Source: a virus
Lineage: Duplodnaviria > Heunggongvirae > Uroviricota > Caudoviricetes
DNA length: 52,140 nt
IMG/VR virus record: IMGVR_UViG_3300027770_000034
Direction: 5' to 3' (one strand)
Of this stretch, positions 1 through 52,140 are shown in pieces. Within the stretch, counting starts at the first letter, position 1. Every line of letters begins with the position of its first letter. Made by a program: the position numbers and the translations under genes. The notes under the pieces were generated by a model that worked only from the letters and a program-made list of their open reading frames with translations, ran no database searches and was not told the origin of the DNA.

Positions 1-3000
1 ACATCAGGAACTTCAGGTACAGATGGAACTTCAGGAACTAGCGGTACAGATGGAACTTCAGGTACAGACGGAACTTCAGGAACTAGCGGTACAGATGGCA
101 CATCAGGTACTTCAGGTACAGATGGAACTTCAGGAACTAGCGGTACAGATGGAACTTCAGGTACAGACGGAACTTCAGGAACTAGCGGAACAGATGGCAC
201 ATCAGGAACTAGCGGTACAGATGGAACTTCAGGTACAGACGGAACTTCAGGAACTAGCGGTACAGATGGCACATCAGGTACTTCAGGTACAGATGGAACT
301 TCAGGAACTAGCGGTACAGATGGCACATCAGGTACTTCAGGTACAGATGGCACATCAGGTACTTCAGGAACAAGTGGAACAGACGGAACTTCAGGAACTA
401 GCGGAACAGATGGAACTTCAGGAACTAGCGGTACAGACGGAACTTCAGGTACTTCAGGAACAAGTGGAACAGACGGAACTTCAGGAACTAGCGGAACAGA
501 TGGAACTTCAGGAACTAGCGGTTCAGACGGTAGCTCAGGAACTAGCGGAACAGACGGAACTTCAGGTTCTTCAGGAACAAGCGGTACAGACGGTTCATCA
601 GGAACTAGCGGAACAGATGGTTCAAGCGGTACTTCAGGTACGGATGGTTCATCAGGAACAAGCGGAGCAGACGGCTCAAGTGGAACTTCAGGAACAAGTG
701 GTATAAGTGGTGTAAATGGAACAAACGGAACGTCAGGTTCTTCAGGAACATCTGGTTCAAGTGGTTCATCAGGAACTAGCGGTTCAGATGGCTCATCAGG
801 AACAAGTGGAAGTTCAGGTTCTTCAGGAACATCTGGCTCAAGTGGTTCAGATGGCTCATCAGGAACTAGCGGTAGCTCAGGTTCATCGGGAACATCGGGT
901 TCAGACGGTAGCTCAGGAACAAGTGGAACAGACGGAACTTCAGGAACTAGCGGTACAGACGGAACTTCAGGTACTTCAGGAACAAGTGGAACAGACGGAA
1001 CTTCAGGAACTAGCGGTACAGATGGCACATCAGGTACTTCAGGTACAGACGGAACTTCAGGAACTAGCGGTACAGACGGAACTTCAGGTACTTCAGGAAC
1101 AAGTGGAACAGACGGAACTTCAGGAACTAGCGGTACAGATGGCACATCAGGAACTTCAGGTACAGACGGTTCTTCAGGAACTAGTGGAACAGACGGGACT
1201 TCAGGTTCAAGCGGTTCATCAGGAACTAGTGGAACAGACGGGACTTCAGGTTCAAGCGGTTCATCAGGAACTAGTGGAACAGATGGTTCTTCAGGAACCT
1301 CAGGTACGGATGGAACATCAGGAACATCTGCATTAATTTGTACACCATTCTTAGCTGGTGATTATTATTTTCAGGCGGTAAATACAACTTATAATGGGCC
1401 ATCGTATTCAAATATGTCATGGGGTCCTGGACAAACATTAAGTGTATATGCACCTGATGATGTTATTGAATATATCTTTATTAGTGGTTATACCGCTTCA
1501 ACGGGTACGTTAATTGCGGGTATTACATATTCTTCAAATCCTGGTTATAAAACACAAGCGGGTGTTACACTTTGTCTTGCGGGTGAGCAAGGTACTAATG
1601 GAACTTCAGGTACAAGTGGAACAGATGGTTCATCAGGAACTAGCGGAACAGATGGTTCTTCAGGAACTAGTGGAACAGATGGTTCTTCAGGAACTTCAGG
1701 TTCAAGTGGTTCTTCAGGAACTAGTGGTACAGACGGAACTTCAGGTTCAAGTGGTTCTTCAGGAACTAGCGGAACAGATGGTTCATCAGGAACTAGTGGT
1801 ACTTCAGGCACAGATGGTTCATCAGGAACTAGTGGTACTTCAGGTACAGACGGTTCTTCAGGAACTAGTGGAACAGATGGTTCTTCAGGAACTTCAGGTA
1901 CAGATGGTTCATCAGGAACAAGCGGTACAGACGGTAGCTCAGGAACAAGTGGTTCTTCAGGAACTTCAGGTACAGATGGTTCATCAGGAACTTCAGGTAG
2001 CTCAGGAACAGATGGTTCATCAGGAACAAGTGGTAGCTCAGGAACAGATGGTTCATCAGGAACAAGTGGTAGCTCAGGTACAGATGGTTCATCAGGAACT
2101 TCAGGTAGCTCAGGAACAGATGGTTCATCAGGAACAAGTGGTAGCTCAGGTACAGATGGTTCATCAGGAACTTCAGGAAGCTCAGGTTCATCAGGAACAA
2201 GCGGTTCAGATGGTTCTTCAGGAACTAGTGGAAGCTCAGGTTCATCAGGAACTAGTGGAAGCTCAGGTTCTTCAGGAACAAGTGGTAGCTCAGGCTCATC
2301 AGGAACATCGGGTTCAGACGGTAGCTCAGGAACTTCAGGAAGCTCAGGTTCATCAGGAACAAGCGGTTCAAGCGGTTCATCAGGAACAAGTGGTTCAGAT
2401 GGTTCTTCAGGTACTTCAGGAAGCTCAGGTTCTTCAGGAACTAGCGGTTCATCAGGAACTAGCGGTAGCTCAGGTTCAAGTGGTTCAGATGGCTCTTCAG
2501 GAACTTCAGGTAGCTCAGGTTCTTCAGGAACATCAGGCTCAAGTGGTTCATCAGGAACTAGCGGTAGCTCAGGTTCAAGTGGAACATCTGGCTCAAGTGG
2601 TTCAGATGGCTCTTCAGGAACTTCAGGAAGCTCAGGTAGCTCAGGTTCTTCAGGAACTTCAGGAAGCTCAGGTTCATCAGGAACAAGCGGTTCAGATGGT
2701 TCTTCAGGAACTAGTGGAAGCTCAGGTTCATCAGGAACAAGTGGAAGCTCAGGTTCTTCAGGAACAAGTGGTAGCTCAGGCTCATCAGGAACATCGGGTT
2801 CAGACGGTAGCTCAGGAACAAGTGGCTCAAGCGGTTCTTCAGGAACTAGCGGTTCATCAGGAACTAGCGGTAGCTCAGGTTCAAGTGGAACATCTGGCTC
2901 AAGTGGTTCAGATGGCTCTTCAGGAACTTCAGGTAGCTCAGGTTCTTCAGGAACTAGCGGTTCATCAGGAACTAGCGGTAGCTCAGGTTCAAGTGGAACA

Positions 3001-4422
3001 TCTGGCTCAAGTGGTTCAGATGGCTCTTCAGGAACATCAGGCTCAAGTGGTTCATCAGGAACTAGCGGTAGCTCAGGTTCAAGTGGAACATCTGGCTCAA
3101 GTGGTTCAGATGGCTCTTCAGGAACTTCAGGTAGCTCAGGTTCTTCAGGAACTAGCGGTTCAAGTGGTTCTTCAGGTAGCTCAGGTTCATCAGGAACATC
3201 TGGCTCAAGTGGTTCATCAGGAACATCGGGTAGTTCAGGTTCATCAGGAACTAGCGGAAGCTCAGGCTCATCGGGAACATCTGGTTCAAGCGGAACAAGT
3301 GGTTCATCAGGAACATCAGGTAGCTCAGGTTCATCAGGAACGAGTGGTTCAAGTGGAACTTCAGGTAGTTCAGGTTCTTCGGGCTCTTCAGGAACAAGTG
3401 GAAGCTCAGGTTCTTCAGGAACATCTGGTTCAAGTGGTTCATCAGGAACATCTGGTTCTTCAGGAACATCTGGTTCAAGCGGAACAAGTGGTTCAAGTGG
3501 AACTTCAGGTAGTTCAGGTTCTTCGGGCTCTTCAGGAACAAGTGGAAGCTCAGGTTCTTCAGGAACATCTGGTTCAAGCGGAACAAGTGGTTCATCAGGA
3601 ACTAGTGGAAGTTCAGGTTCTTCAGGTAGCTCAGGTTCTTCAGGAACAAGTGGTTCATCAGGAACATCAGGTAGCTCAGGTTCTTCGGGTTCTTCAGGAA
3701 CAAGTGGAAGCTCAGGTTCTTCAGGAACAAGTGGTAGCTCAGGCTCATCGGGAACATCTGGCTCAAGCGGTTCATCTGGAACATCTGGTTCAAGCGGAAC
3801 AAGTGGAAGTTCAGGAACATCTGGTTCATCAGGAACTAGCGGAAGCTCAGGTTCTTCAGGAACATCTGGTTCAAGTGGTTCATCAGGAACAAGTGGAAGC
3901 TCAGGTTCTTCAGGAACTAGCGGAAGCTCAGGTTCATCAGGAACAAGTGGTAGCTCAGGTTCATCAGGAACTAGCGGAAGCTCAGGTTCATCAGGGACAA
4001 GTGGTTCGGCGTTAATTAATAGTAATGTTGATAACTTTGTTCTAACTGCGACAGGAACTGCGGGAACAATCCAAGGTGAACCAAATATGAGATTTGATAG
4101 TACTAATTTCTATCTAAGTTCATATTCAGGTGGAACAGTGACTACAGGAACATCAACTTTGGTAACGATAGTAGCGGCATCAGGAGTATCTGCAAACTTC
4201 AACTATTATGTTTCTGATGGAACAAACAAAAGAGCTGGAACTGTAATGTCAGTATGGGATGGTTCAACAACCGAATACACTGATTATTCAACACCTGATA
4301 TCGGAGGAGCAACAACAGGTATCTCATTCCGAACAACAGTAAGTGGTAGTGATATACTATTCCAAGCAGTTGTGACATCAGGAACTTGGACAGTCAAAGT
4401 CGGAAGTAGAATTGTATTCTAA
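1..4422 (+). CDS. Giant Gly-X-Y (GTS/GTD/GSS/GSD) collagen-like putative tail/virion fibre protein, 5' partial
   Basis: Frame 1 reads open from base 1 (ACA TCA GGA ACT TCA GGT ACA GAT = TSGTSGTD) through the track's ATG at 1414 to TAA at 4420-4422, so the ORF track under-calls it. It has two Gly-X-Y blocks, an 84-aa non-repeat insert and a beta-rich C-terminal domain. Confidence 0.85.
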   Translation, partial: TSGTSGTDGTSGTSGTDGTSGTDGTSGTSGTDGTSGTSGTDGTSGTSGTDGTSGTDGTSGTSGTDGTSGTSGTDGTSGTDGTSGTSGTDGTSGTSGTDGTSGTSGTDGTSGTSGTDGTSGTSGTSGTDGTSGTSGTDGTSGTSGTDGTSGTSGTSGTDGTSGTSGTDGTSGTSGSDGSSGTSGTDGTSGSSGTSGTDGSSGTSGTDGSSGTSGTDGSSGTSGADGSSGTSGTSGISGVNGTNGTSGSSGTSGSSGSSGTSGSDGSSGTSGSSGSSGTSGSSGSDGSSGTSGSSGSSGTSGSDGSSGTSGTDGTSGTSGTDGTSGTSGTSGTDGTSGTSGTDGTSGTSGTDGTSGTSGTDGTSGTSGTSGTDGTSGTSGTDGTSGTSGTDGSSGTSGTDGTSGSSGSSGTSGTDGTSGSSGSSGTSGTDGSSGTSGTDGTSGTSALICTPFLAGDYYFQAVNTTYNGPSYSNMSWGPGQTLSVYAPDDVIEYIFISGYTASTGTLIAGITYSSNPGYKTQAGVTLCLAGEQGTNGTSGTSGTDGSSGTSGTDGSSGTSGTDGSSGTSGSSGSSGTSGTDGTSGSSGSSGTSGTDGSSGTSGTSGTDGSSGTSGTSGTDGSSGTSGTDGSSGTSGTDGSSGTSGTDGSSGTSGSSGTSGTDGSSGTSGSSGTDGSSGTSGSSGTDGSSGTSGSSGTDGSSGTSGSSGTDGSSGTSGSSGTDGSSGTSGSSGSSGTSGSDGSSGTSGSSGSSGTSGSSGSSGTSGSSGSSGTSGSDGSSGTSGSSGSSGTSGSSGSSGTSGSDGSSGTSGSSGSSGTSGSSGTSGSSGSSGSDGSSGTSGSSGSSGTSGSSGSSGTSGSSGSSGTSGSSGSDGSSGTSGSSGSSGSSGTSGSSGSSGTSGSDGSSGTSGSSGSSGTSGSSGSSGTSGSSGSSGTSGSDGSSGTSGSSGSSGTSGSSGTSGSSGSSGTSGSSGSDGSSGTSGSSGSSGTSGSSGTSGSSGSSGTSGSSGSDGSSGTSGSSGSSGTSGSSGSSGTSGSSGSDGSSGTSGSSGSSGTSGSSGSSGSSGSSGTSGSSGSSGTSGSSGSSGTSGSSGSSGTSGSSGTSGSSGTSGSSGSSGTSGSSGTSGSSGSSGSSGTSGSSGSSGTSGSSGSSGTSGSSGTSGSSGTSGSSGTSGSSGSSGSSGTSGSSGSSGTSGSSGTSGSSGTSGSSGSSGSSGSSGTSGSSGTSGSSGSSGSSGTSGSSGSSGTSGSSGSSGTSGSSGSSGTSGSSGTSGSSGTSGSSGTSGSSGSSGTSGSSGSSGTSGSSGSSGTSGSSGSSGTSGSSGSSGTSGSSGSSGTSGSALINSNVDNFVLTATGTAGTIQGEPNMRFDSTNFYLSSYSGGTVTTGTSTLVTIVAASGVSANFNYYVSDGTNKRAGTVMSVWDGSTTEYTDYSTPDIGGATTGISFRTTVSGSDILFQAVVTSGTWTVKVGSRIVF
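7..1329 (+). repeat. Coding 9-bp-period repeat, Gly-X-Y block 1 (about 147 triplets, GTS/GTD dominated)
   Basis: Gly codon every 9 nt from base 7 to GGA ACA TCT at 1321-1329. Confidence 0.9.
1582..4011 (+). repeat. Coding Gly-X-Y block 2 (about 270 triplets, GSS/GTS/GTD/GSD)
   Basis: Runs from GEQ-GTN at 1582 to GTS-GSA at 4011 in the provided translation. Confidence 0.9.
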
Positions 4423-4440
4423 CTTTAAAAATAATGAAAT

Positions 4441-4472
4441 AAAAAACCACACCCTTAAAAGTGTGGTTTTTT
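4441..4472. terminator. Bidirectional intrinsic terminator-like hairpin
   Basis: AAAAAACCACAC-CCTTAAAA-GTGTGGTTTTTT is a perfect 12-bp inverted repeat with A/T tails, 19 nt after the stop of the first fibre gene. Confidence 0.8.
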
Positions 4473-4509
4473 TATTTTGATAAACCTATAACATTTATGT
4501 AAAGTTTAA

Positions 4510-4523
4510 TATTTATAGAGTAA
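4510..4523 (+). promoter_or_regulatory. Putative phage late-promoter motif TATTTATAGAGTAA
   Basis: An identical 14-mer lies at 22123-22136. Both copies are upstream of large putative structural genes. Confidence 0.55.
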
Positions 4524-4571
4524 TAAACATAAAAGATTTTTTCTTTTGGAAAGTGAAAAAAGGAAAACAAC

Positions 4572-7500
4572 ATGGCAAACGAATTTGTAGCCCGTAACGG
4601 TATAAAAGTTTTGGTGGTCCCAAGTGGAAGTTCATCAAATCAAGTCGTGGTATGGAACGCGACAACGAATCAATTAGAAAGAAGAACTGATGCTGGTACC
4701 TCAGGTTCTTCAGGAACAAGTGGGTCATCAGGTTCTTCAGGAACGTCTGGTTCAAGTGGTACGTCAGGTTCTTCAGGAACATCGGGTAGTTCAGGTTCTT
4801 CTGGAACATCAGGTTCAAGTGGTTCATCAGGAACATCAGGTTCAAGTGGTTCATCAGGAACGTCAGGTTCATCAGGAACAAGTGGTTCATCAGGAACAGC
4901 TGGCTCATCAGGTTCTTCAGGAACGTCAGGTTCAAGTGGTTCATCAGGAACAAGCGGTAGTTCAGGTTCATCGGGAACATCTGGTTCAAGTGGTACATCA
5001 GGTTCATCAGGAACAAGTGGTTCATCAGGAACAAGTGGTTCATCAGGAACAAGTGGTAGCTCAGGCTCATCAGGAACATCAGGTTCAAGTGGTTCATCAG
5101 GAACGTCTGGCTCAAGTGGTTCTTCAGGTACAAGTGGTTCATCAGGAACTGCTGGTTCTTCAGGAACCTCAGGTTCAAGTGGTTCATCAGGTTCTTCAGG
5201 TTCATCAGGAACATCAGGTTCAAGTGGTTCATCAGGTTCTTCAGGTTCAAGTGGTACATCAGGTTCTTCAGGAACCTCTGGTTCAAGCGGAACAAGTGGT
5301 AGCTCAGGTTCTTCAGGAACTTCAGGTAGCTCAGGTTCATCAGGAACAAGTGGTAGTTCAGGTTCTTCAGGAACATCTGGTTCAAGTGGTACGTCAGGTT
5401 CTTCAGGAACATCAGGTAGCTCAGGTTCATCAGGTAGTTCAGGTTCATCAGGAACTTCAGGTAGCTCAGGTTCATCAGGAACAAGTGGCTCTTCGGGAAC
5501 AAGTGGCTCAAGTGGGACTTCAGGTTCATCAGGAACATCAGGTTCAAGCGGTTCATCAGGAACAAGTGGTAGCTCAGGTTCATCAGGAACGTCTGGCTCA
5601 TCAGGTTCATCAGGAACGTCTGGTTCAAGTGGAACATCTGGTTCTTCAGGAACAGCTGGTTCTTCAGGTTCTTCAGGTAGCTCAGGTTCTTCGGGAACAT
5701 CAGGTTCTTCTGGTTCTTCAGGAACAAGTGGTTCAAGTGGTTCTTCAGGAACATCTGGTTCAAGTGGTTCTTCAGGAACATCTGGTTCAAGTGGTACGTC
5801 AGGTTCAAGCGGAACAAGCGGTAGTTCAGGTTCATCGGGAACATCAGGTAGTTCAGGTTCATCAGGAACAAGCGGTTCAAGTGGAACCTCTGGTTCTTCA
5901 GGAACAGCTGGCTCATCAGGTTCATCAGGTAGCTCAGGTTCTTCAGGAACTTCAGGTAGCTCAGGTTCATCAGGTAGTTCAGGTTCTTCAGGAACTAGTG
6001 GTTCAAGTGGAACAGCTGGTTCATCAGGTAGTTCAGGTTCTTCAGGTAGTTCAGGTTCTTCAGGTAGTTCAGGTTCTTCAGGTAGTTCAGGTTCTTCAGG
6101 AACAAGTGGTTCAAGTGGAACATCAGGTTCTTCAGGAACAGCTGGTTCATCTGGCTCATCAGGAACAAGTGGTAGCTCAGGTTCTTCAGGAACAAGTGGT
6201 AGCTCAGGTTCTTCAGGAACAAGTGGTTCAAGTGGAACAGCTGGTTCTTCAGGAACGGCAGGTTCAAGTGGTTCATCAGGAACGTCTGGTTCATCAGGTT
6301 CTTCAGGAACGTCTGGTTCATCAGGTTCTTCAGGAACATCTGGTTCAAGTGGTTCAAGTGGAACATCAGGTTCTTCAGGAACAGCTGGTTCATCTGGCTC
6401 ATCAGGAACAAGTGGTAGCTCAGGTTCTTCAGGAACAAGTGGTAGCTCAGGTTCTTCAGGAACAAGTGGTTCAAGTGGAACATCTGGTTCATCAGGAACG
6501 GCTGGCTCATCAGGTAGTTCAGGTTCATCAGGAACAAGTGGAAGCTCGGGTTCTTCGGGAACTTCAGGTGTATCAGGAGCGTCAGGGACATCAGGTTCAT
6601 CAGGAACGTCTGGTTCATCAGGAACGTCTGGTTCATCAGGAACAGCTGGCTCGTCTGGTTCATCAGGAACTTCAGGTTCAAGTGGTTCATCAGGTTCAAG
6701 TGGTTCATCAGGAACTTCAGGTATAAATGGTTCATCGGGAACATCAGGTTCTTCAGGAACAGCTGGCTCATCAGGTTCATCAGGTAGCTCAGGTTCTTCT
6801 GGTTCTTCAGGAACAAGTGGTAGTTCAGGTTCATCAGGAAGTTCAGGTTCATCAGGAACAAGTGGCTCAAGTGGTTCTTCAGGTAGCTCAGGTTCTTCAG
6901 GTAGTTCAGGTAGCTCAGGTTCTTCAGGAAAGTCAGGTTCATCAGGAACGTCTGGTTCAAGTGGAACATCTGGTTCATCAGGAACATCTGGTTCTTCGGG
7001 AACTGCTGGTTCATCAGGTTCATCAGGAACTTCAGGAAGCTCAGGTTCATCAGGAACTTCAGGTAGTTCAGGTTCATCTGGAACTTCAGGTATAAATGGT
7101 TCATCGGGAACATCAGGTTCTTCAGGAACAGCTGGCTCATCAGGTTCATCAGGTAGCTCAGGTTCTTCTGGTTCTTCAGGAACAAGTGGTAGCTCGGGTT
7201 CTAGTGGTACTTCAGGTAGTTCTGGTACATCTGGTTCTTCAGGAACAGCTGGCTCATCAGGTTCATCAGGTAGCTCAGGTTCTTCTGGTTCTTCAGGAAC
7301 AAGTGGTAGTTCAGGTTCATCAGGAACGTCTGGTTCAAGTGGTTCTTCAGGAACATCAGGTAGCTCAGGAACATCAGGTAGCTCAGGAACATCAGGTAGC
7401 TCAGGAACATCAGGTTCAAGCGGTTCTAGTGGTAGTTCAGGTTCAAGTGGAACATCAGGTTCAAGTGGAACATCAGGTTCTTCTGGTTCAAGTGGAACAA

Positions 7501-8018
7501 GTGGTAGCTCAGGTTCATCAGGAACTTCAGGAAACTCAGCGGTTGTAAATAACAATACAAATACTTTTGTTGTTACGGCAACAGGAACAGCAGGAACAGT
7601 TCAAGGTAACGCAGGTCTTAGATATGATGGTTCAACATTGAATGTAACAGGGGATACCACAATGACAGGAGCTTTAACCGCAGCATCAAAATCATTTGAC
7701 ATCCCTCACCCAACAAAAGAAGGATTCAGATTAAGATACGGTGTGTTAGAAGGACCAGAACATGGAGTATACGTTAGAGGTATTGCAACATCAAAAGTAA
7801 TAGAATTACCTGATTATTGGACAGGATTAGTTCACGAAAATAGTATAACAATTCAATTGACACCAATAGGTTCAGCAACACTACATTATCTTGTTAAGAT
7901 TGAAGATAATAAAATTTACATAGATTCTGAAACATCAGTTATAAATGTTAGTTTCTTCATACAAGCAGAACGTAAAGATGTTGAAAAAGTATTGATAGAA
8001 TACAAAGAACAAGACTAA
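4572..8018 (+). CDS. Collagen-like (GSS/GTS/GTA) fibre protein with C-terminal S74-like intramolecular chaperone domain
   Basis: 1148 aa: 41-aa N-terminus MANEFVARNG, about 948 aa of Gly-X-Y, a neck motif, then SKSFDIPHP..LRYGVLEGPEHGVYVRG. Confidence 0.85.
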   Translation: MANEFVARNGIKVLVVPSGSSSNQVVVWNATTNQLERRTDAGTSGSSGTSGSSGSSGTSGSSGTSGSSGTSGSSGSSGTSGSSGSSGTSGSSGSSGTSGSSGTSGSSGTAGSSGSSGTSGSSGSSGTSGSSGSSGTSGSSGTSGSSGTSGSSGTSGSSGTSGSSGSSGTSGSSGSSGTSGSSGSSGTSGSSGTAGSSGTSGSSGSSGSSGSSGTSGSSGSSGSSGSSGTSGSSGTSGSSGTSGSSGSSGTSGSSGSSGTSGSSGSSGTSGSSGTSGSSGTSGSSGSSGSSGSSGTSGSSGSSGTSGSSGTSGSSGTSGSSGTSGSSGSSGTSGSSGSSGTSGSSGSSGTSGSSGTSGSSGTAGSSGSSGSSGSSGTSGSSGSSGTSGSSGSSGTSGSSGSSGTSGSSGTSGSSGTSGSSGSSGTSGSSGSSGTSGSSGTSGSSGTAGSSGSSGSSGSSGTSGSSGSSGSSGSSGTSGSSGTAGSSGSSGSSGSSGSSGSSGSSGSSGSSGTSGSSGTSGSSGTAGSSGSSGTSGSSGSSGTSGSSGSSGTSGSSGTAGSSGTAGSSGSSGTSGSSGSSGTSGSSGSSGTSGSSGSSGTSGSSGTAGSSGSSGTSGSSGSSGTSGSSGSSGTSGSSGTSGSSGTAGSSGSSGSSGTSGSSGSSGTSGVSGASGTSGSSGTSGSSGTSGSSGTAGSSGSSGTSGSSGSSGSSGSSGTSGINGSSGTSGSSGTAGSSGSSGSSGSSGSSGTSGSSGSSGSSGSSGTSGSSGSSGSSGSSGSSGSSGSSGKSGSSGTSGSSGTSGSSGTSGSSGTAGSSGSSGTSGSSGSSGTSGSSGSSGTSGINGSSGTSGSSGTAGSSGSSGSSGSSGSSGTSGSSGSSGTSGSSGTSGSSGTAGSSGSSGSSGSSGSSGTSGSSGSSGTSGSSGSSGTSGSSGTSGSSGTSGSSGTSGSSGSSGSSGSSGTSGSSGTSGSSGSSGTSGSSGSSGTSGNSAVVNNNTNTFVVTATGTAGTVQGNAGLRYDGSTLNVTGDTTMTGALTAASKSFDIPHPTKEGFRLRYGVLEGPEHGVYVRGIATSKVIELPDYWTGLVHENSITIQLTPIGSATLHYLVKIEDNKIYIDSETSVINVSFFIQAERKDVEKVLIEYKEQD
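4695..7538 (+). repeat. Coding Gly-X-Y block (about 316 triplets, apparently uninterrupted, no Pro)
   Basis: Gly at every third residue from GTS at 4695 to GNS at 7530-7538. Rare variants are GVS, GAS, GIN and GKS. Confidence 0.9.
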
Positions 8019-8024
8019 TAAAAC

Positions 8025-8051
8025 GGGAGAGGGAAACCTCTCCCTTAATTT
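8025..8051 (+). terminator. GC-rich hairpin with GAAA tetraloop, possible terminator or RNA processing stem
   Basis: GGGAGAGG-GAAA-CCTCTCCC followed by TTAATTT, located between the genes ending at 8018 and starting at 8061. Confidence 0.6.
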
Positions 8052-8060
8052 CAGAAAATA

Positions 8061-8639
8061 ATGGCGAACGAATTTATTGTACGAAATGGGTTGAAATCCT
8101 TAGGGGGAATCACATTTCCTGCTACAGGGATTAATGCAACTTATACTGTAGGTGTTAATGATTATTTAATAGATATTACAGGTAATACTATTACAGTAAC
8201 TCTACCGACTGCTGTTGGAGTTAATGGTAAGAACTATGTTATTAAAAATAGAGGTACTGGTGTTGTTACCGTAGCAACAACCTCAAGTCAAACAATTGAT
8301 AGTGCAAATACAAAAAGTTTAAATAATAACGACAGTATTGAAGTTATAAGTGACGGTAGTAATTGGATTATTGCTGCAGGAACAGGAACTGTGACAAGTT
8401 CAACAACAGCTAAATCTGGTGTTGCTTCAAATACAACATTTACAGGTACACCTCTAAATTATCAGGTATTATTTACTTCTGAATTTCCTAACACAAATTA
8501 TTCAGTAACCATAACAGGGGGGGACGCTAGAGTATGGACGGTAGAAAGTGTGACGGTAAATGGATTTATAATTAATTCAAATAGTAATACTGGTCTACTT
8601 TATTCCACTTATTGGATTGCAACACTAAATGTGTCCTAA
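8061..8639 (+). CDS. Putative short tail-fibre/virion protein, two beta-rich domains
   Basis: The N-terminus MANEFIVRNG matches the upstream fibre. Contains TVTLPTA..GKNYVIKN...SDGSNW, a pattern common in phage fibre modules. Confidence 0.65.
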   Translation: MANEFIVRNGLKSLGGITFPATGINATYTVGVNDYLIDITGNTITVTLPTAVGVNGKNYVIKNRGTGVVTVATTSSQTIDSANTKSLNNNDSIEVISDGSNWIIAAGTGTVTSSTTAKSGVASNTTFTGTPLNYQVLFTSEFPNTNYSVTITGGDARVWTVESVTVNGFIINSNSNTGLLYSTYWIATLNVS

Positions 8640-8656
8640 GTAAATAAAGTTAAATA

Positions 8657-11365
8657 ATGTCAATTAGGGTAAATAAAGGTAATTTTAAAATAAATGCAAT
8701 TGCGAGAGCGGTTCTTACGTTTATTCCACCTACACCAACTCCAACGACAACACCAACAACAACTCCGACAGCAACAGTTGGAACAAGTCCTACTCCAACT
8801 CCAAGTATCACTGCAAGTCCTACTTTAACAAAAACGCCAACAGTAACTCCTACGCCTTCAATAACCGCATCTCAAACAGTAACACCAACAAATACTGCAA
8901 GTCAAACACAAACTCCAACACCTTCAATTACTGCTAGCCAAACCGTAACACCAAGTAATACCGCAACTCAAACACAAACTCCTACACCAAGTATAACTGC
9001 ATCACAAACTGTAACACCAAGTAATACTGCAACTCAAACACAAACTCCTACACCATCAATTACTGCTAGTCAAACACCAACACAAGGCTCAACACCAACT
9101 CCAACAATAACTCAAACACAAACTCCAACACCTTCAATTACTGCTAGCCAAACCGTAACACCAAGTAATACTGCAACTCAAACACAAACTCCTACGCCTT
9201 CAATCACCGCATCACAAACCGTAACACCAAGTAATACTGCAACTCAAACACAAACTCCTACGCCTTCAATCACCGCATCACAAACTGTGACACCAAGTAA
9301 TACTGCAACTCAAACACAAACTCCTACGCCTTCAATCACCGCATCACAAACTGTGACACCAAGTAATACCGCAACTCAAACTCAGACTCCTACACCAAGT
9401 ATAACCGCATCACAAACCCAAACTCCTACACCAAGTATAACCGCATCACAAACCCAAACTCCTACACCAAGTATAACCGCTAGCCAAACAGTAACTCCAA
9501 CTAATACCGCAACTCAGACTCAAACACCAACTCCAAGTATAACTGCATCACAAACACAAACACCAACTAATACTCCAACACCAACTAATACGCCAACTAA
9601 TACTTCAACCCCTACTAATACTCCAACTCAAACAGTAACACCATCATCAGTTCTTTATAATTGTGCATCTTGTACAGGAACAGGGTGGGTTCCATATAGT
9701 AGTACTCAATGTTATAAACAAACAGTAAGTGCCGCAACTCCTCCAACATATACAGTACCATTACAAAGAACTGGGTTTGTTGATTATTCAATAAATGGTA
9801 CAAGATTCTTTAACTCTGGATATACTATTGGTGGAACTGGGTCAGTACAAGCAACATCAACAACAAATAACATTTGGTACAATCAAGTACCAAATAGTTC
9901 TACGGGACCAATGAATAGAAGTGCAATTTGGTACACTGCAGATACTTTACAAAATACTTGGATAGGATTTTCAACTTGTTTATCGGCGTCAACAATTAAT
10001 GCGACCAAGACTTACTACATTGGTACGGGTGCGGATAATGAATTCAGACTTGTGTTAGATGGTCAAGTTATAATTGATACGACTTATGGTAGTATGCCAG
10101 CTAGCGATAAATTTAAATATTGGAATGTTTATCCTGTAACAATTCCTGCGGGTAATCATACTCTTGAATTATATGGTTTAGATTATGGAGTAGTTGCAGG
10201 GTTTGGTATGGAAATTTATGATAATACATTAACCCAATTGACCGCAGCAACTTCAACAAGTAATTTGAATATTATTTGGTCAAGTAGCGGATACACAACA
10301 GCTGAAATAGTACAAGATACTTCAGGTTATTATTTATCTTCAGGGTATACTTGTACTTATCCTGCGGTTTATTCAGTATGTAGTGGTGGATGTATTGATT
10401 ACGTATATTGTGATGCACCAGGTATAACACCAACTCCAACACATACCGCAACTCAAACAAATACTCCGACAAATACTTCAACTAAGACACCAACTCAGAC
10501 TCAAACTCCTACACCAACTAATACCGCAACTCAGACTCAAACTCCTACACCATCAATTACTGCTAGTCAAACACAAACACCTACACCAAGTATAACTGCA
10601 TCACAAACACCAACACCAACTCAAACACAAACAGGAACCGCAGCAGTAACACCAACACCAACTCCTACACCATTTGCAACATTTGTAGCATCATTTAGTT
10701 TCACAAGCCAAAGTGATGTATGTTATCAAAGTGGGATAATTCCTATTGATAATTTCAGAATAATTAACAGTAGAACTGCTGGTTCAGATTTCTGTGATAA
10801 TAGTATACAAGTAAGAAGTGCAATTATTGATGGAGCAACGTCTAATTTTATTTGGTTAAAATTACAAGGAACTGAAACAGTTAGAATGTTCCAAATACTA
10901 TTGAATACTTTAGGAGGATATTATTATGCAATACCATACGAAGCTTGTACAACTTGTCCTACCCAAACCCCAACTCCTACCCAAACTCCTACCCAAACTC
11001 CTACCCAAACACCAACTCAAACACCAACAGAAACACCACCAGGAACATTTACAATTTCATGGACAAATAATTTTATAAACACTGGAACAAATACTTTGAA
11101 CATATACAAGAACGCTGTTTTAATAGTAAACCAATCTGGACAAGGTAATAATTCGTTTTCAGTTAATAGTAATGATGTTATAACTTATGAATTAATATCC
11201 ACCACACCTGACTATACCGAAGTTCAAATAATTGATAATATAAATGGTACTATTTCAAATTGTGGATACGGAAGTGCAAGTGTTGCAGAAACAAATGGGT
11301 ATTCCTATACAAGTAACGCTACAATAGATGGAGTCACAACAAATTACGTAGGTGGATGTCCATAA
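8657..11365 (+). CDS. Thr-Pro mucin-like putative virion protein with Cys-bounded PA14-like domain
   Basis: Long TPTPSITASQTVTPSNTATQTQ repeats flank a domain containing YYIGTGADNEFRLVLDGQVIID..GNHTLELYG. Confidence 0.75.
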   Translation: MSIRVNKGNFKINAIARAVLTFIPPTPTPTTTPTTTPTATVGTSPTPTPSITASPTLTKTPTVTPTPSITASQTVTPTNTASQTQTPTPSITASQTVTPSNTATQTQTPTPSITASQTVTPSNTATQTQTPTPSITASQTPTQGSTPTPTITQTQTPTPSITASQTVTPSNTATQTQTPTPSITASQTVTPSNTATQTQTPTPSITASQTVTPSNTATQTQTPTPSITASQTVTPSNTATQTQTPTPSITASQTQTPTPSITASQTQTPTPSITASQTVTPTNTATQTQTPTPSITASQTQTPTNTPTPTNTPTNTSTPTNTPTQTVTPSSVLYNCASCTGTGWVPYSSTQCYKQTVSAATPPTYTVPLQRTGFVDYSINGTRFFNSGYTIGGTGSVQATSTTNNIWYNQVPNSSTGPMNRSAIWYTADTLQNTWIGFSTCLSASTINATKTYYIGTGADNEFRLVLDGQVIIDTTYGSMPASDKFKYWNVYPVTIPAGNHTLELYGLDYGVVAGFGMEIYDNTLTQLTAATSTSNLNIIWSSSGYTTAEIVQDTSGYYLSSGYTCTYPAVYSVCSGGCIDYVYCDAPGITPTPTHTATQTNTPTNTSTKTPTQTQTPTPTNTATQTQTPTPSITASQTQTPTPSITASQTPTPTQTQTGTAAVTPTPTPTPFATFVASFSFTSQSDVCYQSGIIPIDNFRIINSRTAGSDFCDNSIQVRSAIIDGATSNFIWLKLQGTETVRMFQILLNTLGGYYYAIPYEACTTCPTQTPTPTQTPTQTPTQTPTQTPTETPPGTFTISWTNNFINTGTNTLNIYKNAVLIVNQSGQGNNSFSVNSNDVITYELISTTPDYTEVQIIDNINGTISNCGYGSASVAETNGYSYTSNATIDGVTTNYVGGCP
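8730..9640 (+). repeat. Imperfect coding tandem repeat, 66-bp/22-aa unit TPTPSITASQTVTPSNTATQTQ with shorter variants
   Basis: Repeated units visible in both DNA and translation. Boundaries are approximate. Confidence 0.8.
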
Positions 11366-11384
11366 GACAAAATAAAAAATAATT

Positions 11385-11394
11385 GATATTTATA
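11385..11394 (+). promoter_or_regulatory. Putative late-promoter motif GATATTTATA
   Basis: Lies 4 nt before the ATG at 11399. The same 10-mer precedes the ATG at 50538. Confidence 0.5.
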
Positions 11395-11398
11395 AACA

Positions 11399-12028
11399 AT
11401 GGCAAATATAAACGTTTTTGATACTAATAACATAAAGTCTACAGGTTTAACCGTAAATGGTGTAACCGTGCTTTCAGGTAATAGTTCTGCGAGTATATTA
11501 ACTGTAACTGGTCAGACAGGAACGTTTATGGAAGTGATTGATGACCCTACCTCTAATTTGTTGTGGGGTATATCAGGAGACACGGGTGCTGTTTTTGATG
11601 TTAATGATGATTCTATTAACGCATATGTCAATTTTAACTATACGGGAAATACAACAACCTCAGGAAATACAACAATTACTGGTTCGTTAAGTGCGACAAC
11701 AAAATCGTTTGATATTGCCCACCCAACAAAAGAAGGATATAGAATTACTTATGGTTGTTTGGAAGGACCTGAACATGCAGTTTATCATAGGGGAAGAACA
11801 AACTCAGATATAATTGAATTACCTGAATATTGGTCAGGGTTGGTAGATGTAAATACAACAACAGTTCAGCTAACACCAAACGGCGAATACACACCACATT
11901 GGGTTGATAAGATTGAAGACAATCAAATATACATCAAATCTGAATCAGGAAAAATTGATTGTTTTTTCCTTGTACATGGTGAAAGACAAGATGTTCCAAA
12001 GATTCTTGTTGTTTACAAATCACTTTAA
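11399..12028 (+). CDS. Short fibre-like protein with C-terminal S74-like chaperone domain
   Basis: TKSFDIAHPTKEGYRITYGCLEGPEHAVYHRG..IELPEYWSGLV aligns by eye with the C-terminus of 4572..8018. Confidence 0.75.
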   Translation: MANINVFDTNNIKSTGLTVNGVTVLSGNSSASILTVTGQTGTFMEVIDDPTSNLLWGISGDTGAVFDVNDDSINAYVNFNYTGNTTTSGNTTITGSLSATTKSFDIAHPTKEGYRITYGCLEGPEHAVYHRGRTNSDIIELPEYWSGLVDVNTTTVQLTPNGEYTPHWVDKIEDNQIYIKSESGKIDCFFLVHGERQDVPKILVVYKSL

Positions 12029-12029
12029 A

Positions 12030-14312
12030 TTATAACGGCAAACTATTAAACACTTGTAATGGTGTGATAGATTTTTGACAAATATGTTGTCTCTCAGTTC
12101 CTTTATAAACTGGACACCAATCCCAATCACCACCATCAAACGTTAACACAGGGTCATTCCAACATTTAATACAAAGGTTGTTTGAAACTCTTGTCATGTT
12201 ATATGAAAACTCATGATTATTTTCACTGAATCCTGCAATCATAACTGTTTTTTTACCTAACGCCCAGTTCATCCAAGATAGACCTGAACTTAAACCTACG
12301 AAGAAATCTGCGTGGAATAAAACATTCATAACTTCAGACCAATCTTTGGTATGGTTGTGTATGACACCATCAATATTGTATTTCTTTAATGATAAAATTA
12401 CAACTTCATATCCCAATTCTTTTAACATTTTTGAAAGGGTAACCCAATTTTCAAAAACCCATTCTTTACAACCCGCAGTTGATTGAGGACCAAAAACAAC
12501 ATATTTCTTTTTTATTGGTCTTGCTTTAGGTGTGAAATTTAAACTATAATTCATCTCCCTGTATTTCAAACCTAAGATATCTGTTGCGGTTTGTTGTAGA
12601 GGAATTAGATTAATCTGAGTTGGATAATTATCAAACTTTCTCCAAGTTTGATTATCATCTTTAAACCAACCTAATCTATAGACCACATCACAATTAGTTG
12701 ACTCACCAGGTTTTATGAATGAAATGTCACTATAATCTTTGGAACCTTCAAACCATTCATTGTGGAATGTACTTAAAACAACCTTACATTTTTTTTCATT
12801 CATTAATTCAATTGCATAAGGTGCCCATGCTAATGTGTCACCGATAGCCTTTGTTTCAAAAGAGATTAAAACAGTTTTATTCTCCAAACTAAATCTATCA
12901 ACAATTTCTCCGTTAACTTTTATAATCCAAGGAATGAAATATTTTTTGGAGCTGGCAACCCACATATTATTGGTAATTGTTTGAGAATGAATTACCTTAT
13001 CATTATCACCATTGATGAACTCAACAAAATATTCTTTTTTCTCATCACCTAAAACTTCAAATCTTGGACCATCTAAGTAATTTATAATAAATCTATTTTC
13101 TTTTTTTGGTTTATCTAACCAAGGTTTTCTTTCTAAGAAATCGTTAATTGTTTCCAATCCTATTTCAGCAATACGTTCCCAATTAAATTCTTCTCTAATC
13201 TGTTCTGATTCTACTAATGCAAATGTTTTATATCTTTTATAATCACCATAAACCGCAATCATCTTTTCACCTAAATCATCAAAATCGGGTTCATAATAAT
13301 TTCCAACATTATCATTGAAATGATTATATGTGCTAGCACTTACTGGTAATTCGTGTGATATCTTAACAGGAATACCTTTACCTTCACCAAATTCTAATTG
13401 ACCTGAACAATCTGAATAGATTGATGGAGTACCACAAGCCATCGCTTCAATAAGAGGTAAGTTCCAACCTTCAGCTCTTGCACAAGATACAAATACACTA
13501 CAAGATTTTAATAGTCTAATATATTCTTCTCTTGGTGGGAAATGAAGAATCTTAATCCTATCATCTTCCAAACCATAATGTTTTAATCTTTCTTCAGTTG
13601 AATTCAATCCATCATTTGAGAATGGGTTATCAACAGAAACAATTAATTCAACAGGTTCGTTATTATTGAATGTGTTTACAAAAGTTTCAATAACCTCCTT
13701 GATGGACTTTCTATAATCCCATCTTCCTGCTAAAAAGAATGTGAACTTATCTTTTGTTAATGGGTGAGTAACCTCTGTGTCAGGGTAGAATGTGTTTACA
13801 TCAACACCTTCAGGTACCACCTTAATTCTATTTGGGTCATAACCTTGTGCAATGGTACAATCTCTTTGCCATTTTGATGGAACCCACATTTCATCAAACT
13901 CTTTTAACTTATTAAAGTATTGTTGAGGTTGTAAGGTTGATTCCCATACGTTGTAGGCAATTTTTGGACCATCGTAGTTATCGTAAAAAATGTGATGATT
14001 TGTTTCACACAATACAATATTGACATCAGGTTCAAACTCTTTAGATACATCAGGGTATAAAGGGAAATCACCTCTTGTTTTATCTGAGTTCCAAAGGATT
14101 TGTTTGTATAATAATTTTTTATCAATCTCATTAAAATAATGTTCATTATCATGAGCATTTTTATTGTATCCTTTCCACGATTTACCGACAGTAAAGTTTC
14201 TAACTTTAATATCTGCGTGTTTATCTAAATGTCTGAAAAAATCTCTTGTGTGTTGATTATATCCTGTGTCACCAACGTAAGAACCGTGGGCATAAATTTT
14301 AGGTTTGCTCAT
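12030..14312 (-). CDS. Fusion of a GT4-family glycosyltransferase and a TibC/Aah-like (BAHT) protein O-heptosyltransferase
   Basis: The N-terminal half has the GT4 motifs VWES, WVPSKW, GRWDYRK and EGWNLPLIEAMACG (EX7E). The C-terminal half has WVASSKKYF, VLISF..AIGDTLAWAPY, FFVGLSSGLSWMNWALGKKTVMIAGFS and the four-Cys segment CIKCWND..FD..DWDWCP..KGTERQHICQKSITP.QV, all recalling Aah/TibC. Confidence 0.85.
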   Translation of the reverse strand: MSKPKIYAHGSYVGDTGYNQHTRDFFRHLDKHADIKVRNFTVGKSWKGYNKNAHDNEHYFNEIDKKLLYKQILWNSDKTRGDFPLYPDVSKEFEPDVNIVLCETNHHIFYDNYDGPKIAYNVWESTLQPQQYFNKLKEFDEMWVPSKWQRDCTIAQGYDPNRIKVVPEGVDVNTFYPDTEVTHPLTKDKFTFFLAGRWDYRKSIKEVIETFVNTFNNNEPVELIVSVDNPFSNDGLNSTEERLKHYGLEDDRIKILHFPPREEYIRLLKSCSVFVSCARAEGWNLPLIEAMACGTPSIYSDCSGQLEFGEGKGIPVKISHELPVSASTYNHFNDNVGNYYEPDFDDLGEKMIAVYGDYKRYKTFALVESEQIREEFNWERIAEIGLETINDFLERKPWLDKPKKENRFIINYLDGPRFEVLGDEKKEYFVEFINGDNDKVIHSQTITNNMWVASSKKYFIPWIIKVNGEIVDRFSLENKTVLISFETKAIGDTLAWAPYAIELMNEKKCKVVLSTFHNEWFEGSKDYSDISFIKPGESTNCDVVYRLGWFKDDNQTWRKFDNYPTQINLIPLQQTATDILGLKYREMNYSLNFTPKARPIKKKYVVFGPQSTAGCKEWVFENWVTLSKMLKELGYEVVILSLKKYNIDGVIHNHTKDWSEVMNVLFHADFFVGLSSGLSWMNWALGKKTVMIAGFSENNHEFSYNMTRVSNNLCIKCWNDPVLTFDGGDWDWCPVYKGTERQHICQKSITPLQVFNSLPL

Positions 14313-14321
14313 TTGTTAAAT

Positions 14322-14362
14322 TATTTATTGAAAATATAAAGGATATGTGTTATAATTTCAAT
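14322..14362. promoter_or_regulatory. Divergent promoter region of the glycan cassette
   Basis: Plus strand: TATTTAT at 14322-14328 and TTGAAA(14328-33)-17 nt-TGn-TATAAT(14351-56). Minus strand: near-match ATTG-20 nt-TATATTTT (14331-14362). Confidence 0.45.
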
Positions 14363-14377
14363 TGAAAACTAAATATT

Positions 14378-15022
14378 ATGGCACAAGGAGTACATAAAAT
14401 AACAGAAGATTTTGAAAAAGCTCTGTGTGACTACACGGGAGCCCCTCATGCAATCGCATTAGATAACATGAGTAACGCATTATTTTTGGCGTTATACTAT
14501 GAAAAAAACATTAAAAAAACATTAACGAGTGATACTGTTGATTGTCCATCAAAGACATATCCTTCGGTTCCTTGTGAAATAATTCATGCAGGATTGAAAG
14601 TTAATTTTACACCTGTTGAAGGAAAAACAATCAAAGGAGCCTATACCCTATCACCATCCAACGTAGTAGACTCAGCACTCAGATTTACGGCTGATATGTA
14701 CCAAGCGGGTACTCACATGTGTTTATCTTTTACAGGTCCGTATAAGACCTTAAAATTGAGCAAAGGTGGTGCAATTATTACCGATGATTATCAGGCGATG
14801 TTATGGTTCAAAAGAGCAAGATTTAGTGGAAGGAGAGAATGTTCATATCATGATGACCATTTTGACATGCTCGGTTGGAATTTTTATATGATGCCAGAAC
14901 TTTCGGCAAGAGGGTTATTGATGATGACACAGTTCTACAATTTAGATGGGACAAAAAAACATAATGCGGATTTGGAATTACCTTATCCTGACTTATCAAA
15001 ATACGAAATTTATAACAAATGA
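14378..15022 (+). CDS. DegT/DnrJ/EryC1/StrS-family PLP sugar aminotransferase, short form
   Basis: FEKALCDYTGAPHAIAL, VDSA, SFTGPYK (catalytic Lys position), GGAIITDD, GWNFYM. At 214 aa it is shorter than typical members. Confidence 0.8.
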   Translation: MAQGVHKITEDFEKALCDYTGAPHAIALDNMSNALFLALYYEKNIKKTLTSDTVDCPSKTYPSVPCEIIHAGLKVNFTPVEGKTIKGAYTLSPSNVVDSALRFTADMYQAGTHMCLSFTGPYKTLKLSKGGAIITDDYQAMLWFKRARFSGRRECSYHDDHFDMLGWNFYMMPELSARGLLMMTQFYNLDGTKKHNADLELPYPDLSKYEIYNK

Positions 15023-15600
15023 AATTAGCATTATTTGGATACGGGGGGCATGCTCGTGAGGTTGCGGTACAGATAGGTCAAGATGTGACCTTCTTTGTTG
15101 ATGATGACTATGTAACAGAAAAGACTAAACCTATTAGTTCATTTGACCCGTCTGAATATGTTATGATGGTCGCGGTATCGGATGTAAACGATAGAAAAAG
15201 AATTGTTGACTCACTTCCAAAAGAAACAAAATATTTCACGTTTGTTCACCCAACAGTTCTTAGTATGGATAACAATATTGAAATCGGTGAAGGAAGTTTT
15301 ATCGGAGCGTATTCAATATTAACAACCAATATTAAAGTTGGAAAACATTCAATATTAAATAGAGGAAATCAAATCGGTCATGATTCAATAATTGGAGATT
15401 ACTTTAGTGCGATGCCAGGTGCTATTATTTCGGGTAATGTTATTTTAGGAGAAAATGTTTATATGGGAACTAATTCTTCAATCAGAGAAAAAATTCATGT
15501 GTGTTCAAATGTAACAATTGGGTCAAATGCAACGGTTGTAAAAAATATTATAACAGGTGGGACATATGTTGGAGTTCCTGGTAAATTCAAAAAAAATTAA
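15019..15600 (+). CDS. PglD/NeuD-family sugar acetyltransferase (hexapeptide repeat)
   Basis: LFGYGGHAREV N-terminus, FVHP, hexapeptide repeats including IGHD, and GTYVGVPGK at the C-terminus. Confidence 0.85.
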   Translation: MKLALFGYGGHAREVAVQIGQDVTFFVDDDYVTEKTKPISSFDPSEYVMMVAVSDVNDRKRIVDSLPKETKYFTFVHPTVLSMDNNIEIGEGSFIGAYSILTTNIKVGKHSILNRGNQIGHDSIIGDYFSAMPGAIISGNVILGENVYMGTNSSIREKIHVCSNVTIGSNATVVKNIITGGTYVGVPGKFKKN

Positions 15601-15601
15601 C

Positions 15602-16504
15602 ATGGTCCTTAAACATAGTTCAGATAAAATAACTTTTATTGTAGATACAATTCATTCAATTGGGTATGAGACAAAGGGTGCATCAATTGCTTGTCATAGG
15701 TTGGCTTATGAGCTGGCTAATCAGGGTCACTACGTTTATATTTTTAATGAACCGTTTTATCCTCATGAAAATATTGGAGTAATACCCGTTGAAAAAAGAA
15801 ATGAAGATGATGGGTGGTGGAATAAATTTTATTGGACACCATTTGGATATAATCCTGAAAGAACAGTTTCAATATACACTCAAATAACGTGGGGTAACCC
15901 GATGAATACAATTCATAATGTAAGATGGGTATTACACGATTATGAGTCTGTGCAATGGGAGACATTTGGTGATAATGAATATGTTTGTAATTTTGGAACA
16001 TTTCAAGTTCCTGAAGGAATTAAACAAACTAAATTGACTATTTTTGATTATAAGTTTGATAAGTTTTATGATAAAAATAATCCAAGTAGAAAAGGTTTTG
16101 GACATATAATCCATAAGAATACTCCTGAATGGGGGTTAGAATTTTTAAAACAATTTGGGTCAACAGAAATATCACATTATAACGGACAAAAAAATCTTGA
16201 TTATTTAACGGACGAGTTCAACAAGTATGAATATGTTTTAACTTTTGATGATAAGTCATATTATACCACGGCAGCCGCTCTGTGTGGAACCAAGAGTATT
16301 ATTTTGAATCCAAATGAGAATATAACACCATCGGAATATAGATTAGAAAACCCTATTCAAATGTGCGGTGTTGCATATGGGATGAACAATATAAAATGGG
16401 CAGACCAAACGATTGGGTTGGTTAGAGACCATTTATTAGAATTGGAAAAAAGAGATAAACAAACAATATCTAATTTTTTAGAATATTGGAATAAAACATT
16501 ATAA
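15602..16504 (+). CDS. Putative glycosyltransferase, WavQ-like
   Basis: ACHRLAYELANQGH, WGNPMN..NVRWVLH, YYTTAAALCGTKSII. The ATG at 15602, right after the upstream stop, is preferred to the track start at 15557. Confidence 0.5.
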   Translation: MVLKHSSDKITFIVDTIHSIGYETKGASIACHRLAYELANQGHYVYIFNEPFYPHENIGVIPVEKRNEDDGWWNKFYWTPFGYNPERTVSIYTQITWGNPMNTIHNVRWVLHDYESVQWETFGDNEYVCNFGTFQVPEGIKQTKLTIFDYKFDKFYDKNNPSRKGFGHIIHKNTPEWGLEFLKQFGSTEISHYNGQKNLDYLTDEFNKYEYVLTFDDKSYYTTAAALCGTKSIILNPNENITPSEYRLENPIQMCGVAYGMNNIKWADQTIGLVRDHLLELEKRDKQTISNFLEYWNKTL

Positions 16505-16506
16505 TA

Positions 16507-18387
16507 GTGGAAAAACAAGTAGGGTTAGTTGAAGTGTGGTTAGGTAAAATACCTGACTATTTCCAGTATCATCTTGAAACAATAGGGACAATATCCTGTG
16601 CCGACTTTTACTTCTTTACCAACGATAGAGAGTACGATTTTTCTCAAATTAAACATGACAACTTTCATTTAAATTACATAGATGAAACTGAATTTTTAGA
16701 GAGATTTAATAAAACATCAAACATTAAAGTTGATAAGATATCACACCCAAAGAAGATTATTGATTTCAAATTAGCTTATTTTGAGATGTTTTCTGACTAC
16801 GTTGGAAACTACCCATATGTTGGAATATACGATATTGATACAATGTTTGGTGATATTAATCAAACCATATTGGATAGTGTTAATCGTTATGATTTTATCT
16901 CTGTGGGTGATGAAGTATACCATAACAGATTGAGTGGGCCTTTGATGATTGTTAGAAATACCAAAGAATTCCACGACTTAATGAAGACCGATAGATACTA
17001 TGAAACATTAGTACAGGAAGACATATATGGTTACGGAGAACAAGAGTTATCTGTCATTGCGATGAACAACTATAAGACCAAGATAATCTACTCAATGAAT
17101 ACCGAAACAAATAATGGTGGAAAAAACAGTTACGATGTTTGTTGGAGTGGTGGTAAGTTAATTGTAAATAAAGAGGAGAAGTTAATCTATCATTTTATTA
17201 GGAAGAACCACACCATTTTTCAAAAGGTTGGAAACCAAATATTCGGTAGATATGATAAACAGTTTGCTGAAGACTTTTATTGGGTGTTTGGATTTACAGA
17301 GAATTACTCTCAGACAGTGCCATATTTGATGGATTCAATTAACAAATATTCTAATAGGATGTGTGTTATCTATACCATAAATTTTGATTATCAAATACCT
17401 AAAAAATTTTTAACAAGTGGTCAATTTATATTCAAAAGAATTGACATACCTGAGGGAAAAAAAGATTATAGAGGAAGAGATGAAAACATTATTAGCTCCA
17501 AACCAAAATTAATGTTGGATGTTTTGAATTTCTTACCAAACAAAAAATTCATCTTTATTGATAGTGATGTTAGCTTAACAGTTAGTGCTGACGACATCAG
17601 TAAGTATTTTTCAAGATTAACCAACTTTCCATTAATCAATTCACACACTCATGACAGAATTTATTTAAGTGGATTGGTTGAAGGTGAGCAGTGGACCAGT
17701 ACGATTGATATTGTTGCGAATAAAGTTGGGGTAGAGGTATGTGTTTATCCAAGAAGAAAGACAAACATTATGTTGTTTGATGAAAATTCAAGATGGTTTT
17801 TCCAAGAACAGATTGACCTATATGAAACGTATAAGGATAGTGAACCTGGTATATTTGCCTTTCATGATGAGGACTCAGCTAATCTAATTCTTTCAAAATA
17901 TAAATTATTTGATTGTCTTCATTTATGTGATATTGAAGAATGTGACGACATTGATATGGGTAAATTTTCAGATACCAATCATCCATTTCATATGACAGGG
18001 TTGTCTCCATTTTTGGTGTTACCAAAACATCAAAATGATGTGGTATTCTTTCACGGGCTAAAAGACATTGGTAGATTCCAATCCATAGAGAGGACATATG
18101 GAAACACTGTACTTGATTGTGAAGAATTGTTAGTAACCTATTCAAACAATTCTATTTTCTTTGAGAAGAACTCATTTTTAACTTCTAAAAAGATTGATGA
18201 GAATGTTGATTTCATAATATCTGACTTAGATGGTAATATCATTGAAAAATTAGAGAATCAACAACTAATGAATTATTGGGTTTTTTACCTATCAAATGTT
18301 TTTTTAGAAAAAAAATCTTATATTATTGAGATAGTTAAAACCCATAGTAAGGTCAAAATTTATAATAATCTTTTAAAAATACAATAA
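16507..18387 (+). CDS. Two-domain putative GT-A glycosyltransferase (DUF6625-like N-terminal domain plus a second DxD domain)
   Basis: GTG start. VWLGKIPDYFQY..IDFKLAY..GIYDIDTMFGDI in the first half and SSKPKLMLD..FIFIDSD in the second half. Confidence 0.55.
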   Translation: MEKQVGLVEVWLGKIPDYFQYHLETIGTISCADFYFFTNDREYDFSQIKHDNFHLNYIDETEFLERFNKTSNIKVDKISHPKKIIDFKLAYFEMFSDYVGNYPYVGIYDIDTMFGDINQTILDSVNRYDFISVGDEVYHNRLSGPLMIVRNTKEFHDLMKTDRYYETLVQEDIYGYGEQELSVIAMNNYKTKIIYSMNTETNNGGKNSYDVCWSGGKLIVNKEEKLIYHFIRKNHTIFQKVGNQIFGRYDKQFAEDFYWVFGFTENYSQTVPYLMDSINKYSNRMCVIYTINFDYQIPKKFLTSGQFIFKRIDIPEGKKDYRGRDENIISSKPKLMLDVLNFLPNKKFIFIDSDVSLTVSADDISKYFSRLTNFPLINSHTHDRIYLSGLVEGEQWTSTIDIVANKVGVEVCVYPRRKTNIMLFDENSRWFFQEQIDLYETYKDSEPGIFAFHDEDSANLILSKYKLFDCLHLCDIEECDDIDMGKFSDTNHPFHMTGLSPFLVLPKHQNDVVFFHGLKDIGRFQSIERTYGNTVLDCEELLVTYSNNSIFFEKNSFLTSKKIDENVDFIISDLDGNIIEKLENQQLMNYWVFYLSNVFLEKKSYIIEIVKTHSKVKIYNNLLKIQ

Positions 18388-18388
18388 C

Positions 18389-19534
18389 ATGCATCATTCA
18401 GCTTATGTAAACGCGGAAAAATTCGCAATAAAATACACTCCAAACTTAGAGGGTAAAAAAATTCTTGACGTTGGTTCATACGATGTTAACGGAACATTAA
18501 AACCAATTTTTGAGAAAGGAATCTACACTGGTTTGGATATGGAAGCAGGTCCAAATGTTGATGTTGTTTCTGATGCTCATAATATCCCTTTTGATAATGA
18601 ACATTTTGATATTGTTACATCATCGTCTTGTTTTGAACACGATGATATGTTTTGGGTAACATTCTTAGAAATGTGTAGAGTGGTAAAACCTGGTGGTTAT
18701 CTATATGTTCAAGCACCTTCAAATGGACCATACCACGGATGGCCTGGTGACAATTGGAGATTCTATATTGATAGTTGGAAAGCCTTAGAAAAGTGGGGTA
18801 AAAGAGAAGGATATGATATTGAATTAGTTGAACACTACATAGATGAGACAACTCCACCAGCAGAACACGAAGGAGATAGATTATGGAATGATTCTGTTGC
18901 GATATACAAGAAGAAACCATTACAAACATTTAATACTGATTTAAAGTCTATTGAAATAGGACATTTAAATACGACATATAGAGGGGTTATAATGCACAAA
19001 TGTCCATTTGATGTTACGATGTATCAAATGATAATAAATGAACTTAAACCTGACTTAATTATTGAGATTGGTACTTACAAAGGAGGTGGTGCCTTATATT
19101 ACGCTGACTTATTAGATATTATCGGTAAGGGAGAAGTTCATACAATTAATATAATGGAGGATGTTACTGACCCACAAATTATTAATAACTCAAGAATTAA
19201 ACGATTCACTGAAGGATATCAAAACTATGATATTAGTTTGGCTAACGGTTTTGAAAAAGTTTTGGTAATTGATGATGGTTCACATCATGCTCACGAAGTA
19301 TTGGAGGCGTTCAATAAATTCAAATCAGTAGTAACTTTAGGTTCGTACTATATTATTGAAGACGGAGTATTAAGTGATTTAGGTTATAACCCAACATATG
19401 GTGGTGGACCATTACAGGTTATGGATGAAATTATCAATAACAATAAAGACTTTACGGTTGATAGAAAATGGTGTGATTTTTATGGTGAGAATGCAACATT
19501 TAACCCTAATGGATATCTTAAAAGAACCAACTGA
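18389..19534 (+). CDS. Fusion of a class I SAM methyltransferase and a CmcI/rhamnosyl O-methyltransferase-like domain
   Basis: ILDVGSYDVNG..FEHDDMFW..VKPGG, then MHKCPFD..YQMIINELKPDLIIEIGTYKGG..VIDDGSH..YYIIEDG..FNPNGYLKR. Confidence 0.85.
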   Translation: MHHSAYVNAEKFAIKYTPNLEGKKILDVGSYDVNGTLKPIFEKGIYTGLDMEAGPNVDVVSDAHNIPFDNEHFDIVTSSSCFEHDDMFWVTFLEMCRVVKPGGYLYVQAPSNGPYHGWPGDNWRFYIDSWKALEKWGKREGYDIELVEHYIDETTPPAEHEGDRLWNDSVAIYKKKPLQTFNTDLKSIEIGHLNTTYRGVIMHKCPFDVTMYQMIINELKPDLIIEIGTYKGGGALYYADLLDIIGKGEVHTINIMEDVTDPQIINNSRIKRFTEGYQNYDISLANGFEKVLVIDDGSHHAHEVLEAFNKFKSVVTLGSYYIIEDGVLSDLGYNPTYGGGPLQVMDEIINNNKDFTVDRKWCDFYGENATFNPNGYLKRTN

Positions 19535-19540
19535 AGGACA

Positions 19541-20470
19541 ATGAATAAAGTAGCGTTAATCAGTACTTACTGTGATAATCAGGAAAAATTAGATGTTCTT
19601 GAGAAAAATATTGGCATAGTTAAATCTTATGGTTTAGATGTTATAGTGGTTAGTCCTATTGTTTTACCTGAAAGTATTCAAAAACAATGTGATTACTATT
19701 TCTTAACCAAAGACAATCCTGTGTTAGATTGGCCCAAAAGGGCAATGTACATATGGAGACAACTACCTTTAGGTGATGAGAAAATTGTAATAACAACAAC
19801 ATATCCTGACTACGGATGGGCGGGATTACTTCAAGTTAGACAATTAAGTGATATTGCATTAATGTTAAATTATGATTGTTTTTACCATATGATATATGAT
19901 TTAAAAATTGATGATAATGTAAAACATTATTTTGACAACCCACATGAAAATATAATTTTCCCATCCAAAAGAGGAAATGAGATATGGAAAGTAGGATTAC
20001 ACCTTATGATTTTTGATAGAAAGAATCTAACACAATTTAAGTCGTTAATCTCAGAAGAAAGTTATTTTGCGGTTAAAGGAGACCACGCATTTAAATGGTT
20101 AGAAAGAATTATTGGTACAACAAAATCTGAAATTGCAGAAACGCCTGTAGAAGATGAAATATATTACTACGAAGGTCACGACTTTTTCAATTCATCACCA
20201 GCAGAAGGAGTTAAATTTTTTATAAATAAAAACGATGAGGTTGATGAGACAATAAAACTATTATTTTATTATGTTTCTGAACCAAAAGAGGTAAGGATTA
20301 CTATAAATGATACCTTTTATGATTATGTAATTAATAAAGACTCACTCATTGATTTAGGGTTTGATAAATTTAATATTCCAAAAGTGTTATTTAAATATAT
20401 GGGTGTTGAATATGATATTACCAATACAATTAAAAAAATAAAACATAGTACACTTAACGTAACTAACTAA
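19541..20470 (+). CDS. Hypothetical protein in the glycan cassette, possible GT-A-like fold
   Basis: 309-aa ORF tightly coupled to its neighbours. No decisive motif recognised. Confidence 0.6.
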   Translation: MNKVALISTYCDNQEKLDVLEKNIGIVKSYGLDVIVVSPIVLPESIQKQCDYYFLTKDNPVLDWPKRAMYIWRQLPLGDEKIVITTTYPDYGWAGLLQVRQLSDIALMLNYDCFYHMIYDLKIDDNVKHYFDNPHENIIFPSKRGNEIWKVGLHLMIFDRKNLTQFKSLISEESYFAVKGDHAFKWLERIIGTTKSEIAETPVEDEIYYYEGHDFFNSSPAEGVKFFINKNDEVDETIKLLFYYVSEPKEVRITINDTFYDYVINKDSLIDLGFDKFNIPKVLFKYMGVEYDITNTIKKIKHSTLNVTN

Positions 20471-21018
20471 TGATTGAGAATATACATTTATGGCATGCTG
20501 ATAGAGGAAGTTATTTTGATAGAAACGTCAACATAATTTCTTGGAGTAATGATTACCATATACACGTTGGGAAATACTGTTCTATCGGAAGAGATTGTAA
20601 TTTCTTTTTACATGCAAACCATAGACCTGATTGGATAACAACATCCTCCCAACTGTGGGGACCTGTTACACCTGAAATTGCATCATTACACATGGAGATG
20701 GGTCATCCATCTTGTAAAGGTGATATTATAGTTGGTAGTGATGTTTGGATTGGTGCCAAGTCAACAATAATGTCTGGTATTAAAATCGGACACGGAGCAA
20801 TTGTTGCTGCGGGTGCATTAGTAACCAAAGACGTTGAACCATTTTCCGTTGTTGGTGGTAATCCTGCAAAACATTTAAAGTACAGATTTGAAGAACAACA
20901 AATTAAAGACCTCTTAGATATTGCTTGGTGGGATTGGGAAGAAAGTAAGATTAAAGAAGAAGCGATGACATTATGGAGTCAAGACATAAATTATTTTATA
21001 GAAAAACATAAGAAATGA
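20470..21018 (+). CDS. CatB/Vat-like hexapeptide O-acetyltransferase
   Basis: VGKYCSIG, NHRPDWITT, KGDIIVGSDVWIG, GAIVAAGALVTKDVEPFSVVGGNPAKHLKYRF. Confidence 0.85.
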   Translation: MIENIHLWHADRGSYFDRNVNIISWSNDYHIHVGKYCSIGRDCNFFLHANHRPDWITTSSQLWGPVTPEIASLHMEMGHPSCKGDIIVGSDVWIGAKSTIMSGIKIGHGAIVAAGALVTKDVEPFSVVGGNPAKHLKYRFEEQQIKDLLDIAWWDWEESKIKEEAMTLWSQDINYFIEKHKK

Positions 21019-21860
21019 TAACAGTAACATATAATTCAGACGGTATTAAAGTTAGTGTTGGACACATTAGCAAATACAACAAAAATTTACCATTAAAGTT
21101 AAACATTAGAAAGCATGTTAGTGGAGATGTACAATGGTCATCAAACTTAAATGATAATTGGTTTGCTACATATCCTAATACAGAAATGTTTGATGTTGAA
21201 ATTCTTGATTCAAGAGGAGTAATTGTGTATACCAAAAAATGGGACATCATGGAGCACGGAAACCATTTCTATAAGTCTTTATGGGCCTATAATAAATCAT
21301 TATTATCTAATGGAAAATTCCCAACAGGGTTAGTTATCGGAACACATGATGGTGAGTTTGGAGAGTGGGTACCAATAGTTCAAAATAGAGAATGTAAGGT
21401 TGTTTTAGTTGAAGCTTCAGACAAACAATTTAATAAGTTAAAACAAAATTATACTAAAAACTCACTCGTTAAACCAATTCAAAATTTAATAACACCAAAT
21501 GGTGGAGAGGTTGAATTTTTTGAGGGAGGTGAGGGATATACAAATACCATAGTTGAAAGTGTTATTAAACATTGGGAAAAAGAAGAAATTCACTCAACTA
21601 AAAAAAGCTCTATTAGTATTACCGATTTGATTCTATCAGAATGTGGTGGGCAAATTGATTGGTTACACCTTGATGTTGAAGGGTTAGATGCTCAATTAAT
21701 TATGGGGATTGATGAAACTAAAGTTTCATTACCCAATTTTATTATTTTTGAAGATTATAATTTATCTCAAGATAAAAAAGATGAGATTTATAACTGGTTA
21801 AAGAACAAAGGCTTTGAGCTCAAATCTGAGGGTGGAATTTGTGAGGCAATAAAAAATTAA
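21015..21860 (+). CDS. FkbM-family methyltransferase with N-terminal beta-rich extension
   Basis: VIGTHDG, VVLVEAS..FNKLKQNY, IDWLHLDVEGLD, IIFE. Confidence 0.75.
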   Translation: MITVTYNSDGIKVSVGHISKYNKNLPLKLNIRKHVSGDVQWSSNLNDNWFATYPNTEMFDVEILDSRGVIVYTKKWDIMEHGNHFYKSLWAYNKSLLSNGKFPTGLVIGTHDGEFGEWVPIVQNRECKVVLVEASDKQFNKLKQNYTKNSLVKPIQNLITPNGGEVEFFEGGEGYTNTIVESVIKHWEKEEIHSTKKSSISITDLILSECGGQIDWLHLDVEGLDAQLIMGIDETKVSLPNFIIFEDYNLSQDKKDEIYNWLKNKGFELKSEGGICEAIKN

Positions 21861-21861
21861 A

Positions 21862-22038
21862 CTATATTTTCTTTTTTTGTTCTTGTTTTGAATTGTATAA
21901 TTTAAGGAGTTTTAATGAGTCCTTATAGTGTTTTTCTAGTCTATCCAATTCTTCTAAGGGTACGTTTGTTTCTGAGGCAGCGTTATACTGGTCCTCAGCT
22001 TCTTGTATAATTTTCTTTATGGTCTTTAGAAGTTTCAT
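21862..22038 (-). CDS. Small hypothetical protein (58 aa), absent from the ORF track
   Basis: Hand translation: MKLLKTIKKIIQEAEDQYNAASETNVPLEELDRLEKHYKDSLKLLKLYNSKQEQKKKI*. It fills the intergenic gap, and a minus-strand TATTTAT lies at 22044-22050 just upstream. Confidence 0.6.
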   Translation of the reverse strand: MKLLKTIKKIIQEAEDQYNAASETNVPLEELDRLEKHYKDSLKLLKLYNSKQEQKKKI

Positions 22039-22122
22039 ATATGATAAATATAGTCTAAACCTATCTTTATTTAGTTTTCAATAAAACTATATTTTAATAT
22101 CTTTAAAAACCAATAGTCAGGT

Positions 22123-22136
22123 TATTTATAGAGTAA
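22123..22136 (+). promoter_or_regulatory. Putative late-promoter motif TATTTATAGAGTAA
   Basis: Identical to 4510-4523 and 10 nt before the ATG at 22147. Confidence 0.55.
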
Positions 22137-22146
22137 GAATAAATTA

Positions 22147-25100
22147 ATGGCTGCAAATATTTTCATAAGTAATAGTTCACTAGACATTGTCATAAACGAT
22201 GTATACTTCAATGGAGTCCAAGCGACTTATGCTGGAGGAGTTCCTCTACCAAACCAAACAGGTGATGGAACTAATTTAGAAACAACACAAGTTGGAACTT
22301 ATACTTTAGATGTTTACTATTCTGTAGGTGTTCCAGGACAAAATATAACAATCACAGACAGTGATGGAACATTCCAATGTTACTTCTTCGGTTCGTCAGG
22401 AGTTGCCTCATTTATAAATGTGAATTATGATGGTTTTACTCCAATATACATATATGGTTATGACGGAGCTTGTTCTCCTCCACCAACACCAACCGAAACA
22501 TCTGTGACTCCAACACCAACACCAACAATCCCTTGTATTGATTGTCAAGATTACTATAATAATTCAGGGCCGTTGACTGGTTTCTATTATTATGATTGTA
22601 ATGGGGTTTATCATGCTAATGAATCTTTAGATTACGGTGGTAGTATTTGTGTCAGTGGAGGATTGACTGGACCTGTAGGATTCTTAACTTTAATAGGTAC
22701 TTGTGGTACTTACTGCCCTGGTGACATTACAACCCCTACGCCAACGCCAGATTCAACACCACCATCAACGCCAGATTCAACACCACCTGTTACACCAACA
22801 CCAACACCAATATGTTCTGTTGTTTCATTCAACGGTTTTTCAGGACTATCATTGAACGATGCTTGTGCTCAACTATATCCAATAACAATTTACTATTGTG
22901 GGTCTTTAGGTGTGGGTACTGATTTATATGCCGACGCATCATTAATAAATCCTGTTAATACACCAGGATATTATAATGACCCGAATAACTTACAAGTTTA
23001 TCATGTTGGACTGCCAAGTGTTCAAGATGGAAGAGTCACTGACATTCAATACTGTTTACTACCAACTCCAACTCAAACACAAACACCTACTGAAACTACT
23101 CCGTGTAGTTGTACATATTATGATGTTATTGTTACTAATAATGATATAGATAGTGCTACGGGTAACACTACAACAAATTGGAATAATACCGTTTGGGCGT
23201 GGTATTATGATTGTAATACGGGTTTTTCTTTAGATATGATTTTTTATTCTGCTGACCCTTATTATAATACTTTATGTAATAATAATATTATCGGGGTGCC
23301 ATATTTGTATTATCATATAAATGATGTACCAACAGCTTTAGGAATAACGTCTACAATAACTAATAATTTAACTTGTTGTACTGTTGACCCAACTCCAACT
23401 AATACCCAAACACCAAGTGAAACTCCAACACAAACACCTACAAATACAGAAACACCAACCCAAACTCCAACACCAATATGTTCTGTTGTTTCCTTCAATG
23501 GTTTCTCAGGATTATCACTTAACGATGCTTGTGCTCAATTATATCCATTAACAATTTATTATTGTGGTTCTTTGGGTGTGGGTACTGATTTATACGCCGA
23601 CGCATCATTAATAAATCCTGTTAATACGCCAGGATATTATAATGACCCGAATAACTTACAAGTTTATCATGTTGGACTGCCAAGTGTTCAAGATGGAAGA
23701 GTTACCGACATTCAATATTGTACTCTACCAACACCTTCTCCAACACAGACACCTTCAGAAACTCCAACTCAAACTCCAACATTAAGTCCTGGCGCAAGTC
23801 CATATCCAACTACAACACCTACGCCAACACCAAGTGAAACACCAAGTGAAACACCGCCAGTAACACCAAGTGAAACACCGCCAGTAACTCCAAGTGAAAC
23901 ACCGCCAGTAACACCAAGTGAAACACCGCCAGTAACACCAAGTGAAACACCGCCAGTAACACCAAGTGAAACACCAAGTGAAACACCAACACCAACTCAG
24001 ACACCAACTCCAAGTATAACAGCATCACAAACTCAGACACCTACGCCAGACCCGACGCCAACTATAACACCAACATCAAGTATAACTGCGTCGCAAACTC
24101 AGACACCAACACCAAGTATAACTGCGTCACAAACTCAGACACCAACACCAAGTATAACTGCGTCACCAACACCAACACCAGGATTTGCGGTTCAATTTGT
24201 AGATTGTTCTAATAGTGAGAATATTTTCAGATTTAATGACCCAGCAATTCCCTCAACGATTGGAGTAACTTATTACATTACAGGAAGTACATCATTTGAT
24301 GGATGTGCAACTACGGTTGTTAATGATGGTTCAGGTCCTCAATATAATGGAGCAGGAGTTTCATTCTTAATGACAGGTGCAGGATGTGGTGACCCAATTT
24401 GTCCAAGGTCAAGTAATAAAGCCGCGTTATTAACAAGATGTTCCGATGGAGAAGTATTTTATTTCAATGTTGAGGAAGACACAGCATTTGTAGGCGCAGC
24501 ATATGTTTATGATGGTGTATGTTATGGGTTTGTTGAATTTTCAGGTCCAGGTGGAGATAACATTGGTTCACCATTATACCAGAATTGTTTTGATTGTTTG
24601 GCACAACCAACTCCAACTCCAACACCTTATCCAACACCTACAAATACGCCGACTGTTTCATCTACACCACCAGCATGTATCTATACATCATTTTGTTTAA
24701 GTTCAACACTTTCAAGCGTAATTAACTACAACGGAAATTATGACGAAACTGGATTTTATAATGGTAAACCATATTATGTGGGTGATGGTGCGACAACAGG
24801 TTACATTTATTATGTAACAGGTTCAACAGAGTATTGGTGTTTATCAAGTAGTCTTGGAGGTACTTGTATTTTACAAGGAGCTTCTCCTTGTTATTCACAA
24901 TGTCCTGATATATTGGCCAATGGGTTTACAGGTGGAATTTGTCCTACACCAACACCAACACCAATTAACTGTAATACATTTAATTTTAATGCTTATTTTG
25001 ATTGTGATTGGGAACCATTACCAACACCTACACCAAGTGTTGCTTGTGACGATGTCAATTTTGATATAGGTTCTATCGGAGTTACTCCGACACCATCTCC

Positions 25101-26391
25101 AACAGGAATTATTTGTGATGGAAAGGCGGTTACCTTTTCAATGAGTGGATATACACCAGCAGTTACGCCAACAATACCATTAACACCTACAGTAACAATA
25201 ACAAGAACTGTGGATGTTGCAGGTCAAGCAACTTTCAATATGTTAGATGAAACATTTAGTTGTGTTTCTGTTAAGGTTCTTACAAACTGCAACACAGGCA
25301 TGGAACTTTATACTTCAAGTAATTTATCATACAATGGAATAACTGTAGTTACAGGAATGACATTCTTTGCTTTAATTAATAATGAGAATGTTTGTGTGAC
25401 ATATACAAGAAATGATACTAATTTCTCTTCAAACTCTATTGTTAATCAAATATTCCAAATTTACTCAAATTGTGCAAACTGTTCAAATGTGCCAACACCG
25501 ACACCATCAGTGACAACAACACCTACTCAAACACCATCGGCAACTGCAGGACTTACGCCAACGGCAACCGCAACTCCACCAGTAACACCAACCCAAACAT
25601 TAACACAAACACCAACTCCTTCACCAACATCAACACTTGGAAGTACTCCAACTGAAACACCAAGTAATACTCCAACTGAAACGCCACCAGTAACACCAAC
25701 TCAAACACAAACAGCATCAAACACACCAACACCTTCAATAACAAAATCACCAACACCAACTCCTGTTTGGGTTTATGTTTATCAAAGTTGTCAACAAATA
25801 CAATTTGGTAAGTTCACATCATTTGCTCAGGTAATTCAAACTCAACAAGTGTCATTCACAGTTATTGTTGGAGAATCCTTTAAAGATGACCAAGGAAATT
25901 GTTGGGTTTATAATGGAAGATTTGAAGTAGATTATATTGCACCACCTACAATGACACCAATAACATTCCAAGGAAACTATTTTGCAAATGCTCCATCAAC
26001 AGTTTATACTTCTTGTGATGATTGTTTAACACCTGTTACTCCCCCTCAACAAACAGTGACTGGAGCTGGTGGATATATGCAACCTTGTCTTGGAGGAACG
26101 ATTGATGACTATATGGGGGCATCTGTAATTTTAGATACACCTGTAACTGTTGATACAACAGTTGAAATTATTGTTTATTATCAATACCGTAATAGTTACA
26201 TATCATGTAGTAGTAAATTATCAAACAATAATTCAACTTCATTCGGTGTGTTTATTCCTGCGGGAGAATCTTATGGAGCGGTTGATGCATGTACACAAGG
26301 TCAATACTTCTCAACAGGGGCTAATATATGTGGAGCATGTATTATTGGTTCGGACAATCCGAATATAAACTTTGGAACATACGGATGTTAA
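22147..26391 (+). CDS. Large Thr-Pro-linker, Cys-rich multidomain putative virion protein (1414 aa)
   Basis: Many small Cys/Tyr/Gly-rich domains separated by TPTPT linkers, with an internal domain duplication. Confidence 0.75.
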   Translation: MAANIFISNSSLDIVINDVYFNGVQATYAGGVPLPNQTGDGTNLETTQVGTYTLDVYYSVGVPGQNITITDSDGTFQCYFFGSSGVASFINVNYDGFTPIYIYGYDGACSPPPTPTETSVTPTPTPTIPCIDCQDYYNNSGPLTGFYYYDCNGVYHANESLDYGGSICVSGGLTGPVGFLTLIGTCGTYCPGDITTPTPTPDSTPPSTPDSTPPVTPTPTPICSVVSFNGFSGLSLNDACAQLYPITIYYCGSLGVGTDLYADASLINPVNTPGYYNDPNNLQVYHVGLPSVQDGRVTDIQYCLLPTPTQTQTPTETTPCSCTYYDVIVTNNDIDSATGNTTTNWNNTVWAWYYDCNTGFSLDMIFYSADPYYNTLCNNNIIGVPYLYYHINDVPTALGITSTITNNLTCCTVDPTPTNTQTPSETPTQTPTNTETPTQTPTPICSVVSFNGFSGLSLNDACAQLYPLTIYYCGSLGVGTDLYADASLINPVNTPGYYNDPNNLQVYHVGLPSVQDGRVTDIQYCTLPTPSPTQTPSETPTQTPTLSPGASPYPTTTPTPTPSETPSETPPVTPSETPPVTPSETPPVTPSETPPVTPSETPPVTPSETPSETPTPTQTPTPSITASQTQTPTPDPTPTITPTSSITASQTQTPTPSITASQTQTPTPSITASPTPTPGFAVQFVDCSNSENIFRFNDPAIPSTIGVTYYITGSTSFDGCATTVVNDGSGPQYNGAGVSFLMTGAGCGDPICPRSSNKAALLTRCSDGEVFYFNVEEDTAFVGAAYVYDGVCYGFVEFSGPGGDNIGSPLYQNCFDCLAQPTPTPTPYPTPTNTPTVSSTPPACIYTSFCLSSTLSSVINYNGNYDETGFYNGKPYYVGDGATTGYIYYVTGSTEYWCLSSSLGGTCILQGASPCYSQCPDILANGFTGGICPTPTPTPINCNTFNFNAYFDCDWEPLPTPTPSVACDDVNFDIGSIGVTPTPSPTGIICDGKAVTFSMSGYTPAVTPTIPLTPTVTITRTVDVAGQATFNMLDETFSCVSVKVLTNCNTGMELYTSSNLSYNGITVVTGMTFFALINNENVCVTYTRNDTNFSSNSIVNQIFQIYSNCANCSNVPTPTPSVTTTPTQTPSATAGLTPTATATPPVTPTQTLTQTPTPSPTSTLGSTPTETPSNTPTETPPVTPTQTQTASNTPTPSITKSPTPTPVWVYVYQSCQQIQFGKFTSFAQVIQTQQVSFTVIVGESFKDDQGNCWVYNGRFEVDYIAPPTMTPITFQGNYFANAPSTVYTSCDDCLTPVTPPQQTVTGAGGYMQPCLGGTIDDYMGASVILDTPVTVDTTVEIIVYYQYRNSYISCSSKLSNNNSTSFGVFIPAGESYGAVDACTQGQYFSTGANICGACIIGSDNPNINFGTYGC
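22801..23721 (+). repeat. Near-identical 255-bp direct repeat (22801-23055 and 23467-23721)
   Basis: Both copies encode PTPICSVVSFNGFSGLSLNDACAQLYP(I/L)TIYYCGSLG...RVTDIQYC, offset by 666 nt. Confidence 0.9.
23839..23958 (+). repeat. Five tandem 24-bp units (TPSETPPV)
   Basis: ACACCAAGTGAAACACCGCCAGTA five times, with one synonymous variant. Confidence 0.9.
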
Positions 26392-26405
26392 ATATTTAAA
26401 TAATA

Positions 26406-26624
26406 ATGGCAGTTCAAGTAACAATATCTAATGTAACAGGACAAACACCTTATGATGTGTATGTTTGTCAAACAAATGGTTCGTCTTGTTTCTATATAAC
26501 AACAACAAGCTCAATACCATATGTTTTTGACATACCAGCACCTTATAACAATTTATCTGCTTACATGTTAAAGTTGATTGATGGTAATAATTGCATAATC
26601 TCTGGAACAACAACAGTATCGTGA
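26406..26624 (+). CDS. Small Cys-containing beta-rich putative virion protein (72 aa)
   Basis: Paralogous to the N-terminal domain of the next gene. Confidence 0.7.
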   Translation: MAVQVTISNVTGQTPYDVYVCQTNGSSCFYITTTSSIPYVFDIPAPYNNLSAYMLKLIDGNNCIISGTTTVS

Positions 26625-27268
26625 GTCAACAAGTAACCATAAAATCAGTAACCGCAAATACACCAGTAGATGTTTACTACTGTAATTCATTTAGTGCAAG
26701 TTGTGTATATGTCGCAACAGTATCAACATTTCCTTATGTTTTTGACGTTCCACCGCCATATGATGAAACGAATATTGTTATAAAAATTGTAGATGTTAAT
26801 GGATGTATTGATGGAGACATTGTTTATATAACGCCAACACCAACACCATCATTTACACCGACACCAACATTGACTCCAACACAAACTGCCAGTCAAACAC
26901 CGACGTTTTCACAAACACCAACGCAAACACAAACACAAACCGCAACACAAACTTGTACACCTACATTTACACCATCACCATCTCTAACACCAGCAATCGC
27001 AAAACATGCAATTGGACAAAACAGATATAATACTTCGGGAAGTACTTGTAATGACACAATCACTTTAGAAAATTATTACACTTTTATTAGTGAAGCAAAT
27101 TCAGTTCCAGTTGTTGGAGTTACAGTTTACGAAACTGCGGTAGGTATTATTTTGTATAACGTATACAATGGTCAAAATAAATGGATTAAAATGGGTTTTG
27201 GGTCCGATTATTATGCGGTTCTAATAAACACGGCGGGCAAAATTAGTAATTTTGTAATTTGTTCTTGA
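26621..27268 (+). CDS. Putative virion protein: beta domain, Thr-Pro linker, beta domain
   Basis: The GTG start overlaps the upstream TGA (GTGA). VSQQVTIKSVTANTPVDVYYC..C.Y..T..PYVFDVPPPY matches 26406. Confidence 0.7.
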   Translation: MSQQVTIKSVTANTPVDVYYCNSFSASCVYVATVSTFPYVFDVPPPYDETNIVIKIVDVNGCIDGDIVYITPTPTPSFTPTPTLTPTQTASQTPTFSQTPTQTQTQTATQTCTPTFTPSPSLTPAIAKHAIGQNRYNTSGSTCNDTITLENYYTFISEANSVPVVGVTVYETAVGIILYNVYNGQNKWIKMGFGSDYYAVLINTAGKISNFVICS

Positions 27269-27329
27269 ATTTGACAACTATACAAAATATAATCAATTCT
27301 TATAATTATAAGATATAATAAATTAATAA

Positions 27330-30239
27330 ATGGCATATAACTGTTCAGACTGTAATTCCCTATATACTTGGACTCCTTACGACGACAATTCTTGTTTTAG
27401 GGAAATAGTTACGAATGCGACACCACCGTCATCACCGTTACCCGCGGTTAGAATTAAATATTTGTTATATTCACAATATGGTGCGGTATTTTATAAACCA
27501 GGATTTTCTGTTTGCGGAACGGGTTCAACTTATGGAATTGTAACAACTCCAAATATTTGGGCAAATCCAACCACAGTAACTAACCAAGGTCCTTTAAACA
27601 GAACTGGAATATGGGATACTACAGCATTAAATGCGACACCAATTAACACTTGGTTAGGATTTTCACAATGTTTAACTGGATTTATATCAACAAAAACATA
27701 TTATGTTGGTATCGCTGCAGATAATGAATTCAGACTTGTATTGGACGGTGTTCAAATTTTAAATACTAAAGTACCACCAGCAACTTATTCTTTATCTTTA
27801 AGTGCGTTTACATATTGGCATGTTTATCCTGTTGAAATTGGAGCAGGTAATCATACATTAGAATTATACGGACTGAATGCTCCAGGAGGTAGTACAAACC
27901 CTGCTGGTTTTGGATGTGAGATTTATGATAACACATTATCTCAATTAACTGGTGCAACTTCATTATCGGATTTAAATGTTATTTTTAGTACTAGTGGTGT
28001 TACATCGTTCACGTTAGCACAAGACCTTTCAGGAAATTATATATCATCAGGATATACATGTCCTTCAGGGTATGTTTATTCTACTTGTAGTGGTAATTGT
28101 GTTAGTTATCAATATTGTATTGCTCCAACACCAACTCAAACTGCTTCAAATACGCCAACAGTAACTCCAACAAATACTGTAACACCAACAAATACAGCGA
28201 CACCTACGGTTACACCAACTAATACTGCAACACCGACATTCACACCAACTAATACTAAAACTCCAACACCAACTCCATCTACAACTACTATTGTTTATGG
28301 TAGCGGTAGAACAACAGGTACTTATTATTATACAAATAGCTGCGGTGATTTAATTCAAGGTAATTCAGTTGGTGAGATAGTTAATTTAAACTATTTTTTA
28401 CCATTTTTTGGTATTGAAAAATTATATGTTGCGGTAATACCTAATTGTATTACACCTACTCCAACACAAACACAAACATATACACCAACAAATACAATAA
28501 CGCCAAGCATAACTGCATCGCCAACTTATACTCCAACAATAACACCATCAACAACGGTAACACCATCAAAAAGTGGTGTATTTAGACTAAAAAATAACTG
28601 TGATGTTTTCACATTATTTGATTTAGGGGTAAGTTGTAATGTGATTGCTTATCCATCTTCATCAACATCAAATGATGGAATTTTATCTTTAAATGTGACT
28701 GGAGGGACTAGTCCTTATTCTTTTTATTGGGCAAATGGACAAAGAACACAAACTTTAGCACAAGTAGGTGCTGGAATATATGAGTGTACGGTTATTGATT
28801 ATTATGGTGATTATTCATCTACAACAGTATGTTCATTATTAGCTCCAACAGCAACGCCAACACCTTCTGTTACTACAACACCAACGGTAACTCCATCGGG
28901 TACTTGTCCAAAACTATGTTTCATTGCAATAGGTACTTCAACAGCTTATGGCCCATGGCAATTTACATGTAATGGAATGTTTAACGGAAAAACTACATGG
29001 AATTATAATAGCTATAATATTGTATGGACAGGTGTTAGATGGGAAATTGTCGGTTCTGATATGACAACACCATTTGTTGCGGTTAATGGAGGTATATTTG
29101 CAAGTAATTCAACATCATCTATACCATCAAATGGTTGGGCTTCTGTTGGAGGTACTTATGCGTTTAGTGTGACTATGACTGAAGGAAATTGTCCTGCAAC
29201 AATACCAATCCAAACAAAAGTTACTTTTGAAAATAGTACATGTGACGGAATTAAAAATTGTGACGGAACAATAACCATATCTGCATCATACGGAACGCCA
29301 CCATATCAATATTCAATTAATAACGGTTTAACATATCAAAGTAATGGTTTGTTCTTTGGATTATGTCCAAACACATATACAATTATTACGAGAGATTCTT
29401 TAAATAATAGTGTAAACAATAGTGTTACGGTTGGTTATAATCAGGCACTCACAACTTACCAATTATCAGTTAAACAATTAGCAAATGCAACAGTAACTGT
29501 TTCTGGACCAAATTTTAATACGACAACAACCTATTTAGAAATCATAACGAATCCACCATTACCTACAGGAGTCACTCTTGAATTTGATTTAAACTTCACT
29601 TCAATAAAGACAACCAACGGACCAGGATTTGGAACAATTAATGATAACATTTCAGTATCTCAAAACGAAAATTTAATCTCACCAACAACTCAACAATCAC
29701 CAGTCACTCAAATAAATTCAAGACCTAATTGCAGTCCTGAAACTCAAGAAGTTAAGACAGAAACCGAAAGTTATAGTTGTGTATTGAGTAAAACTTCAAC
29801 TGTTACTTTTATCACTCAGTCAGCGTTGGAAATTACAAACGGACAAATTGCAACAAACAGTTGTGTAACTAATTTGACTCAAACAATATATGCGGGAATT
29901 TCTTCTCAAGTAATTAAGGGATGTACTTGTTGTAATGTTGTTGCGGATACAAATTTATTACCAACAGTAAGTAATGATGTCAGTTATCAAAGTAATGCTA
30001 CTCCAATATCAACATCTTATTTTACGGCAGATATCTATGATAGTAATTGTCTTAATATTGGAAGCACAATAGTAGGTGTAAATTCTTCAGAGGTAATTGT
30101 CGGTTATTATTATCCTGTTAGTGGTTTATCTGGACCTGTTATACAAATAACTGGTTTGACAAATGAATTTCCAACTTATTTTGTAACAATAAATTCAATA
30201 GGATATTTTAGTTGTGGTGAAATACAATCACAAACATAA
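27330..30239 (+). CDS. Putative virion adhesin: PA14-like domain, Thr-Pro linkers, two SprB-like repeats
   Basis: YYVGIAADNEFRLVLDG..GNHTLELYG; DGILSLNVTGGTSPYSFYWANG..GAGIYECTVID; DGTITISASYGTPPYQYSINNG..LCPNTYTIITRD. Confidence 0.75.
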   Translation: MAYNCSDCNSLYTWTPYDDNSCFREIVTNATPPSSPLPAVRIKYLLYSQYGAVFYKPGFSVCGTGSTYGIVTTPNIWANPTTVTNQGPLNRTGIWDTTALNATPINTWLGFSQCLTGFISTKTYYVGIAADNEFRLVLDGVQILNTKVPPATYSLSLSAFTYWHVYPVEIGAGNHTLELYGLNAPGGSTNPAGFGCEIYDNTLSQLTGATSLSDLNVIFSTSGVTSFTLAQDLSGNYISSGYTCPSGYVYSTCSGNCVSYQYCIAPTPTQTASNTPTVTPTNTVTPTNTATPTVTPTNTATPTFTPTNTKTPTPTPSTTTIVYGSGRTTGTYYYTNSCGDLIQGNSVGEIVNLNYFLPFFGIEKLYVAVIPNCITPTPTQTQTYTPTNTITPSITASPTYTPTITPSTTVTPSKSGVFRLKNNCDVFTLFDLGVSCNVIAYPSSSTSNDGILSLNVTGGTSPYSFYWANGQRTQTLAQVGAGIYECTVIDYYGDYSSTTVCSLLAPTATPTPSVTTTPTVTPSGTCPKLCFIAIGTSTAYGPWQFTCNGMFNGKTTWNYNSYNIVWTGVRWEIVGSDMTTPFVAVNGGIFASNSTSSIPSNGWASVGGTYAFSVTMTEGNCPATIPIQTKVTFENSTCDGIKNCDGTITISASYGTPPYQYSINNGLTYQSNGLFFGLCPNTYTIITRDSLNNSVNNSVTVGYNQALTTYQLSVKQLANATVTVSGPNFNTTTTYLEIITNPPLPTGVTLEFDLNFTSIKTTNGPGFGTINDNISVSQNENLISPTTQQSPVTQINSRPNCSPETQEVKTETESYSCVLSKTSTVTFITQSALEITNGQIATNSCVTNLTQTIYAGISSQVIKGCTCCNVVADTNLLPTVSNDVSYQSNATPISTSYFTADIYDSNCLNIGSTIVGVNSSEVIVGYYYPVSGLSGPVIQITGLTNEFPTYFVTINSIGYFSCGEIQSQT

Positions 30240-30276
30240 GAGCAAATAAAATATGAAAAAGAATATTTATCAATAG

Positions 30277-32466
30277 ATGGCATATATAATAAAAAATACT
30301 GCAGGATTAATTAACACAAGAGTTACGGATGTTGGAAGAAGATACATCTCTCAAGGTAACTTTAACATTTCTTATTTTCAAATAGGAGACAGTGAGGTTA
30401 ATTACACCGCAGTTCCGAATTACAATCAAGTAAATAATAATATTTTGATGCCAGCGTTTAACGCTCAAAATGATACAGGTTCTCCTCAGTCAAACAAACA
30501 AAACGTAAAGTATCCATATTATGTTCAAGGAAATGCAGGAAATACTTTTGGTATTCCTTATATGGATAGTGTGGTTCAAGAGGTTTATAACTCAGCAGGT
30601 CCAAAAGGATTTTTTACTACAGGTAGCACACAAATTCAAACTGGTTCAGCCTATACTGTAACATCTAATTATTGGTTAGATATGTCAACAGTTAGTGGTA
30701 CAACATCAATAACTGTTGATTATGACAGTAATGTTTGTTGTACAGGATGTACAACAGGGACACCACAAGTTAATAATTTTATCACAATTGTATTTGGAAA
30801 TGGGGGGTGTGGTACATTTGGTTCAAATGAAATTTTAACTTATAAGATTCAATCCATGACTCCTACAACAGGAACCACTGGCACCACTTTCACATTGAAT
30901 CTTGATAGGGCAACTCCTACATACGTTGGGATTCCACCAGAAACTAGAGCTCGATGTTATATCTACCCATCAGGAATGACTCAGTTGTATGATACTATTA
31001 CACCAGCCCCTTATTGGCAAACAGATACACTCAATTTTGAATCTCCTTGTGATGTATCAAATAGAGAGAATACTGTTATTTGGAATATGAATATTCCATG
31101 GTCAGAAAATCCTGCGGGACTTTTGACAAGTACAAATGAGGGATATGAAAATTTTGGTTCGGTAACATATATTGGAACAAAGGAATATCTTGGATACCAA
31201 GAGCCGAGTGGACAAACCGATACAGGACAAGTGTATTATTATAACTCTTTTGATAATAAGATTACAGTAAGACCACAAGACCAAAAAGCAATTGCAATTA
31301 TTCACTATACTAACCAAGACATTGATAATGTTTATGGAGAGAAGTTTTCAACAGTTCCGTTTGACCCACAAAATCCAACGGATGATATTGGATTGGCAAG
31401 ACACTTCAGACTTAACTTACCAACTTTAATGTGGCACAAAAAGACTGGAGATACGATAGGACAAACGTTTTTTATTGACCCTCCAGGATATGATTTATGT
31501 AAACCATATTATATTAAGTCTACGGAGAGTTCAGACATGAATGACCCAGGTATTAGATACTATCAATTATGGGATACTAATCCTGATAATTTCGGTAATC
31601 TAAATAGAATTGGTAAAGTATTTCCTGACCAAGAAATTATTATTATTGATGATGAGGAAGTCATTGCTGCTATGTCATATAAGGCAAATAGAAACTGGAC
31701 ATTACCAGCACCAAAACTTTCTTTAGTTACCCCTAACATTTGTGAACCAAATGCGTCAACTCAAGAAGGTGTTATAACTGACCCAACTCAAAGACTTTGG
31801 GTTACTTATAGATTTGATACTAACACAGGTGCAACATCTTCATTACATTGTAACTATTATAGTGTGATTCAAGGTACATCTACAGTAACCGCTAACACTC
31901 AAAACGTGGCAGTTAGATTTAGTAATGAGTTTCCATTTTTAAATTCAAGTCTTTCAGGGTTCTCAGCAAATAACATGAAATTACTTTGTCAAATTGTTAC
32001 AGGTGATACAAGACCACTTTCTTCAGCGTGGAGAGAAATTGATGTTACCTCAGCGATGACTTTGACAAATGGTTATATTACAATGACAGGTATTACAGGA
32101 ACTACATTCCAAATTGATGCTGACAACTATAACGCCGCGGCTTCTAACATTTATAACTTAGCAAATTATATTGATATCCCTGCAAACGGAGATACTGACG
32201 TATTAAACTTTGGTGATGAATATTACTTCTACGGTAACTTAGAGACAGACATTTCGGCAACAATTTATGAAATGAAATATCTAATCAACTTAGGTAGAAA
32301 TCAGTTTACCAATACGTCAAATCCAACTTGGACATCAGGAACAACATCCTATGTTACAGAAATTGGCCTTTACAATACCAACAAAGACCTTATGGTTATA
32401 TCTAAACTACAATCTCCCGAACTTAGACAGGGTATACAGCAACTTGTAGTTAAATTAGATTTCTAA
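30277..32466 (+). CDS. Putative baseplate/tail-collar fibre-anchoring structural protein
   Basis: N-terminal TDVGRRYI..ISYFQIGDSE and C-terminal YVTEIGLYN..LMVISKL..P..VVKLDF resemble the two ends of phage tail-collar (DUF3751-like) domains. TATTTAT lies at 30264-30270. Confidence 0.55.
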   Translation: MAYIIKNTAGLINTRVTDVGRRYISQGNFNISYFQIGDSEVNYTAVPNYNQVNNNILMPAFNAQNDTGSPQSNKQNVKYPYYVQGNAGNTFGIPYMDSVVQEVYNSAGPKGFFTTGSTQIQTGSAYTVTSNYWLDMSTVSGTTSITVDYDSNVCCTGCTTGTPQVNNFITIVFGNGGCGTFGSNEILTYKIQSMTPTTGTTGTTFTLNLDRATPTYVGIPPETRARCYIYPSGMTQLYDTITPAPYWQTDTLNFESPCDVSNRENTVIWNMNIPWSENPAGLLTSTNEGYENFGSVTYIGTKEYLGYQEPSGQTDTGQVYYYNSFDNKITVRPQDQKAIAIIHYTNQDIDNVYGEKFSTVPFDPQNPTDDIGLARHFRLNLPTLMWHKKTGDTIGQTFFIDPPGYDLCKPYYIKSTESSDMNDPGIRYYQLWDTNPDNFGNLNRIGKVFPDQEIIIIDDEEVIAAMSYKANRNWTLPAPKLSLVTPNICEPNASTQEGVITDPTQRLWVTYRFDTNTGATSSLHCNYYSVIQGTSTVTANTQNVAVRFSNEFPFLNSSLSGFSANNMKLLCQIVTGDTRPLSSAWREIDVTSAMTLTNGYITMTGITGTTFQIDADNYNAAASNIYNLANYIDIPANGDTDVLNFGDEYYFYGNLETDISATIYEMKYLINLGRNQFTNTSNPTWTSGTTSYVTEIGLYNTNKDLMVISKLQSPELRQGIQQLVVKLDF

Positions 32467-32467
32467 T

Positions 32468-33070
32468 ATGGTAAAAACAATTGGTAAAGATTCACCTAAA
32501 ATTTTGGGTCTAGACGTGTCAACCAAGACTATTGGTTGGGCATTATTTGATATTGAAAGTAAGAATTTATTGGAATTAACTCACATTTCACCAATTCCAA
32601 AACCTAAAACAGACAGTAAAATTGAAGAGTTACTTCTCAAAGGTCAAATCTTTAGAAAAAAACTATTAGATTATGCCGACATGGGTATCAAACACGTTGT
32701 TATTGAAGAGCCATTATTGAACTCAAATAACGTTTATACTGTTAGCACCCTAATGAGATTCAACACCCTTGTATGTAAAGAAGTTTACGACATCTTAGGA
32801 GTTGTTCCTGAATTCATATCAACATACAATTCAAGAAAATGCGCATTCCCTCATCTTGTTCAACCAAACGATAAGAGCAAATATGTTCTATTTGGTGGAT
32901 TTCCAAAAGACATAGATAAGAAAGTTATTATATGGGAACTTGTTGCAAAAAGAGAACCACAGATTACGTGGCAGTACACCAAAAACAATACCCTTAAAAA
33001 GGAAAACTACGACCAAACCGACGCTTACTGTGCGGCTTTGGGTTTCATGAAATTAAAAGAAATTTGGTAA
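32468..33070 (+). CDS. RuvC-like Holliday junction resolvase
   Basis: ILGLDVSTKTIGWALFD, VVIEE and DQTDAYC provide the RNase H-fold acidic residues. Confidence 0.75.
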   Translation: MVKTIGKDSPKILGLDVSTKTIGWALFDIESKNLLELTHISPIPKPKTDSKIEELLLKGQIFRKKLLDYADMGIKHVVIEEPLLNSNNVYTVSTLMRFNTLVCKEVYDILGVVPEFISTYNSRKCAFPHLVQPNDKSKYVLFGGFPKDIDKKVIIWELVAKREPQITWQYTKNNTLKKENYDQTDAYCAALGFMKLKEIW

Positions 33071-33094
33071 TCTAAAAGTAATTACTTATCTTTG
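33063..33094 (+). promoter_or_regulatory. Bacteroidota-type housekeeping promoter
   Basis: TTTG(33063-66)-20 nt-TATCTTTG(33087-94). Confidence 0.7.
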
Positions 33095-33100
33095 TTCTAT

Positions 33101-33460
33101 ATGGGAAGATATGTAATTGAAACTGAAGAATCTAAAGGAATTAAGAAGTCACTCCAAAAGTGGGGTGAAATACCTATTTCCAATGAACACTTAGAGGGAG
33201 TTATTAAAATTAAAAATTACAGAAAATATACTTGGGCTGAAGAAGTTGACGTTACATTTAGTGGAAAAATCTTTGTTCGTATAGGTATTGCAAATAGAGC
33301 GTGGCACACAACAACAGTATTAAAAAAACACAAAATTTCAAACGTTAAACTTAACAGATTTTTAAGAAAATCTTCTTTATTTACGGTTAAAATTAGAATG
33401 AATTATTTTGGTGTTTACATTAATGAATATTACCACATAAAAAAAATTAAATGGGAATAA
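33101..33460 (+). CDS. Hypothetical basic protein
   Basis: The ATG at 33101, downstream of the promoter, is preferred to the TTG at 33092. Confidence 0.6.
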   Translation: MGRYVIETEESKGIKKSLQKWGEIPISNEHLEGVIKIKNYRKYTWAEEVDVTFSGKIFVRIGIANRAWHTTTVLKKHKISNVKLNRFLRKSSLFTVKIRMNYFGVYINEYYHIKKIKWE

Positions 33461-33461
33461 T

Positions 33462-33650
33462 ATGATTATAATTGCTTACTTATGGATTATCTCAATCGTT
33501 TTTATGGCAACTTTTATAATTGTTGCGATGATTGTTGAAAAGAACTTTGACGAGTCACATCCAATTAAAAAATGGTGGAGAAGAAACATAATTGATAATG
33601 ACCCCGAGGATGCCAAATACAAGTCACTTCAAGATGACATTCAAGAATAA
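33462..33650 (+). CDS. Small membrane protein
   Basis: Hydrophobic N-terminal segment, 62 aa, 1-nt spacing from the upstream gene. Confidence 0.6.
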   Translation: MIIIAYLWIISIVFMATFIIVAMIVEKNFDESHPIKKWWRRNIIDNDPEDAKYKSLQDDIQE

Positions 33651-33667
33651 TTTGTTATATTTGTAAT

Positions 33668-34582
33668 ATGACAGATGAAGTTGAAGTATTGGTTGAATTG
33701 TTGTCTGATGTATTGGGTAATCCAAAACAACATTACGAATCAAAGGGTCAAATATCCTTTGACTGTCCTGTTTGTGCTGAAGAAAAGGGATTAGATAATG
33801 GTGATGGTAAGGGTAACCTTGAGATTAACTACATCAGACACGTATACAAGTGTTGGGCTTGTGGTGAAACTTATGGAACACACGGACCATTGGGTAAGTT
33901 GTTTGATGGGTATGCAACCAAGGCACAGAAGAAGGTATATAACCTAATTAAACCCGAAGAATTCAAACAAGAGGATAAGAAGAAGGTTAGACTAAGACTA
34001 CCTGAAGGATTTACAACCTTTAAAGACTCTAACCCAAGATTCATTCCACATATTGAAGCCTACAAGTATCTACAATCCAGAGGTATCACAGACGACATTA
34101 TAGACCGATATAAGATAGGTTACACCGCAACAGGTGATTATGCCTACCGAATCGTTGTCCCGTCTTATAACACCGAAAACACCCTAAATTACTTCGTTGC
34201 AAGGGCTTGGATACCCAAAAAGATGAAATATAAGAACCCTCCAGTACCTAAAGATGAAATTATTTTCAATGAAGGTGCCGTAGATTGGAAAAAAGATGTA
34301 TATTTGTGCGAGGGAGTATTTGATTCGTTCTTTCTACCTAACCCAATTGTGATGTTAGGAAAGAAAATGAGTAAACTACTTTTTGAGACCTTATATTTGA
34401 AAGCGGAAGGAAACATCATAATTTGTACCGATGGAGATGCCTTTACAGATGGGGTTAAATTGTATCACGAACTAAATGGTGGAAAATTATATAACAAGAT
34501 AAAACTGATTAAGTTACCAGATGACAAAGATGTCTGTGATTTAAGGGGACAAATTGAAGAGTATTATTATGAAATTAAGTAA
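33668..34582 (+). CDS. Phage DnaG-like DNA primase
   Basis: Zn-finger CPVC..CWAC, then YRIVVP..YFVAR..KYKNP and TOPRIM motifs VYLCEGVFD and ICTDGDA. Confidence 0.85.
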   Translation: MTDEVEVLVELLSDVLGNPKQHYESKGQISFDCPVCAEEKGLDNGDGKGNLEINYIRHVYKCWACGETYGTHGPLGKLFDGYATKAQKKVYNLIKPEEFKQEDKKKVRLRLPEGFTTFKDSNPRFIPHIEAYKYLQSRGITDDIIDRYKIGYTATGDYAYRIVVPSYNTENTLNYFVARAWIPKKMKYKNPPVPKDEIIFNEGAVDWKKDVYLCEGVFDSFFLPNPIVMLGKKMSKLLFETLYLKAEGNIIICTDGDAFTDGVKLYHELNGGKLYNKIKLIKLPDDKDVCDLRGQIEEYYYEIK

Positions 34583-35405
34583 TATCGCACAAGAAATCAG
34601 AGAGTTAATTAAAGTTAGACAAGAAGCACTTGGATTAACCTTTGAAGAAGACAAACACATCTACACAATGAACGGAAGGAAAGATTATCCTTCAGTATCT
34701 AAAGTATTAAAAAAGTTCTACAAAGCATTCCCAACAGAAGAAGCTGCATATAATAAAGCTGGTGGTGACCCTCAAAAACAACAACAGTTGATTGAAGAGT
34801 GGGCTGCCGCTGGTGACTATTCTACAAACTTAGGTAGTAGAGTTCACTATATGTTGGAAAAAACTCTTATTGAAAAAAATGGTGATTATAAAGAAGTAAG
34901 ACAACCAGTTTTTGACTGCGACCTTACTCAACTTATTAAGAGTGATAATATGATTTTCGCTGGCAAAAGATACCTTGAGTTGATGGAATCAAGAAAGGTT
35001 GAGTTACTTGACACGGAGATGATATTGGGTGACCCTGAGTTAGGATATACAGGTCAACCAGATAAGGTTTGGTTAACCTATAACAAAACAGGTGATGATT
35101 TTGGATTGTTGATTACGGATTGGAAAACAAACAAACCTAAAAACTTTGAAGAAAATAGATTCACAGAAAGAATGTATTCTCCGTTTGAATCATATCCTAA
35201 CAATGCTTTAGGTCACTATTTCCTTCAGTTGCCACTATATGGTAAGTTATTGATTCAGATGTTGAAAGGAACCAAATACGAGAACATTAAACTTTATGGT
35301 TGTATTATTTCACACTTGAAAGAAGATACATTCTTTGATGAGTATAGAGTACCAAAAGATGTTATAGACACAGTATTAGAAATGGATATGAAAAAATATC
35401 TATAA
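34569..35405 (+). CDS. PD-(D/E)XK exonuclease
   Basis: YPSVSKVL, GSRVHYMLE, GQPDKV..ITDWKTNK, YFLQLPLY. ATG at 34569. Confidence 0.75.
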   Translation: MKLSNIAQEIRELIKVRQEALGLTFEEDKHIYTMNGRKDYPSVSKVLKKFYKAFPTEEAAYNKAGGDPQKQQQLIEEWAAAGDYSTNLGSRVHYMLEKTLIEKNGDYKEVRQPVFDCDLTQLIKSDNMIFAGKRYLELMESRKVELLDTEMILGDPELGYTGQPDKVWLTYNKTGDDFGLLITDWKTNKPKNFEENRFTERMYSPFESYPNNALGHYFLQLPLYGKLLIQMLKGTKYENIKLYGCIISHLKEDTFFDEYRVPKDVIDTVLEMDMKKYL

Positions 35406-35457
35406 ACTTGAACACACGAAATAATTTTCTTATATTTCAGATTATAAAATAAAAATT

Positions 35458-35697
35458 ATGCAAGAATTACAAAGACCAAGAGTTGACCTTAGGACTTGTC
35501 CTACAATTAAATGTGAAAAATGCGATTCAATCTATTTCAGAGAAGTAACTTATTTGAAATCAGTATCAGCGTTTATGACAGGTTCACCAGAGGACACAAC
35601 AGTTCCTCTTCCAATTTATAAATGTGACGAATGTGGTCACGTTAATTCAGGATTCAACCCATTTGAAGAACAAAAAGTGGTAGTTGATGGACAATAA
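35458..35697 (+). CDS. Small Zn-ribbon protein
   Basis: CEKC...CDECGH. Confidence 0.7.
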   Translation: MQELQRPRVDLRTCPTIKCEKCDSIYFREVTYLKSVSAFMTGSPEDTTVPLPIYKCDECGHVNSGFNPFEEQKVVVDGQ

Positions 35698-35836
35698 ATT
35701 CATAAAATTTTGGAAAAAATTTGGACCTTTCTTTTTGTTTGGTACAGGTATTACTCAATTTATCATATTTGAGAATTGGGGAGTAGGTTCCTTATTTATC
35801 GGGTTAGGATTAATGTTAATGACAGACAATGATTAA
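35687..35836 (+). CDS. Small two-TM membrane protein (49 aa), absent from the ORF track
   Basis: MDNKFIKFWKKFGPFFLFGTGITQFIIFENWGVGSLFIGLGLMLMTDND*. It overlaps both neighbours by a few bases, as in coupled genes. Confidence 0.55.
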   Translation: MDNKFIKFWKKFGPFFLFGTGITQFIIFENWGVGSLFIGLGLMLMTDND

Positions 35837-36608
35837 AAGACTAGTACATTTTTCTGATTTACATATCAGACTATTCAAGGACCATGACTTATATCGTGGA
35901 ATCCTTGAATCTGCATTAAAGGAATGGAGTACCTTACAACCTGATAGAATTGTATTCACAGGTGATTTGGTTCATTCCAAAAATCAAATGACTCCTGAGC
36001 TTATTGAATTTGTTGCTTGGGTGTTAAGTGAGTGTGCAAAGATTGCAAAGACCATTGTTATTATTGGTAACCATGACTTCTTGGAAAACAATACATCAAG
36101 ATTGGATGCATTAACTCCAATCATTGATTCATTGAACAATGAAAACATAGTTTACCTTAAAGACAGGGGTGTATATGAGGACGATAATATCAATTGGTGT
36201 GTGTATTCATTATATGAACACAACATTCCTCCTGATATTCAAAAGTCAAAAAATAAAAACATAGGTTTGTTCCATGGGCCAATCCAAGGACTTTATACTG
36301 ATATAGGGTATAAGTTTGAAGATGGATTTGATGTGAGCAAATTTAAAGGTTGTGACATCGTATTGTGTGGAGATATCCATAAGAGACAGGTATTTGACAT
36401 CCCTGGAAGTAAGAAGGCGTATATGATTGGTTCAACCATCCAACAAAACTTTGGAGAAACAATTAGAAAACACGGTTATGGCGTATATGAAATTGAAAAA
36501 GACGAATATTCTTTTGTGGATTTACCTAATCCTAAACCTTTCCTTTCTTTTTACATTAATTCGTTTGATGTATTGAGTGAAGGAACCGAGAAGCTTGTTA
36601 ATTATTAA
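35829..36608 (+). CDS. gp47/SbcD/Mre11-like metallophosphoesterase nuclease (short, 259 aa)
   Basis: HFSDLH, FTGDLVH, IGNHD, GLFHG, LCGDIHKRQ, GSTIQQNFGE. Confidence 0.85.
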   Translation: MIKRLVHFSDLHIRLFKDHDLYRGILESALKEWSTLQPDRIVFTGDLVHSKNQMTPELIEFVAWVLSECAKIAKTIVIIGNHDFLENNTSRLDALTPIIDSLNNENIVYLKDRGVYEDDNINWCVYSLYEHNIPPDIQKSKNKNIGLFHGPIQGLYTDIGYKFEDGFDVSKFKGCDIVLCGDIHKRQVFDIPGSKKAYMIGSTIQQNFGETIRKHGYGVYEIEKDEYSFVDLPNPKPFLSFYINSFDVLSEGTEKLVNY

Positions 36609-36609
36609 C

Positions 36610-37341
36610 ATGGAGATTAAGATAAAACTTTCTAATACTGAACATAAAGACTTATTGTCTTATTGTAATCTTAACGACTTACTCGTTAGTTCAGTTGTCA
36701 AGGATTCCTTTACAACTGGATTCAATATTGAAAGATATGGTCTTTTAAATGCGGGGGTTGAGACAAAGAAAAAAGAGGTAATCAAAGAGGTTATCAAGTA
36801 TGTTGAAGTCCCTGTGGTGGAAGAGAAAGAGGTGGTAAAGATTGAGTATGTGGAAGTTGAAAAAATAGTAGAAAAAAAAGTTGAGATTCCTGTAGATAGA
36901 ATTGTTGAGGTTATTAAAGAAATCCCGAGTCCTCCTACTGAAATAAAAGTTATAGAATACGTTGATAGAGAGGTTATTAAAGAAGTAATTAAGGAAGTTT
37001 TTGTCTCAAATATTGACAATATTTACGACAAACCTGAACCTGAAATTAGAGAGGTTATTATTGAAAAGATAGTTGAAGTAATTAAGGAAGTTGAGAAGAT
37101 AGTTGAGGTTCCTGTTGAAGTAGTTAAGGAGATAATTATAGAAAAGGAGTCTGATGGCAATTGGAAACCAAAACTTGAAGCTCTTCAAAATACGGTTCAA
37201 AAATTGAAACAGGACAATATTGAAAAAGACAGACAACTTAAAGAATATGAAAAAACGATTGAAGAGATTCAAAAGTTTCAACAAGATAAAAAAGCGGCTT
37301 TCTTGAGAGGGTCAAACTTAAACGACACACTTTATAAATAA
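36610..37341 (+). CDS. Protein with VEKIVEVP-type alternating charged/hydrophobic repeats and a C-terminal coiled coil
   Basis: KEVIKEVIKYVEVPVVEEKEVVKIEYVEVEKIVEKKVEIPVDRIVEVIKE and IEKIVEVIKEVEKIVEVPVEVVKE. ATG at 36610. Confidence 0.7.
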   Translation: MEIKIKLSNTEHKDLLSYCNLNDLLVSSVVKDSFTTGFNIERYGLLNAGVETKKKEVIKEVIKYVEVPVVEEKEVVKIEYVEVEKIVEKKVEIPVDRIVEVIKEIPSPPTEIKVIEYVDREVIKEVIKEVFVSNIDNIYDKPEPEIREVIIEKIVEVIKEVEKIVEVPVEVVKEIIIEKESDGNWKPKLEALQNTVQKLKQDNIEKDRQLKEYEKTIEEIQKFQQDKKAAFLRGSNLNDTLYK

Positions 37342-37346
37342 AATAT

Positions 37347-37703
37347 ATGACACAACTATTATTATGGATGGTAATGACTTACGGGTTAAGTAACATCCTT
37401 GTTTACGGTAGTATTTTTAATACACCGAGAAATTACATCTTCAATGAGGCAGACCATGGAATTGGTTTCTTCACAGATTTTTACAAGTTCCTCAAGGGAA
37501 TGTTATCTTGTATGATGTGTACACCTGTGTGGGTTGGATTTTTCTTCGGAATTTTCTTATATTCACCAGTACACGAATTATTAGGTGTTTCACCATTCGC
37601 ATCTTGGTTTTTTGATGGAATGTTGGCATCTGGGGCCACTTGGGCCATAAACTCAATTATTGAATGGTTTGAACAAAACAGACCACAAAACAACAATCAT
37701 TAA
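37347..37703 (+). CDS. Membrane protein, DUF1360-like
   Basis: Three hydrophobic segments with an LSCMMCTPVWVG CxxC-W motif. Confidence 0.55.
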   Translation: MTQLLLWMVMTYGLSNILVYGSIFNTPRNYIFNEADHGIGFFTDFYKFLKGMLSCMMCTPVWVGFFFGIFLYSPVHELLGVSPFASWFFDGMLASGATWAINSIIEWFEQNRPQNNNH

Positions 37704-37704
37704 T

Positions 37705-37905
37705 ATGGCACACATAGACGTAGAGTATACAGTAACAGTTAGTCTTTTTGATTTAGAAACTTCTCATACTCAATCAAGAGTTGAAGTTGAAAAAAAACTT
37801 AAAGAAATAGGTCAAACAAAACTTAGAGCTTGGCTTGCAGGAAATGCTTTTGACCCTCAGGGTAAAGTATTTGTAGAAAATTTAAAAATAACATCAAAAC
37901 CATAA
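37705..37905 (+). CDS. Small hypothetical protein
   Basis: The ATG at 37705 follows the upstream stop and is in frame with the track ORF. Confidence 0.55.
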   Translation: MAHIDVEYTVTVSLFDLETSHTQSRVEVEKKLKEIGQTKLRAWLAGNAFDPQGKVFVENLKITSKP

Positions 37906-37907
37906 CA

Positions 37908-38093
37908 ATGGCAAAATCAAAATTAAGAGGTGGTGCGAAGGCTCACAAAAAAAAAGTTGAGACAAGAAATCAAGGAATCAAAGCGGAGCAATCTGCAATG
38001 CAGAAGTTGATGAATGAGGCAATGAAAACTCAAATATCAGAATTAAAGAAGAAATACGAGGCTGAGTCAGGAGCCACAACAAACCCTGCATAA
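37908..38093 (+). CDS. Small basic hypothetical protein
   Basis: MAKSKLRGGAKAHKKKV, tightly packed between neighbours. Confidence 0.6.
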   Translation: MAKSKLRGGAKAHKKKVETRNQGIKAEQSAMQKLMNEAMKTQISELKKKYEAESGATTNPA

Positions 38094-38095
38094 TA

Positions 38096-40474
38096 ATGAA
38101 ATGGGATTTATTCAACCCACATCCAGAATTTAACTACACCAATATGGCAACAAAGTTGGACATAACTTCTTTGGAGAACCCTTATATCCAAGTAATTTGG
38201 GAGGACGTTCCTGAGAACTTTACACAAGAGAGAATTAAGTCTGTTAAACAATACTTCATGAAGAAGTATGTGTCTAACAACATTAATGTTATTACCAAAG
38301 CAAAGACAACTGATGAAACACAACAGACGATTGATGTTGCGGTAAACATTATGGATAAGAACTATCAAAAAGAACTTATCAAGTCTCTTCTTGAATCAAA
38401 GGAACAAGACCAGTATTATGACCAAGTCATGAACATTGACCTTGCGGTAGAGAACAGAATGTCAGCAAATGATGTTGAGGCAACTCCATTCAAAAGATGG
38501 TATATCAAGAAGATTGAATTCAGTAACTTCTTATCTTATGGTGAGAATCAGGTTATTGACTTTGATAAGTGTGATGGTATTACAGTAGTTGAGTCAGACC
38601 CACCAAACTTTGGTGGTAAAACAGTATTGACTGTGGACTTGTTATTATTCTTGTTCTTCAACACAACAACCAAGACACAGAAGGCTGAAGAAATATTCAA
38701 CCGATTCACTGACAAGAATAGTGTTAGTGTTAAGGGTGACATCATCATTGATGGTGAGGAGTATATCATTGCACGTAAGATTGAAAGAAAGAAAGCTAAG
38801 TCTGGTGAATGGAACGTTAAGACTGAGTTGGACTTCTTCAAGAAGTTAGCTGATGGTCAATTGCAGAACTTTACAGGGGAGCAAAGACGTGAGACTGAGA
38901 ACTTTATCAAGACATCAATTGGTGACATGGATGACTTCCTAATGACCATTGTTACGACTGCATCAAACCTTGAGGACTTGTTGGAGGCAAAACCAACTGC
39001 TCGTGGTCAGGTGTTGAGTAGATTCTTGGGTCTTGAGTTCTTGAAGAAGAAGGAAGAGACAGGGAAGGAAATCTATTCTGAATTCTCAAAGGGAATGATG
39101 TCCAATGTATATAACACCGAGTCTTTAAAACAAGATATTGATTTATCAAAAGAAGAGATTAAAAGACTTGGAACTGAGATAACCGATGCTGGTAATAAAA
39201 TCCAAGACGTTGACAAGAGACTTCAAAAAGGACAAGAATATAAAGATAACCTACTTGGTTCCAAATTTACGGACTTAGACCAAGACTTAGTAATTCTTAA
39301 TCCTGAAAGACTTAAGGGACAGATTGATGAATACAAAACCATTGGAAAAAGAATCCAAGGACAAATTGATGATGTTAAGATTGTTGAACCAAAAGAGTTT
39401 TATCATGAAGACAAACATGATTCAGTTAAAGACAAACTTAAGTCAGTCAATGGCGAGTTAGTTCTTGCTGAGAACAAGGTTGAAGAGATTCAGGACTTGG
39501 TTGAAAAGTATGGTGATGGTATTCAGTGCGAACACTGTGGTATCAAACTTATGGAGGCTGAGTTAACCAAGAAGAAGATTGAACAACTTGAGGGATACAA
39601 GAAAATGGTTAAGGAGTTCAAGAAAGAAATTCAAACACTTGAGAAGAAGGAAGAATCATTCACTCAACTTAAGAAGGACTTTGATGAATACGAGAGAGCC
39701 AAACTTGTTAAGGAGAAATACGAAGCAACCCTTGAAGCTAACAATTTGAAGTTGGAACAATCTGAAGACAAGTTAAAGAGATACGAAGAGGTTCAAGATA
39801 AGATTAAGAAGAACAACGAGATTGAAGCTCAGTTGGTTAAAGCCAGTATGAGAATTGATGAGTTGATTGGTGAGAAGAGAGGGTACGAAAGAACCCAAAC
39901 AACCAATACAAATCAGATTGAAAATCTTGAAAGTCGTATTGAAAAGAACAACGAGACCATCCTTAAGATTGCTGAAGAGTTTGAACGTGAGAAGATTTAT
40001 AAGATATACCTTGATGTCTTCGGTAAGAACGGAATAACCAAAATCATTATGAAGACAATGATGCCATTGATTAACTCTGAACTTCAGAGATTACTTCAGG
40101 ACTCTTGTTTCTTCAACTTGGAGATTCGTATCAACGATAAGAACGAGGTTGACTTCATCATGATTGACAACGGAACAGGTATTGAAAAACCAATGACTGC
40201 TGGGTCAGGATATGAGAAGACCGTGGGAGCGTTGGCTATCAGAGCGGTACTTGCTAAGGTATGTTCACTTCCAAAACCAAACATATCGGTGTATGACGAA
40301 ACGTGGGGTAAGGTTTCTAATGATAATTTAGAGATGGTGGGAGATTTTTTCTTAAAATTAAAGGATTACTTTGAAAAGATATTTGTAATCAGTCACAATC
40401 CGTTGATTTCAAATTGGGCGGATAATGTGGTTCATATTACAAAAACAGATAATGTATCAAAAGTCTCACAATAA
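38096..40474 (+). CDS. gp46/SbcC/Rad50-like SMC ATPase with N-terminal extension
   Basis: IKKIEFSNFLSYG, Walker A NFGGKT, long coiled coil with CEHC zinc hook, signature AGSGYEK, Walker B VYDE, H-loop VISHN. The start may be at the internal MATKLD. Confidence 0.9.
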   Translation: MKWDLFNPHPEFNYTNMATKLDITSLENPYIQVIWEDVPENFTQERIKSVKQYFMKKYVSNNINVITKAKTTDETQQTIDVAVNIMDKNYQKELIKSLLESKEQDQYYDQVMNIDLAVENRMSANDVEATPFKRWYIKKIEFSNFLSYGENQVIDFDKCDGITVVESDPPNFGGKTVLTVDLLLFLFFNTTTKTQKAEEIFNRFTDKNSVSVKGDIIIDGEEYIIARKIERKKAKSGEWNVKTELDFFKKLADGQLQNFTGEQRRETENFIKTSIGDMDDFLMTIVTTASNLEDLLEAKPTARGQVLSRFLGLEFLKKKEETGKEIYSEFSKGMMSNVYNTESLKQDIDLSKEEIKRLGTEITDAGNKIQDVDKRLQKGQEYKDNLLGSKFTDLDQDLVILNPERLKGQIDEYKTIGKRIQGQIDDVKIVEPKEFYHEDKHDSVKDKLKSVNGELVLAENKVEEIQDLVEKYGDGIQCEHCGIKLMEAELTKKKIEQLEGYKKMVKEFKKEIQTLEKKEESFTQLKKDFDEYERAKLVKEKYEATLEANNLKLEQSEDKLKRYEEVQDKIKKNNEIEAQLVKASMRIDELIGEKRGYERTQTTNTNQIENLESRIEKNNETILKIAEEFEREKIYKIYLDVFGKNGITKIIMKTMMPLINSELQRLLQDSCFFNLEIRINDKNEVDFIMIDNGTGIEKPMTAGSGYEKTVGALAIRAVLAKVCSLPKPNISVYDETWGKVSNDNLEMVGDFFLKLKDYFEKIFVISHNPLISNWADNVVHITKTDNVSKVSQ

Positions 40475-40488
40475 AATGTGAGATTTTT

Positions 40489-40519
40489 TTTGCCATTTAA
40501 TTAAAGTACCATATCTTTG
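40489..40519 (+). promoter_or_regulatory. Bacteroidota-type housekeeping promoter
   Basis: TTTG(40489-92)-19 nt-TATCTTTG(40512-19). Confidence 0.7.
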
Positions 40520-40547
40520 TGGTTCATTAATAAAAAACACATATACC

Positions 40548-41291
40548 ATGGACAAAGGATTCGTTTACGTAGCACGATTGATTGATTACAGTGGAAACTT
40601 TTTAGGGTCATTCCACAAGATTGGGAAAAGTATTCAATACAAAGTTAGAGAGACTCAATTAAATTCAACCCATTTACCTGTAGACATTCTATTTGTTAGA
40701 GTGTTTGAGACAGAAAATCAATCAATGTTGGAACAAATCCTTCATACTTGTTTTGAAGATTATCGTATTCAAAAACAATATACAGACCGACGTAATATTA
40801 CTACAGAATGGTTTGATGTTGACGATACTGATGTTCTCAATTCTCGTATTGATAAGGTCCTTAAATTCATCCCGAATACAAATGAGATTAATGTTATCAG
40901 TAGAATTTCTGCAGATACGGACACTTCAATTGATGAAAAAGAAGAACTAGTGTCAACACTCAGAAGAGCAAAAAGTAAGTTGATTTTCAAATTTGATGGA
41001 GAAGATGTTTCGTCTGACACATCAAGAGAAACATACCTTTATGCTCTAACAAAAATTGCTGAGAATATCGGTTGGGAAAAACTTGATTTAGATGAAGATA
41101 CAATAACTAAAAATGTTGATGACTTCAGGGAAAAATTTGTTAAAAGTTTCACTGACCGTTCTTATAGAGAAATTGGTGACTATAAAATATGGGTCAGCCT
41201 AAGTAATATGGATATTAAACGAATTCTTAATAGACATATTATGAAAAACAATATTCCGAATATGGAAGTATCAATTGAAACTGCATTATAA
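40548..41291 (+). CDS. T5orf172/GIY-YIG-like nuclease with C-terminal putative DNA-binding domain
   Basis: GFVYV..HKIGKS..RETQLNSTHLP..LEQILH..RI..TEWF. Confidence 0.7.
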   Translation: MDKGFVYVARLIDYSGNFLGSFHKIGKSIQYKVRETQLNSTHLPVDILFVRVFETENQSMLEQILHTCFEDYRIQKQYTDRRNITTEWFDVDDTDVLNSRIDKVLKFIPNTNEINVISRISADTDTSIDEKEELVSTLRRAKSKLIFKFDGEDVSSDTSRETYLYALTKIAENIGWEKLDLDEDTITKNVDDFREKFVKSFTDRSYREIGDYKIWVSLSNMDIKRILNRHIMKNNIPNMEVSIETAL

Positions 41292-41308
41292 AATAAAAAA
41301 TAAATAAT

Positions 41309-41872
41309 ATGAAAAAAATCCTTATGGTCGCAATCATCCTAATTGCATCGGTTTCTGCTTACTCACAAAAATATGTTGTAACTTCTACGGGTCTTAAAGA
41401 CGAGGCAAATACTGAAAAGTCATTTGTGGTTATTAATGTTGAAGGTAAGACGGCAAAACAATTGTTTGATAATGCGGTGAAGTATGTTAATGTCACATAT
41501 AAAAATCCTAACATAGTTATTAAAGGTAAAATAGATGGTGAGTATTTAAGTTTTGTTACATCATCTGACTTTTATGTGGGAAGTGGGTTATCTAAAAATC
41601 CTTTTATTATGGAGTATGTTACTTCTATGACTTTTAAAGATGGAAAAGTAAAACTTGAAATAATTGAACTAGAAATGACTTTTAAAAGAAATCCGTCATT
41701 TAAATTGTATTTTACTGGTGGTGGGATAAACTATTTTATTTATAATAAATCAGGTGAACTTAAAAAAGAAGACACAAAAGAATATCTTGAAGGTTATTTT
41801 AATACACAAATTCAAGGAATTAAGGATTATTTAGAAGAGAAAGCAACATTAGCAAAGAAAGATGATTTCTAA
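41309..41872 (+). CDS. Secreted protein with signal peptide, DUF4468-like
   Basis: MKKILMVAIILIASVSAYS/Q signal peptide, then VEGKTAKQLFDNAVKYV..YKNPNIVI. Confidence 0.6.
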   Translation: MKKILMVAIILIASVSAYSQKYVVTSTGLKDEANTEKSFVVINVEGKTAKQLFDNAVKYVNVTYKNPNIVIKGKIDGEYLSFVTSSDFYVGSGLSKNPFIMEYVTSMTFKDGKVKLEIIELEMTFKRNPSFKLYFTGGGINYFIYNKSGELKKEDTKEYLEGYFNTQIQGIKDYLEEKATLAKKDDF

Positions 41873-41878
41873 TACACT

Positions 41879-41907
41879 AACCCTCACCCTCAACGGTGGG
41901 GGTTTTT
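41879..41907 (+). terminator. Intrinsic terminator-like hairpin A
   Basis: AACCCTCACC-CTCAAC-GGTGGGGGTT followed by TTT. Confidence 0.7.
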
Positions 41908-41931
41908 AATTACAAAGATATTTATTGTGAG

Positions 41932-43131
41932 ATGAAACAACTGATTAGACATATATTGCGTGAACATACGAGGGAGATTGGTGAGGCTCGTGGTGATTAC
42001 AATAGGTCTAACACTGATGATTTTATTATTAAAGCGAGAAAGGTTCACGGAGATAAATACGATTATTCAAACACTAATTATGTAGGGGCTCGTGAAAAAC
42101 TTAATGTTGGTTGTCCAATTCACGGCGAATTCCCTGTGATGGCATCAAATCATTTGAGAGGGAGAGGATGTCCTGTGTGTGCGAATTTGGCTAGAGGTAA
42201 GTTTCACAGGTCCAACAAAGATGAATTTGTAAAAAAGGCTAAAGAAATATTTGGGGATGAGTATGATTATTCTTTAGTTGATTACGAGACAAATTTTAAA
42301 CCCGTTAATATTATATGTTCAAAACATGGACCATTTCCTAAAAGTCCACAAAACCACCTCAAAGGGCAAGGTTGCCCAATTTGTAAAGAAGAATCAAATT
42401 ATAGGGGTTCTTCACAAAGATTATCAAAGGATGAGTTTTTGAAAAGAGCGAAAGAAGTTCATGGTGATAAATACGATTATACACAAGTGGATTATAAAAA
42501 TAATTCTGACCCTATTACAATTATATGTCCTGAACATGGTCCATTTCCACAACAACCTTGGGTACACTTATCAGGAAGCGGTTGTCCAAAATGTGTTGGT
42601 AGAAATAAAACCACATCCGAATACATTGAACAAGTGAAAAAAATATTTGGAAATAAATATGATTATTCCAAAGTTCAATATAAAGATGCAAAAACACGAA
42701 TTGACATTATTTGCCCAAAACACGGAGATTTTTTCCCAACCGCAAACCAACATCTAAATGGGGTAGGATGTCCTGTTTGTAACGAATCTAAAGGAGAAAG
42801 ATTAATTGATAACATATTAACTAAACATAATGTTGAAAGGGTTAGGCAAAAAAGGTTTTTGGATTGTACAAACAAACCGACTAAAGGAAAACAATGTGTT
42901 ACATTACCTTTTGATTTTTATTTACCAAATCTAAATACTATTATAGAATTTGATGGTCAACAACATTTTAAACCTGTTTGGGGAGAAGATAACTTCAAAA
43001 AGTTACAACGATTAGATAAAATTAGAAACCAATACTGTAAGAAAAACGGAATCAAACTTATCCGTATACCTTACACGATGAAGACGGAAGAGATAGAACC
43101 ATACATACTAAAAGAATTAGAAATTAAATAG
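41932..43131 (+). CDS. Putative homing endonuclease: four DUF723-like Cys/His repeats plus a C-terminal PD-(D/E)XK/Vsr-like domain
   Basis: Four copies of F..KA..(V/I)(H/F)G.KYDY...Y......I.C..HG.F.....HL.G.GCP.C, then LPFDFYLP..IEFDGQQHF. The ATG at 41932 follows GATATTTAT (41917-25). Confidence 0.8.
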   Translation: MKQLIRHILREHTREIGEARGDYNRSNTDDFIIKARKVHGDKYDYSNTNYVGAREKLNVGCPIHGEFPVMASNHLRGRGCPVCANLARGKFHRSNKDEFVKKAKEIFGDEYDYSLVDYETNFKPVNIICSKHGPFPKSPQNHLKGQGCPICKEESNYRGSSQRLSKDEFLKRAKEVHGDKYDYTQVDYKNNSDPITIICPEHGPFPQQPWVHLSGSGCPKCVGRNKTTSEYIEQVKKIFGNKYDYSKVQYKDAKTRIDIICPKHGDFFPTANQHLNGVGCPVCNESKGERLIDNILTKHNVERVRQKRFLDCTNKPTKGKQCVTLPFDFYLPNLNTIIEFDGQQHFKPVWGEDNFKKLQRLDKIRNQYCKKNGIKLIRIPYTMKTEEIEPYILKELEIK

Positions 43132-43156
43132 ACCCCACCAATGAGTGGGGTTTTTT
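43132..43156 (+). terminator. Intrinsic terminator-like hairpin B between convergent genes
   Basis: ACCCCAC-CAATGA-GTGGGGT followed by TTTTT. Confidence 0.7.
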
Positions 43157-43179
43157 CATTTAAAAATTTTTGGAATTTT

Positions 43180-44088
43180 TTATTCCTGTCGGTCTCTACC
43201 TAAAAGTCTAAAATGTAATTCATCGTGCTCGGGTAACAATCTTCCATTTTTAGTTAAATTTTCTTGAGCCCATAACGGTTGGAAATTGGTGTAATGATTC
43301 AATTTGATTAGCTCATCAATGTTCTTTCCGACTTTCAAAGGTACTTTGTGGTCAATATGCCATTTCCCATGATTAGACCAATTCATTCCCTCTTTGAATT
43401 GTGATTCCAAATGTAACTTGAAATATTTAAAGTCACATCCTATTATCTCTTCCGTTCTCATTAATAATTTTGATTTACGAATATTCCTAACTTTAAAAGT
43501 TGCCAATAATAATTTTCTGATACTATCTTTTGCCGTTAAAAAGTCATTGGATTTCATTCGTTGATATTCTTGAGAATAATCTCTCCTTTCTTTTTGTTTT
43601 TCTATCAGAACTTTATATTTTTCAGGTTCTTCAATTTTAATCCTCTGATAATATTCCATTTTTTTTTTCAACAGAGATTTTCTACCTTGTTTAGGATTTT
43701 TACGGTATTTAGAATCCGAAATACTTTTGCATGTTTTACAAGAGGATGATAACTCTGTTAGTGTACTTTTATTAACATGAAAGTTATTTAATTCTAATAT
43801 TTCACCACATGAATGACATTTTTTTAGACCTTCTTTGTTTAGTAACAAAGTTTCTCTCGTTCCAGTTTTATTACAACCACAAGATTGCTTGAATTTCTTC
43901 TTTTTTCTAAATAAGTTAGACCAAATTGAAGAGCCAGTATTACCACAATCACACACATAATTCCACATATAAATTTCTTTTCCTGTAGAGGGCACAAGAT
44001 ATTTTTTATCAGATAAACCTGTAATGGTTATGTAATCAATACGTTCTCCAGTCCTATCAATTAATCTATGTTTTTTTTTATTACTCAT
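43180..44088 (-). CDS. Putative HNH-type homing endonuclease
   Basis: N-terminal CDCG..SCGC and CHSC..SCKTC Zn motifs. C-terminal IIGC..HLESQF..MNWSNHGKWHIDHKVP..HYTNFQPLWAQENLTKN. Confidence 0.8.
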   Translation of the reverse strand: MSNKKKHRLIDRTGERIDYITITGLSDKKYLVPSTGKEIYMWNYVCDCGNTGSSIWSNLFRKKKKFKQSCGCNKTGTRETLLLNKEGLKKCHSCGEILELNNFHVNKSTLTELSSSCKTCKSISDSKYRKNPKQGRKSLLKKKMEYYQRIKIEEPEKYKVLIEKQKERRDYSQEYQRMKSNDFLTAKDSIRKLLLATFKVRNIRKSKLLMRTEEIIGCDFKYFKLHLESQFKEGMNWSNHGKWHIDHKVPLKVGKNIDELIKLNHYTNFQPLWAQENLTKNGRLLPEHDELHFRLLGRDRQE

Positions 44089-44140
44089 ATTTTTATTACA
44101 AAATTAATATTTTTTTTTATCATTTCAAATGAAACATACC

Positions 44141-44164
44141 TCCCACCTTTTAGTGGGGTTTTTT
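44141..44164 (+). terminator. Terminator-like hairpin C
   Basis: TCCCAC-CTTTTA-GTGGGG followed by TTTTTT, directly upstream of a promoter. Confidence 0.5.
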
Positions 44165-44192
44165 GTTTATATGGAAAAGTTTCCTATATTTG
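44162..44192 (+). promoter_or_regulatory. Bacteroidota-type housekeeping promoter
   Basis: TTTG(44162-65)-19 nt-TATATTTG(44185-92). Confidence 0.7.
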
Positions 44193-44209
44193 TTCTGTAA
44201 AACAATTTA

Positions 44210-44827
44210 ATGAAAGAAGAATTATTGGATTTAATTGTGGCGTATTCTAAGGGTGACTTATCTAAGGAAGACGTTATTGAGGGTCATGGTGAGATGACCA
44301 TGGACTTTTTGGAGTTGTATATTAACGATTCAAACTCATCTACATTAAGGGAGGCCATCACTTGTAAGGTGTTAGGATTGGACTTTACAGGTAATAAGTT
44401 AGGTTATGACAGTAAGCATACTAACGAGGAAATCAAACCAAGGAATGCATTAACCACTGCAACAAAGATATTGGATGGTTGGGGTAACTATTCTGACTTA
44501 ACATGGAGACGACACAACAAATATATTGCTGATGATGTTATTGTCCATGTATCAGGGTTTGTTGATGGGTTGTTGATGTATATTGTTAAATTCAAATATG
44601 TTGATTTGGTACCATACTTCCAAGTTATGTTGGAGAGGGATTTACCTGACGGTGACCAAAAACATAAGTACGTTAGAACCGCATGGTTTACGTATACCAA
44701 TATCAAGGACTTACCAAGTTTTGAAATTGAATTTATCAGAGAAAATATCTCTGATTTTGAATATAAGTTTAGGAAAGATTTATTTAATGACTTAACTTTA
44801 CACAATGCAAATATTCCTACCGTATAA
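44210..44827 (+). CDS. Hypothetical protein, possible PD-(D/E)XK endonuclease
   Basis: KLGYDS....EEIKPRN fits a D..E-x-K nuclease pattern. Confidence 0.45.
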   Translation: MKEELLDLIVAYSKGDLSKEDVIEGHGEMTMDFLELYINDSNSSTLREAITCKVLGLDFTGNKLGYDSKHTNEEIKPRNALTTATKILDGWGNYSDLTWRRHNKYIADDVIVHVSGFVDGLLMYIVKFKYVDLVPYFQVMLERDLPDGDQKHKYVRTAWFTYTNIKDLPSFEIEFIRENISDFEYKFRKDLFNDLTLHNANIPTV

Positions 44828-45293
44828 TGACTTCAGAAAATCTCTTAGAGTATTGGACAATAAGAGATTGGGTAAACAACGTGTTGAGACGTATCAGATT
44901 ATATCTGCGATTACTCGTAGACCAAAGTTGGATGGTACACCTTATAAAGGTTGGTTGAACCATCCTTGTACCATAATGTGGAAGGACCATGTTCCAGCTC
45001 TTAAGTTGTATTTGAACTATTCAATTGATGAATGGGTTGCACGAGGGTTCAAAAACACAATGAACATGGAATCATTTGAGGAAGATATTGCATATCCTCA
45101 TTGGTTTGGTAATGAGAAGTTTCATTCATCACATAGAGCAAATCTGTTGAAGAAGGAACCTGAGTTCTATAATCAATATGGGTGGACTGAAGACCCAACA
45201 AATCCTTATGTGTGGATGGATAAAGAAGGTAAGTGGTACGAACAACATTCAGGGGTTAAAGGAAGAGTATATTTGGAGGAATTGGTTTATTAA
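44805..45293 (+). CDS. Pyrimidine dimer DNA glycosylase / endonuclease V-like protein (MSMEG_6728-like)
   Basis: MQIFLPY..LDNKRLGKQRVETYQI..GWLNHPCTIMW..HSSHRANLLKKEPEFY. Confidence 0.8.
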   Translation: MQIFLPYNDFRKSLRVLDNKRLGKQRVETYQIISAITRRPKLDGTPYKGWLNHPCTIMWKDHVPALKLYLNYSIDEWVARGFKNTMNMESFEEDIAYPHWFGNEKFHSSHRANLLKKEPEFYNQYGWTEDPTNPYVWMDKEGKWYEQHSGVKGRVYLEELVY

Positions 45294-45303
45294 TCTATAT
45301 TTG
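45272..45303 (+). promoter_or_regulatory. Bacteroidota-type housekeeping promoter upstream of the sigma operon
   Basis: TTTG(45272-75)-20 nt-TATATTTG(45296-303). Confidence 0.65.
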
Positions 45304-45323
45304 TAAAAACTATAATAAAAAAT

Positions 45324-45845
45324 ATGAAGAATTATTTGTTAACGGTTATTGGGAACTTTGATTCCGAGGAACTTTGTCAGGATATGGCAATTTCATTAAG
45401 CCCGATTGTGGATTCACCACATATGAAATTTCAACATACAAAGGGTGTTCTTATCTTTCATTTTGCGACAGAGGTTGACAAGACTGAGATATATGATTTT
45501 GTTACTGGTGTGTTTTTTGGTATCGCTGAAACGTTCATTTTGACAGAAATAACTGACAATGTGTCAGTTTGCATGCCTAAGCAGGTAAAAAATCATTTGT
45601 TTGATTTACAAAATGTAAGTGACGAAATAGATATGAATATAGACATGTCCCAAGTAAGAAACAATTCTGAGATGTTTGGAGATGAAGAAGATGAGGACGA
45701 TTTTGTGGCATTACTTTTGGGTGAGAAAGGTAAATTGTTTAATAAACCTACTTTAGACCAAATTTTGGATAAGATAAATTCAAAAGGATATGAATCACTA
45801 ACACCATTTGAACAAGACGTATTGGAGGACTACAGTAAAAACTAA
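45324..45845 (+). CDS. Hypothetical acidic protein with C-terminal DUF6576-like motif
   Basis: LDQILDKINSKGYESLTPFEQDVLE at the C-terminus. Confidence 0.6.
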   Translation: MKNYLLTVIGNFDSEELCQDMAISLSPIVDSPHMKFQHTKGVLIFHFATEVDKTEIYDFVTGVFFGIAETFILTEITDNVSVCMPKQVKNHLFDLQNVSDEIDMNIDMSQVRNNSEMFGDEEDEDDFVALLLGEKGKLFNKPTLDQILDKINSKGYESLTPFEQDVLEDYSKN

Positions 45846-45848
45846 CAT

Positions 45849-46646
45849 ATGAAAGAAAAATCAGCAATCCCTATTAATCAAGAAGAAATTAATTCCTATC
45901 TTAAAGACATTCGTAGAATTAAAGTAATGACTCCTGAGAGGGAACGAGAACTGGCACAAAAGATGTTGTCAGGTAAATTGGCATTATGTGAGAAACAAGA
46001 AATCCAAAAAGAATTGGTTGAGGGAAACCTTAGGTTTGTTATAACCGTAAGTAAGCAGTATCAGAATCAAGGTTTGGATTTACCTGACTTGATTGCTGAG
46101 GGTAATTATGGGTTATTAAAGGCAATTGAAAACTTTGATTGGTCAAAAAATTTAAGATTTATTTCTTATGCGGTTTGGTGGGTTCGTCAATCAATATTAC
46201 AATCTCTTAATGAGAATGCAAGAACCATCCGTCTTCCAGTAAATGTGGTTCAAGAGCTACATAAAGCTAAAAAAGATTTGGAATTAACAGGTACAGAATT
46301 GCCTGATAAGTTCACAAACTTACCTAAAGTTATTAATTTGGAAAATCCATTAAATGAGGATGGCGATACCTTGATGGACATGTTAAGTAATCCAAACGCC
46401 GAATTGGCTGATGCTGGATTGTCCACGGAACAAACCCTCAAAGATAAATTATTGGGAATGCTTGATGTGTTGGATGAAAGAGAAAAAATTATTATCCAAG
46501 ATTATTTTGGGTTATCTGGTTCAACCAGAACTCTTGAAGATATTGGTAATGACTTTGATTTAACCAAAGAAAGGGTACGACAGATTAAAGAAAAAGCTCT
46601 CCGAAAATTACGAAACGAGACGAGTAGTTTGTTTGATTATATGTAA
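45849..46646 (+). CDS. RNA polymerase sigma70 factor, Bacteroidota RpoD-like (regions 1.2, 2, 3, 4)
   Basis: INSYLKDIRR..MTPERERELA; NLRFVITVSKQYQNQGLDLPDLIAEGNYGLLKA..FD..RFISYAVWWVRQSILQSL..ARTIRLPVN; TLEDIG..FDLTKERVRQIKEKALRKLR. Confidence 0.92.
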   Translation: MKEKSAIPINQEEINSYLKDIRRIKVMTPERERELAQKMLSGKLALCEKQEIQKELVEGNLRFVITVSKQYQNQGLDLPDLIAEGNYGLLKAIENFDWSKNLRFISYAVWWVRQSILQSLNENARTIRLPVNVVQELHKAKKDLELTGTELPDKFTNLPKVINLENPLNEDGDTLMDMLSNPNAELADAGLSTEQTLKDKLLGMLDVLDEREKIIIQDYFGLSGSTRTLEDIGNDFDLTKERVRQIKEKALRKLRNETSSLFDYM

Positions 46647-46654
46647 TTTAGTTA

Positions 46655-46683
46655 AAAAGGTGTATTTATTTAATACACCTTTT
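46655..46683. terminator. Inverted repeat after the sigma gene (terminator/regulatory hairpin)
   Basis: AAAAGGTGTATT-TATTT-AATACACCTTTT is a perfect 12-bp stem. Confidence 0.7.
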
Positions 46684-46714
46684 ATATTTGAGGTTAAACT
46701 AAAAATTAAAAATT

Positions 46715-46996
46715 ATGAAAAAATTTATAGAAAATAACTTTGTGGTTATTGTATTGGTAATTGCTTTATTAACATTCTTCAAAGGATGCGGTGATACAAG
46801 AGAGTTATCTAAAATCAAAAACGACATTAAGACAATTAAAGATTCAACTTATACTAAAGATGAATTAAACAGACAACTTAGAATTTCAGGTCTTGAAGCA
46901 GAAAAAAGAATGATTCAAGCTACAGACAGAAAACTTCTTGATGTAAGAAGACAAACTGAAATTGAAGATGAGATAAAAAGATTAAATACTAAATAA
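46715..46996 (+). CDS. Small membrane-anchored or lipoprotein-like protein
   Basis: Hydrophobic N-terminus ending FFKGC, then a charged helix. Confidence 0.65.
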   Translation: MKKFIENNFVVIVLVIALLTFFKGCGDTRELSKIKNDIKTIKDSTYTKDELNRQLRISGLEAEKRMIQATDRKLLDVRRQTEIEDEIKRLNTK

Positions 46997-47731
46997 ATGA
47001 CTTGGATTGAAAAAAATCTTAAAAAGGTAATATACGTTGCCTTTTTAGTTCCAATCTTATTAGTTGCTCTTGTGTCAATTTCTCACGTAACAAAATGGTA
47101 TGCTATATCTAACCCAACAAGTTGGTCGGTTTACTTATCAGTTGCTGTTGAAATTGCTGCGTTATCAACTCTTGCGGCTATAGCTGCACGAATGGGTAAA
47201 AAAGTGTATTTCCCATTTGCAATCGTTACACTTATACAATTCATCGGGAATGTATTCTTTGCTTATCAATACATTGATATCGCAAGTCAGTCTTTCAAAG
47301 ATTGGGTTGACATGGTTGACCCATTAGTTCAATACTTAGGTGTTGAAAGTGGTGACTTTGTTGGCCATAAAAGATTCTTGGCATTTTTTGCAGGTGGAAT
47401 GTTACCAATTATTTCTCTTTCATTTTTACATATGTTAGTTAAGTTTGAAGAAGAGGAGAAAAAGAAAGTTGTTACTTTAGACCCAAGCGAAATTGATATT
47501 GATAAATTAAGTATTGAAGCTGGGAAAAAAGAAAGAGAATTTGTTGACGACCCTCTTAGAGCAAGTCCTGACCAATTAGAAAAATTGGAAGACGTATTGG
47601 CTAAACTAAACGAACAAAAATTCGGAACCTTAACTGATGACCCTATATTTGAAGTTACAGAAGTCAAAGAACCAGAACCTAAACCAGGTCCCGTTAAAAA
47701 AGTCCTGAATTATTTAAGAAGAGATGCTTAA
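46997..47731 (+). CDS. Multi-TM membrane protein with acidic tail (holin candidate)
   Basis: About four hydrophobic segments, immediately upstream of the amidase. Confidence 0.55.
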   Translation: MTWIEKNLKKVIYVAFLVPILLVALVSISHVTKWYAISNPTSWSVYLSVAVEIAALSTLAAIAARMGKKVYFPFAIVTLIQFIGNVFFAYQYIDIASQSFKDWVDMVDPLVQYLGVESGDFVGHKRFLAFFAGGMLPIISLSFLHMLVKFEEEEKKKVVTLDPSEIDIDKLSIEAGKKEREFVDDPLRASPDQLEKLEDVLAKLNEQKFGTLTDDPIFEVTEVKEPEPKPGPVKKVLNYLRRDA

Positions 47732-48332
47732 CATTGAAAAATATGGTGATTTTAAAGTTTTAGGAAAACACAAAAAGAAGACTAAGATAGTCTTATGTCA
47801 TACATCAAGGGAGGTTGGGGAATACCTAACCTCCCTTAAATTTAGATGTAATGGTAAGTATGATAGGATTCCTCATTATGTTATTACAAAAGAAGGGAAG
47901 GTTCTACAACTTCTTCCTGACCATGGATATACAAATTATTTTACGGATGATACTTTAAACAAAACTTCAGTGTTAGTTTGTTTAGAAAATTTAGGATGGT
48001 TGGAAAAGAAACCATTGACCAACTATTATATTAACTGGAAAGGGAGTATTTATAAACAACAGGTTTACGAAAAAAAATGGAGAGATTTCTTTTTTTGGGA
48101 ACCATATACCTCAAGTCAACTTCAAGCGGCTGCGGGTCTATGTTTACAAATAGCAGAAGCTCTTCAGATAGAAAAGAGGTGTATTGGTCATAATGTTAAA
48201 GTTGACGGTTTAAAAAACTTTGACGGTATTTTAACCAAGAGTAACTTGGATACAAAATACACAGACTTAAGTCCTTCTTTTGATTTCGCAGCCTTCACAA
48301 AATATATTGAAAATGAGCAATACGCACAATGA
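47724..48332 (+). CDS. N-acetylmuramoyl-L-alanine amidase (Amidase_2-like), endolysin candidate
   Basis: IVLCHT, IPHYVITKEGKVLQLLP, VCLENLG, YT..QL.AAAGLC, CIGHN. Confidence 0.75.
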   Translation: MLNIEKYGDFKVLGKHKKKTKIVLCHTSREVGEYLTSLKFRCNGKYDRIPHYVITKEGKVLQLLPDHGYTNYFTDDTLNKTSVLVCLENLGWLEKKPLTNYYINWKGSIYKQQVYEKKWRDFFFWEPYTSSQLQAAAGLCLQIAEALQIEKRCIGHNVKVDGLKNFDGILTKSNLDTKYTDLSPSFDFAAFTKYIENEQYAQ

Positions 48333-48885
48333 AAGGTATGATGAGATTAAATATCTCTTAAAAAAATCACGAGTTTTACTTGAACAAGAAACTCAAATTA
48401 ATGTTGCCAAAGATTTGGAATCAAGAATTAAGCAGGACAGTAACTATGATACTGCTGAAACTGATATTGAGAAAGGTGAACAACCAACTCAAAATGATAA
48501 GACACAGAAGTATAGAATATCTGGTGGAATTTTGGCATTACATGGTAATAATAGAGGTGATTTAGATATCACTTCTGATGAAAAAATTGCTTTCCAAGAG
48601 ACAATGGATGAGTTTGTCAATGAGGTATCAGACCTTGTGGATTTTAATGTGTTAAACGTTTATAAAAACAACGTTGAGTGGTCAGGTAAAGTTATTGACG
48701 AAGATTTAGAATTTATTTTTACTATCGGAGAAGATAGTGGAATTTATATTAATGGTCAGATGGTTAAAGTTGACCAAGAGTTTTTAACTATGATAAATAA
48801 ACTTCAACAATTCTACCAAAAGTTCAAATCCAAATGGGGTAAGGTACTTGCGAGTAGAAAGAAAACAAAAGAATCTCCACAATAA
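48313..48885 (+). CDS. Hypothetical acidic protein
   Basis: In-frame ATG at 48313 (MSNTHNERYDEIKYLLKKSRVLLEQ). Confidence 0.65.
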   Translation: MSNTHNERYDEIKYLLKKSRVLLEQETQINVAKDLESRIKQDSNYDTAETDIEKGEQPTQNDKTQKYRISGGILALHGNNRGDLDITSDEKIAFQETMDEFVNEVSDLVDFNVLNVYKNNVEWSGKVIDEDLEFIFTIGEDSGIYINGQMVKVDQEFLTMINKLQQFYQKFKSKWGKVLASRKKTKESPQ

Positions 48886-48886
48886 C

Positions 48887-49246
48887 ATGCAAACAGTATT
48901 AAACTTCCTTAAAGGAAATTACAAAACATTACTCAAAGTAGTCTTTGGATTATTCATTCTTTACTATTTGATATTCTTCTTAACACCAAGAGTTCAAATG
49001 GCGGCAGATGAGAAGGAAAAGATTGACTCTTTAACTCAAATGATAAAAGGAATTGAGTTAGAACAAAAGAAACTTGATAGCAATATCACAAGTTATAATC
49101 AAAAAATTGATGAGGTTGATAACCACATTGATAAAATTAAAGGTCAAAAGACCATTGTAAAAGAAATATACCATGAAAAAATTAATAGTGTTGACAAGCT
49201 TACTGTTCGTGAGCTCGATAGCTTTTTCACAGACAGATACAAGTAG
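48887..49246 (+). CDS. N-terminal TM plus coiled-coil protein (i-spanin-like)
   Basis: VVFGLFILYYLIFFL TM segment followed by a heptad-rich helix. ATG at 48887. Confidence 0.6.
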   Translation: MQTVLNFLKGNYKTLLKVVFGLFILYYLIFFLTPRVQMAADEKEKIDSLTQMIKGIELEQKKLDSNITSYNQKIDEVDNHIDKIKGQKTIVKEIYHEKINSVDKLTVRELDSFFTDRYK

Positions 49247-49583
49247 TAATGTAAAATGCTTTCCAATCCCAGTTGTTAAACAAATTATGAAAGATTTATT
49301 GAGTGGTGATGAGGCTAAAGTACAGTTAAAATTAACTGAAGGACAATTACATCAAACTGAACAAAAGGTTGTATTAAAAGATAGTGTTATCAATACAATG
49401 AAATTCAAAGAAATTAACTATCTAACAATCATTGATGCTGAAAAACAAAAATTCGGTATTGTAGAAAATTATTCTAAGAAACTTGAATGGGACTTAAAGA
49501 AAGAAAAAGTTAAGGGTAAATTCAAGTCAATTCTTGGTACAGGTGTTATAGCTGTATTAACGTTTTTCTTAATAACAAAATAA
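49173..49583 (+). CDS. Signal-peptide plus coiled-coil protein with C-terminal hydrophobic anchor (spanin partner candidate)
   Basis: MKKLIVLTSLLFVSSIAFS/Q signal and C-terminal ILGTGVIAVLTFFLI. Overlaps the upstream gene by 74 nt. Confidence 0.6.
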   Translation: MKKLIVLTSLLFVSSIAFSQTDTSSNVKCFPIPVVKQIMKDLLSGDEAKVQLKLTEGQLHQTEQKVVLKDSVINTMKFKEINYLTIIDAEKQKFGIVENYSKKLEWDLKKEKVKGKFKSILGTGVIAVLTFFLITK

Positions 49584-49828
49584 TGGCACTTACATCATCA
49601 GAAAAAAACGAAATAGAAGTTATTATACGTAAAGAAATTAAAAACTTTATGGGTAATAATACTGTTAAACAGTTTGAAGATAAACTTATGGATAGAATCC
49701 AAAAGGAAATCAAAAGAGGCAAATTGGAAGGAGACATTAAAGATATTACCCTTAGAATGTTCCGTGAGTTTTATCAATTCATGTGGATGAATAGGAGCTA
49801 TTGGGAACCAAGACTTAAAAACGCGTAA
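49583..49828 (+). CDS. Hypothetical protein
   Basis: 81-aa ORF coupled to its neighbours. Confidence 0.65.
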   Translation: MALTSSEKNEIEVIIRKEIKNFMGNNTVKQFEDKLMDRIQKEIKRGKLEGDIKDITLRMFREFYQFMWMNRSYWEPRLKNA

Positions 49829-49830
49829 AC

Positions 49831-50514
49831 ATGACAAATTCATCGGGAGAACAATTTAAAAAAGGATTAGACAAATCATTTTCTAACATTAAGTTAAATA
49901 GTGATACTATGATTGACTTAATGAGTGCAAAACAAGGTGTTAAAGAAGAAGACGACATGAGTGAAGAATGGAGTGAAAAGTATAAAAAATCTATAGATTG
50001 TTCACATCCAAAAGGATTCAGTCAGAGAGCACATTGTCAGGGTCGTAAGAAAAAAGATAAATCTGAGACTAAAGAAGCTACGGGTTCAGGTTCTGCGGGG
50101 GCATTCTCAGCACCAGTGTTTGGTGGTGATGATGCGTTTTGGGATAGAAGTCGTAAAGAAACTCCTGAATTAAAAGAGAATGATAGTAAGAAAGTTGAAG
50201 CAACTGAAGCAACAGGTTCAGGTTCGGTAGGTGGTTATTCATCACCAGCAATGTGGGCTAAATCAACTAAAAAGAAAGATTGGGGGCCAAGCAGAAAACC
50301 ACAATTTCCTGGCGGTAAGTTTGTTTCTGTTAAAGATAAATGTACAAAATTCCCGTATTGTAATAAGGGAGACATAAACGCACTTAATATTTCAAAGAAC
50401 GAGGCGGTTGCTGAAGCAATTAAGAATGTGTCAAAGAAAATGAATGTAAGCGAAAATGTTATCAAAGCAATTTTGGAACATGAGTACGAAAAACTAAGCA
50501 AAAGAGCTAAATAA
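49831..50514 (+). CDS. Charged modular hypothetical protein with WSEKYKKSIDCSHPKGFSQRAHCQG module
   Basis: The short Cys/His module recurs in hypothetical proteins of large phages (from memory). EATGSGS..G occurs twice. Confidence 0.7.
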   Translation: MTNSSGEQFKKGLDKSFSNIKLNSDTMIDLMSAKQGVKEEDDMSEEWSEKYKKSIDCSHPKGFSQRAHCQGRKKKDKSETKEATGSGSAGAFSAPVFGGDDAFWDRSRKETPELKENDSKKVEATEATGSGSVGGYSSPAMWAKSTKKKDWGPSRKPQFPGGKFVSVKDKCTKFPYCNKGDINALNISKNEAVAEAIKNVSKKMNVSENVIKAILEHEYEKLSKRAK

Positions 50515-50515
50515 A

Positions 50516-50525
50516 GATATTTATA
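50516..50525 (+). promoter_or_regulatory. Putative late-promoter motif GATATTTATA
   Basis: Lies 12 nt before the ATG at 50538 and is identical to 11385-11394. Confidence 0.5.
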
Positions 50526-50537
50526 TAAAAAAAACCA

Positions 50538-52140
50538 ATGAGTAATTTCAAAAACAATATTGACAACTTAGTTTCCAAAATTTTAAATGAGGAAATTGAA
50601 AATAAAGTAAAACAACTAACCGAGACACAAGGAGAGTGGATGGAGGTTGAAACTAAAGAAGCCCTTAAAGGAGGACAAAAGAAATTAGATGTTGCAGAAC
50701 CTAAAGGTAAACTTGATGCTGCTGATTTCAAAAAACTTAGAGATAAGAAAAAAGAAACTAAAGAATCTGAAGAAATGGACGAGTGGTTTTTCTTTGATGA
50801 CGAAGAAGAAGACGAATCAACACCTGGCGATTACGAAGGTGATGAAGATGCAGAAGATGAAGCTGAAGAATTATCGGCTCAAGAACCTACGTACGTAGGT
50901 AAAGGTTTATCTAATAACAAACCAGGAAAAATGTTTGGCTCATTTGATGATGAGCATGGATGGTTTGATGATAGTGACAGAGCATTCAAAGGAAATTTTG
51001 ATTTTGATTATGATGAAGAAGAATTTGGTGATTTGGATTCATTACTTGCTAAACATGGTAGAAATCAAAAATGGTTTGCACCTAATGACGGACAAAGATT
51101 TTTTAAATCATATCAAGATAAATTTGGTGGTAAACCATTCAGAGTTAGAACTCCAAAAGGATTAGAAGAAGAAGCTGAAACTGAAGAAGGAAATGCATTC
51201 TCAGGAGCTTTAGACAATGCTAGAAAACATCATGAAAAAAGTTTTAAAGTTGATGGTCACAAATATCCTGTTAAAGAAGCTGAAGAAAAATGGATTCAAA
51301 AAACAGGTATGAAAAAAGGTGCATTACATAAGAAATTAGGTGTACCTGAAGGAGATAAAATCCCTCAATCTAAATTAAAGTCTTTGAAGAAAGAATTAAT
51401 GAAGAAAGGAGAAGGTGATAAGAAATTATCAGCAGCAGACGATAAATTATTAAAACAAGTTAATTTGGCATTAACTCTTAAAGGACTTAAAGAAAGTCAA
51501 AATTCTTTACAACTAACAGAAGACGAATTAATTGACTTAATTGAAAAACTAGTGATTGAACAAAAAGTTAAAGACACCGACGAAAAAGATAATATTTCAA
51601 AGAAACAACCCGAAGGTTTGAAAAAAACAATCAAGGCACAAGACGGTTCTAAAAAAGAGAATGACGATTATGCTAAAGAGGTTGTAAAGAAAATGAAAGA
51701 TTATGTAAAGGCAGGTTCAAAAGGTGAGTACACAGAAAATCCTGAAGAATTCCCAAGAAGTAATTATCAAATGGATAAAGATGCTAAGATTATGAAATAC
51801 ACACCATCTGAAGCTGTTGATGAATATATTGAGGCTTTTTCATATCCTGGAATGACAAACTTAGTTTACGATGAAATCAAACCTGATGATAAAAGAATTG
51901 ATAAGCAATTAAAAGGTGATTCAATGTTTGGTAACGCTGTTACAGATAAAGACGGTAAGGCATTAGGTAATGTGGTACCAAGTAAAGTTGGAGATAGATT
52001 CAAAAAGAATTATGACGAAAATTTATATGGTGCGGAACAAATGAAAGCATCTTATAAAAGACAACCACAACCTGTTGAAGTGGAAGGAGGTGGAACTAAA
52101 GGTTCGTTAAAATCAAAAAAAGGGGCTGACAAACCAAGTT
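50538..52140 (+). CDS. Large charged modular protein, 3' partial (possible prohead core/internal protein), absent from the ORF track
   Basis: Hand translation is open from ATG 50538 (MSNFKNNIDNLVSKILNEEIENK) to the window end. Contains LKGGQKKLD..GKLDAADFKKLR, EGNAFSGAL..FKVDGHKYPV and KWIQKTGMKKGALHKKLGVPEGDKIP modules. Confidence 0.8.
   Translation, partial: MSNFKNNIDNLVSKILNEEIENKVKQLTETQGEWMEVETKEALKGGQKKLDVAEPKGKLDAADFKKLRDKKKETKESEEMDEWFFFDDEEEDESTPGDYEGDEDAEDEAEELSAQEPTYVGKGLSNNKPGKMFGSFDDEHGWFDDSDRAFKGNFDFDYDEEEFGDLDSLLAKHGRNQKWFAPNDGQRFFKSYQDKFGGKPFRVRTPKGLEEEAETEEGNAFSGALDNARKHHEKSFKVDGHKYPVKEAEEKWIQKTGMKKGALHKKLGVPEGDKIPQSKLKSLKKELMKKGEGDKKLSAADDKLLKQVNLALTLKGLKESQNSLQLTEDELIDLIEKLVIEQKVKDTDEKDNISKKQPEGLKKTIKAQDGSKKENDDYAKEVVKKMKDYVKAGSKGEYTENPEEFPRSNYQMDKDAKIMKYTPSEAVDEYIEAFSYPGMTNLVYDEIKPDDKRIDKQLKGDSMFGNAVTDKDGKALGNVVPSKVGDRFKKNYDENLYGAEQMKASYKRQPQPVEVEGGGTKGSLKSKKGADKPS

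Follow-up and report, generated by a model that had tools for sequence, protein, structure and literature searches.

A phage-encoded GT4-BAHT fusion enzyme genetically associated with proline-free collagen-like fibre genes: a candidate fibre-glycosylation system

The DNA analyzed here, a stretch of 52,140 nucleotides from a large uncultured lake phage, referred to below as the window, encodes a BAHT-family enzyme fused to a GT4 domain, which protein conserves the catalytic residues of that family and whose gene is coupled, across phage genomes, to genes for Ser/Thr-rich collagen-like fibres. Because of the identity of the enzyme, of this co-occurrence, and of the family's Ser specificity—which fits the Ser at the Y position of the fibre triplets—we consider it reasonably probable, on genomic evidence, that the phage glycosylates its own collagen-like fibres, with the GT4-BAHT protein as the putative protein O-glycosyltransferase. 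A sequence-only reading of the same DNA had described giant repeat proteins around a 9.8-kb sugar cassette, and all of these features were recovered at their coordinates. The genes considered below lie on the + strand except that of the GT4-BAHT enzyme.

The GT4-BAHT enzyme and the collagen-like fibre genes

The enzyme gene (12030..14312, - strand) encodes a GT4 domain at approximately residues 100-390 and a TibC/Aah-type BAHT domain at residues 410-757. The BAHT assignment made from the sequence alone was upheld: residues 425-757 scored 225.7 bits against the Aah/TibC equivalog TIGR04414 (cut-off 200), and the TibC structure (PDB 4rap) was matched with E = 2e-43 over TibC residues 26-379. In the alignment with 4rap, the TibC catalytic base Asp110 corresponds to Asp492 of the window protein, the donor contacts Thr226, Lys230, and Trp305 to Thr612, Lys616, and Trp680, and the iron-finger residues Cys339, 342, 358, and 370 to Cys714, 717, 733, and 745, with iron binding being predicted; the roles of these residues in TibC—catalytic Asp, phosphate and sugar contacts, iron finger—are those described in PMC4358343. 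Among 112 phage homologues, the same key residues were matched in 111-112, the four Cys being invariant in all 112. As for the N-terminal flattened beta-barrel, the alignment spans TibC residues 26-97, and the PF21129 (TibC_1st) score was 21.9 bits, under the cut-off of 27. The closest relative in IMG/VR is 91% identical at the enzyme, and the fusion itself persists in lineages whose BAHT domains share no more than 30-44% identity, the proteins often carrying methyltransferase or additional GT domains as well. TibC assembles into a dodecamer ring of back-to-back dimers with a beta-hairpin thumb; a GT4 domain at the N-terminus may not be compatible with this ring and may alter the assembly.

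Arg286 of TibC, which reads the adenine of the donor at N1, is aligned with a Val in the window protein, that position being occupied by V, T, I, or S in most of the 112 homologues and by R in 8; furthermore, the TibC thumb region is shortened in the window protein, beside two alignment gaps. Since we found no GmhA (SIS_2, PF13580) in five related phage records, in which a small cytidylyltransferase-like ORF was located far from the cassette, the donor is possibly not ADP-heptose. Heptose as the transferred sugar was thus left unsupported, the adenine contact being lost and no ADP-heptose pathway having been found in the phages. The "cytidylyltransferase-like" neighbour in the isolated Microcystis phage Mel-JY01, for its part, was a marginal Pfam match.

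Collagen-like fibre gene 1 (1..4422), open at the window start and cut there, contains 417 Gly-X-Y triplets of the type G-[T/S]-[S/D], with a longest unbroken run of 270, arranged in two blocks around a globular insert of about 65 aa and followed by a C-terminal non-collagen domain of about 140 aa, at whose end weak matches to tail-fibre PHROGs were observed. Collagen-like fibre gene 2 (4572..8018; 1148 aa) has 316 G-[S/T]-S triplets with no interruption, an N-terminal MANEF..RNG.K motif, and a C-terminal beta-sandwich domain matching phrog_17490 (E = 4e-39); its product is 84% identical to the counterpart in G001, a complete syntenic relative of 317 kb. In both proteins the X position is Ser or Thr in at least 98% of the triplets and the Y position is Ser in 83% (gene 1) or 95% (gene 2), while Pro occurs only 7 and 6 times, respectively, per whole protein and charged residues are few. 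The triple helix is normally supported by Pro or by charge pairs. The Ser-plus-Thr content, 644 per chain in gene 2 and at least 819 in gene 1 (incomplete in the window), falls short of the "well over a thousand" sites per chain that had been proposed. Ser-filled Y positions are also present in four other lineages, and such filling fits the specificity of TibC, and of the known family, for Ser and not Thr (PMC4358343); certain other collagen genes neighbouring the enzyme are rich in Pro, Ala, and Gln and not in Ser/Thr.

The DNA repeats are degenerate (59-80% matches, that is, 20-40% divergence between repeats), from which we conclude that the strict Gly period has been kept by selection and not by a recent expansion of copies. 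Open frames on the other strands and frames are confined to the repeat; the + frame is taken to be the real one because it continues into non-repeat C-terminal domains that have homologues. The Pfam Collagen family (PF01391) scored 24.1 and 22.7 bits against a cut-off of 27.2 on the short end pieces that were scanned. In VIA-align, the fold nearest to the gene 2 C-terminal domain was the distal domain of the receptor-binding region of the tailspike of cyanophage Pam1 (rmsd 1.8 over 65 aa, with a Z of 8.3, about 8 being the noise limit of the tool), and the tips of numerous fibres and tailspikes came next, at Z 5-6.6; Foldseek gave no PDB match to that domain at E <= 0.001. This fold, together with the weak tail-fibre PHROG matches, suggests that the collagen-like proteins sit on the virion.

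Two short proteins share parts with gene 2: a 192-aa product (8061..8639; phrog_37034) bears the N-terminal MANEF motif and is probably a short fibre or an adaptor, and a short fibre-like protein of 209 aa (11399..12028) ends in the same C-terminal domain.

Association of enzyme and fibre genes across phages

The enzyme is encoded in at least 241 IMG/VR viral contigs, and the matches at E <= 1e-30 formed 552 clusters at 50% identity; the best 150 were mostly long multidomain proteins. In a scan of 185,579 species genomes the matches were limited to three short MAG contigs, none with a collagen neighbour, and the enzyme was unmatched in 400 other sampled genomes from the phylum of the Sediminibacterium MAG; judging from this distribution, the enzyme is phage-borne. 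A megablast search with 22 kb against GenBank phages gave no match.

The sequence-only reading had suggested examining whether BAHT-like genes co-occur with Gly-Ser/Thr or with TP-repeat genes, and the outcome was divided, the former association being strongly positive and the latter not being observed. In the forward direction, taking the best 80 loci of the 241 contigs, a collagen-like ORF was located within 10 kb of the enzyme gene in 17 of 46 clusters, and in 12 of those 17 this ORF was Ser/Thr-rich; two clusters had a gap of 4 bp between the enzyme and the fibre gene. Many contigs stop just upstream of the enzyme gene, as expected from repeats. In the reverse direction, the enzyme was present in 25 of 72 viral contigs chosen solely for a (Gly-[S/T]-[S/T])x16 tract versus 0 of 71 control contigs with Pro-containing collagen tracts (Fisher p = 5e-9, in a test that ignores contig kinship and with the Ser/Thr set being larger, at medians of 41 kb vs 20 kb, and more aquatic), a difference that remained significant inside size classes. 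At 70% identity the 26 enzymes of this reverse test formed 26 clusters, and at 50% they formed 14. Frequently a gap of just 4-90 bp separates the enzyme and fibre genes, an adjacency that recurs in many lineages sharing no more than 30-60% identity. Nine contigs were 100 kb or longer and carried both the enzyme and a Ser/Thr collagen; the two lay within 10 kb of each other in six of them, with about one expected. In G001, the only two Ser/Thr-rich collagen ORFs flank the cassette and three Pro-containing collagen ORFs lie 50 kb away from it. Finally, in Mel-JY01 an unannotated collagen-like ORF is followed, 1.7 kb downstream, by a gene for this same fusion.

Flexible linkers are classically Gly/Ser-rich, and the G-S-S tracts might be bare spacers of that kind or ordinary triple helices, with neither an enzyme-substrate relation nor a functional glycan, and with the co-occurrence stemming from common descent within one clade of large aquatic phages. 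The size and habitat bias of the Ser/Thr set and the kinship ignored by the statistics speak in favour of that reading; indeed, because the contigs are related and come mostly from large aquatic phages, part of the association could be a matter of lineage and not of function. We nevertheless regard an absence of any functional relation as quite improbable: the Gly period is unbroken over all the triplets of gene 2 despite the divergence of the repeat DNA, the adjacency of 4-90 bp recurs among enzymes that share less than 50% identity and whose genes vary in orientation and order, the catalytic and iron-finger residues are invariant or nearly so among the 112 homologues, and the within-genome proximity holds in most of the large contigs.

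About 12 well-flanked enzyme loci lacked a collagen-like ORF within 10 kb, including those of the two closest relatives of the window enzyme (L002 and L006), and such loci count against the fibre reading and favour one in which the cassette instead remodels the host surface—LPS, capsule, or an autotransporter or gliding adhesin—so as to block superinfection or to keep progeny from sticking to lysed cells, its position among the fibre genes then being merely that of a variable host-recognition island. The acetyl- and methyltransferases of the cassette do resemble polysaccharide-decorating enzymes, and glycan and LPS-type genes, rfaE among them, have been read in that manner in the host-recognition cluster of T4-like pelagimyophages (PMC7029224). 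This remodelling appears rather unlikely, however, since the known members of the BAHT family act on proteins and not lipids (PMC4358343), and since the enzyme follows the Ser/Thr-only collagens and not the Pro-containing ones, though both are fibre genes, as illustrated also by the remote Pro-containing genes of G001. In addition, we saw in the cassette no membrane-associated Wzx/Wzy/WaaL-type or undecaprenyl-linked functions, and among the scanned neighbouring ORFs there was no autotransporter-family match, the recurrent neighbour being the Ser/Thr-rich collagen-like ORF.

The Thr-Pro proteins had likewise been put forward as substrates. Four such proteins are encoded around the cassette, with 16-26% T and 7-12% P and with TP-rich linkers between Cys-containing globular modules: protein 1 (8657..11365; 902 aa), with a 22-aa repeat of the TQTPTPSITASQ type and a Cys-containing module of faint PA14 likeness; protein 2 (22147..26391; 1414 aa, 56 Cys), composed of many small Cys-rich modules; protein 3 (26591..27268; 225 aa); and protein 4 (27330..30239; 969 aa), whose N-terminal module is a homologue of the Cys-containing one in protein 1. 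TP linkers are O-glycosylated in some bacteria, and the enzymes might therefore modify these proteins or other phage targets, such as the capsid, the tail tube, or DNA, leaving the collagen-like fibres bare. To the extent that Freeman et al. (2023) is reported in PMC12619734, mycobacteriophage glycosyltransferases encoded beside structural genes modify the C-termini of the capsid and tail-tube proteins; moreover, the features of one cassette ORF without a family faintly resembled those of T4 DNA glucosyltransferase clusters (score 0.84), and G001 carries a thymidylate-synthase-family gene. That gene, however, strongly matches an ordinary ThyA and lies far from the cassette. We know of no nucleic-acid activity in a BAHT enzyme. 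Because no more than 9 of 114 enzyme loci had a TP-linker ORF nearby, nothing ties the TP-linker proteins to the enzyme, and their proposal as substrates was not borne out; as the fibres are also favoured by the association with Ser-filled collagen tracts and by the family's specificity for Ser, targets other than these seem unlikely.

The sugar cassette and the proposed pathway

The cassette (12030..21860; 9.8 kb) comprises nine genes, of which the fusion enzyme is one. The next (14378..15022) encodes a miniature DegT-like protein of 214 aa, with GDP-perosamine synthetase as its best solved relative, and is the most conserved of the cassette (69-97% identity among relatives). Its designation as an aminotransferase needs qualification: the PLP-binding Lys (K123) and the D-S-A motif are retained and invariant, but some 39 internal residues and the entire C-terminal domain are missing relative to full DegT enzymes of about 360-390 aa, the match to PF01041 (51.8 bits, cut-off 19.8) covers residues 9-85 only, and the AF2 model was poor (pLDDT 53), so that the protein may not be an aminotransferase. 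The following gene (15019..15600) encodes a sugar N-acetyltransferase of the NeuD/PglD/VioB type, with PglD_N (28 bits, cut-off 23.4) and hexapeptide repeats (Hexapep, 49.4 bits, cut-off 27) above the Pfam thresholds and TIGR03570 below (143.4 bits, cut-off 160.8). Further downstream are a 315-aa protein with no family match (15557..16504), a 626-aa protein (16507..18387) with an N-terminal DUF6625 and no assignment for its C-terminal 400 aa, a two-domain methyltransferase (18389..19534) combining a class-I SAM methyltransferase with a CmcI/rhamnosyl O-methyltransferase-like domain, a 309-aa protein with no family match (19541..20470), a Vat/CatB-like hexapeptide-repeat O-acetyltransferase (20470..21018), and an FkbM-family methyltransferase (21015..21860). 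Atlas feature searches gave weak leads to GT-B-type glycosyltransferases for the 315-aa protein and to GT-A-type glycosyltransferases of viruses for the 309-aa protein (scores 0.84-0.90), and we did not count these two ORFs as glycosyltransferases. The T4 late-promoter word TATAAATA was not enriched (8 found vs 5 expected).

BAHT enzymes work in the cytoplasm with a nucleotide sugar, and phage fibres fold in the same compartment; the BAHT substrates known so far, in which a strand-loop-strand serves as acceptor, are beta-helices and not triple helices. For the phage we infer a substrate, an order of steps, sugar identities, and a virion location of the fibres as follows. While virions assemble, or earlier, the cytoplasmic GT4-BAHT protein would act on the phage's own Pro-free G-[S/T]-S fibres (1-4422 and 4572-8018), the BAHT domain attaching a first sugar to Ser—probably the near-invariant Ser of the Y position—and the fused GT4 domain adding a second. 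The mini-DegT protein, the PglD-like acetyltransferase, the three methyltransferase domains, and the O-acetyltransferase, along with up to three more candidate glycosyltransferases, would then supply or decorate further sugars, a possible product being an N-acetyl-perosamine-like GDP-sugar derived from the product of the phage's GDP-mannose dehydratase. The outcome would be a dense glycan on a trimeric fibre, for which the BclA nap of Bacillus spores offers a comparison. That such a coat serves in stability, adhesion, protease resistance, or mimicry is speculation; a Bacteroidota host is plausible. Still more tentatively, and with some doubt on our part, the Pro-free G-[S/T]-S collagens could constitute a distinct class of triple helix that is unable to fold or to stay rigid unless the Ser at the Y position is densely O-glycosylated, the GT4-BAHT proteins of phages then being obligatory, possibly processive, maturation machines.

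Significance and comparison with known systems

To our knowledge, BAHT enzymes have been recognized only in a few Proteobacteria, where they modify autotransporter adhesins and are associated with virulence, and we found in the literature no description of a phage BAHT or of glycosylated phage collagen fibres; here the family appears as a large and diverse phage clade genetically tied to one peculiar class of substrate. If the fibres are glycosylated, they would constitute a second and mechanistically different case of phage virion glycosylation and would explain how Pro-free Ser/Thr collagens can exist; such a modification would affect the host binding of lake phages, their protease resistance, and their visibility to grazers, and glyco-engineering would gain an attractive tool, an enzyme able to place hundreds of sugars on a simple repeat in the cytoplasm. 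Should the triple helix itself depend on the glycan, the largest branch of the "autotransporter" heptosyltransferase family would be a phage fibre-maturation system, and the virions of abundant freshwater phages would carry half-micrometre glycan-sheathed fibres.

The T4-like pelagimyophages, also aquatic, have sugar-nucleotide and glycosyltransferase genes among their tail-fibre genes, which cluster is read there as modifying host LPS, with no BAHT or collagen link described (PMC7029224). The mycobacteriophages (Freeman et al., 2023, Cell Host Microbe; cited in PMC12619734) resemble what we propose for the window phage in that their own virion proteins are modified, within the host cytoplasm, by glycosyltransferases whose phage genes lie close to structural ones; the sites modified there, however, are short tails at the C-termini of capsid and tail-tube subunits, their enzymes are not of the BAHT type, and their system is experimentally proven, whereas that of the window is predicted from its genes. 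Mimivirus has an autonomous pathway, with an aminotransferase and an acetyltransferase, for amino-dideoxy, acetylated, and methylated sugars, with which viral transferases decorate the surface fibrils (PMC4691112); that virus is eukaryotic, its fibril proteins and transferases are unrelated, and its collagen modification is on hydroxylysine.

BclA, of the exosporium nap of Bacillus anthracis, belongs to a bacterial spore surface and not to a phage, and its triplets are mostly Gly-Pro-Thr in contrast to the Pro-free Gly-Ser/Thr-Ser of the window phage, whose glycan is a prediction from gene content; the two have in common a collagen-like fibre, trimeric in BclA and presumably so in the phage, that ends in a globular C-terminal head, and dedicated sugar-tailoring genes—in B. 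anthracis the antABCD anthrose operon—the Thr triplets of BclA being densely O-glycosylated with an oligosaccharide tipped by a methylated, acylated amino-dideoxy sugar (PMC10050317).

The nearest systems are TibC-TibA and Aah-AIDA-I of E. coli (TIGR04414; 4RAP/4RB4; PMC4358343). In contrast to those, the window enzyme is encoded by a phage, is fused to a preceding GT4 domain, as the phage enzymes always are (some also bearing methyltransferase or additional GT domains), and lacks the adenine-reading Arg286, with no ADP-heptose pathway found in the phage relatives, and its presumed substrate is a Pro-free collagen-like tract and not a beta-helical autotransporter. The catalytic domain is nevertheless homologous, probably including the N-terminal beta-barrel region, and retains the Asp, the Thr/Lys, the Trp, and the Cys4 iron finger; the cytoplasmic hyper-glycosylation of Ser in a long repetitive protein, established for TibC and Aah, is what we propose for the window phage; and in both instances the enzyme gene adjoins that of the presumed substrate.

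Probable collagen-like fibre genes in a large phage

The window opens with two collagen-like ORFs on the + strand, the first of which (1..4422) is open at the window start and has 417 Gly-X-Y triplets with a longest run of 270, and the second (4572..8018) is complete, its 316 triplets forming one run of 316. Ser or Thr occupies X in at least 98% of the triplets, Ser occupies Y in 83% (1..4422) and 95% (4572..8018), and Pro occurs only 7 and 6 times, respectively, in the entire proteins. The sequence-only reading had put the Ser/Thr sites at well over a thousand per chain, which figure must be lowered, since we counted 644 in ORF 4572..8018 and at least 819 in ORF 1..4422. Because the DNA repeats under these tracts match one another at just 59–80%, the unbroken Gly period reflects selection, not fresh expansion; and the + frame, judging from its continuation into non-repeat domains, is the coding one.

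A C-terminal domain is common to ORF 4572..8018 and the 209-aa ORF 11399..12028 (phrog_17490, E ~ 1e-39), and the N-terminal MANEF..RNG.K motif of ORF 4572 has a counterpart in 8061..8639 and a weaker one in 11399..12028. The variants at those three adjacent ORF starts (4572-4680, 8061-8130, 11399-11470) read MANEF[IV].RNG[IL]K or MANINVF..NNIK, and this common motif is probably an anchor plugging different fibres into one virion socket. The AlphaFold model of the C-terminal domain was confident at residues 125-205. Its best structural match is the tailspike of cyanophage Pam1, in the distal domain (Z 8.3, rmsd 1.8 over 65 aa), and a number of tips from tail fibres and tailspikes rank next; a Foldseek search with the same model gave no match. 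We infer that the collagen-like proteins are likely virion fibres.

The window is a portion of an uncultured large phage. IMG/VR includes a complete and syntenic relative (IMGVR_UViG_3300032242_003291, hereafter G001; 317,259 bp, CheckV 100%), which shares 50–94% protein identity with the window; the window corresponds to approximately 271.8–317.2 kb of G001, reversed, and continues across the contig end. The right half of the window carries RuvC-like, primase, exonuclease, SbcCD-like, homing-endonuclease, and sigma-factor genes (PHROG matches). At 40548-44088, flanked by the SbcC-like gene and the next conserved block, three nuclease-type genes stand side by side—a homing-endonuclease-like ORF, a 411-aa HNH endonuclease (phrog_559, E = 1e-112), and an endonuclease VII-like ORF (-)—which trio is missing or poorly matched at the counterpart position in G001, as for selfish insertions.

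The pattern TTTG-N19-TAnnTTTG has four sites in the window versus 0.75 expected, three of them just upstream of genes: 40489-40519 (before ORF 40548), 44099-44129 (-) (before ORF 43180..44088 (-)), and 44162-44192 (before ORF 44210). These three fit Bacteroidota-type sigma-A promoters of non-structural genes. Two of the three MAG bins with contigs encoding relatives of the glycosyltransferase discussed below are Bacteroidota, and a host in that phylum is plausible.

The TibC/Aah-type fusion enzyme and its cassette

The gene at 12030..14312 (-) encodes a GT4 domain fused to a bacterial autotransporter heptosyltransferase (BAHT) domain of the TibC/Aah type, the C-terminal 350 aa scoring 225.7 bits against an NCBI Aah/TibC equivalog cut-off of 200 and matching the crystal structure of TibC at E = 2e-43. 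In TibC, Asp110 is the catalytic base, Thr226 and Lys230 contact the beta-phosphate, Trp305 contacts the heptose, and four cysteines form the iron finger (PMC4358343); the counterparts in the window enzyme are Asp492, Thr612, Lys616, Trp680, and Cys714/717/733/745, and these key residues are retained in 111–112 of 112 aligned phage homologues. The position of Arg286, which residue in TibC reads the adenine of ADP-heptose (PMC4358343), is Val in the window enzyme and variable across the phage clade, and that of Pro300 is Ser/Gly. Since Arg286 is not kept and five related phage records yielded no GmhA gene, we assign no sugar donor to the enzyme.

The fusion is kept even where BAHT identity falls to 30–44%, with frequent extra FkbM, class-I methyltransferase, GT25, or second GT9 domains. 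When 1.84 billion representatives were searched exhaustively with phmmer, 552 clusters matched at E <= 1e-30. All of the top 150 scored at least 211 bits, versus 151.7 bits for TibC against the full 760-aa protein; about four-fifths of those 150 were multidomain proteins of 500–2000 aa. Because 400 other sampled genomes from the phylum of one enzyme-holding MAG yielded no copy of the enzyme, and a search of 185,579 species genomes with phage-type patterns found it in only three short MAG contigs, we regard it as essentially phage-borne.

The cassette continues with a 214-aa DegT-like miniature (14378..15022), a NeuD/PglD/VioB-type N-acetyltransferase (15019..15600), a DUF6625 protein (16507..18387), a class-I methyltransferase fused to a CmcI/rhamnosyl-O-methyltransferase-like domain (18389..19534), a Vat/CatB-like O-acetyltransferase (20470..21018), and an FkbM methyltransferase (21015..21860), together with two ORFs without a family that gave weak glycosyltransferase-like leads. 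In the miniature, about 39 residues of the interior and the C-terminal domain are missing; the Schiff-base Lys and the D-S-A motif ahead of it are retained, and neither varies across 12 relatives. It tops the conservation of the cassette (69–97% identical, versus 33–90% for the BAHT domain at the same loci), and in the alignment of relatives displays long invariant blocks even though a third of the canonical fold is missing. Far from its fibre cassette, beside PhoH, G001 carries a GDP-sugar cluster at 83.7-88.5 kb with a genuine GDP-mannose 4,6-dehydratase (416.7 bits; equivalog cut-off 415), a GDP-fucose-synthase-like reductase, and two further SDR enzymes. In view of this dehydratase and of GDP-perosamine synthetase as the best solved relative of the miniature, a branch from GDP-4-keto-6-deoxymannose to an (N-acetyl)perosamine-like sugar is a reasonable but unproven guess.

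The word (A/T)TATTTATA recurs on the + strand at 4510-4517, 11387-11394, 22123-22130, and 50518-50525, 12–62 nt upstream of the ORF starts 4572, 11399, 22147, and 50538, being twice lengthened to TTATTTATAGAGTAA; near-copies of TATTTATA lie at 14322 and 30264, ahead of ORFs 14378 and 30277. This word could be a late or structural-gene promoter of the phage group, in which circumstance the cassette would share a regulon with the structural genes.

Association of the enzyme with Ser/Thr-rich fibres

A BAHT-domain profile search of IMG/VR returned 241 contigs, whose best 80 loci, with 8 other loci, formed 46 clusters at 90% identity, nearly all encoding a GT4-BAHT fusion of ~760–795 aa. In 17 of the 46, the enzyme had within 10 kb a collagen-like ORF with a run of 25 or more, S/T-rich in 12 of the 17, and in two clusters the fibre ORF ended 4 bp ahead of the enzyme ORF; at roughly a dozen enzyme loci with good flanking sequence, the window's two nearest relatives among them, no collagen gene lay within 10 kb. 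Many contigs start inside the GT4-BAHT gene or a few bases upstream (L007, L008, L020, L041, L043, L044, L051, L052, L054, L058, L060, L061, L064, and others), as would be expected if a repeat adjoined, and in one cluster all contigs start within the collagen repeat. Assemblies seem to break at collagen repeats, so that metagenome counts of fibre–enzyme adjacency are probably too low.

In the reverse direction, we picked viral contigs solely by a DNA pattern of 16 consecutive Gly-[S/T]-[S/T] triplets: the enzyme was present in 25 of 72 searchable contigs (all E <= 3e-27), with a collagen ORF within 10 kb in at least 15 of the 25 and a gap of 25–86 bp in three. Among 71 control contigs, chosen by a 16-triplet pattern with two Gly-Pro triplets required, none had the enzyme (Fisher's exact, p = 5e-9; p = 8e-8 counting one contig common to both sets), and the difference persisted both below and above 40 kb. 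The co-occurrence of BAHT-like genes with Gly-Ser/Thr repeat genes, which the sequence-only reading had proposed as a test, is borne out. Clustering of the 26 enzymes from the reverse sample gave 26 groups at 70% identity and 14 at 50%, so that sample does not represent one over-sampled lineage. We consider it unlikely that a mere lineage effect lies behind the association.

In G001, the only two S/T-rich collagen ORFs both flank the cassette, and three Pro-containing ones are 50 kb off; among nine contigs of at least 100 kb with both enzyme and collagen-like ORF, the two lay within 10 kb in six, versus ~1 expected. The cultured Microcystis phage Mel-JY01 has an unannotated collagen-like ORF of 1016 codons (PP395634.1, 2-3049, +; 25% G, 24% S, 16% T; 149 triplets in a run) and, shortly after it, a gene for a GT4-x-BAHT protein that is 44% identical across 98% of the query. 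The ORF is co-oriented with a downstream 'structural protein' and the GT4-x-BAHT gene. Over the same stretch GenBank shows, on the minus strand, two 'hypothetical proteins' rich in Pro (1-651 and 739-2298), which look like shadow frames of the collagen-like ORF.

The four Thr/Pro proteins of the sequence-only reading are present (8657..11365, 22147..26391, 26591..27268, 27330..30239), and are better termed Cys-containing globular modules with TP linkers between. As substrates they find no support, TP-linker ORFs being close to the enzyme in only 9 of 114 loci, for which reason glycosylation of these proteins is a guess.

Proposed mechanism and known systems

That the phage builds a glycan and attaches it to its own repeat proteins must be weighed against other targets. 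Modification of the host surface, a reading previously proposed for glycan genes amid pelagimyophage fibre genes (PMC7029224), appears to us improbable, and we would give equally little weight to other virion proteins or DNA as the targets, for which virion proteins the mycobacteriophage capsid and tail glycosylation, as cited in PMC12619734, is a precedent.

For attachment to the fibres we can propose a mechanism. BAHTs use nucleotide sugars in the cytoplasm, where phage fibres also fold. Ser is nearly invariant at position Y, in four other phage lineages too, and would fit as the acceptor; TibC, moreover, glycosylates Ser and not Thr (PMC4358343). On these grounds, the BAHT domain would add the first sugar to a fibre Ser, the fused GT4 would extend it, and the downstream cassette enzymes would provide or decorate further residues.

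Our literature search turned up neither a phage BAHT nor glycosylation of collagen-like fibres in a phage. BAHT enzymes, collagen-like fibres that bear glycans, and glycosylated virions are each already known singly, and what is new is their combination. The cuticle collagen of a vent worm, which protein is Hyp-free, is stabilised by glycosylated Thr; by analogy, the glycan may be required for the helix stability of the fibres, which suggestion is consistent with the zero enzymes in the Pro-containing collagen contigs. Among working systems, the nearest analogue is the BclA nap on Bacillus spores, whose trimeric fibre is collagen-like and densely O-glycosylated, the oligosaccharide ending in a tailored amino sugar (PMC10050317).

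What the first reader, a model, noticed from the sequence alone, without database searches (positions are those of the whole stretch)
12030..14312. GT4 fused to a TibC/Aah-type iron-finger protein heptosyltransferase, the only large minus-strand gene in the first 40 kb
Seen: the C-terminal ~360 aa carry WVASSKKYF, ISF..AIGDTLAWAPY (catalytic Asp position), GLSSGLSW..WALGK and four Cys in CIKC..WCP..IC near 12076-12173. Established: BAHT enzymes have an N-terminal beta-barrel, a GT-B core and a 4-Cys ferric iron finger, form dodecamers and use ADP-heptose. Inference: a two-step enzyme in which the BAHT half primes Ser/Thr and the GT4 half extends. No ADP-heptose synthesis genes are visible here and many Bacteroidota LPS lack heptose, so the donor sugar may be novel.
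Basis: partly seen in the sequence, partly recalled or inferred. Interest (0 to 1): 0.82.

Follow-up and report, generated by a model that had tools for sequence, protein, structure and literature searches.

The report
Phage TibC-like enzyme beside serine-collagen fibres
A giant uncultured lake phage encodes a two-part sugar-transferring enzyme whose second half is a true relative of the E. coli adhesin-glycosylating enzymes TibC/Aah. It most likely sugar-coats the phage's own proline-free, serine/threonine-packed collagen-like fibres encoded next door, though no experiment has tested this.

Summary
ORF 12030-14312 (-) encodes 760 aa. Residues ~1-395 are a GT4 glycosyltransferase with an intact EX7E motif. 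Residues ~405-760 score above NCBI's equivalog cut-off for Aah/TibC (TIGR04414, 225.7 vs 200 bits) and superpose on the whole TibC chain (TM 0.80-0.83). The catalytic Asp, the phosphate-binding Thr/Lys, the sugar-contacting Trp and all four iron-finger Cys are conserved. Two TibC features are missing: the adenine-contacting Arg (Val here) and about 10 residues of the beta-hairpin thumb that builds the dodecamer.

The window is a phage. In a tree of 96 domains this one falls in a clade separate from Aah and the Burkholderia-type enzymes. That clade sits beside (Gly-Ser/Thr-Ser)n collagen-like genes in 19 of 27 usable loci, against 1 of 59 in the other clade. The window has two such fibres (56% Ser+Thr) 4 kb away.

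Best reading: a fibre O-glycosylation enzyme in which the BAHT half primes and the GT4 half extends.

The "novel donor" argument is weakened. Two complete relatives lack GmhA, but ADP-heptose genes are common in sampled genomes of a Bacteroidota MAG's phylum.

This scan reached the same reading earlier on other genomes. No paper describing it was found.

The parts
12030..14312 (-). Whole gene, 760 aa: GT4 + BAHT (Aah/TibC-type) fusion
13128..14312 (-). GT4 (retaining GT-B) half, residues ~1-395, with a long helical linker at its end (res 344-400)
   Evidence: PF00534 56.2 bits, phrog_2170 E 5e-34. Foldseek matches the chlorovirus GT 3oy2, MshA, GlgM and HepE.
13446..13472 (-). EX7E motif of GT4 enzymes (EGWNLPLIE, res 281-289)
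   Evidence: That EX7E marks GT4 enzymes is from my own knowledge.
12879..13100 (-). N-terminal beta-barrel of the BAHT half (res ~405-478, seven to eight strands)
   Evidence: DSSP of the model. PF21129 TibC_1st scores 21.9 bits, below its cut-off of 27. The superposition covers the whole TibC chain.
12033..12878 (-). BAHT catalytic GT-B core (res 479-760) including the finger insertion
   Evidence: TIGR04414 225.7 bits. TibC 4rap E 2e-43. TM 0.80-0.83.
12837..12839 (-). Asp492, aligned with catalytic Asp110 of TibC. Invariant in all 96 domains compared.
   Evidence: PMC4358343 (4rb4 is the D110A form).
12078..12173 (-). Cys714, Cys717, Cys733, Cys745, aligned with TibC Cys339/342/358/370 (iron finger)
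12330..12332 (-). Val661 at the position of TibC Arg286 (adenine N1 contact). Arg in 58 of 62 Aah-type domains and in 9 of 34 domains of this clade.
12339..12392 (-). Shortened thumb segment (res ~641-658): 17 residues against 27 in Aah/TibC-type enzymes. The hairpin tip is deleted.
   Evidence: PMC4358343 gives the role of the thumb.
14313..14377 (.). 65-bp divergent intergenic region with back-to-back sigma-70-like matches (11/12 on +, 10/12 on -)
   Evidence: These are consensus matches only, and the count in the region is not above chance.
1414..4422 (+). Collagen-like fibre, ~270 (G-S/T-S) triplets, 56% Ser+Thr, no Pro: candidate acceptor
4572..8018 (+). Second collagen-like fibre, ~315 (G-S/T-S) triplets, 56% Ser+Thr: candidate acceptor
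8657..11365 (+). 902-aa protein with mucin-like TPTPSITASQTQ repeats (36% Ser+Thr): alternative acceptor
14378..21860 (+). Divergently transcribed sugar-tailoring cassette: short DegT aminotransferase, PglD-like acetyltransferase, an unknown ORF, DUF6625, class I MTase + CmcI-like MTase, an unknown ORF, hexapeptide acetyltransferase, FkbM MTase
   Evidence: The same arrangement is seen in the 323-kb relative L002.

Best explanation
The gene encodes a cytoplasmic, bifunctional protein O-glycosyltransferase of a giant T4-type freshwater phage.

Proposed mechanism:
- The C-terminal Aah/TibC-type half transfers the first sugar onto Ser/Thr hydroxyls. The sugar is most simply a heptose taken from host ADP-heptose.
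- The acceptors are the phage's own proline-free (Gly-Ser/Thr-Ser)n collagen-like fibres (1414-4422, 4572-8018), and perhaps also the Pro/Thr-rich fibre proteins.
- The fused GT4 half, a retaining enzyme with EX7E, adds a second sugar.
- The divergent cassette (aminotransferase, two acetyltransferases, three methyltransferase domains, DUF6625) supplies or decorates further residues.

What is shown: family membership, fold, conserved catalytic and metal-site residues, the phage context, and the clade-wide linkage to GSS-collagen genes.

What is inferred: the acceptor, the donor, the order of the two halves, and any effect on fibre stability or host recognition.
For: Enzyme identity:
- TIGR04414 scores 225.7 bits against a cut-off of 200.
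- TibC 4rap matches at E 2e-43.
- The AF2 model has pLDDT 88 and superposes on TibC at TM 0.80-0.83 over the whole chain.
- Asp492, Thr612, Lys616, Trp680 and the four Cys align with TibC D110, T226, K230, W305 and C339/342/358/370. The aligned Asp, Lys, Trp and first two Cys are invariant in all 96 domains. Thr is replaced by Ser in 24 clade-B domains, and the last two Cys are each missing in one clade-A row.
- The GT4 half is above the Pfam cut-off and has EX7E.

Phage context:
- Neighbours are collagen-repeat tail-fibre PHROGs, a primase, SbcCD and homing endonucleases.
- Relatives lie on 317-323 kb contigs.

Acceptor:
- The two neighbouring fibres are 56% Ser+Thr.
- (G-S/T-S)n ORFs lie within about 10 kb of the enzyme gene in 6 of 8 related phage loci (L002-L009). 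Seven of the eight carry either such an ORF or a Pro/Thr-rich ORF.
- The same pairing is seen in Microcystis phage Mel-JY01 (44% identity) and a 735-kb megaphage (31%).
- It is also seen in MAG contigs L018, L020, L021, L023 and L027, and in six further gammaproteobacterial loci (L026, L029-L031, L036, L038), among them a 5.18-Mb Arenicellales chromosome (L026), where the BAHT stands alone.
- On the tree, the clade holding the window has such a neighbour in 19 of 27 loci of 9 kb or more. The Aah/Burkholderia clade has one in 1 of 59 (Fisher p 7e-12).
- Reference Aah genes sit beside AIDA-I instead.

Modularity:
- BAHT domains of this clade are fused to GT2, GT34, FkbM and PIG-L domains or duplicated. 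This fits a prime-then-elaborate logic.

Donor:
- ADP-heptose pathway genes are common in sampled genomes of the likely host phylum.
Against: - There is no biochemical or proteomic evidence that any of these fibres carries sugar.
- Gene neighbourhood within related phages is partly inherited synteny. The tree shows the linkage is a clade trait, not many independent gains.
- L003 and L006, the two closest relatives, and L009 in the same phage clade show no GSS gene within 10 kb.
- The acceptor geometry differs from the only known one, a beta-helix.
- The thumb that builds TibC's processive ring is deleted, so the TibC mechanism cannot simply be transferred.
- The adenine-contact Arg is Val, and two complete relatives have no GmhA, so the donor is open.
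- Which half acts first is unknown. GT4 enzymes such as GtfA can themselves prime Ser-rich repeats (from my own knowledge).
Confidence: 0.6

Rival explanations
1. The enzyme glycosylates other phage structural proteins rather than the collagen-like tracts. The main candidates are the mucin-like Pro/Thr-rich linkers of the 902-aa and 1414-aa proteins (8657-11365, 22147-26391).
For: PT-rich repeat proteins flank the gene in the window. They are the only Ser/Thr-rich neighbours in the closest relatives L003 and L006. PT-rich linkers are classic O-glycosylation sites in bacteria and fungi (my own knowledge).
Against: Across distant lineages the recurring neighbour is the GSS/GTS tract, not PT repeats. 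The gammaproteobacterial loci have only GSS-repeat proteins.
Confidence: 0.15
2. The two halves do not work in series. The BAHT half modifies a protein, while the GT4 half acts on a different acceptor such as another fibre, a lipid-linked glycan or a nucleotide-sugar intermediate.
For: The halves are separate GT-B folds joined by a long helix. The model's pTM is only 0.60 against pLDDT 88, so their relative placement is uncertain. BAHT domains of this clade occur alone or with quite different partners.
Against: The GT4+BAHT architecture is kept at constant length (754-764 aa) in the 120 listed of 2410 matching clusters. It is also kept in Mel-JY01 with an FkbM domain inserted. This argues for a functional unit.
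Confidence: 0.12
3. It is a host-takeover or superinfection-exclusion enzyme. It would glycosylate host surface proteins (adhesins, autotransporter-like or SprB-like proteins) or host LPS/capsule rather than virion parts.
For: Phage glycosyltransferases are usually interpreted this way in the literature (PMC7029224, PMC10202952). PHROGs files the GT4 half under 'moron, auxiliary metabolic gene and host takeover'. Known BAHTs act on secreted adhesins (PMC4358343).
Against: The gene lies inside the fibre module. The clade-wide partner is a collagen-like gene carried by the phage itself. No autotransporter is nearby.
Confidence: 0.08
4. The GT4 half is a DNA-base glycosyltransferase of the 'conflict system' type, and the gene protects phage DNA.
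For: PF20706 GT4-conflict scores 32.5 bits against a cut-off of 26. T4-type phages glycosylate DNA (my own knowledge).
Against: General GT4 models score higher. The domain is fused to a protein glycosyltransferase with beta-barrel and finger. The neighbours are fibre and sugar-tailoring genes, and no base-hydroxymethylase context was seen in the window.
Confidence: 0.03

Closest known systems
TibC-TibA and Aah-AIDA-I of E. coli (bacterial autotransporter heptosyltransferases, BAHT; TIGR04414; PDB 4RAP/4RB4; PMC4358343)
   Same: Same family by a curated HMM above its cut-off. Same fold over the whole chain: beta-barrel, atypical GT-B core and Cys4 finger. Same catalytic Asp, Thr/Lys phosphate contacts and Trp sugar contact. 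Ser at the position that lets Aah accept both heptose epimers. The enzyme gene lies next to a repetitive, Ser/Thr-rich surface-protein gene.
   Different: About 30-36% identity, in a separate clade. Fused to a GT4. No autotransporter nearby: the neighbour is a Pro-free collagen-like fibre. The thumb is shortened by 10 residues. The adenine-contact Arg is replaced by Val. It is encoded by a phage.
GtfA/GtfB O-GlcNAc transferase of serine-rich repeat adhesins in streptococci and staphylococci (my own knowledge)
   Same: A cytoplasmic GT4-family GT-B enzyme primes long Ser-rich repeats before export. Further transferases encoded beside it then extend the glycan.
   Different: No BAHT domain, and a different accessory domain (DUF1975). 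The acceptor is not collagen-like. No sequence relation was tested here beyond shared GT4 membership.
BclA exosporium collagen-like glycoprotein of Bacillus anthracis, and glycosylated collagen-like fibrils of giant viruses (my own knowledge; a review of autonomous glycosylation by large DNA viruses, PMC4691112, was listed but not read)
   Same: Collagen-like Gly-X-Thr tracts on a surface fibre are heavily O-glycosylated. The sugars are amino-, deoxy- and methylated, made by dedicated neighbouring genes. In the viral case the virus encodes the machinery.
   Different: Different transferase families. Those collagens contain Pro or hydroxylysine. None involves a BAHT.
Mycobacteriophage virion glycosylation (Che8, Corndog, Myrna; Freeman et al. 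2023, my own knowledge; not retrieved here)
   Same: Phage-encoded glycosyltransferases modify the phage's own structural proteins in the host cytoplasm.
   Different: The targets there are C-terminal extensions of capsid and tail-tube proteins. The transferases are unrelated GT-A/GT2-type enzymes. There is no collagen-like acceptor.

Membership tests
BAHT (Aah/TibC; TIGR04414) | Score above the curated equivalog cut-off of the family HMM, and well above LPS GT9 models | tested here: met
   225.7 bits against a cut-off of 200. TIGR02193 heptosyltransferase I scores only 27.8 bits.
BAHT (Aah/TibC; TIGR04414) | N-terminal flattened beta-barrel packed on an atypical GT-B core | tested here: met
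   The model has strands at 407-473. Foldseek aligns ~388 columns to the whole TibC chain at TM 0.80-0.83. PF21129 scores only 21.9 bits, below its cut-off of 27.
BAHT (Aah/TibC; TIGR04414) | Catalytic Asp (TibC D110), beta-phosphate Thr226/Lys230, heptose-O4 Trp305 | tested here: met
   D492, T612, K616 and W680 align. Asp, Lys and Trp are invariant in 96 domains; Thr is Ser in 24 clade-B domains. Residue roles are from PMC4358343.
BAHT (Aah/TibC; TIGR04414) | Four Cys of the 1Fe-0S iron finger (TibC C339/342/358/370) | tested here: met
   C714, C717, C733 and C745 align. The first two are invariant in 96 domains, the last two present in 95 of 96. Whether they bind iron cannot be tested with these tools.
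BAHT (Aah/TibC; TIGR04414) | Arg contacting adenine N1 (TibC R286), proposed basis of ADP-sugar specificity | tested here: not met
   Val661 in the window. Arg in 58 of 62 Aah-type domains and only 9 of 34 in the window's clade.
   The segment is 17 residues in the window against 27 in 61 of 62 Aah-type domains (26 in one). The tip is deleted.
BAHT (Aah/TibC; TIGR04414) | Ring-shaped dodecamer | not testable with these tools
   Too large to model here. It needs SEC-MALS or cryo-EM.
BAHT (Aah/TibC; TIGR04414) | Acceptor is the beta-helical passenger of an autotransporter encoded next to the enzyme | tested here: not met
   No autotransporter among the neighbours. Reference Aah genes on E. coli plasmids are followed by AIDA-I.
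BAHT (Aah/TibC; TIGR04414) | Uses ADP-heptose as donor | not testable with these tools
   Sequence cannot decide. Two complete phage relatives lack GmhA, but likely host phyla often carry the pathway.
CAZy GT4 / Pfam Glycos_transf_1 | HMM above cut-off, GT-B fold, EX7E motif in the C-terminal Rossmann domain | tested here: met
   PF00534 56.2 bits (cut-off 26.4) and PF13692 45.3 bits. Foldseek matches retaining GT4 structures at E 1e-16 to 1e-12. EGWNLPLIE lies at residues 281-289.

The most novel reading that the evidence does not exclude
The window's enzyme belongs to an undescribed sister clade of the autotransporter heptosyltransferases. Its natural acceptors would be proline-free (Gly-Ser/Thr-Ser)n collagen-like tracts, both on phage fibres and on bacterial Tat-signal/lipobox-bearing candidate lipoproteins. 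The dense O-glycosylation would then be what lets such Pro-free tracts form or keep a rigid triple helix. The clade may also use a donor other than ADP-heptose, because the adenine-reading Arg is lost.
Probability: 0.35. Interest if true: 0.8.

Novelty: new variant of a known kind. Interest (0 to 1): 0.66.

Why it matters
BAHT enzymes are known only as virulence-associated modifiers of autotransporter adhesins in Proteobacteria. A large, modular sister clade paired with Ser/Thr-only collagen-like genes would change that picture in three ways:
- It would widen the family's substrate range from beta-helices to collagen-like rods.
- It would add a second, mechanistically distinct example of phage self-glycosylation.
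- It would offer an explanation for how proline-free collagen-like fibres, common in aquatic phages, are stabilised or masked.

The family is large: 1320 clusters at 50% identity. It may therefore affect host recognition, virion stability and phage-host arms races in lakes. The enzyme could also be a tool for hyper-glycosylating designed Gly-Ser linkers.

Tried and rejected
- Complex prediction on two copies of the BAHT half, to ask whether the TibC back-to-back dimer is kept, returned 'no answer'. It is not used as evidence either way.
- No whole genome is held for the window, so heptose genes were sought in complete relatives instead.
- A 30-sequence alignment was too diverse for the search for related loci. 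A 9-sequence subset worked.
- A megablast of 13 kb of the window against isolated phages found nothing.
- The 'cytidylyltransferase-like' gene near the Mel-JY01 homologue was checked as a possible HldE-like adenylyltransferase. It has only a marginal PF01467 match (21.1 bits) and no kinase domain, so it was dropped.
- 'The C half is an ordinary LPS GT9' was rejected on HMM scores.
- 'The gene is a bacterial contaminant in a phage bin' was rejected because homologues lie on 317-323 kb viral contigs with the same synteny.
- Literature searches for a phage BAHT, for heptosyltransferase plus collagen-like, and for Mel-JY01 returned nothing relevant.
- The promoter scan is not above chance for the region as a whole.
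Full report
**1. Observation**

The minus-strand ORF 12030-14312 starts with ATG and encodes 760 aa.
- WVASSKKYF at residues 451-459
- AIGDTLAWAPY with Asp492
- GLSSGLSW at residues 673-680
- Cys714, 717, 733 and 745 at nt 12078-12173

It is the only credible large minus-strand gene before 40 kb. The other long minus-strand ORFs overlap the collagen-repeat genes and are antisense artefacts of stop-free repeats.

**2. What the protein is**

The N half:
- Residues 184-307 match Glycos_transf_1 at 56.2 bits against a cut-off of 26.4. Several other GT4 models also match, as does phrog_2170.
- The GT4 hallmark EX7E is intact (EGWNLPLIE, residues 281-289).

The C half:
- Residues 425-757 match NCBIfam TIGR04414 'autotransporter strand-loop-strand O-heptosyltransferase' at 225.7 bits, above the equivalog cut-off of 200. 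LPS heptosyltransferase I reaches only 27.8 bits.
- Against the PDB, the only strong sequence match is TibC (4rap, E 2e-43, residues 410-754).

The model:
- An AlphaFold2 model built on 23 homologues has mean pLDDT 88.
- Foldseek puts all TibC chains first, at TM 0.80-0.83 normalised to TibC over ~388 columns and 30% identity.
- Retaining GT4 structures follow for the N half: a chlorovirus NY2A glycosyltransferase (3oy2), then GlgM, MshA and HepE.

**3. Residue-level comparison with TibC**

Residue roles are taken from the TibC structure paper (PMC4358343).

| TibC residue | Role | Window residue | Status |
|---|---|---|---|
| Asp110 | catalytic | Asp492 | conserved |
| Thr226, Lys230 | beta-phosphate contacts | Thr612, Lys616 | conserved |
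| Trp305 | heptose O4 contact | Trp680 | conserved |
| Pro300 (Ser294 in Aah) | stereoselectivity | Ser675 | as in Aah, which accepts both heptose epimers |
| Cys339/342/358/370 | ferric iron ligands | Cys714/717/733/745 | conserved |
| Arg286 | H-bonds adenine N1; proposed basis of ADP specificity | Val661 | not conserved |

The aligned Asp, Lys, Trp and first two Cys are invariant across the 96 domains compared. The Thr is replaced by Ser in 24 clade-B domains, and the last two Cys are each missing in one clade-A row.

The two differences stand out:
- Arg286 is Arg in 58 of 62 Aah-type domains but in only 9 of 34 domains of the window's clade.
- The thumb segment is 27 residues in 61 of 62 Aah-type domains (26 in one) and 17 here. 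A TibC-like dodecamer therefore cannot be assumed.

**4. Context**

The window is phage DNA:
- Neighbours include collagen-repeat tail-fibre PHROGs (E down to 1e-130), a primase, SbcC/SbcD-like nucleases and homing endonucleases.
- No whole genome is held. Homologues lie on viral contigs of 317 and 323 kb with the same local gene order.
- Earlier notes of this scan call the genome a giant T4-type freshwater phage (not tested here).

The gene is transcribed divergently from a cassette at 14378-21860. That cassette encodes a short DegT-type aminotransferase, a PglD-like acetyltransferase, DUF6625, a class I plus CmcI-like methyltransferase, a hexapeptide acetyltransferase and an FkbM methyltransferase.

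On the other side lie the candidate acceptors:
- Two fibre genes, 1414-4422 and 4572-8018. Their products are 56% Ser+Thr and consist of about 270 and 315 uninterrupted Gly-(Ser/Thr)-Ser triplets without proline.
- A 902-aa protein with mucin-like TPTPSITASQTQ repeats.

**5. Comparative evidence for the acceptor**

Size and modularity of the family:
- The fusion is conserved at 754-764 aa and 70-98% identity in the 120 listed metagenome clusters, out of 2410 matches.
- The BAHT domain alone finds 1320 clusters at 50% identity, many in multidomain proteins.
- Sampled architectures include GT4+BAHT+PIG-L, GT2+GT34+BAHT, GT4+FkbM+MTase+BAHT and tandem BAHT.

Where (G-S/T-S)n ORFs lie near the enzyme gene:
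- In 6 of 8 related phage loci (L002-L009). Seven of the eight carry either such an ORF or a Pro/Thr-rich ORF.
- In Microcystis phage Mel-JY01 (44% identity), where GenBank annotates the opposite strand of the repeat.
- In a 735-kb megaphage (31% identity).
- In low-GC MAG contigs L018, L020, L021 and L023, and in the gammaproteobacterial MAG contig L027.
- In six further gammaproteobacterial loci (L026, L029-L031, L036, L038), among them a 5.18-Mb Arenicellales chromosome (L026). There a stand-alone 373-415 aa BAHT follows a DUF6502 gene. It is flanked by small proteins with an RR-type signal, a lipobox Cys, a GSS/GTS tract and an acidic tail.

A maximum-likelihood tree of 96 BAHT domains (quick search, SH-aLRT) splits them into two clades at 100% support:
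- Clade A has 34 rows: the window, phages, MAG contigs and the gammaproteobacterial loci.
- Clade B has 62 rows: two Aah genes next to AIDA-I, Burkholderiaceae, Acetobacteraceae and others.

Among loci of at least 9 kb, a GSS-type neighbour is present in 19 of 27 clade-A loci and 1 of 59 clade-B loci (Fisher p 7e-12). All fused forms are in clade A.

Relatedness inflates this p-value. The sound conclusion is that linkage to Ser/Thr collagen-like genes is a trait of the whole clade, spanning phages and cells. The stand-alone bacterial cases suggest the BAHT domain itself acts on the GSS tract. This supports 'BAHT primes, other transferases extend'.

**6. Donor**

- Two relatives rated 100% complete (317 kb and 176 kb) and Mel-JY01 have no GmhA (TIGR00441), no SIS_2 domain and no sugar-1-phosphate nucleotidyltransferase.
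- The two IMG/VR relatives rated complete, and the closest relative G004 (17% complete), do carry SDR-type sugar dehydratases/epimerases, including a GDP-mannose 4,6-dehydratase at 400 bits; none was found in Mel-JY01.
- The phage therefore tailors host nucleotide sugars rather than making them from scratch.
I sampled the phylum of a Chitinophaga MAG that carries a clade-A BAHT. GmhA-like genes (E <= 1e-30) occur in 138 of 201 genomes, and RfaE domain II above its equivalog cut-off in 37 of 61.
- The five cellular genomes holding clade-A loci all have a strong GmhA-like hit.

Host-supplied ADP-heptose is therefore plausible. I rate it the single most likely donor, at about 0.5. The lost adenine-contact Arg keeps another nucleotide sugar possible.

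**7. Mechanism proposed**

- Late in infection, the enzyme in the cytoplasm O-glycosylates the Ser/Thr hydroxyls of the nascent or assembled collagen-like fibres.
- The BAHT half adds the first sugar.
- The tethered GT4 half adds a second.
- The cassette enzymes provide N-acetylated amino-deoxy sugars and O-methyl caps.

A plausible purpose is to stabilise and stiffen a triple helix that has no proline. Shielding the fibre from proteases or from host recognition is another. This step is pure inference.

**8. Rivals**

The rivals are PT-repeat acceptors, independent action of the two halves, host-surface modification and DNA glycosylation. They are listed with their tests in the Rival explanations section.

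**9. Novelty**

- Databases already name such proteins automatically. JGI labels them 'autotransporter strand-loop-strand O-heptosyltransferase', and a UniProt entry from uncultured Caudovirales reads 'Glycosyltransferase Aah/TibC'.
- I found no paper describing a phage BAHT, or a BAHT linked to collagen-like proteins.
- This scan has reached the same reading before on other DNA: 84 notes in at least 71 genomes. Those notes are not independent evidence. The neighbourhood analysis, tree and residue comparisons here were done before I read them.

I class it as a new variant of a known kind. The enzyme family is known. The clade, architecture, host (a phage) and probable acceptor are new. All functional claims await experiment.

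Noticed in passing
L001 (Microcystis phage Mel-JY01, PP395634.1) 2-3052, + strand: The plus-strand frame reads a long GTS/GSS collagen-like protein of the same type as the window's fibres. GenBank annotates two 'hypothetical proteins' on the opposite strand (1-651, 739-2298), which is probably a strand mis-call over a stop-free repeat.
   Followed up: partly
L026 6528-6941, 9184-9795, 10137-10598; L029 6528-6926, 9253-9873; L036 5784-6991 (all minus strand): Gammaproteobacterial chromosomes and MAGs carry small proteins with an RR-type signal peptide, a lipobox (L-A/T-G-C), a (GSS/GTS)n tract and a poly-Asp/Glu tail. These flank a DUF6502 gene and a stand-alone BAHT, next to a histidine kinase and a sigma-54 response regulator. 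This looks like an uncharacterised cellular glyco-lipoprotein system.
   Followed up: partly
L004 12289-13170 (+) and G003 22967-23830: Some relatives have a second, truncated BAHT paralogue (293-299 aa, matching model positions 80-373, so without the beta-barrel) immediately downstream of the GT4-BAHT gene. The window lacks it.
   Followed up: no
window 8657-11365 and 22147-26391: Large proteins carry mucin-like TPTPSITASQTQ / PT-rich repeat linkers between Cys-rich globular modules. The 1414-aa protein contains an internal duplication (residues ~220-325 and ~455-525 are nearly identical).
   Followed up: no
window 11399-12028 and the C-terminus of 4572-8018 (res ~983-1148): A ~160-aa C-terminal domain (KSFDIxHPTKEG...LEGPEH...) is shared by the collagen-like fibre and a separate 209-aa ORF. 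Both match phrog_17490 and phrog_28536, which have no known function.
   Followed up: no
G004 (IMGVR_UViG_3300032283_000778) 13002-13688, 21416-24962 and 41609-44496: The closest relative (86-90% identity in this gene) carries seven SDR-type sugar dehydratase/epimerase genes. Three of them abut the GT4-BAHT gene at the place where the window has fibre genes instead, so the glyco-cassette around the conserved enzyme is variable.
   Followed up: no
P0233 and P0154 (alignment A1): Two BAHT-domain representatives have lost all four finger cysteines (for example TPHSGFFNT ... NWNPFK). The iron finger is therefore dispensable in at least one sub-lineage.
   Followed up: no
window 14313-14377: The 65-bp gap between the divergent genes holds overlapping, back-to-back TTGAAA-17-TATAAT/TATATT matches. 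This may be a shared bidirectional promoter. The scan as a whole is not above chance.
   Followed up: partly
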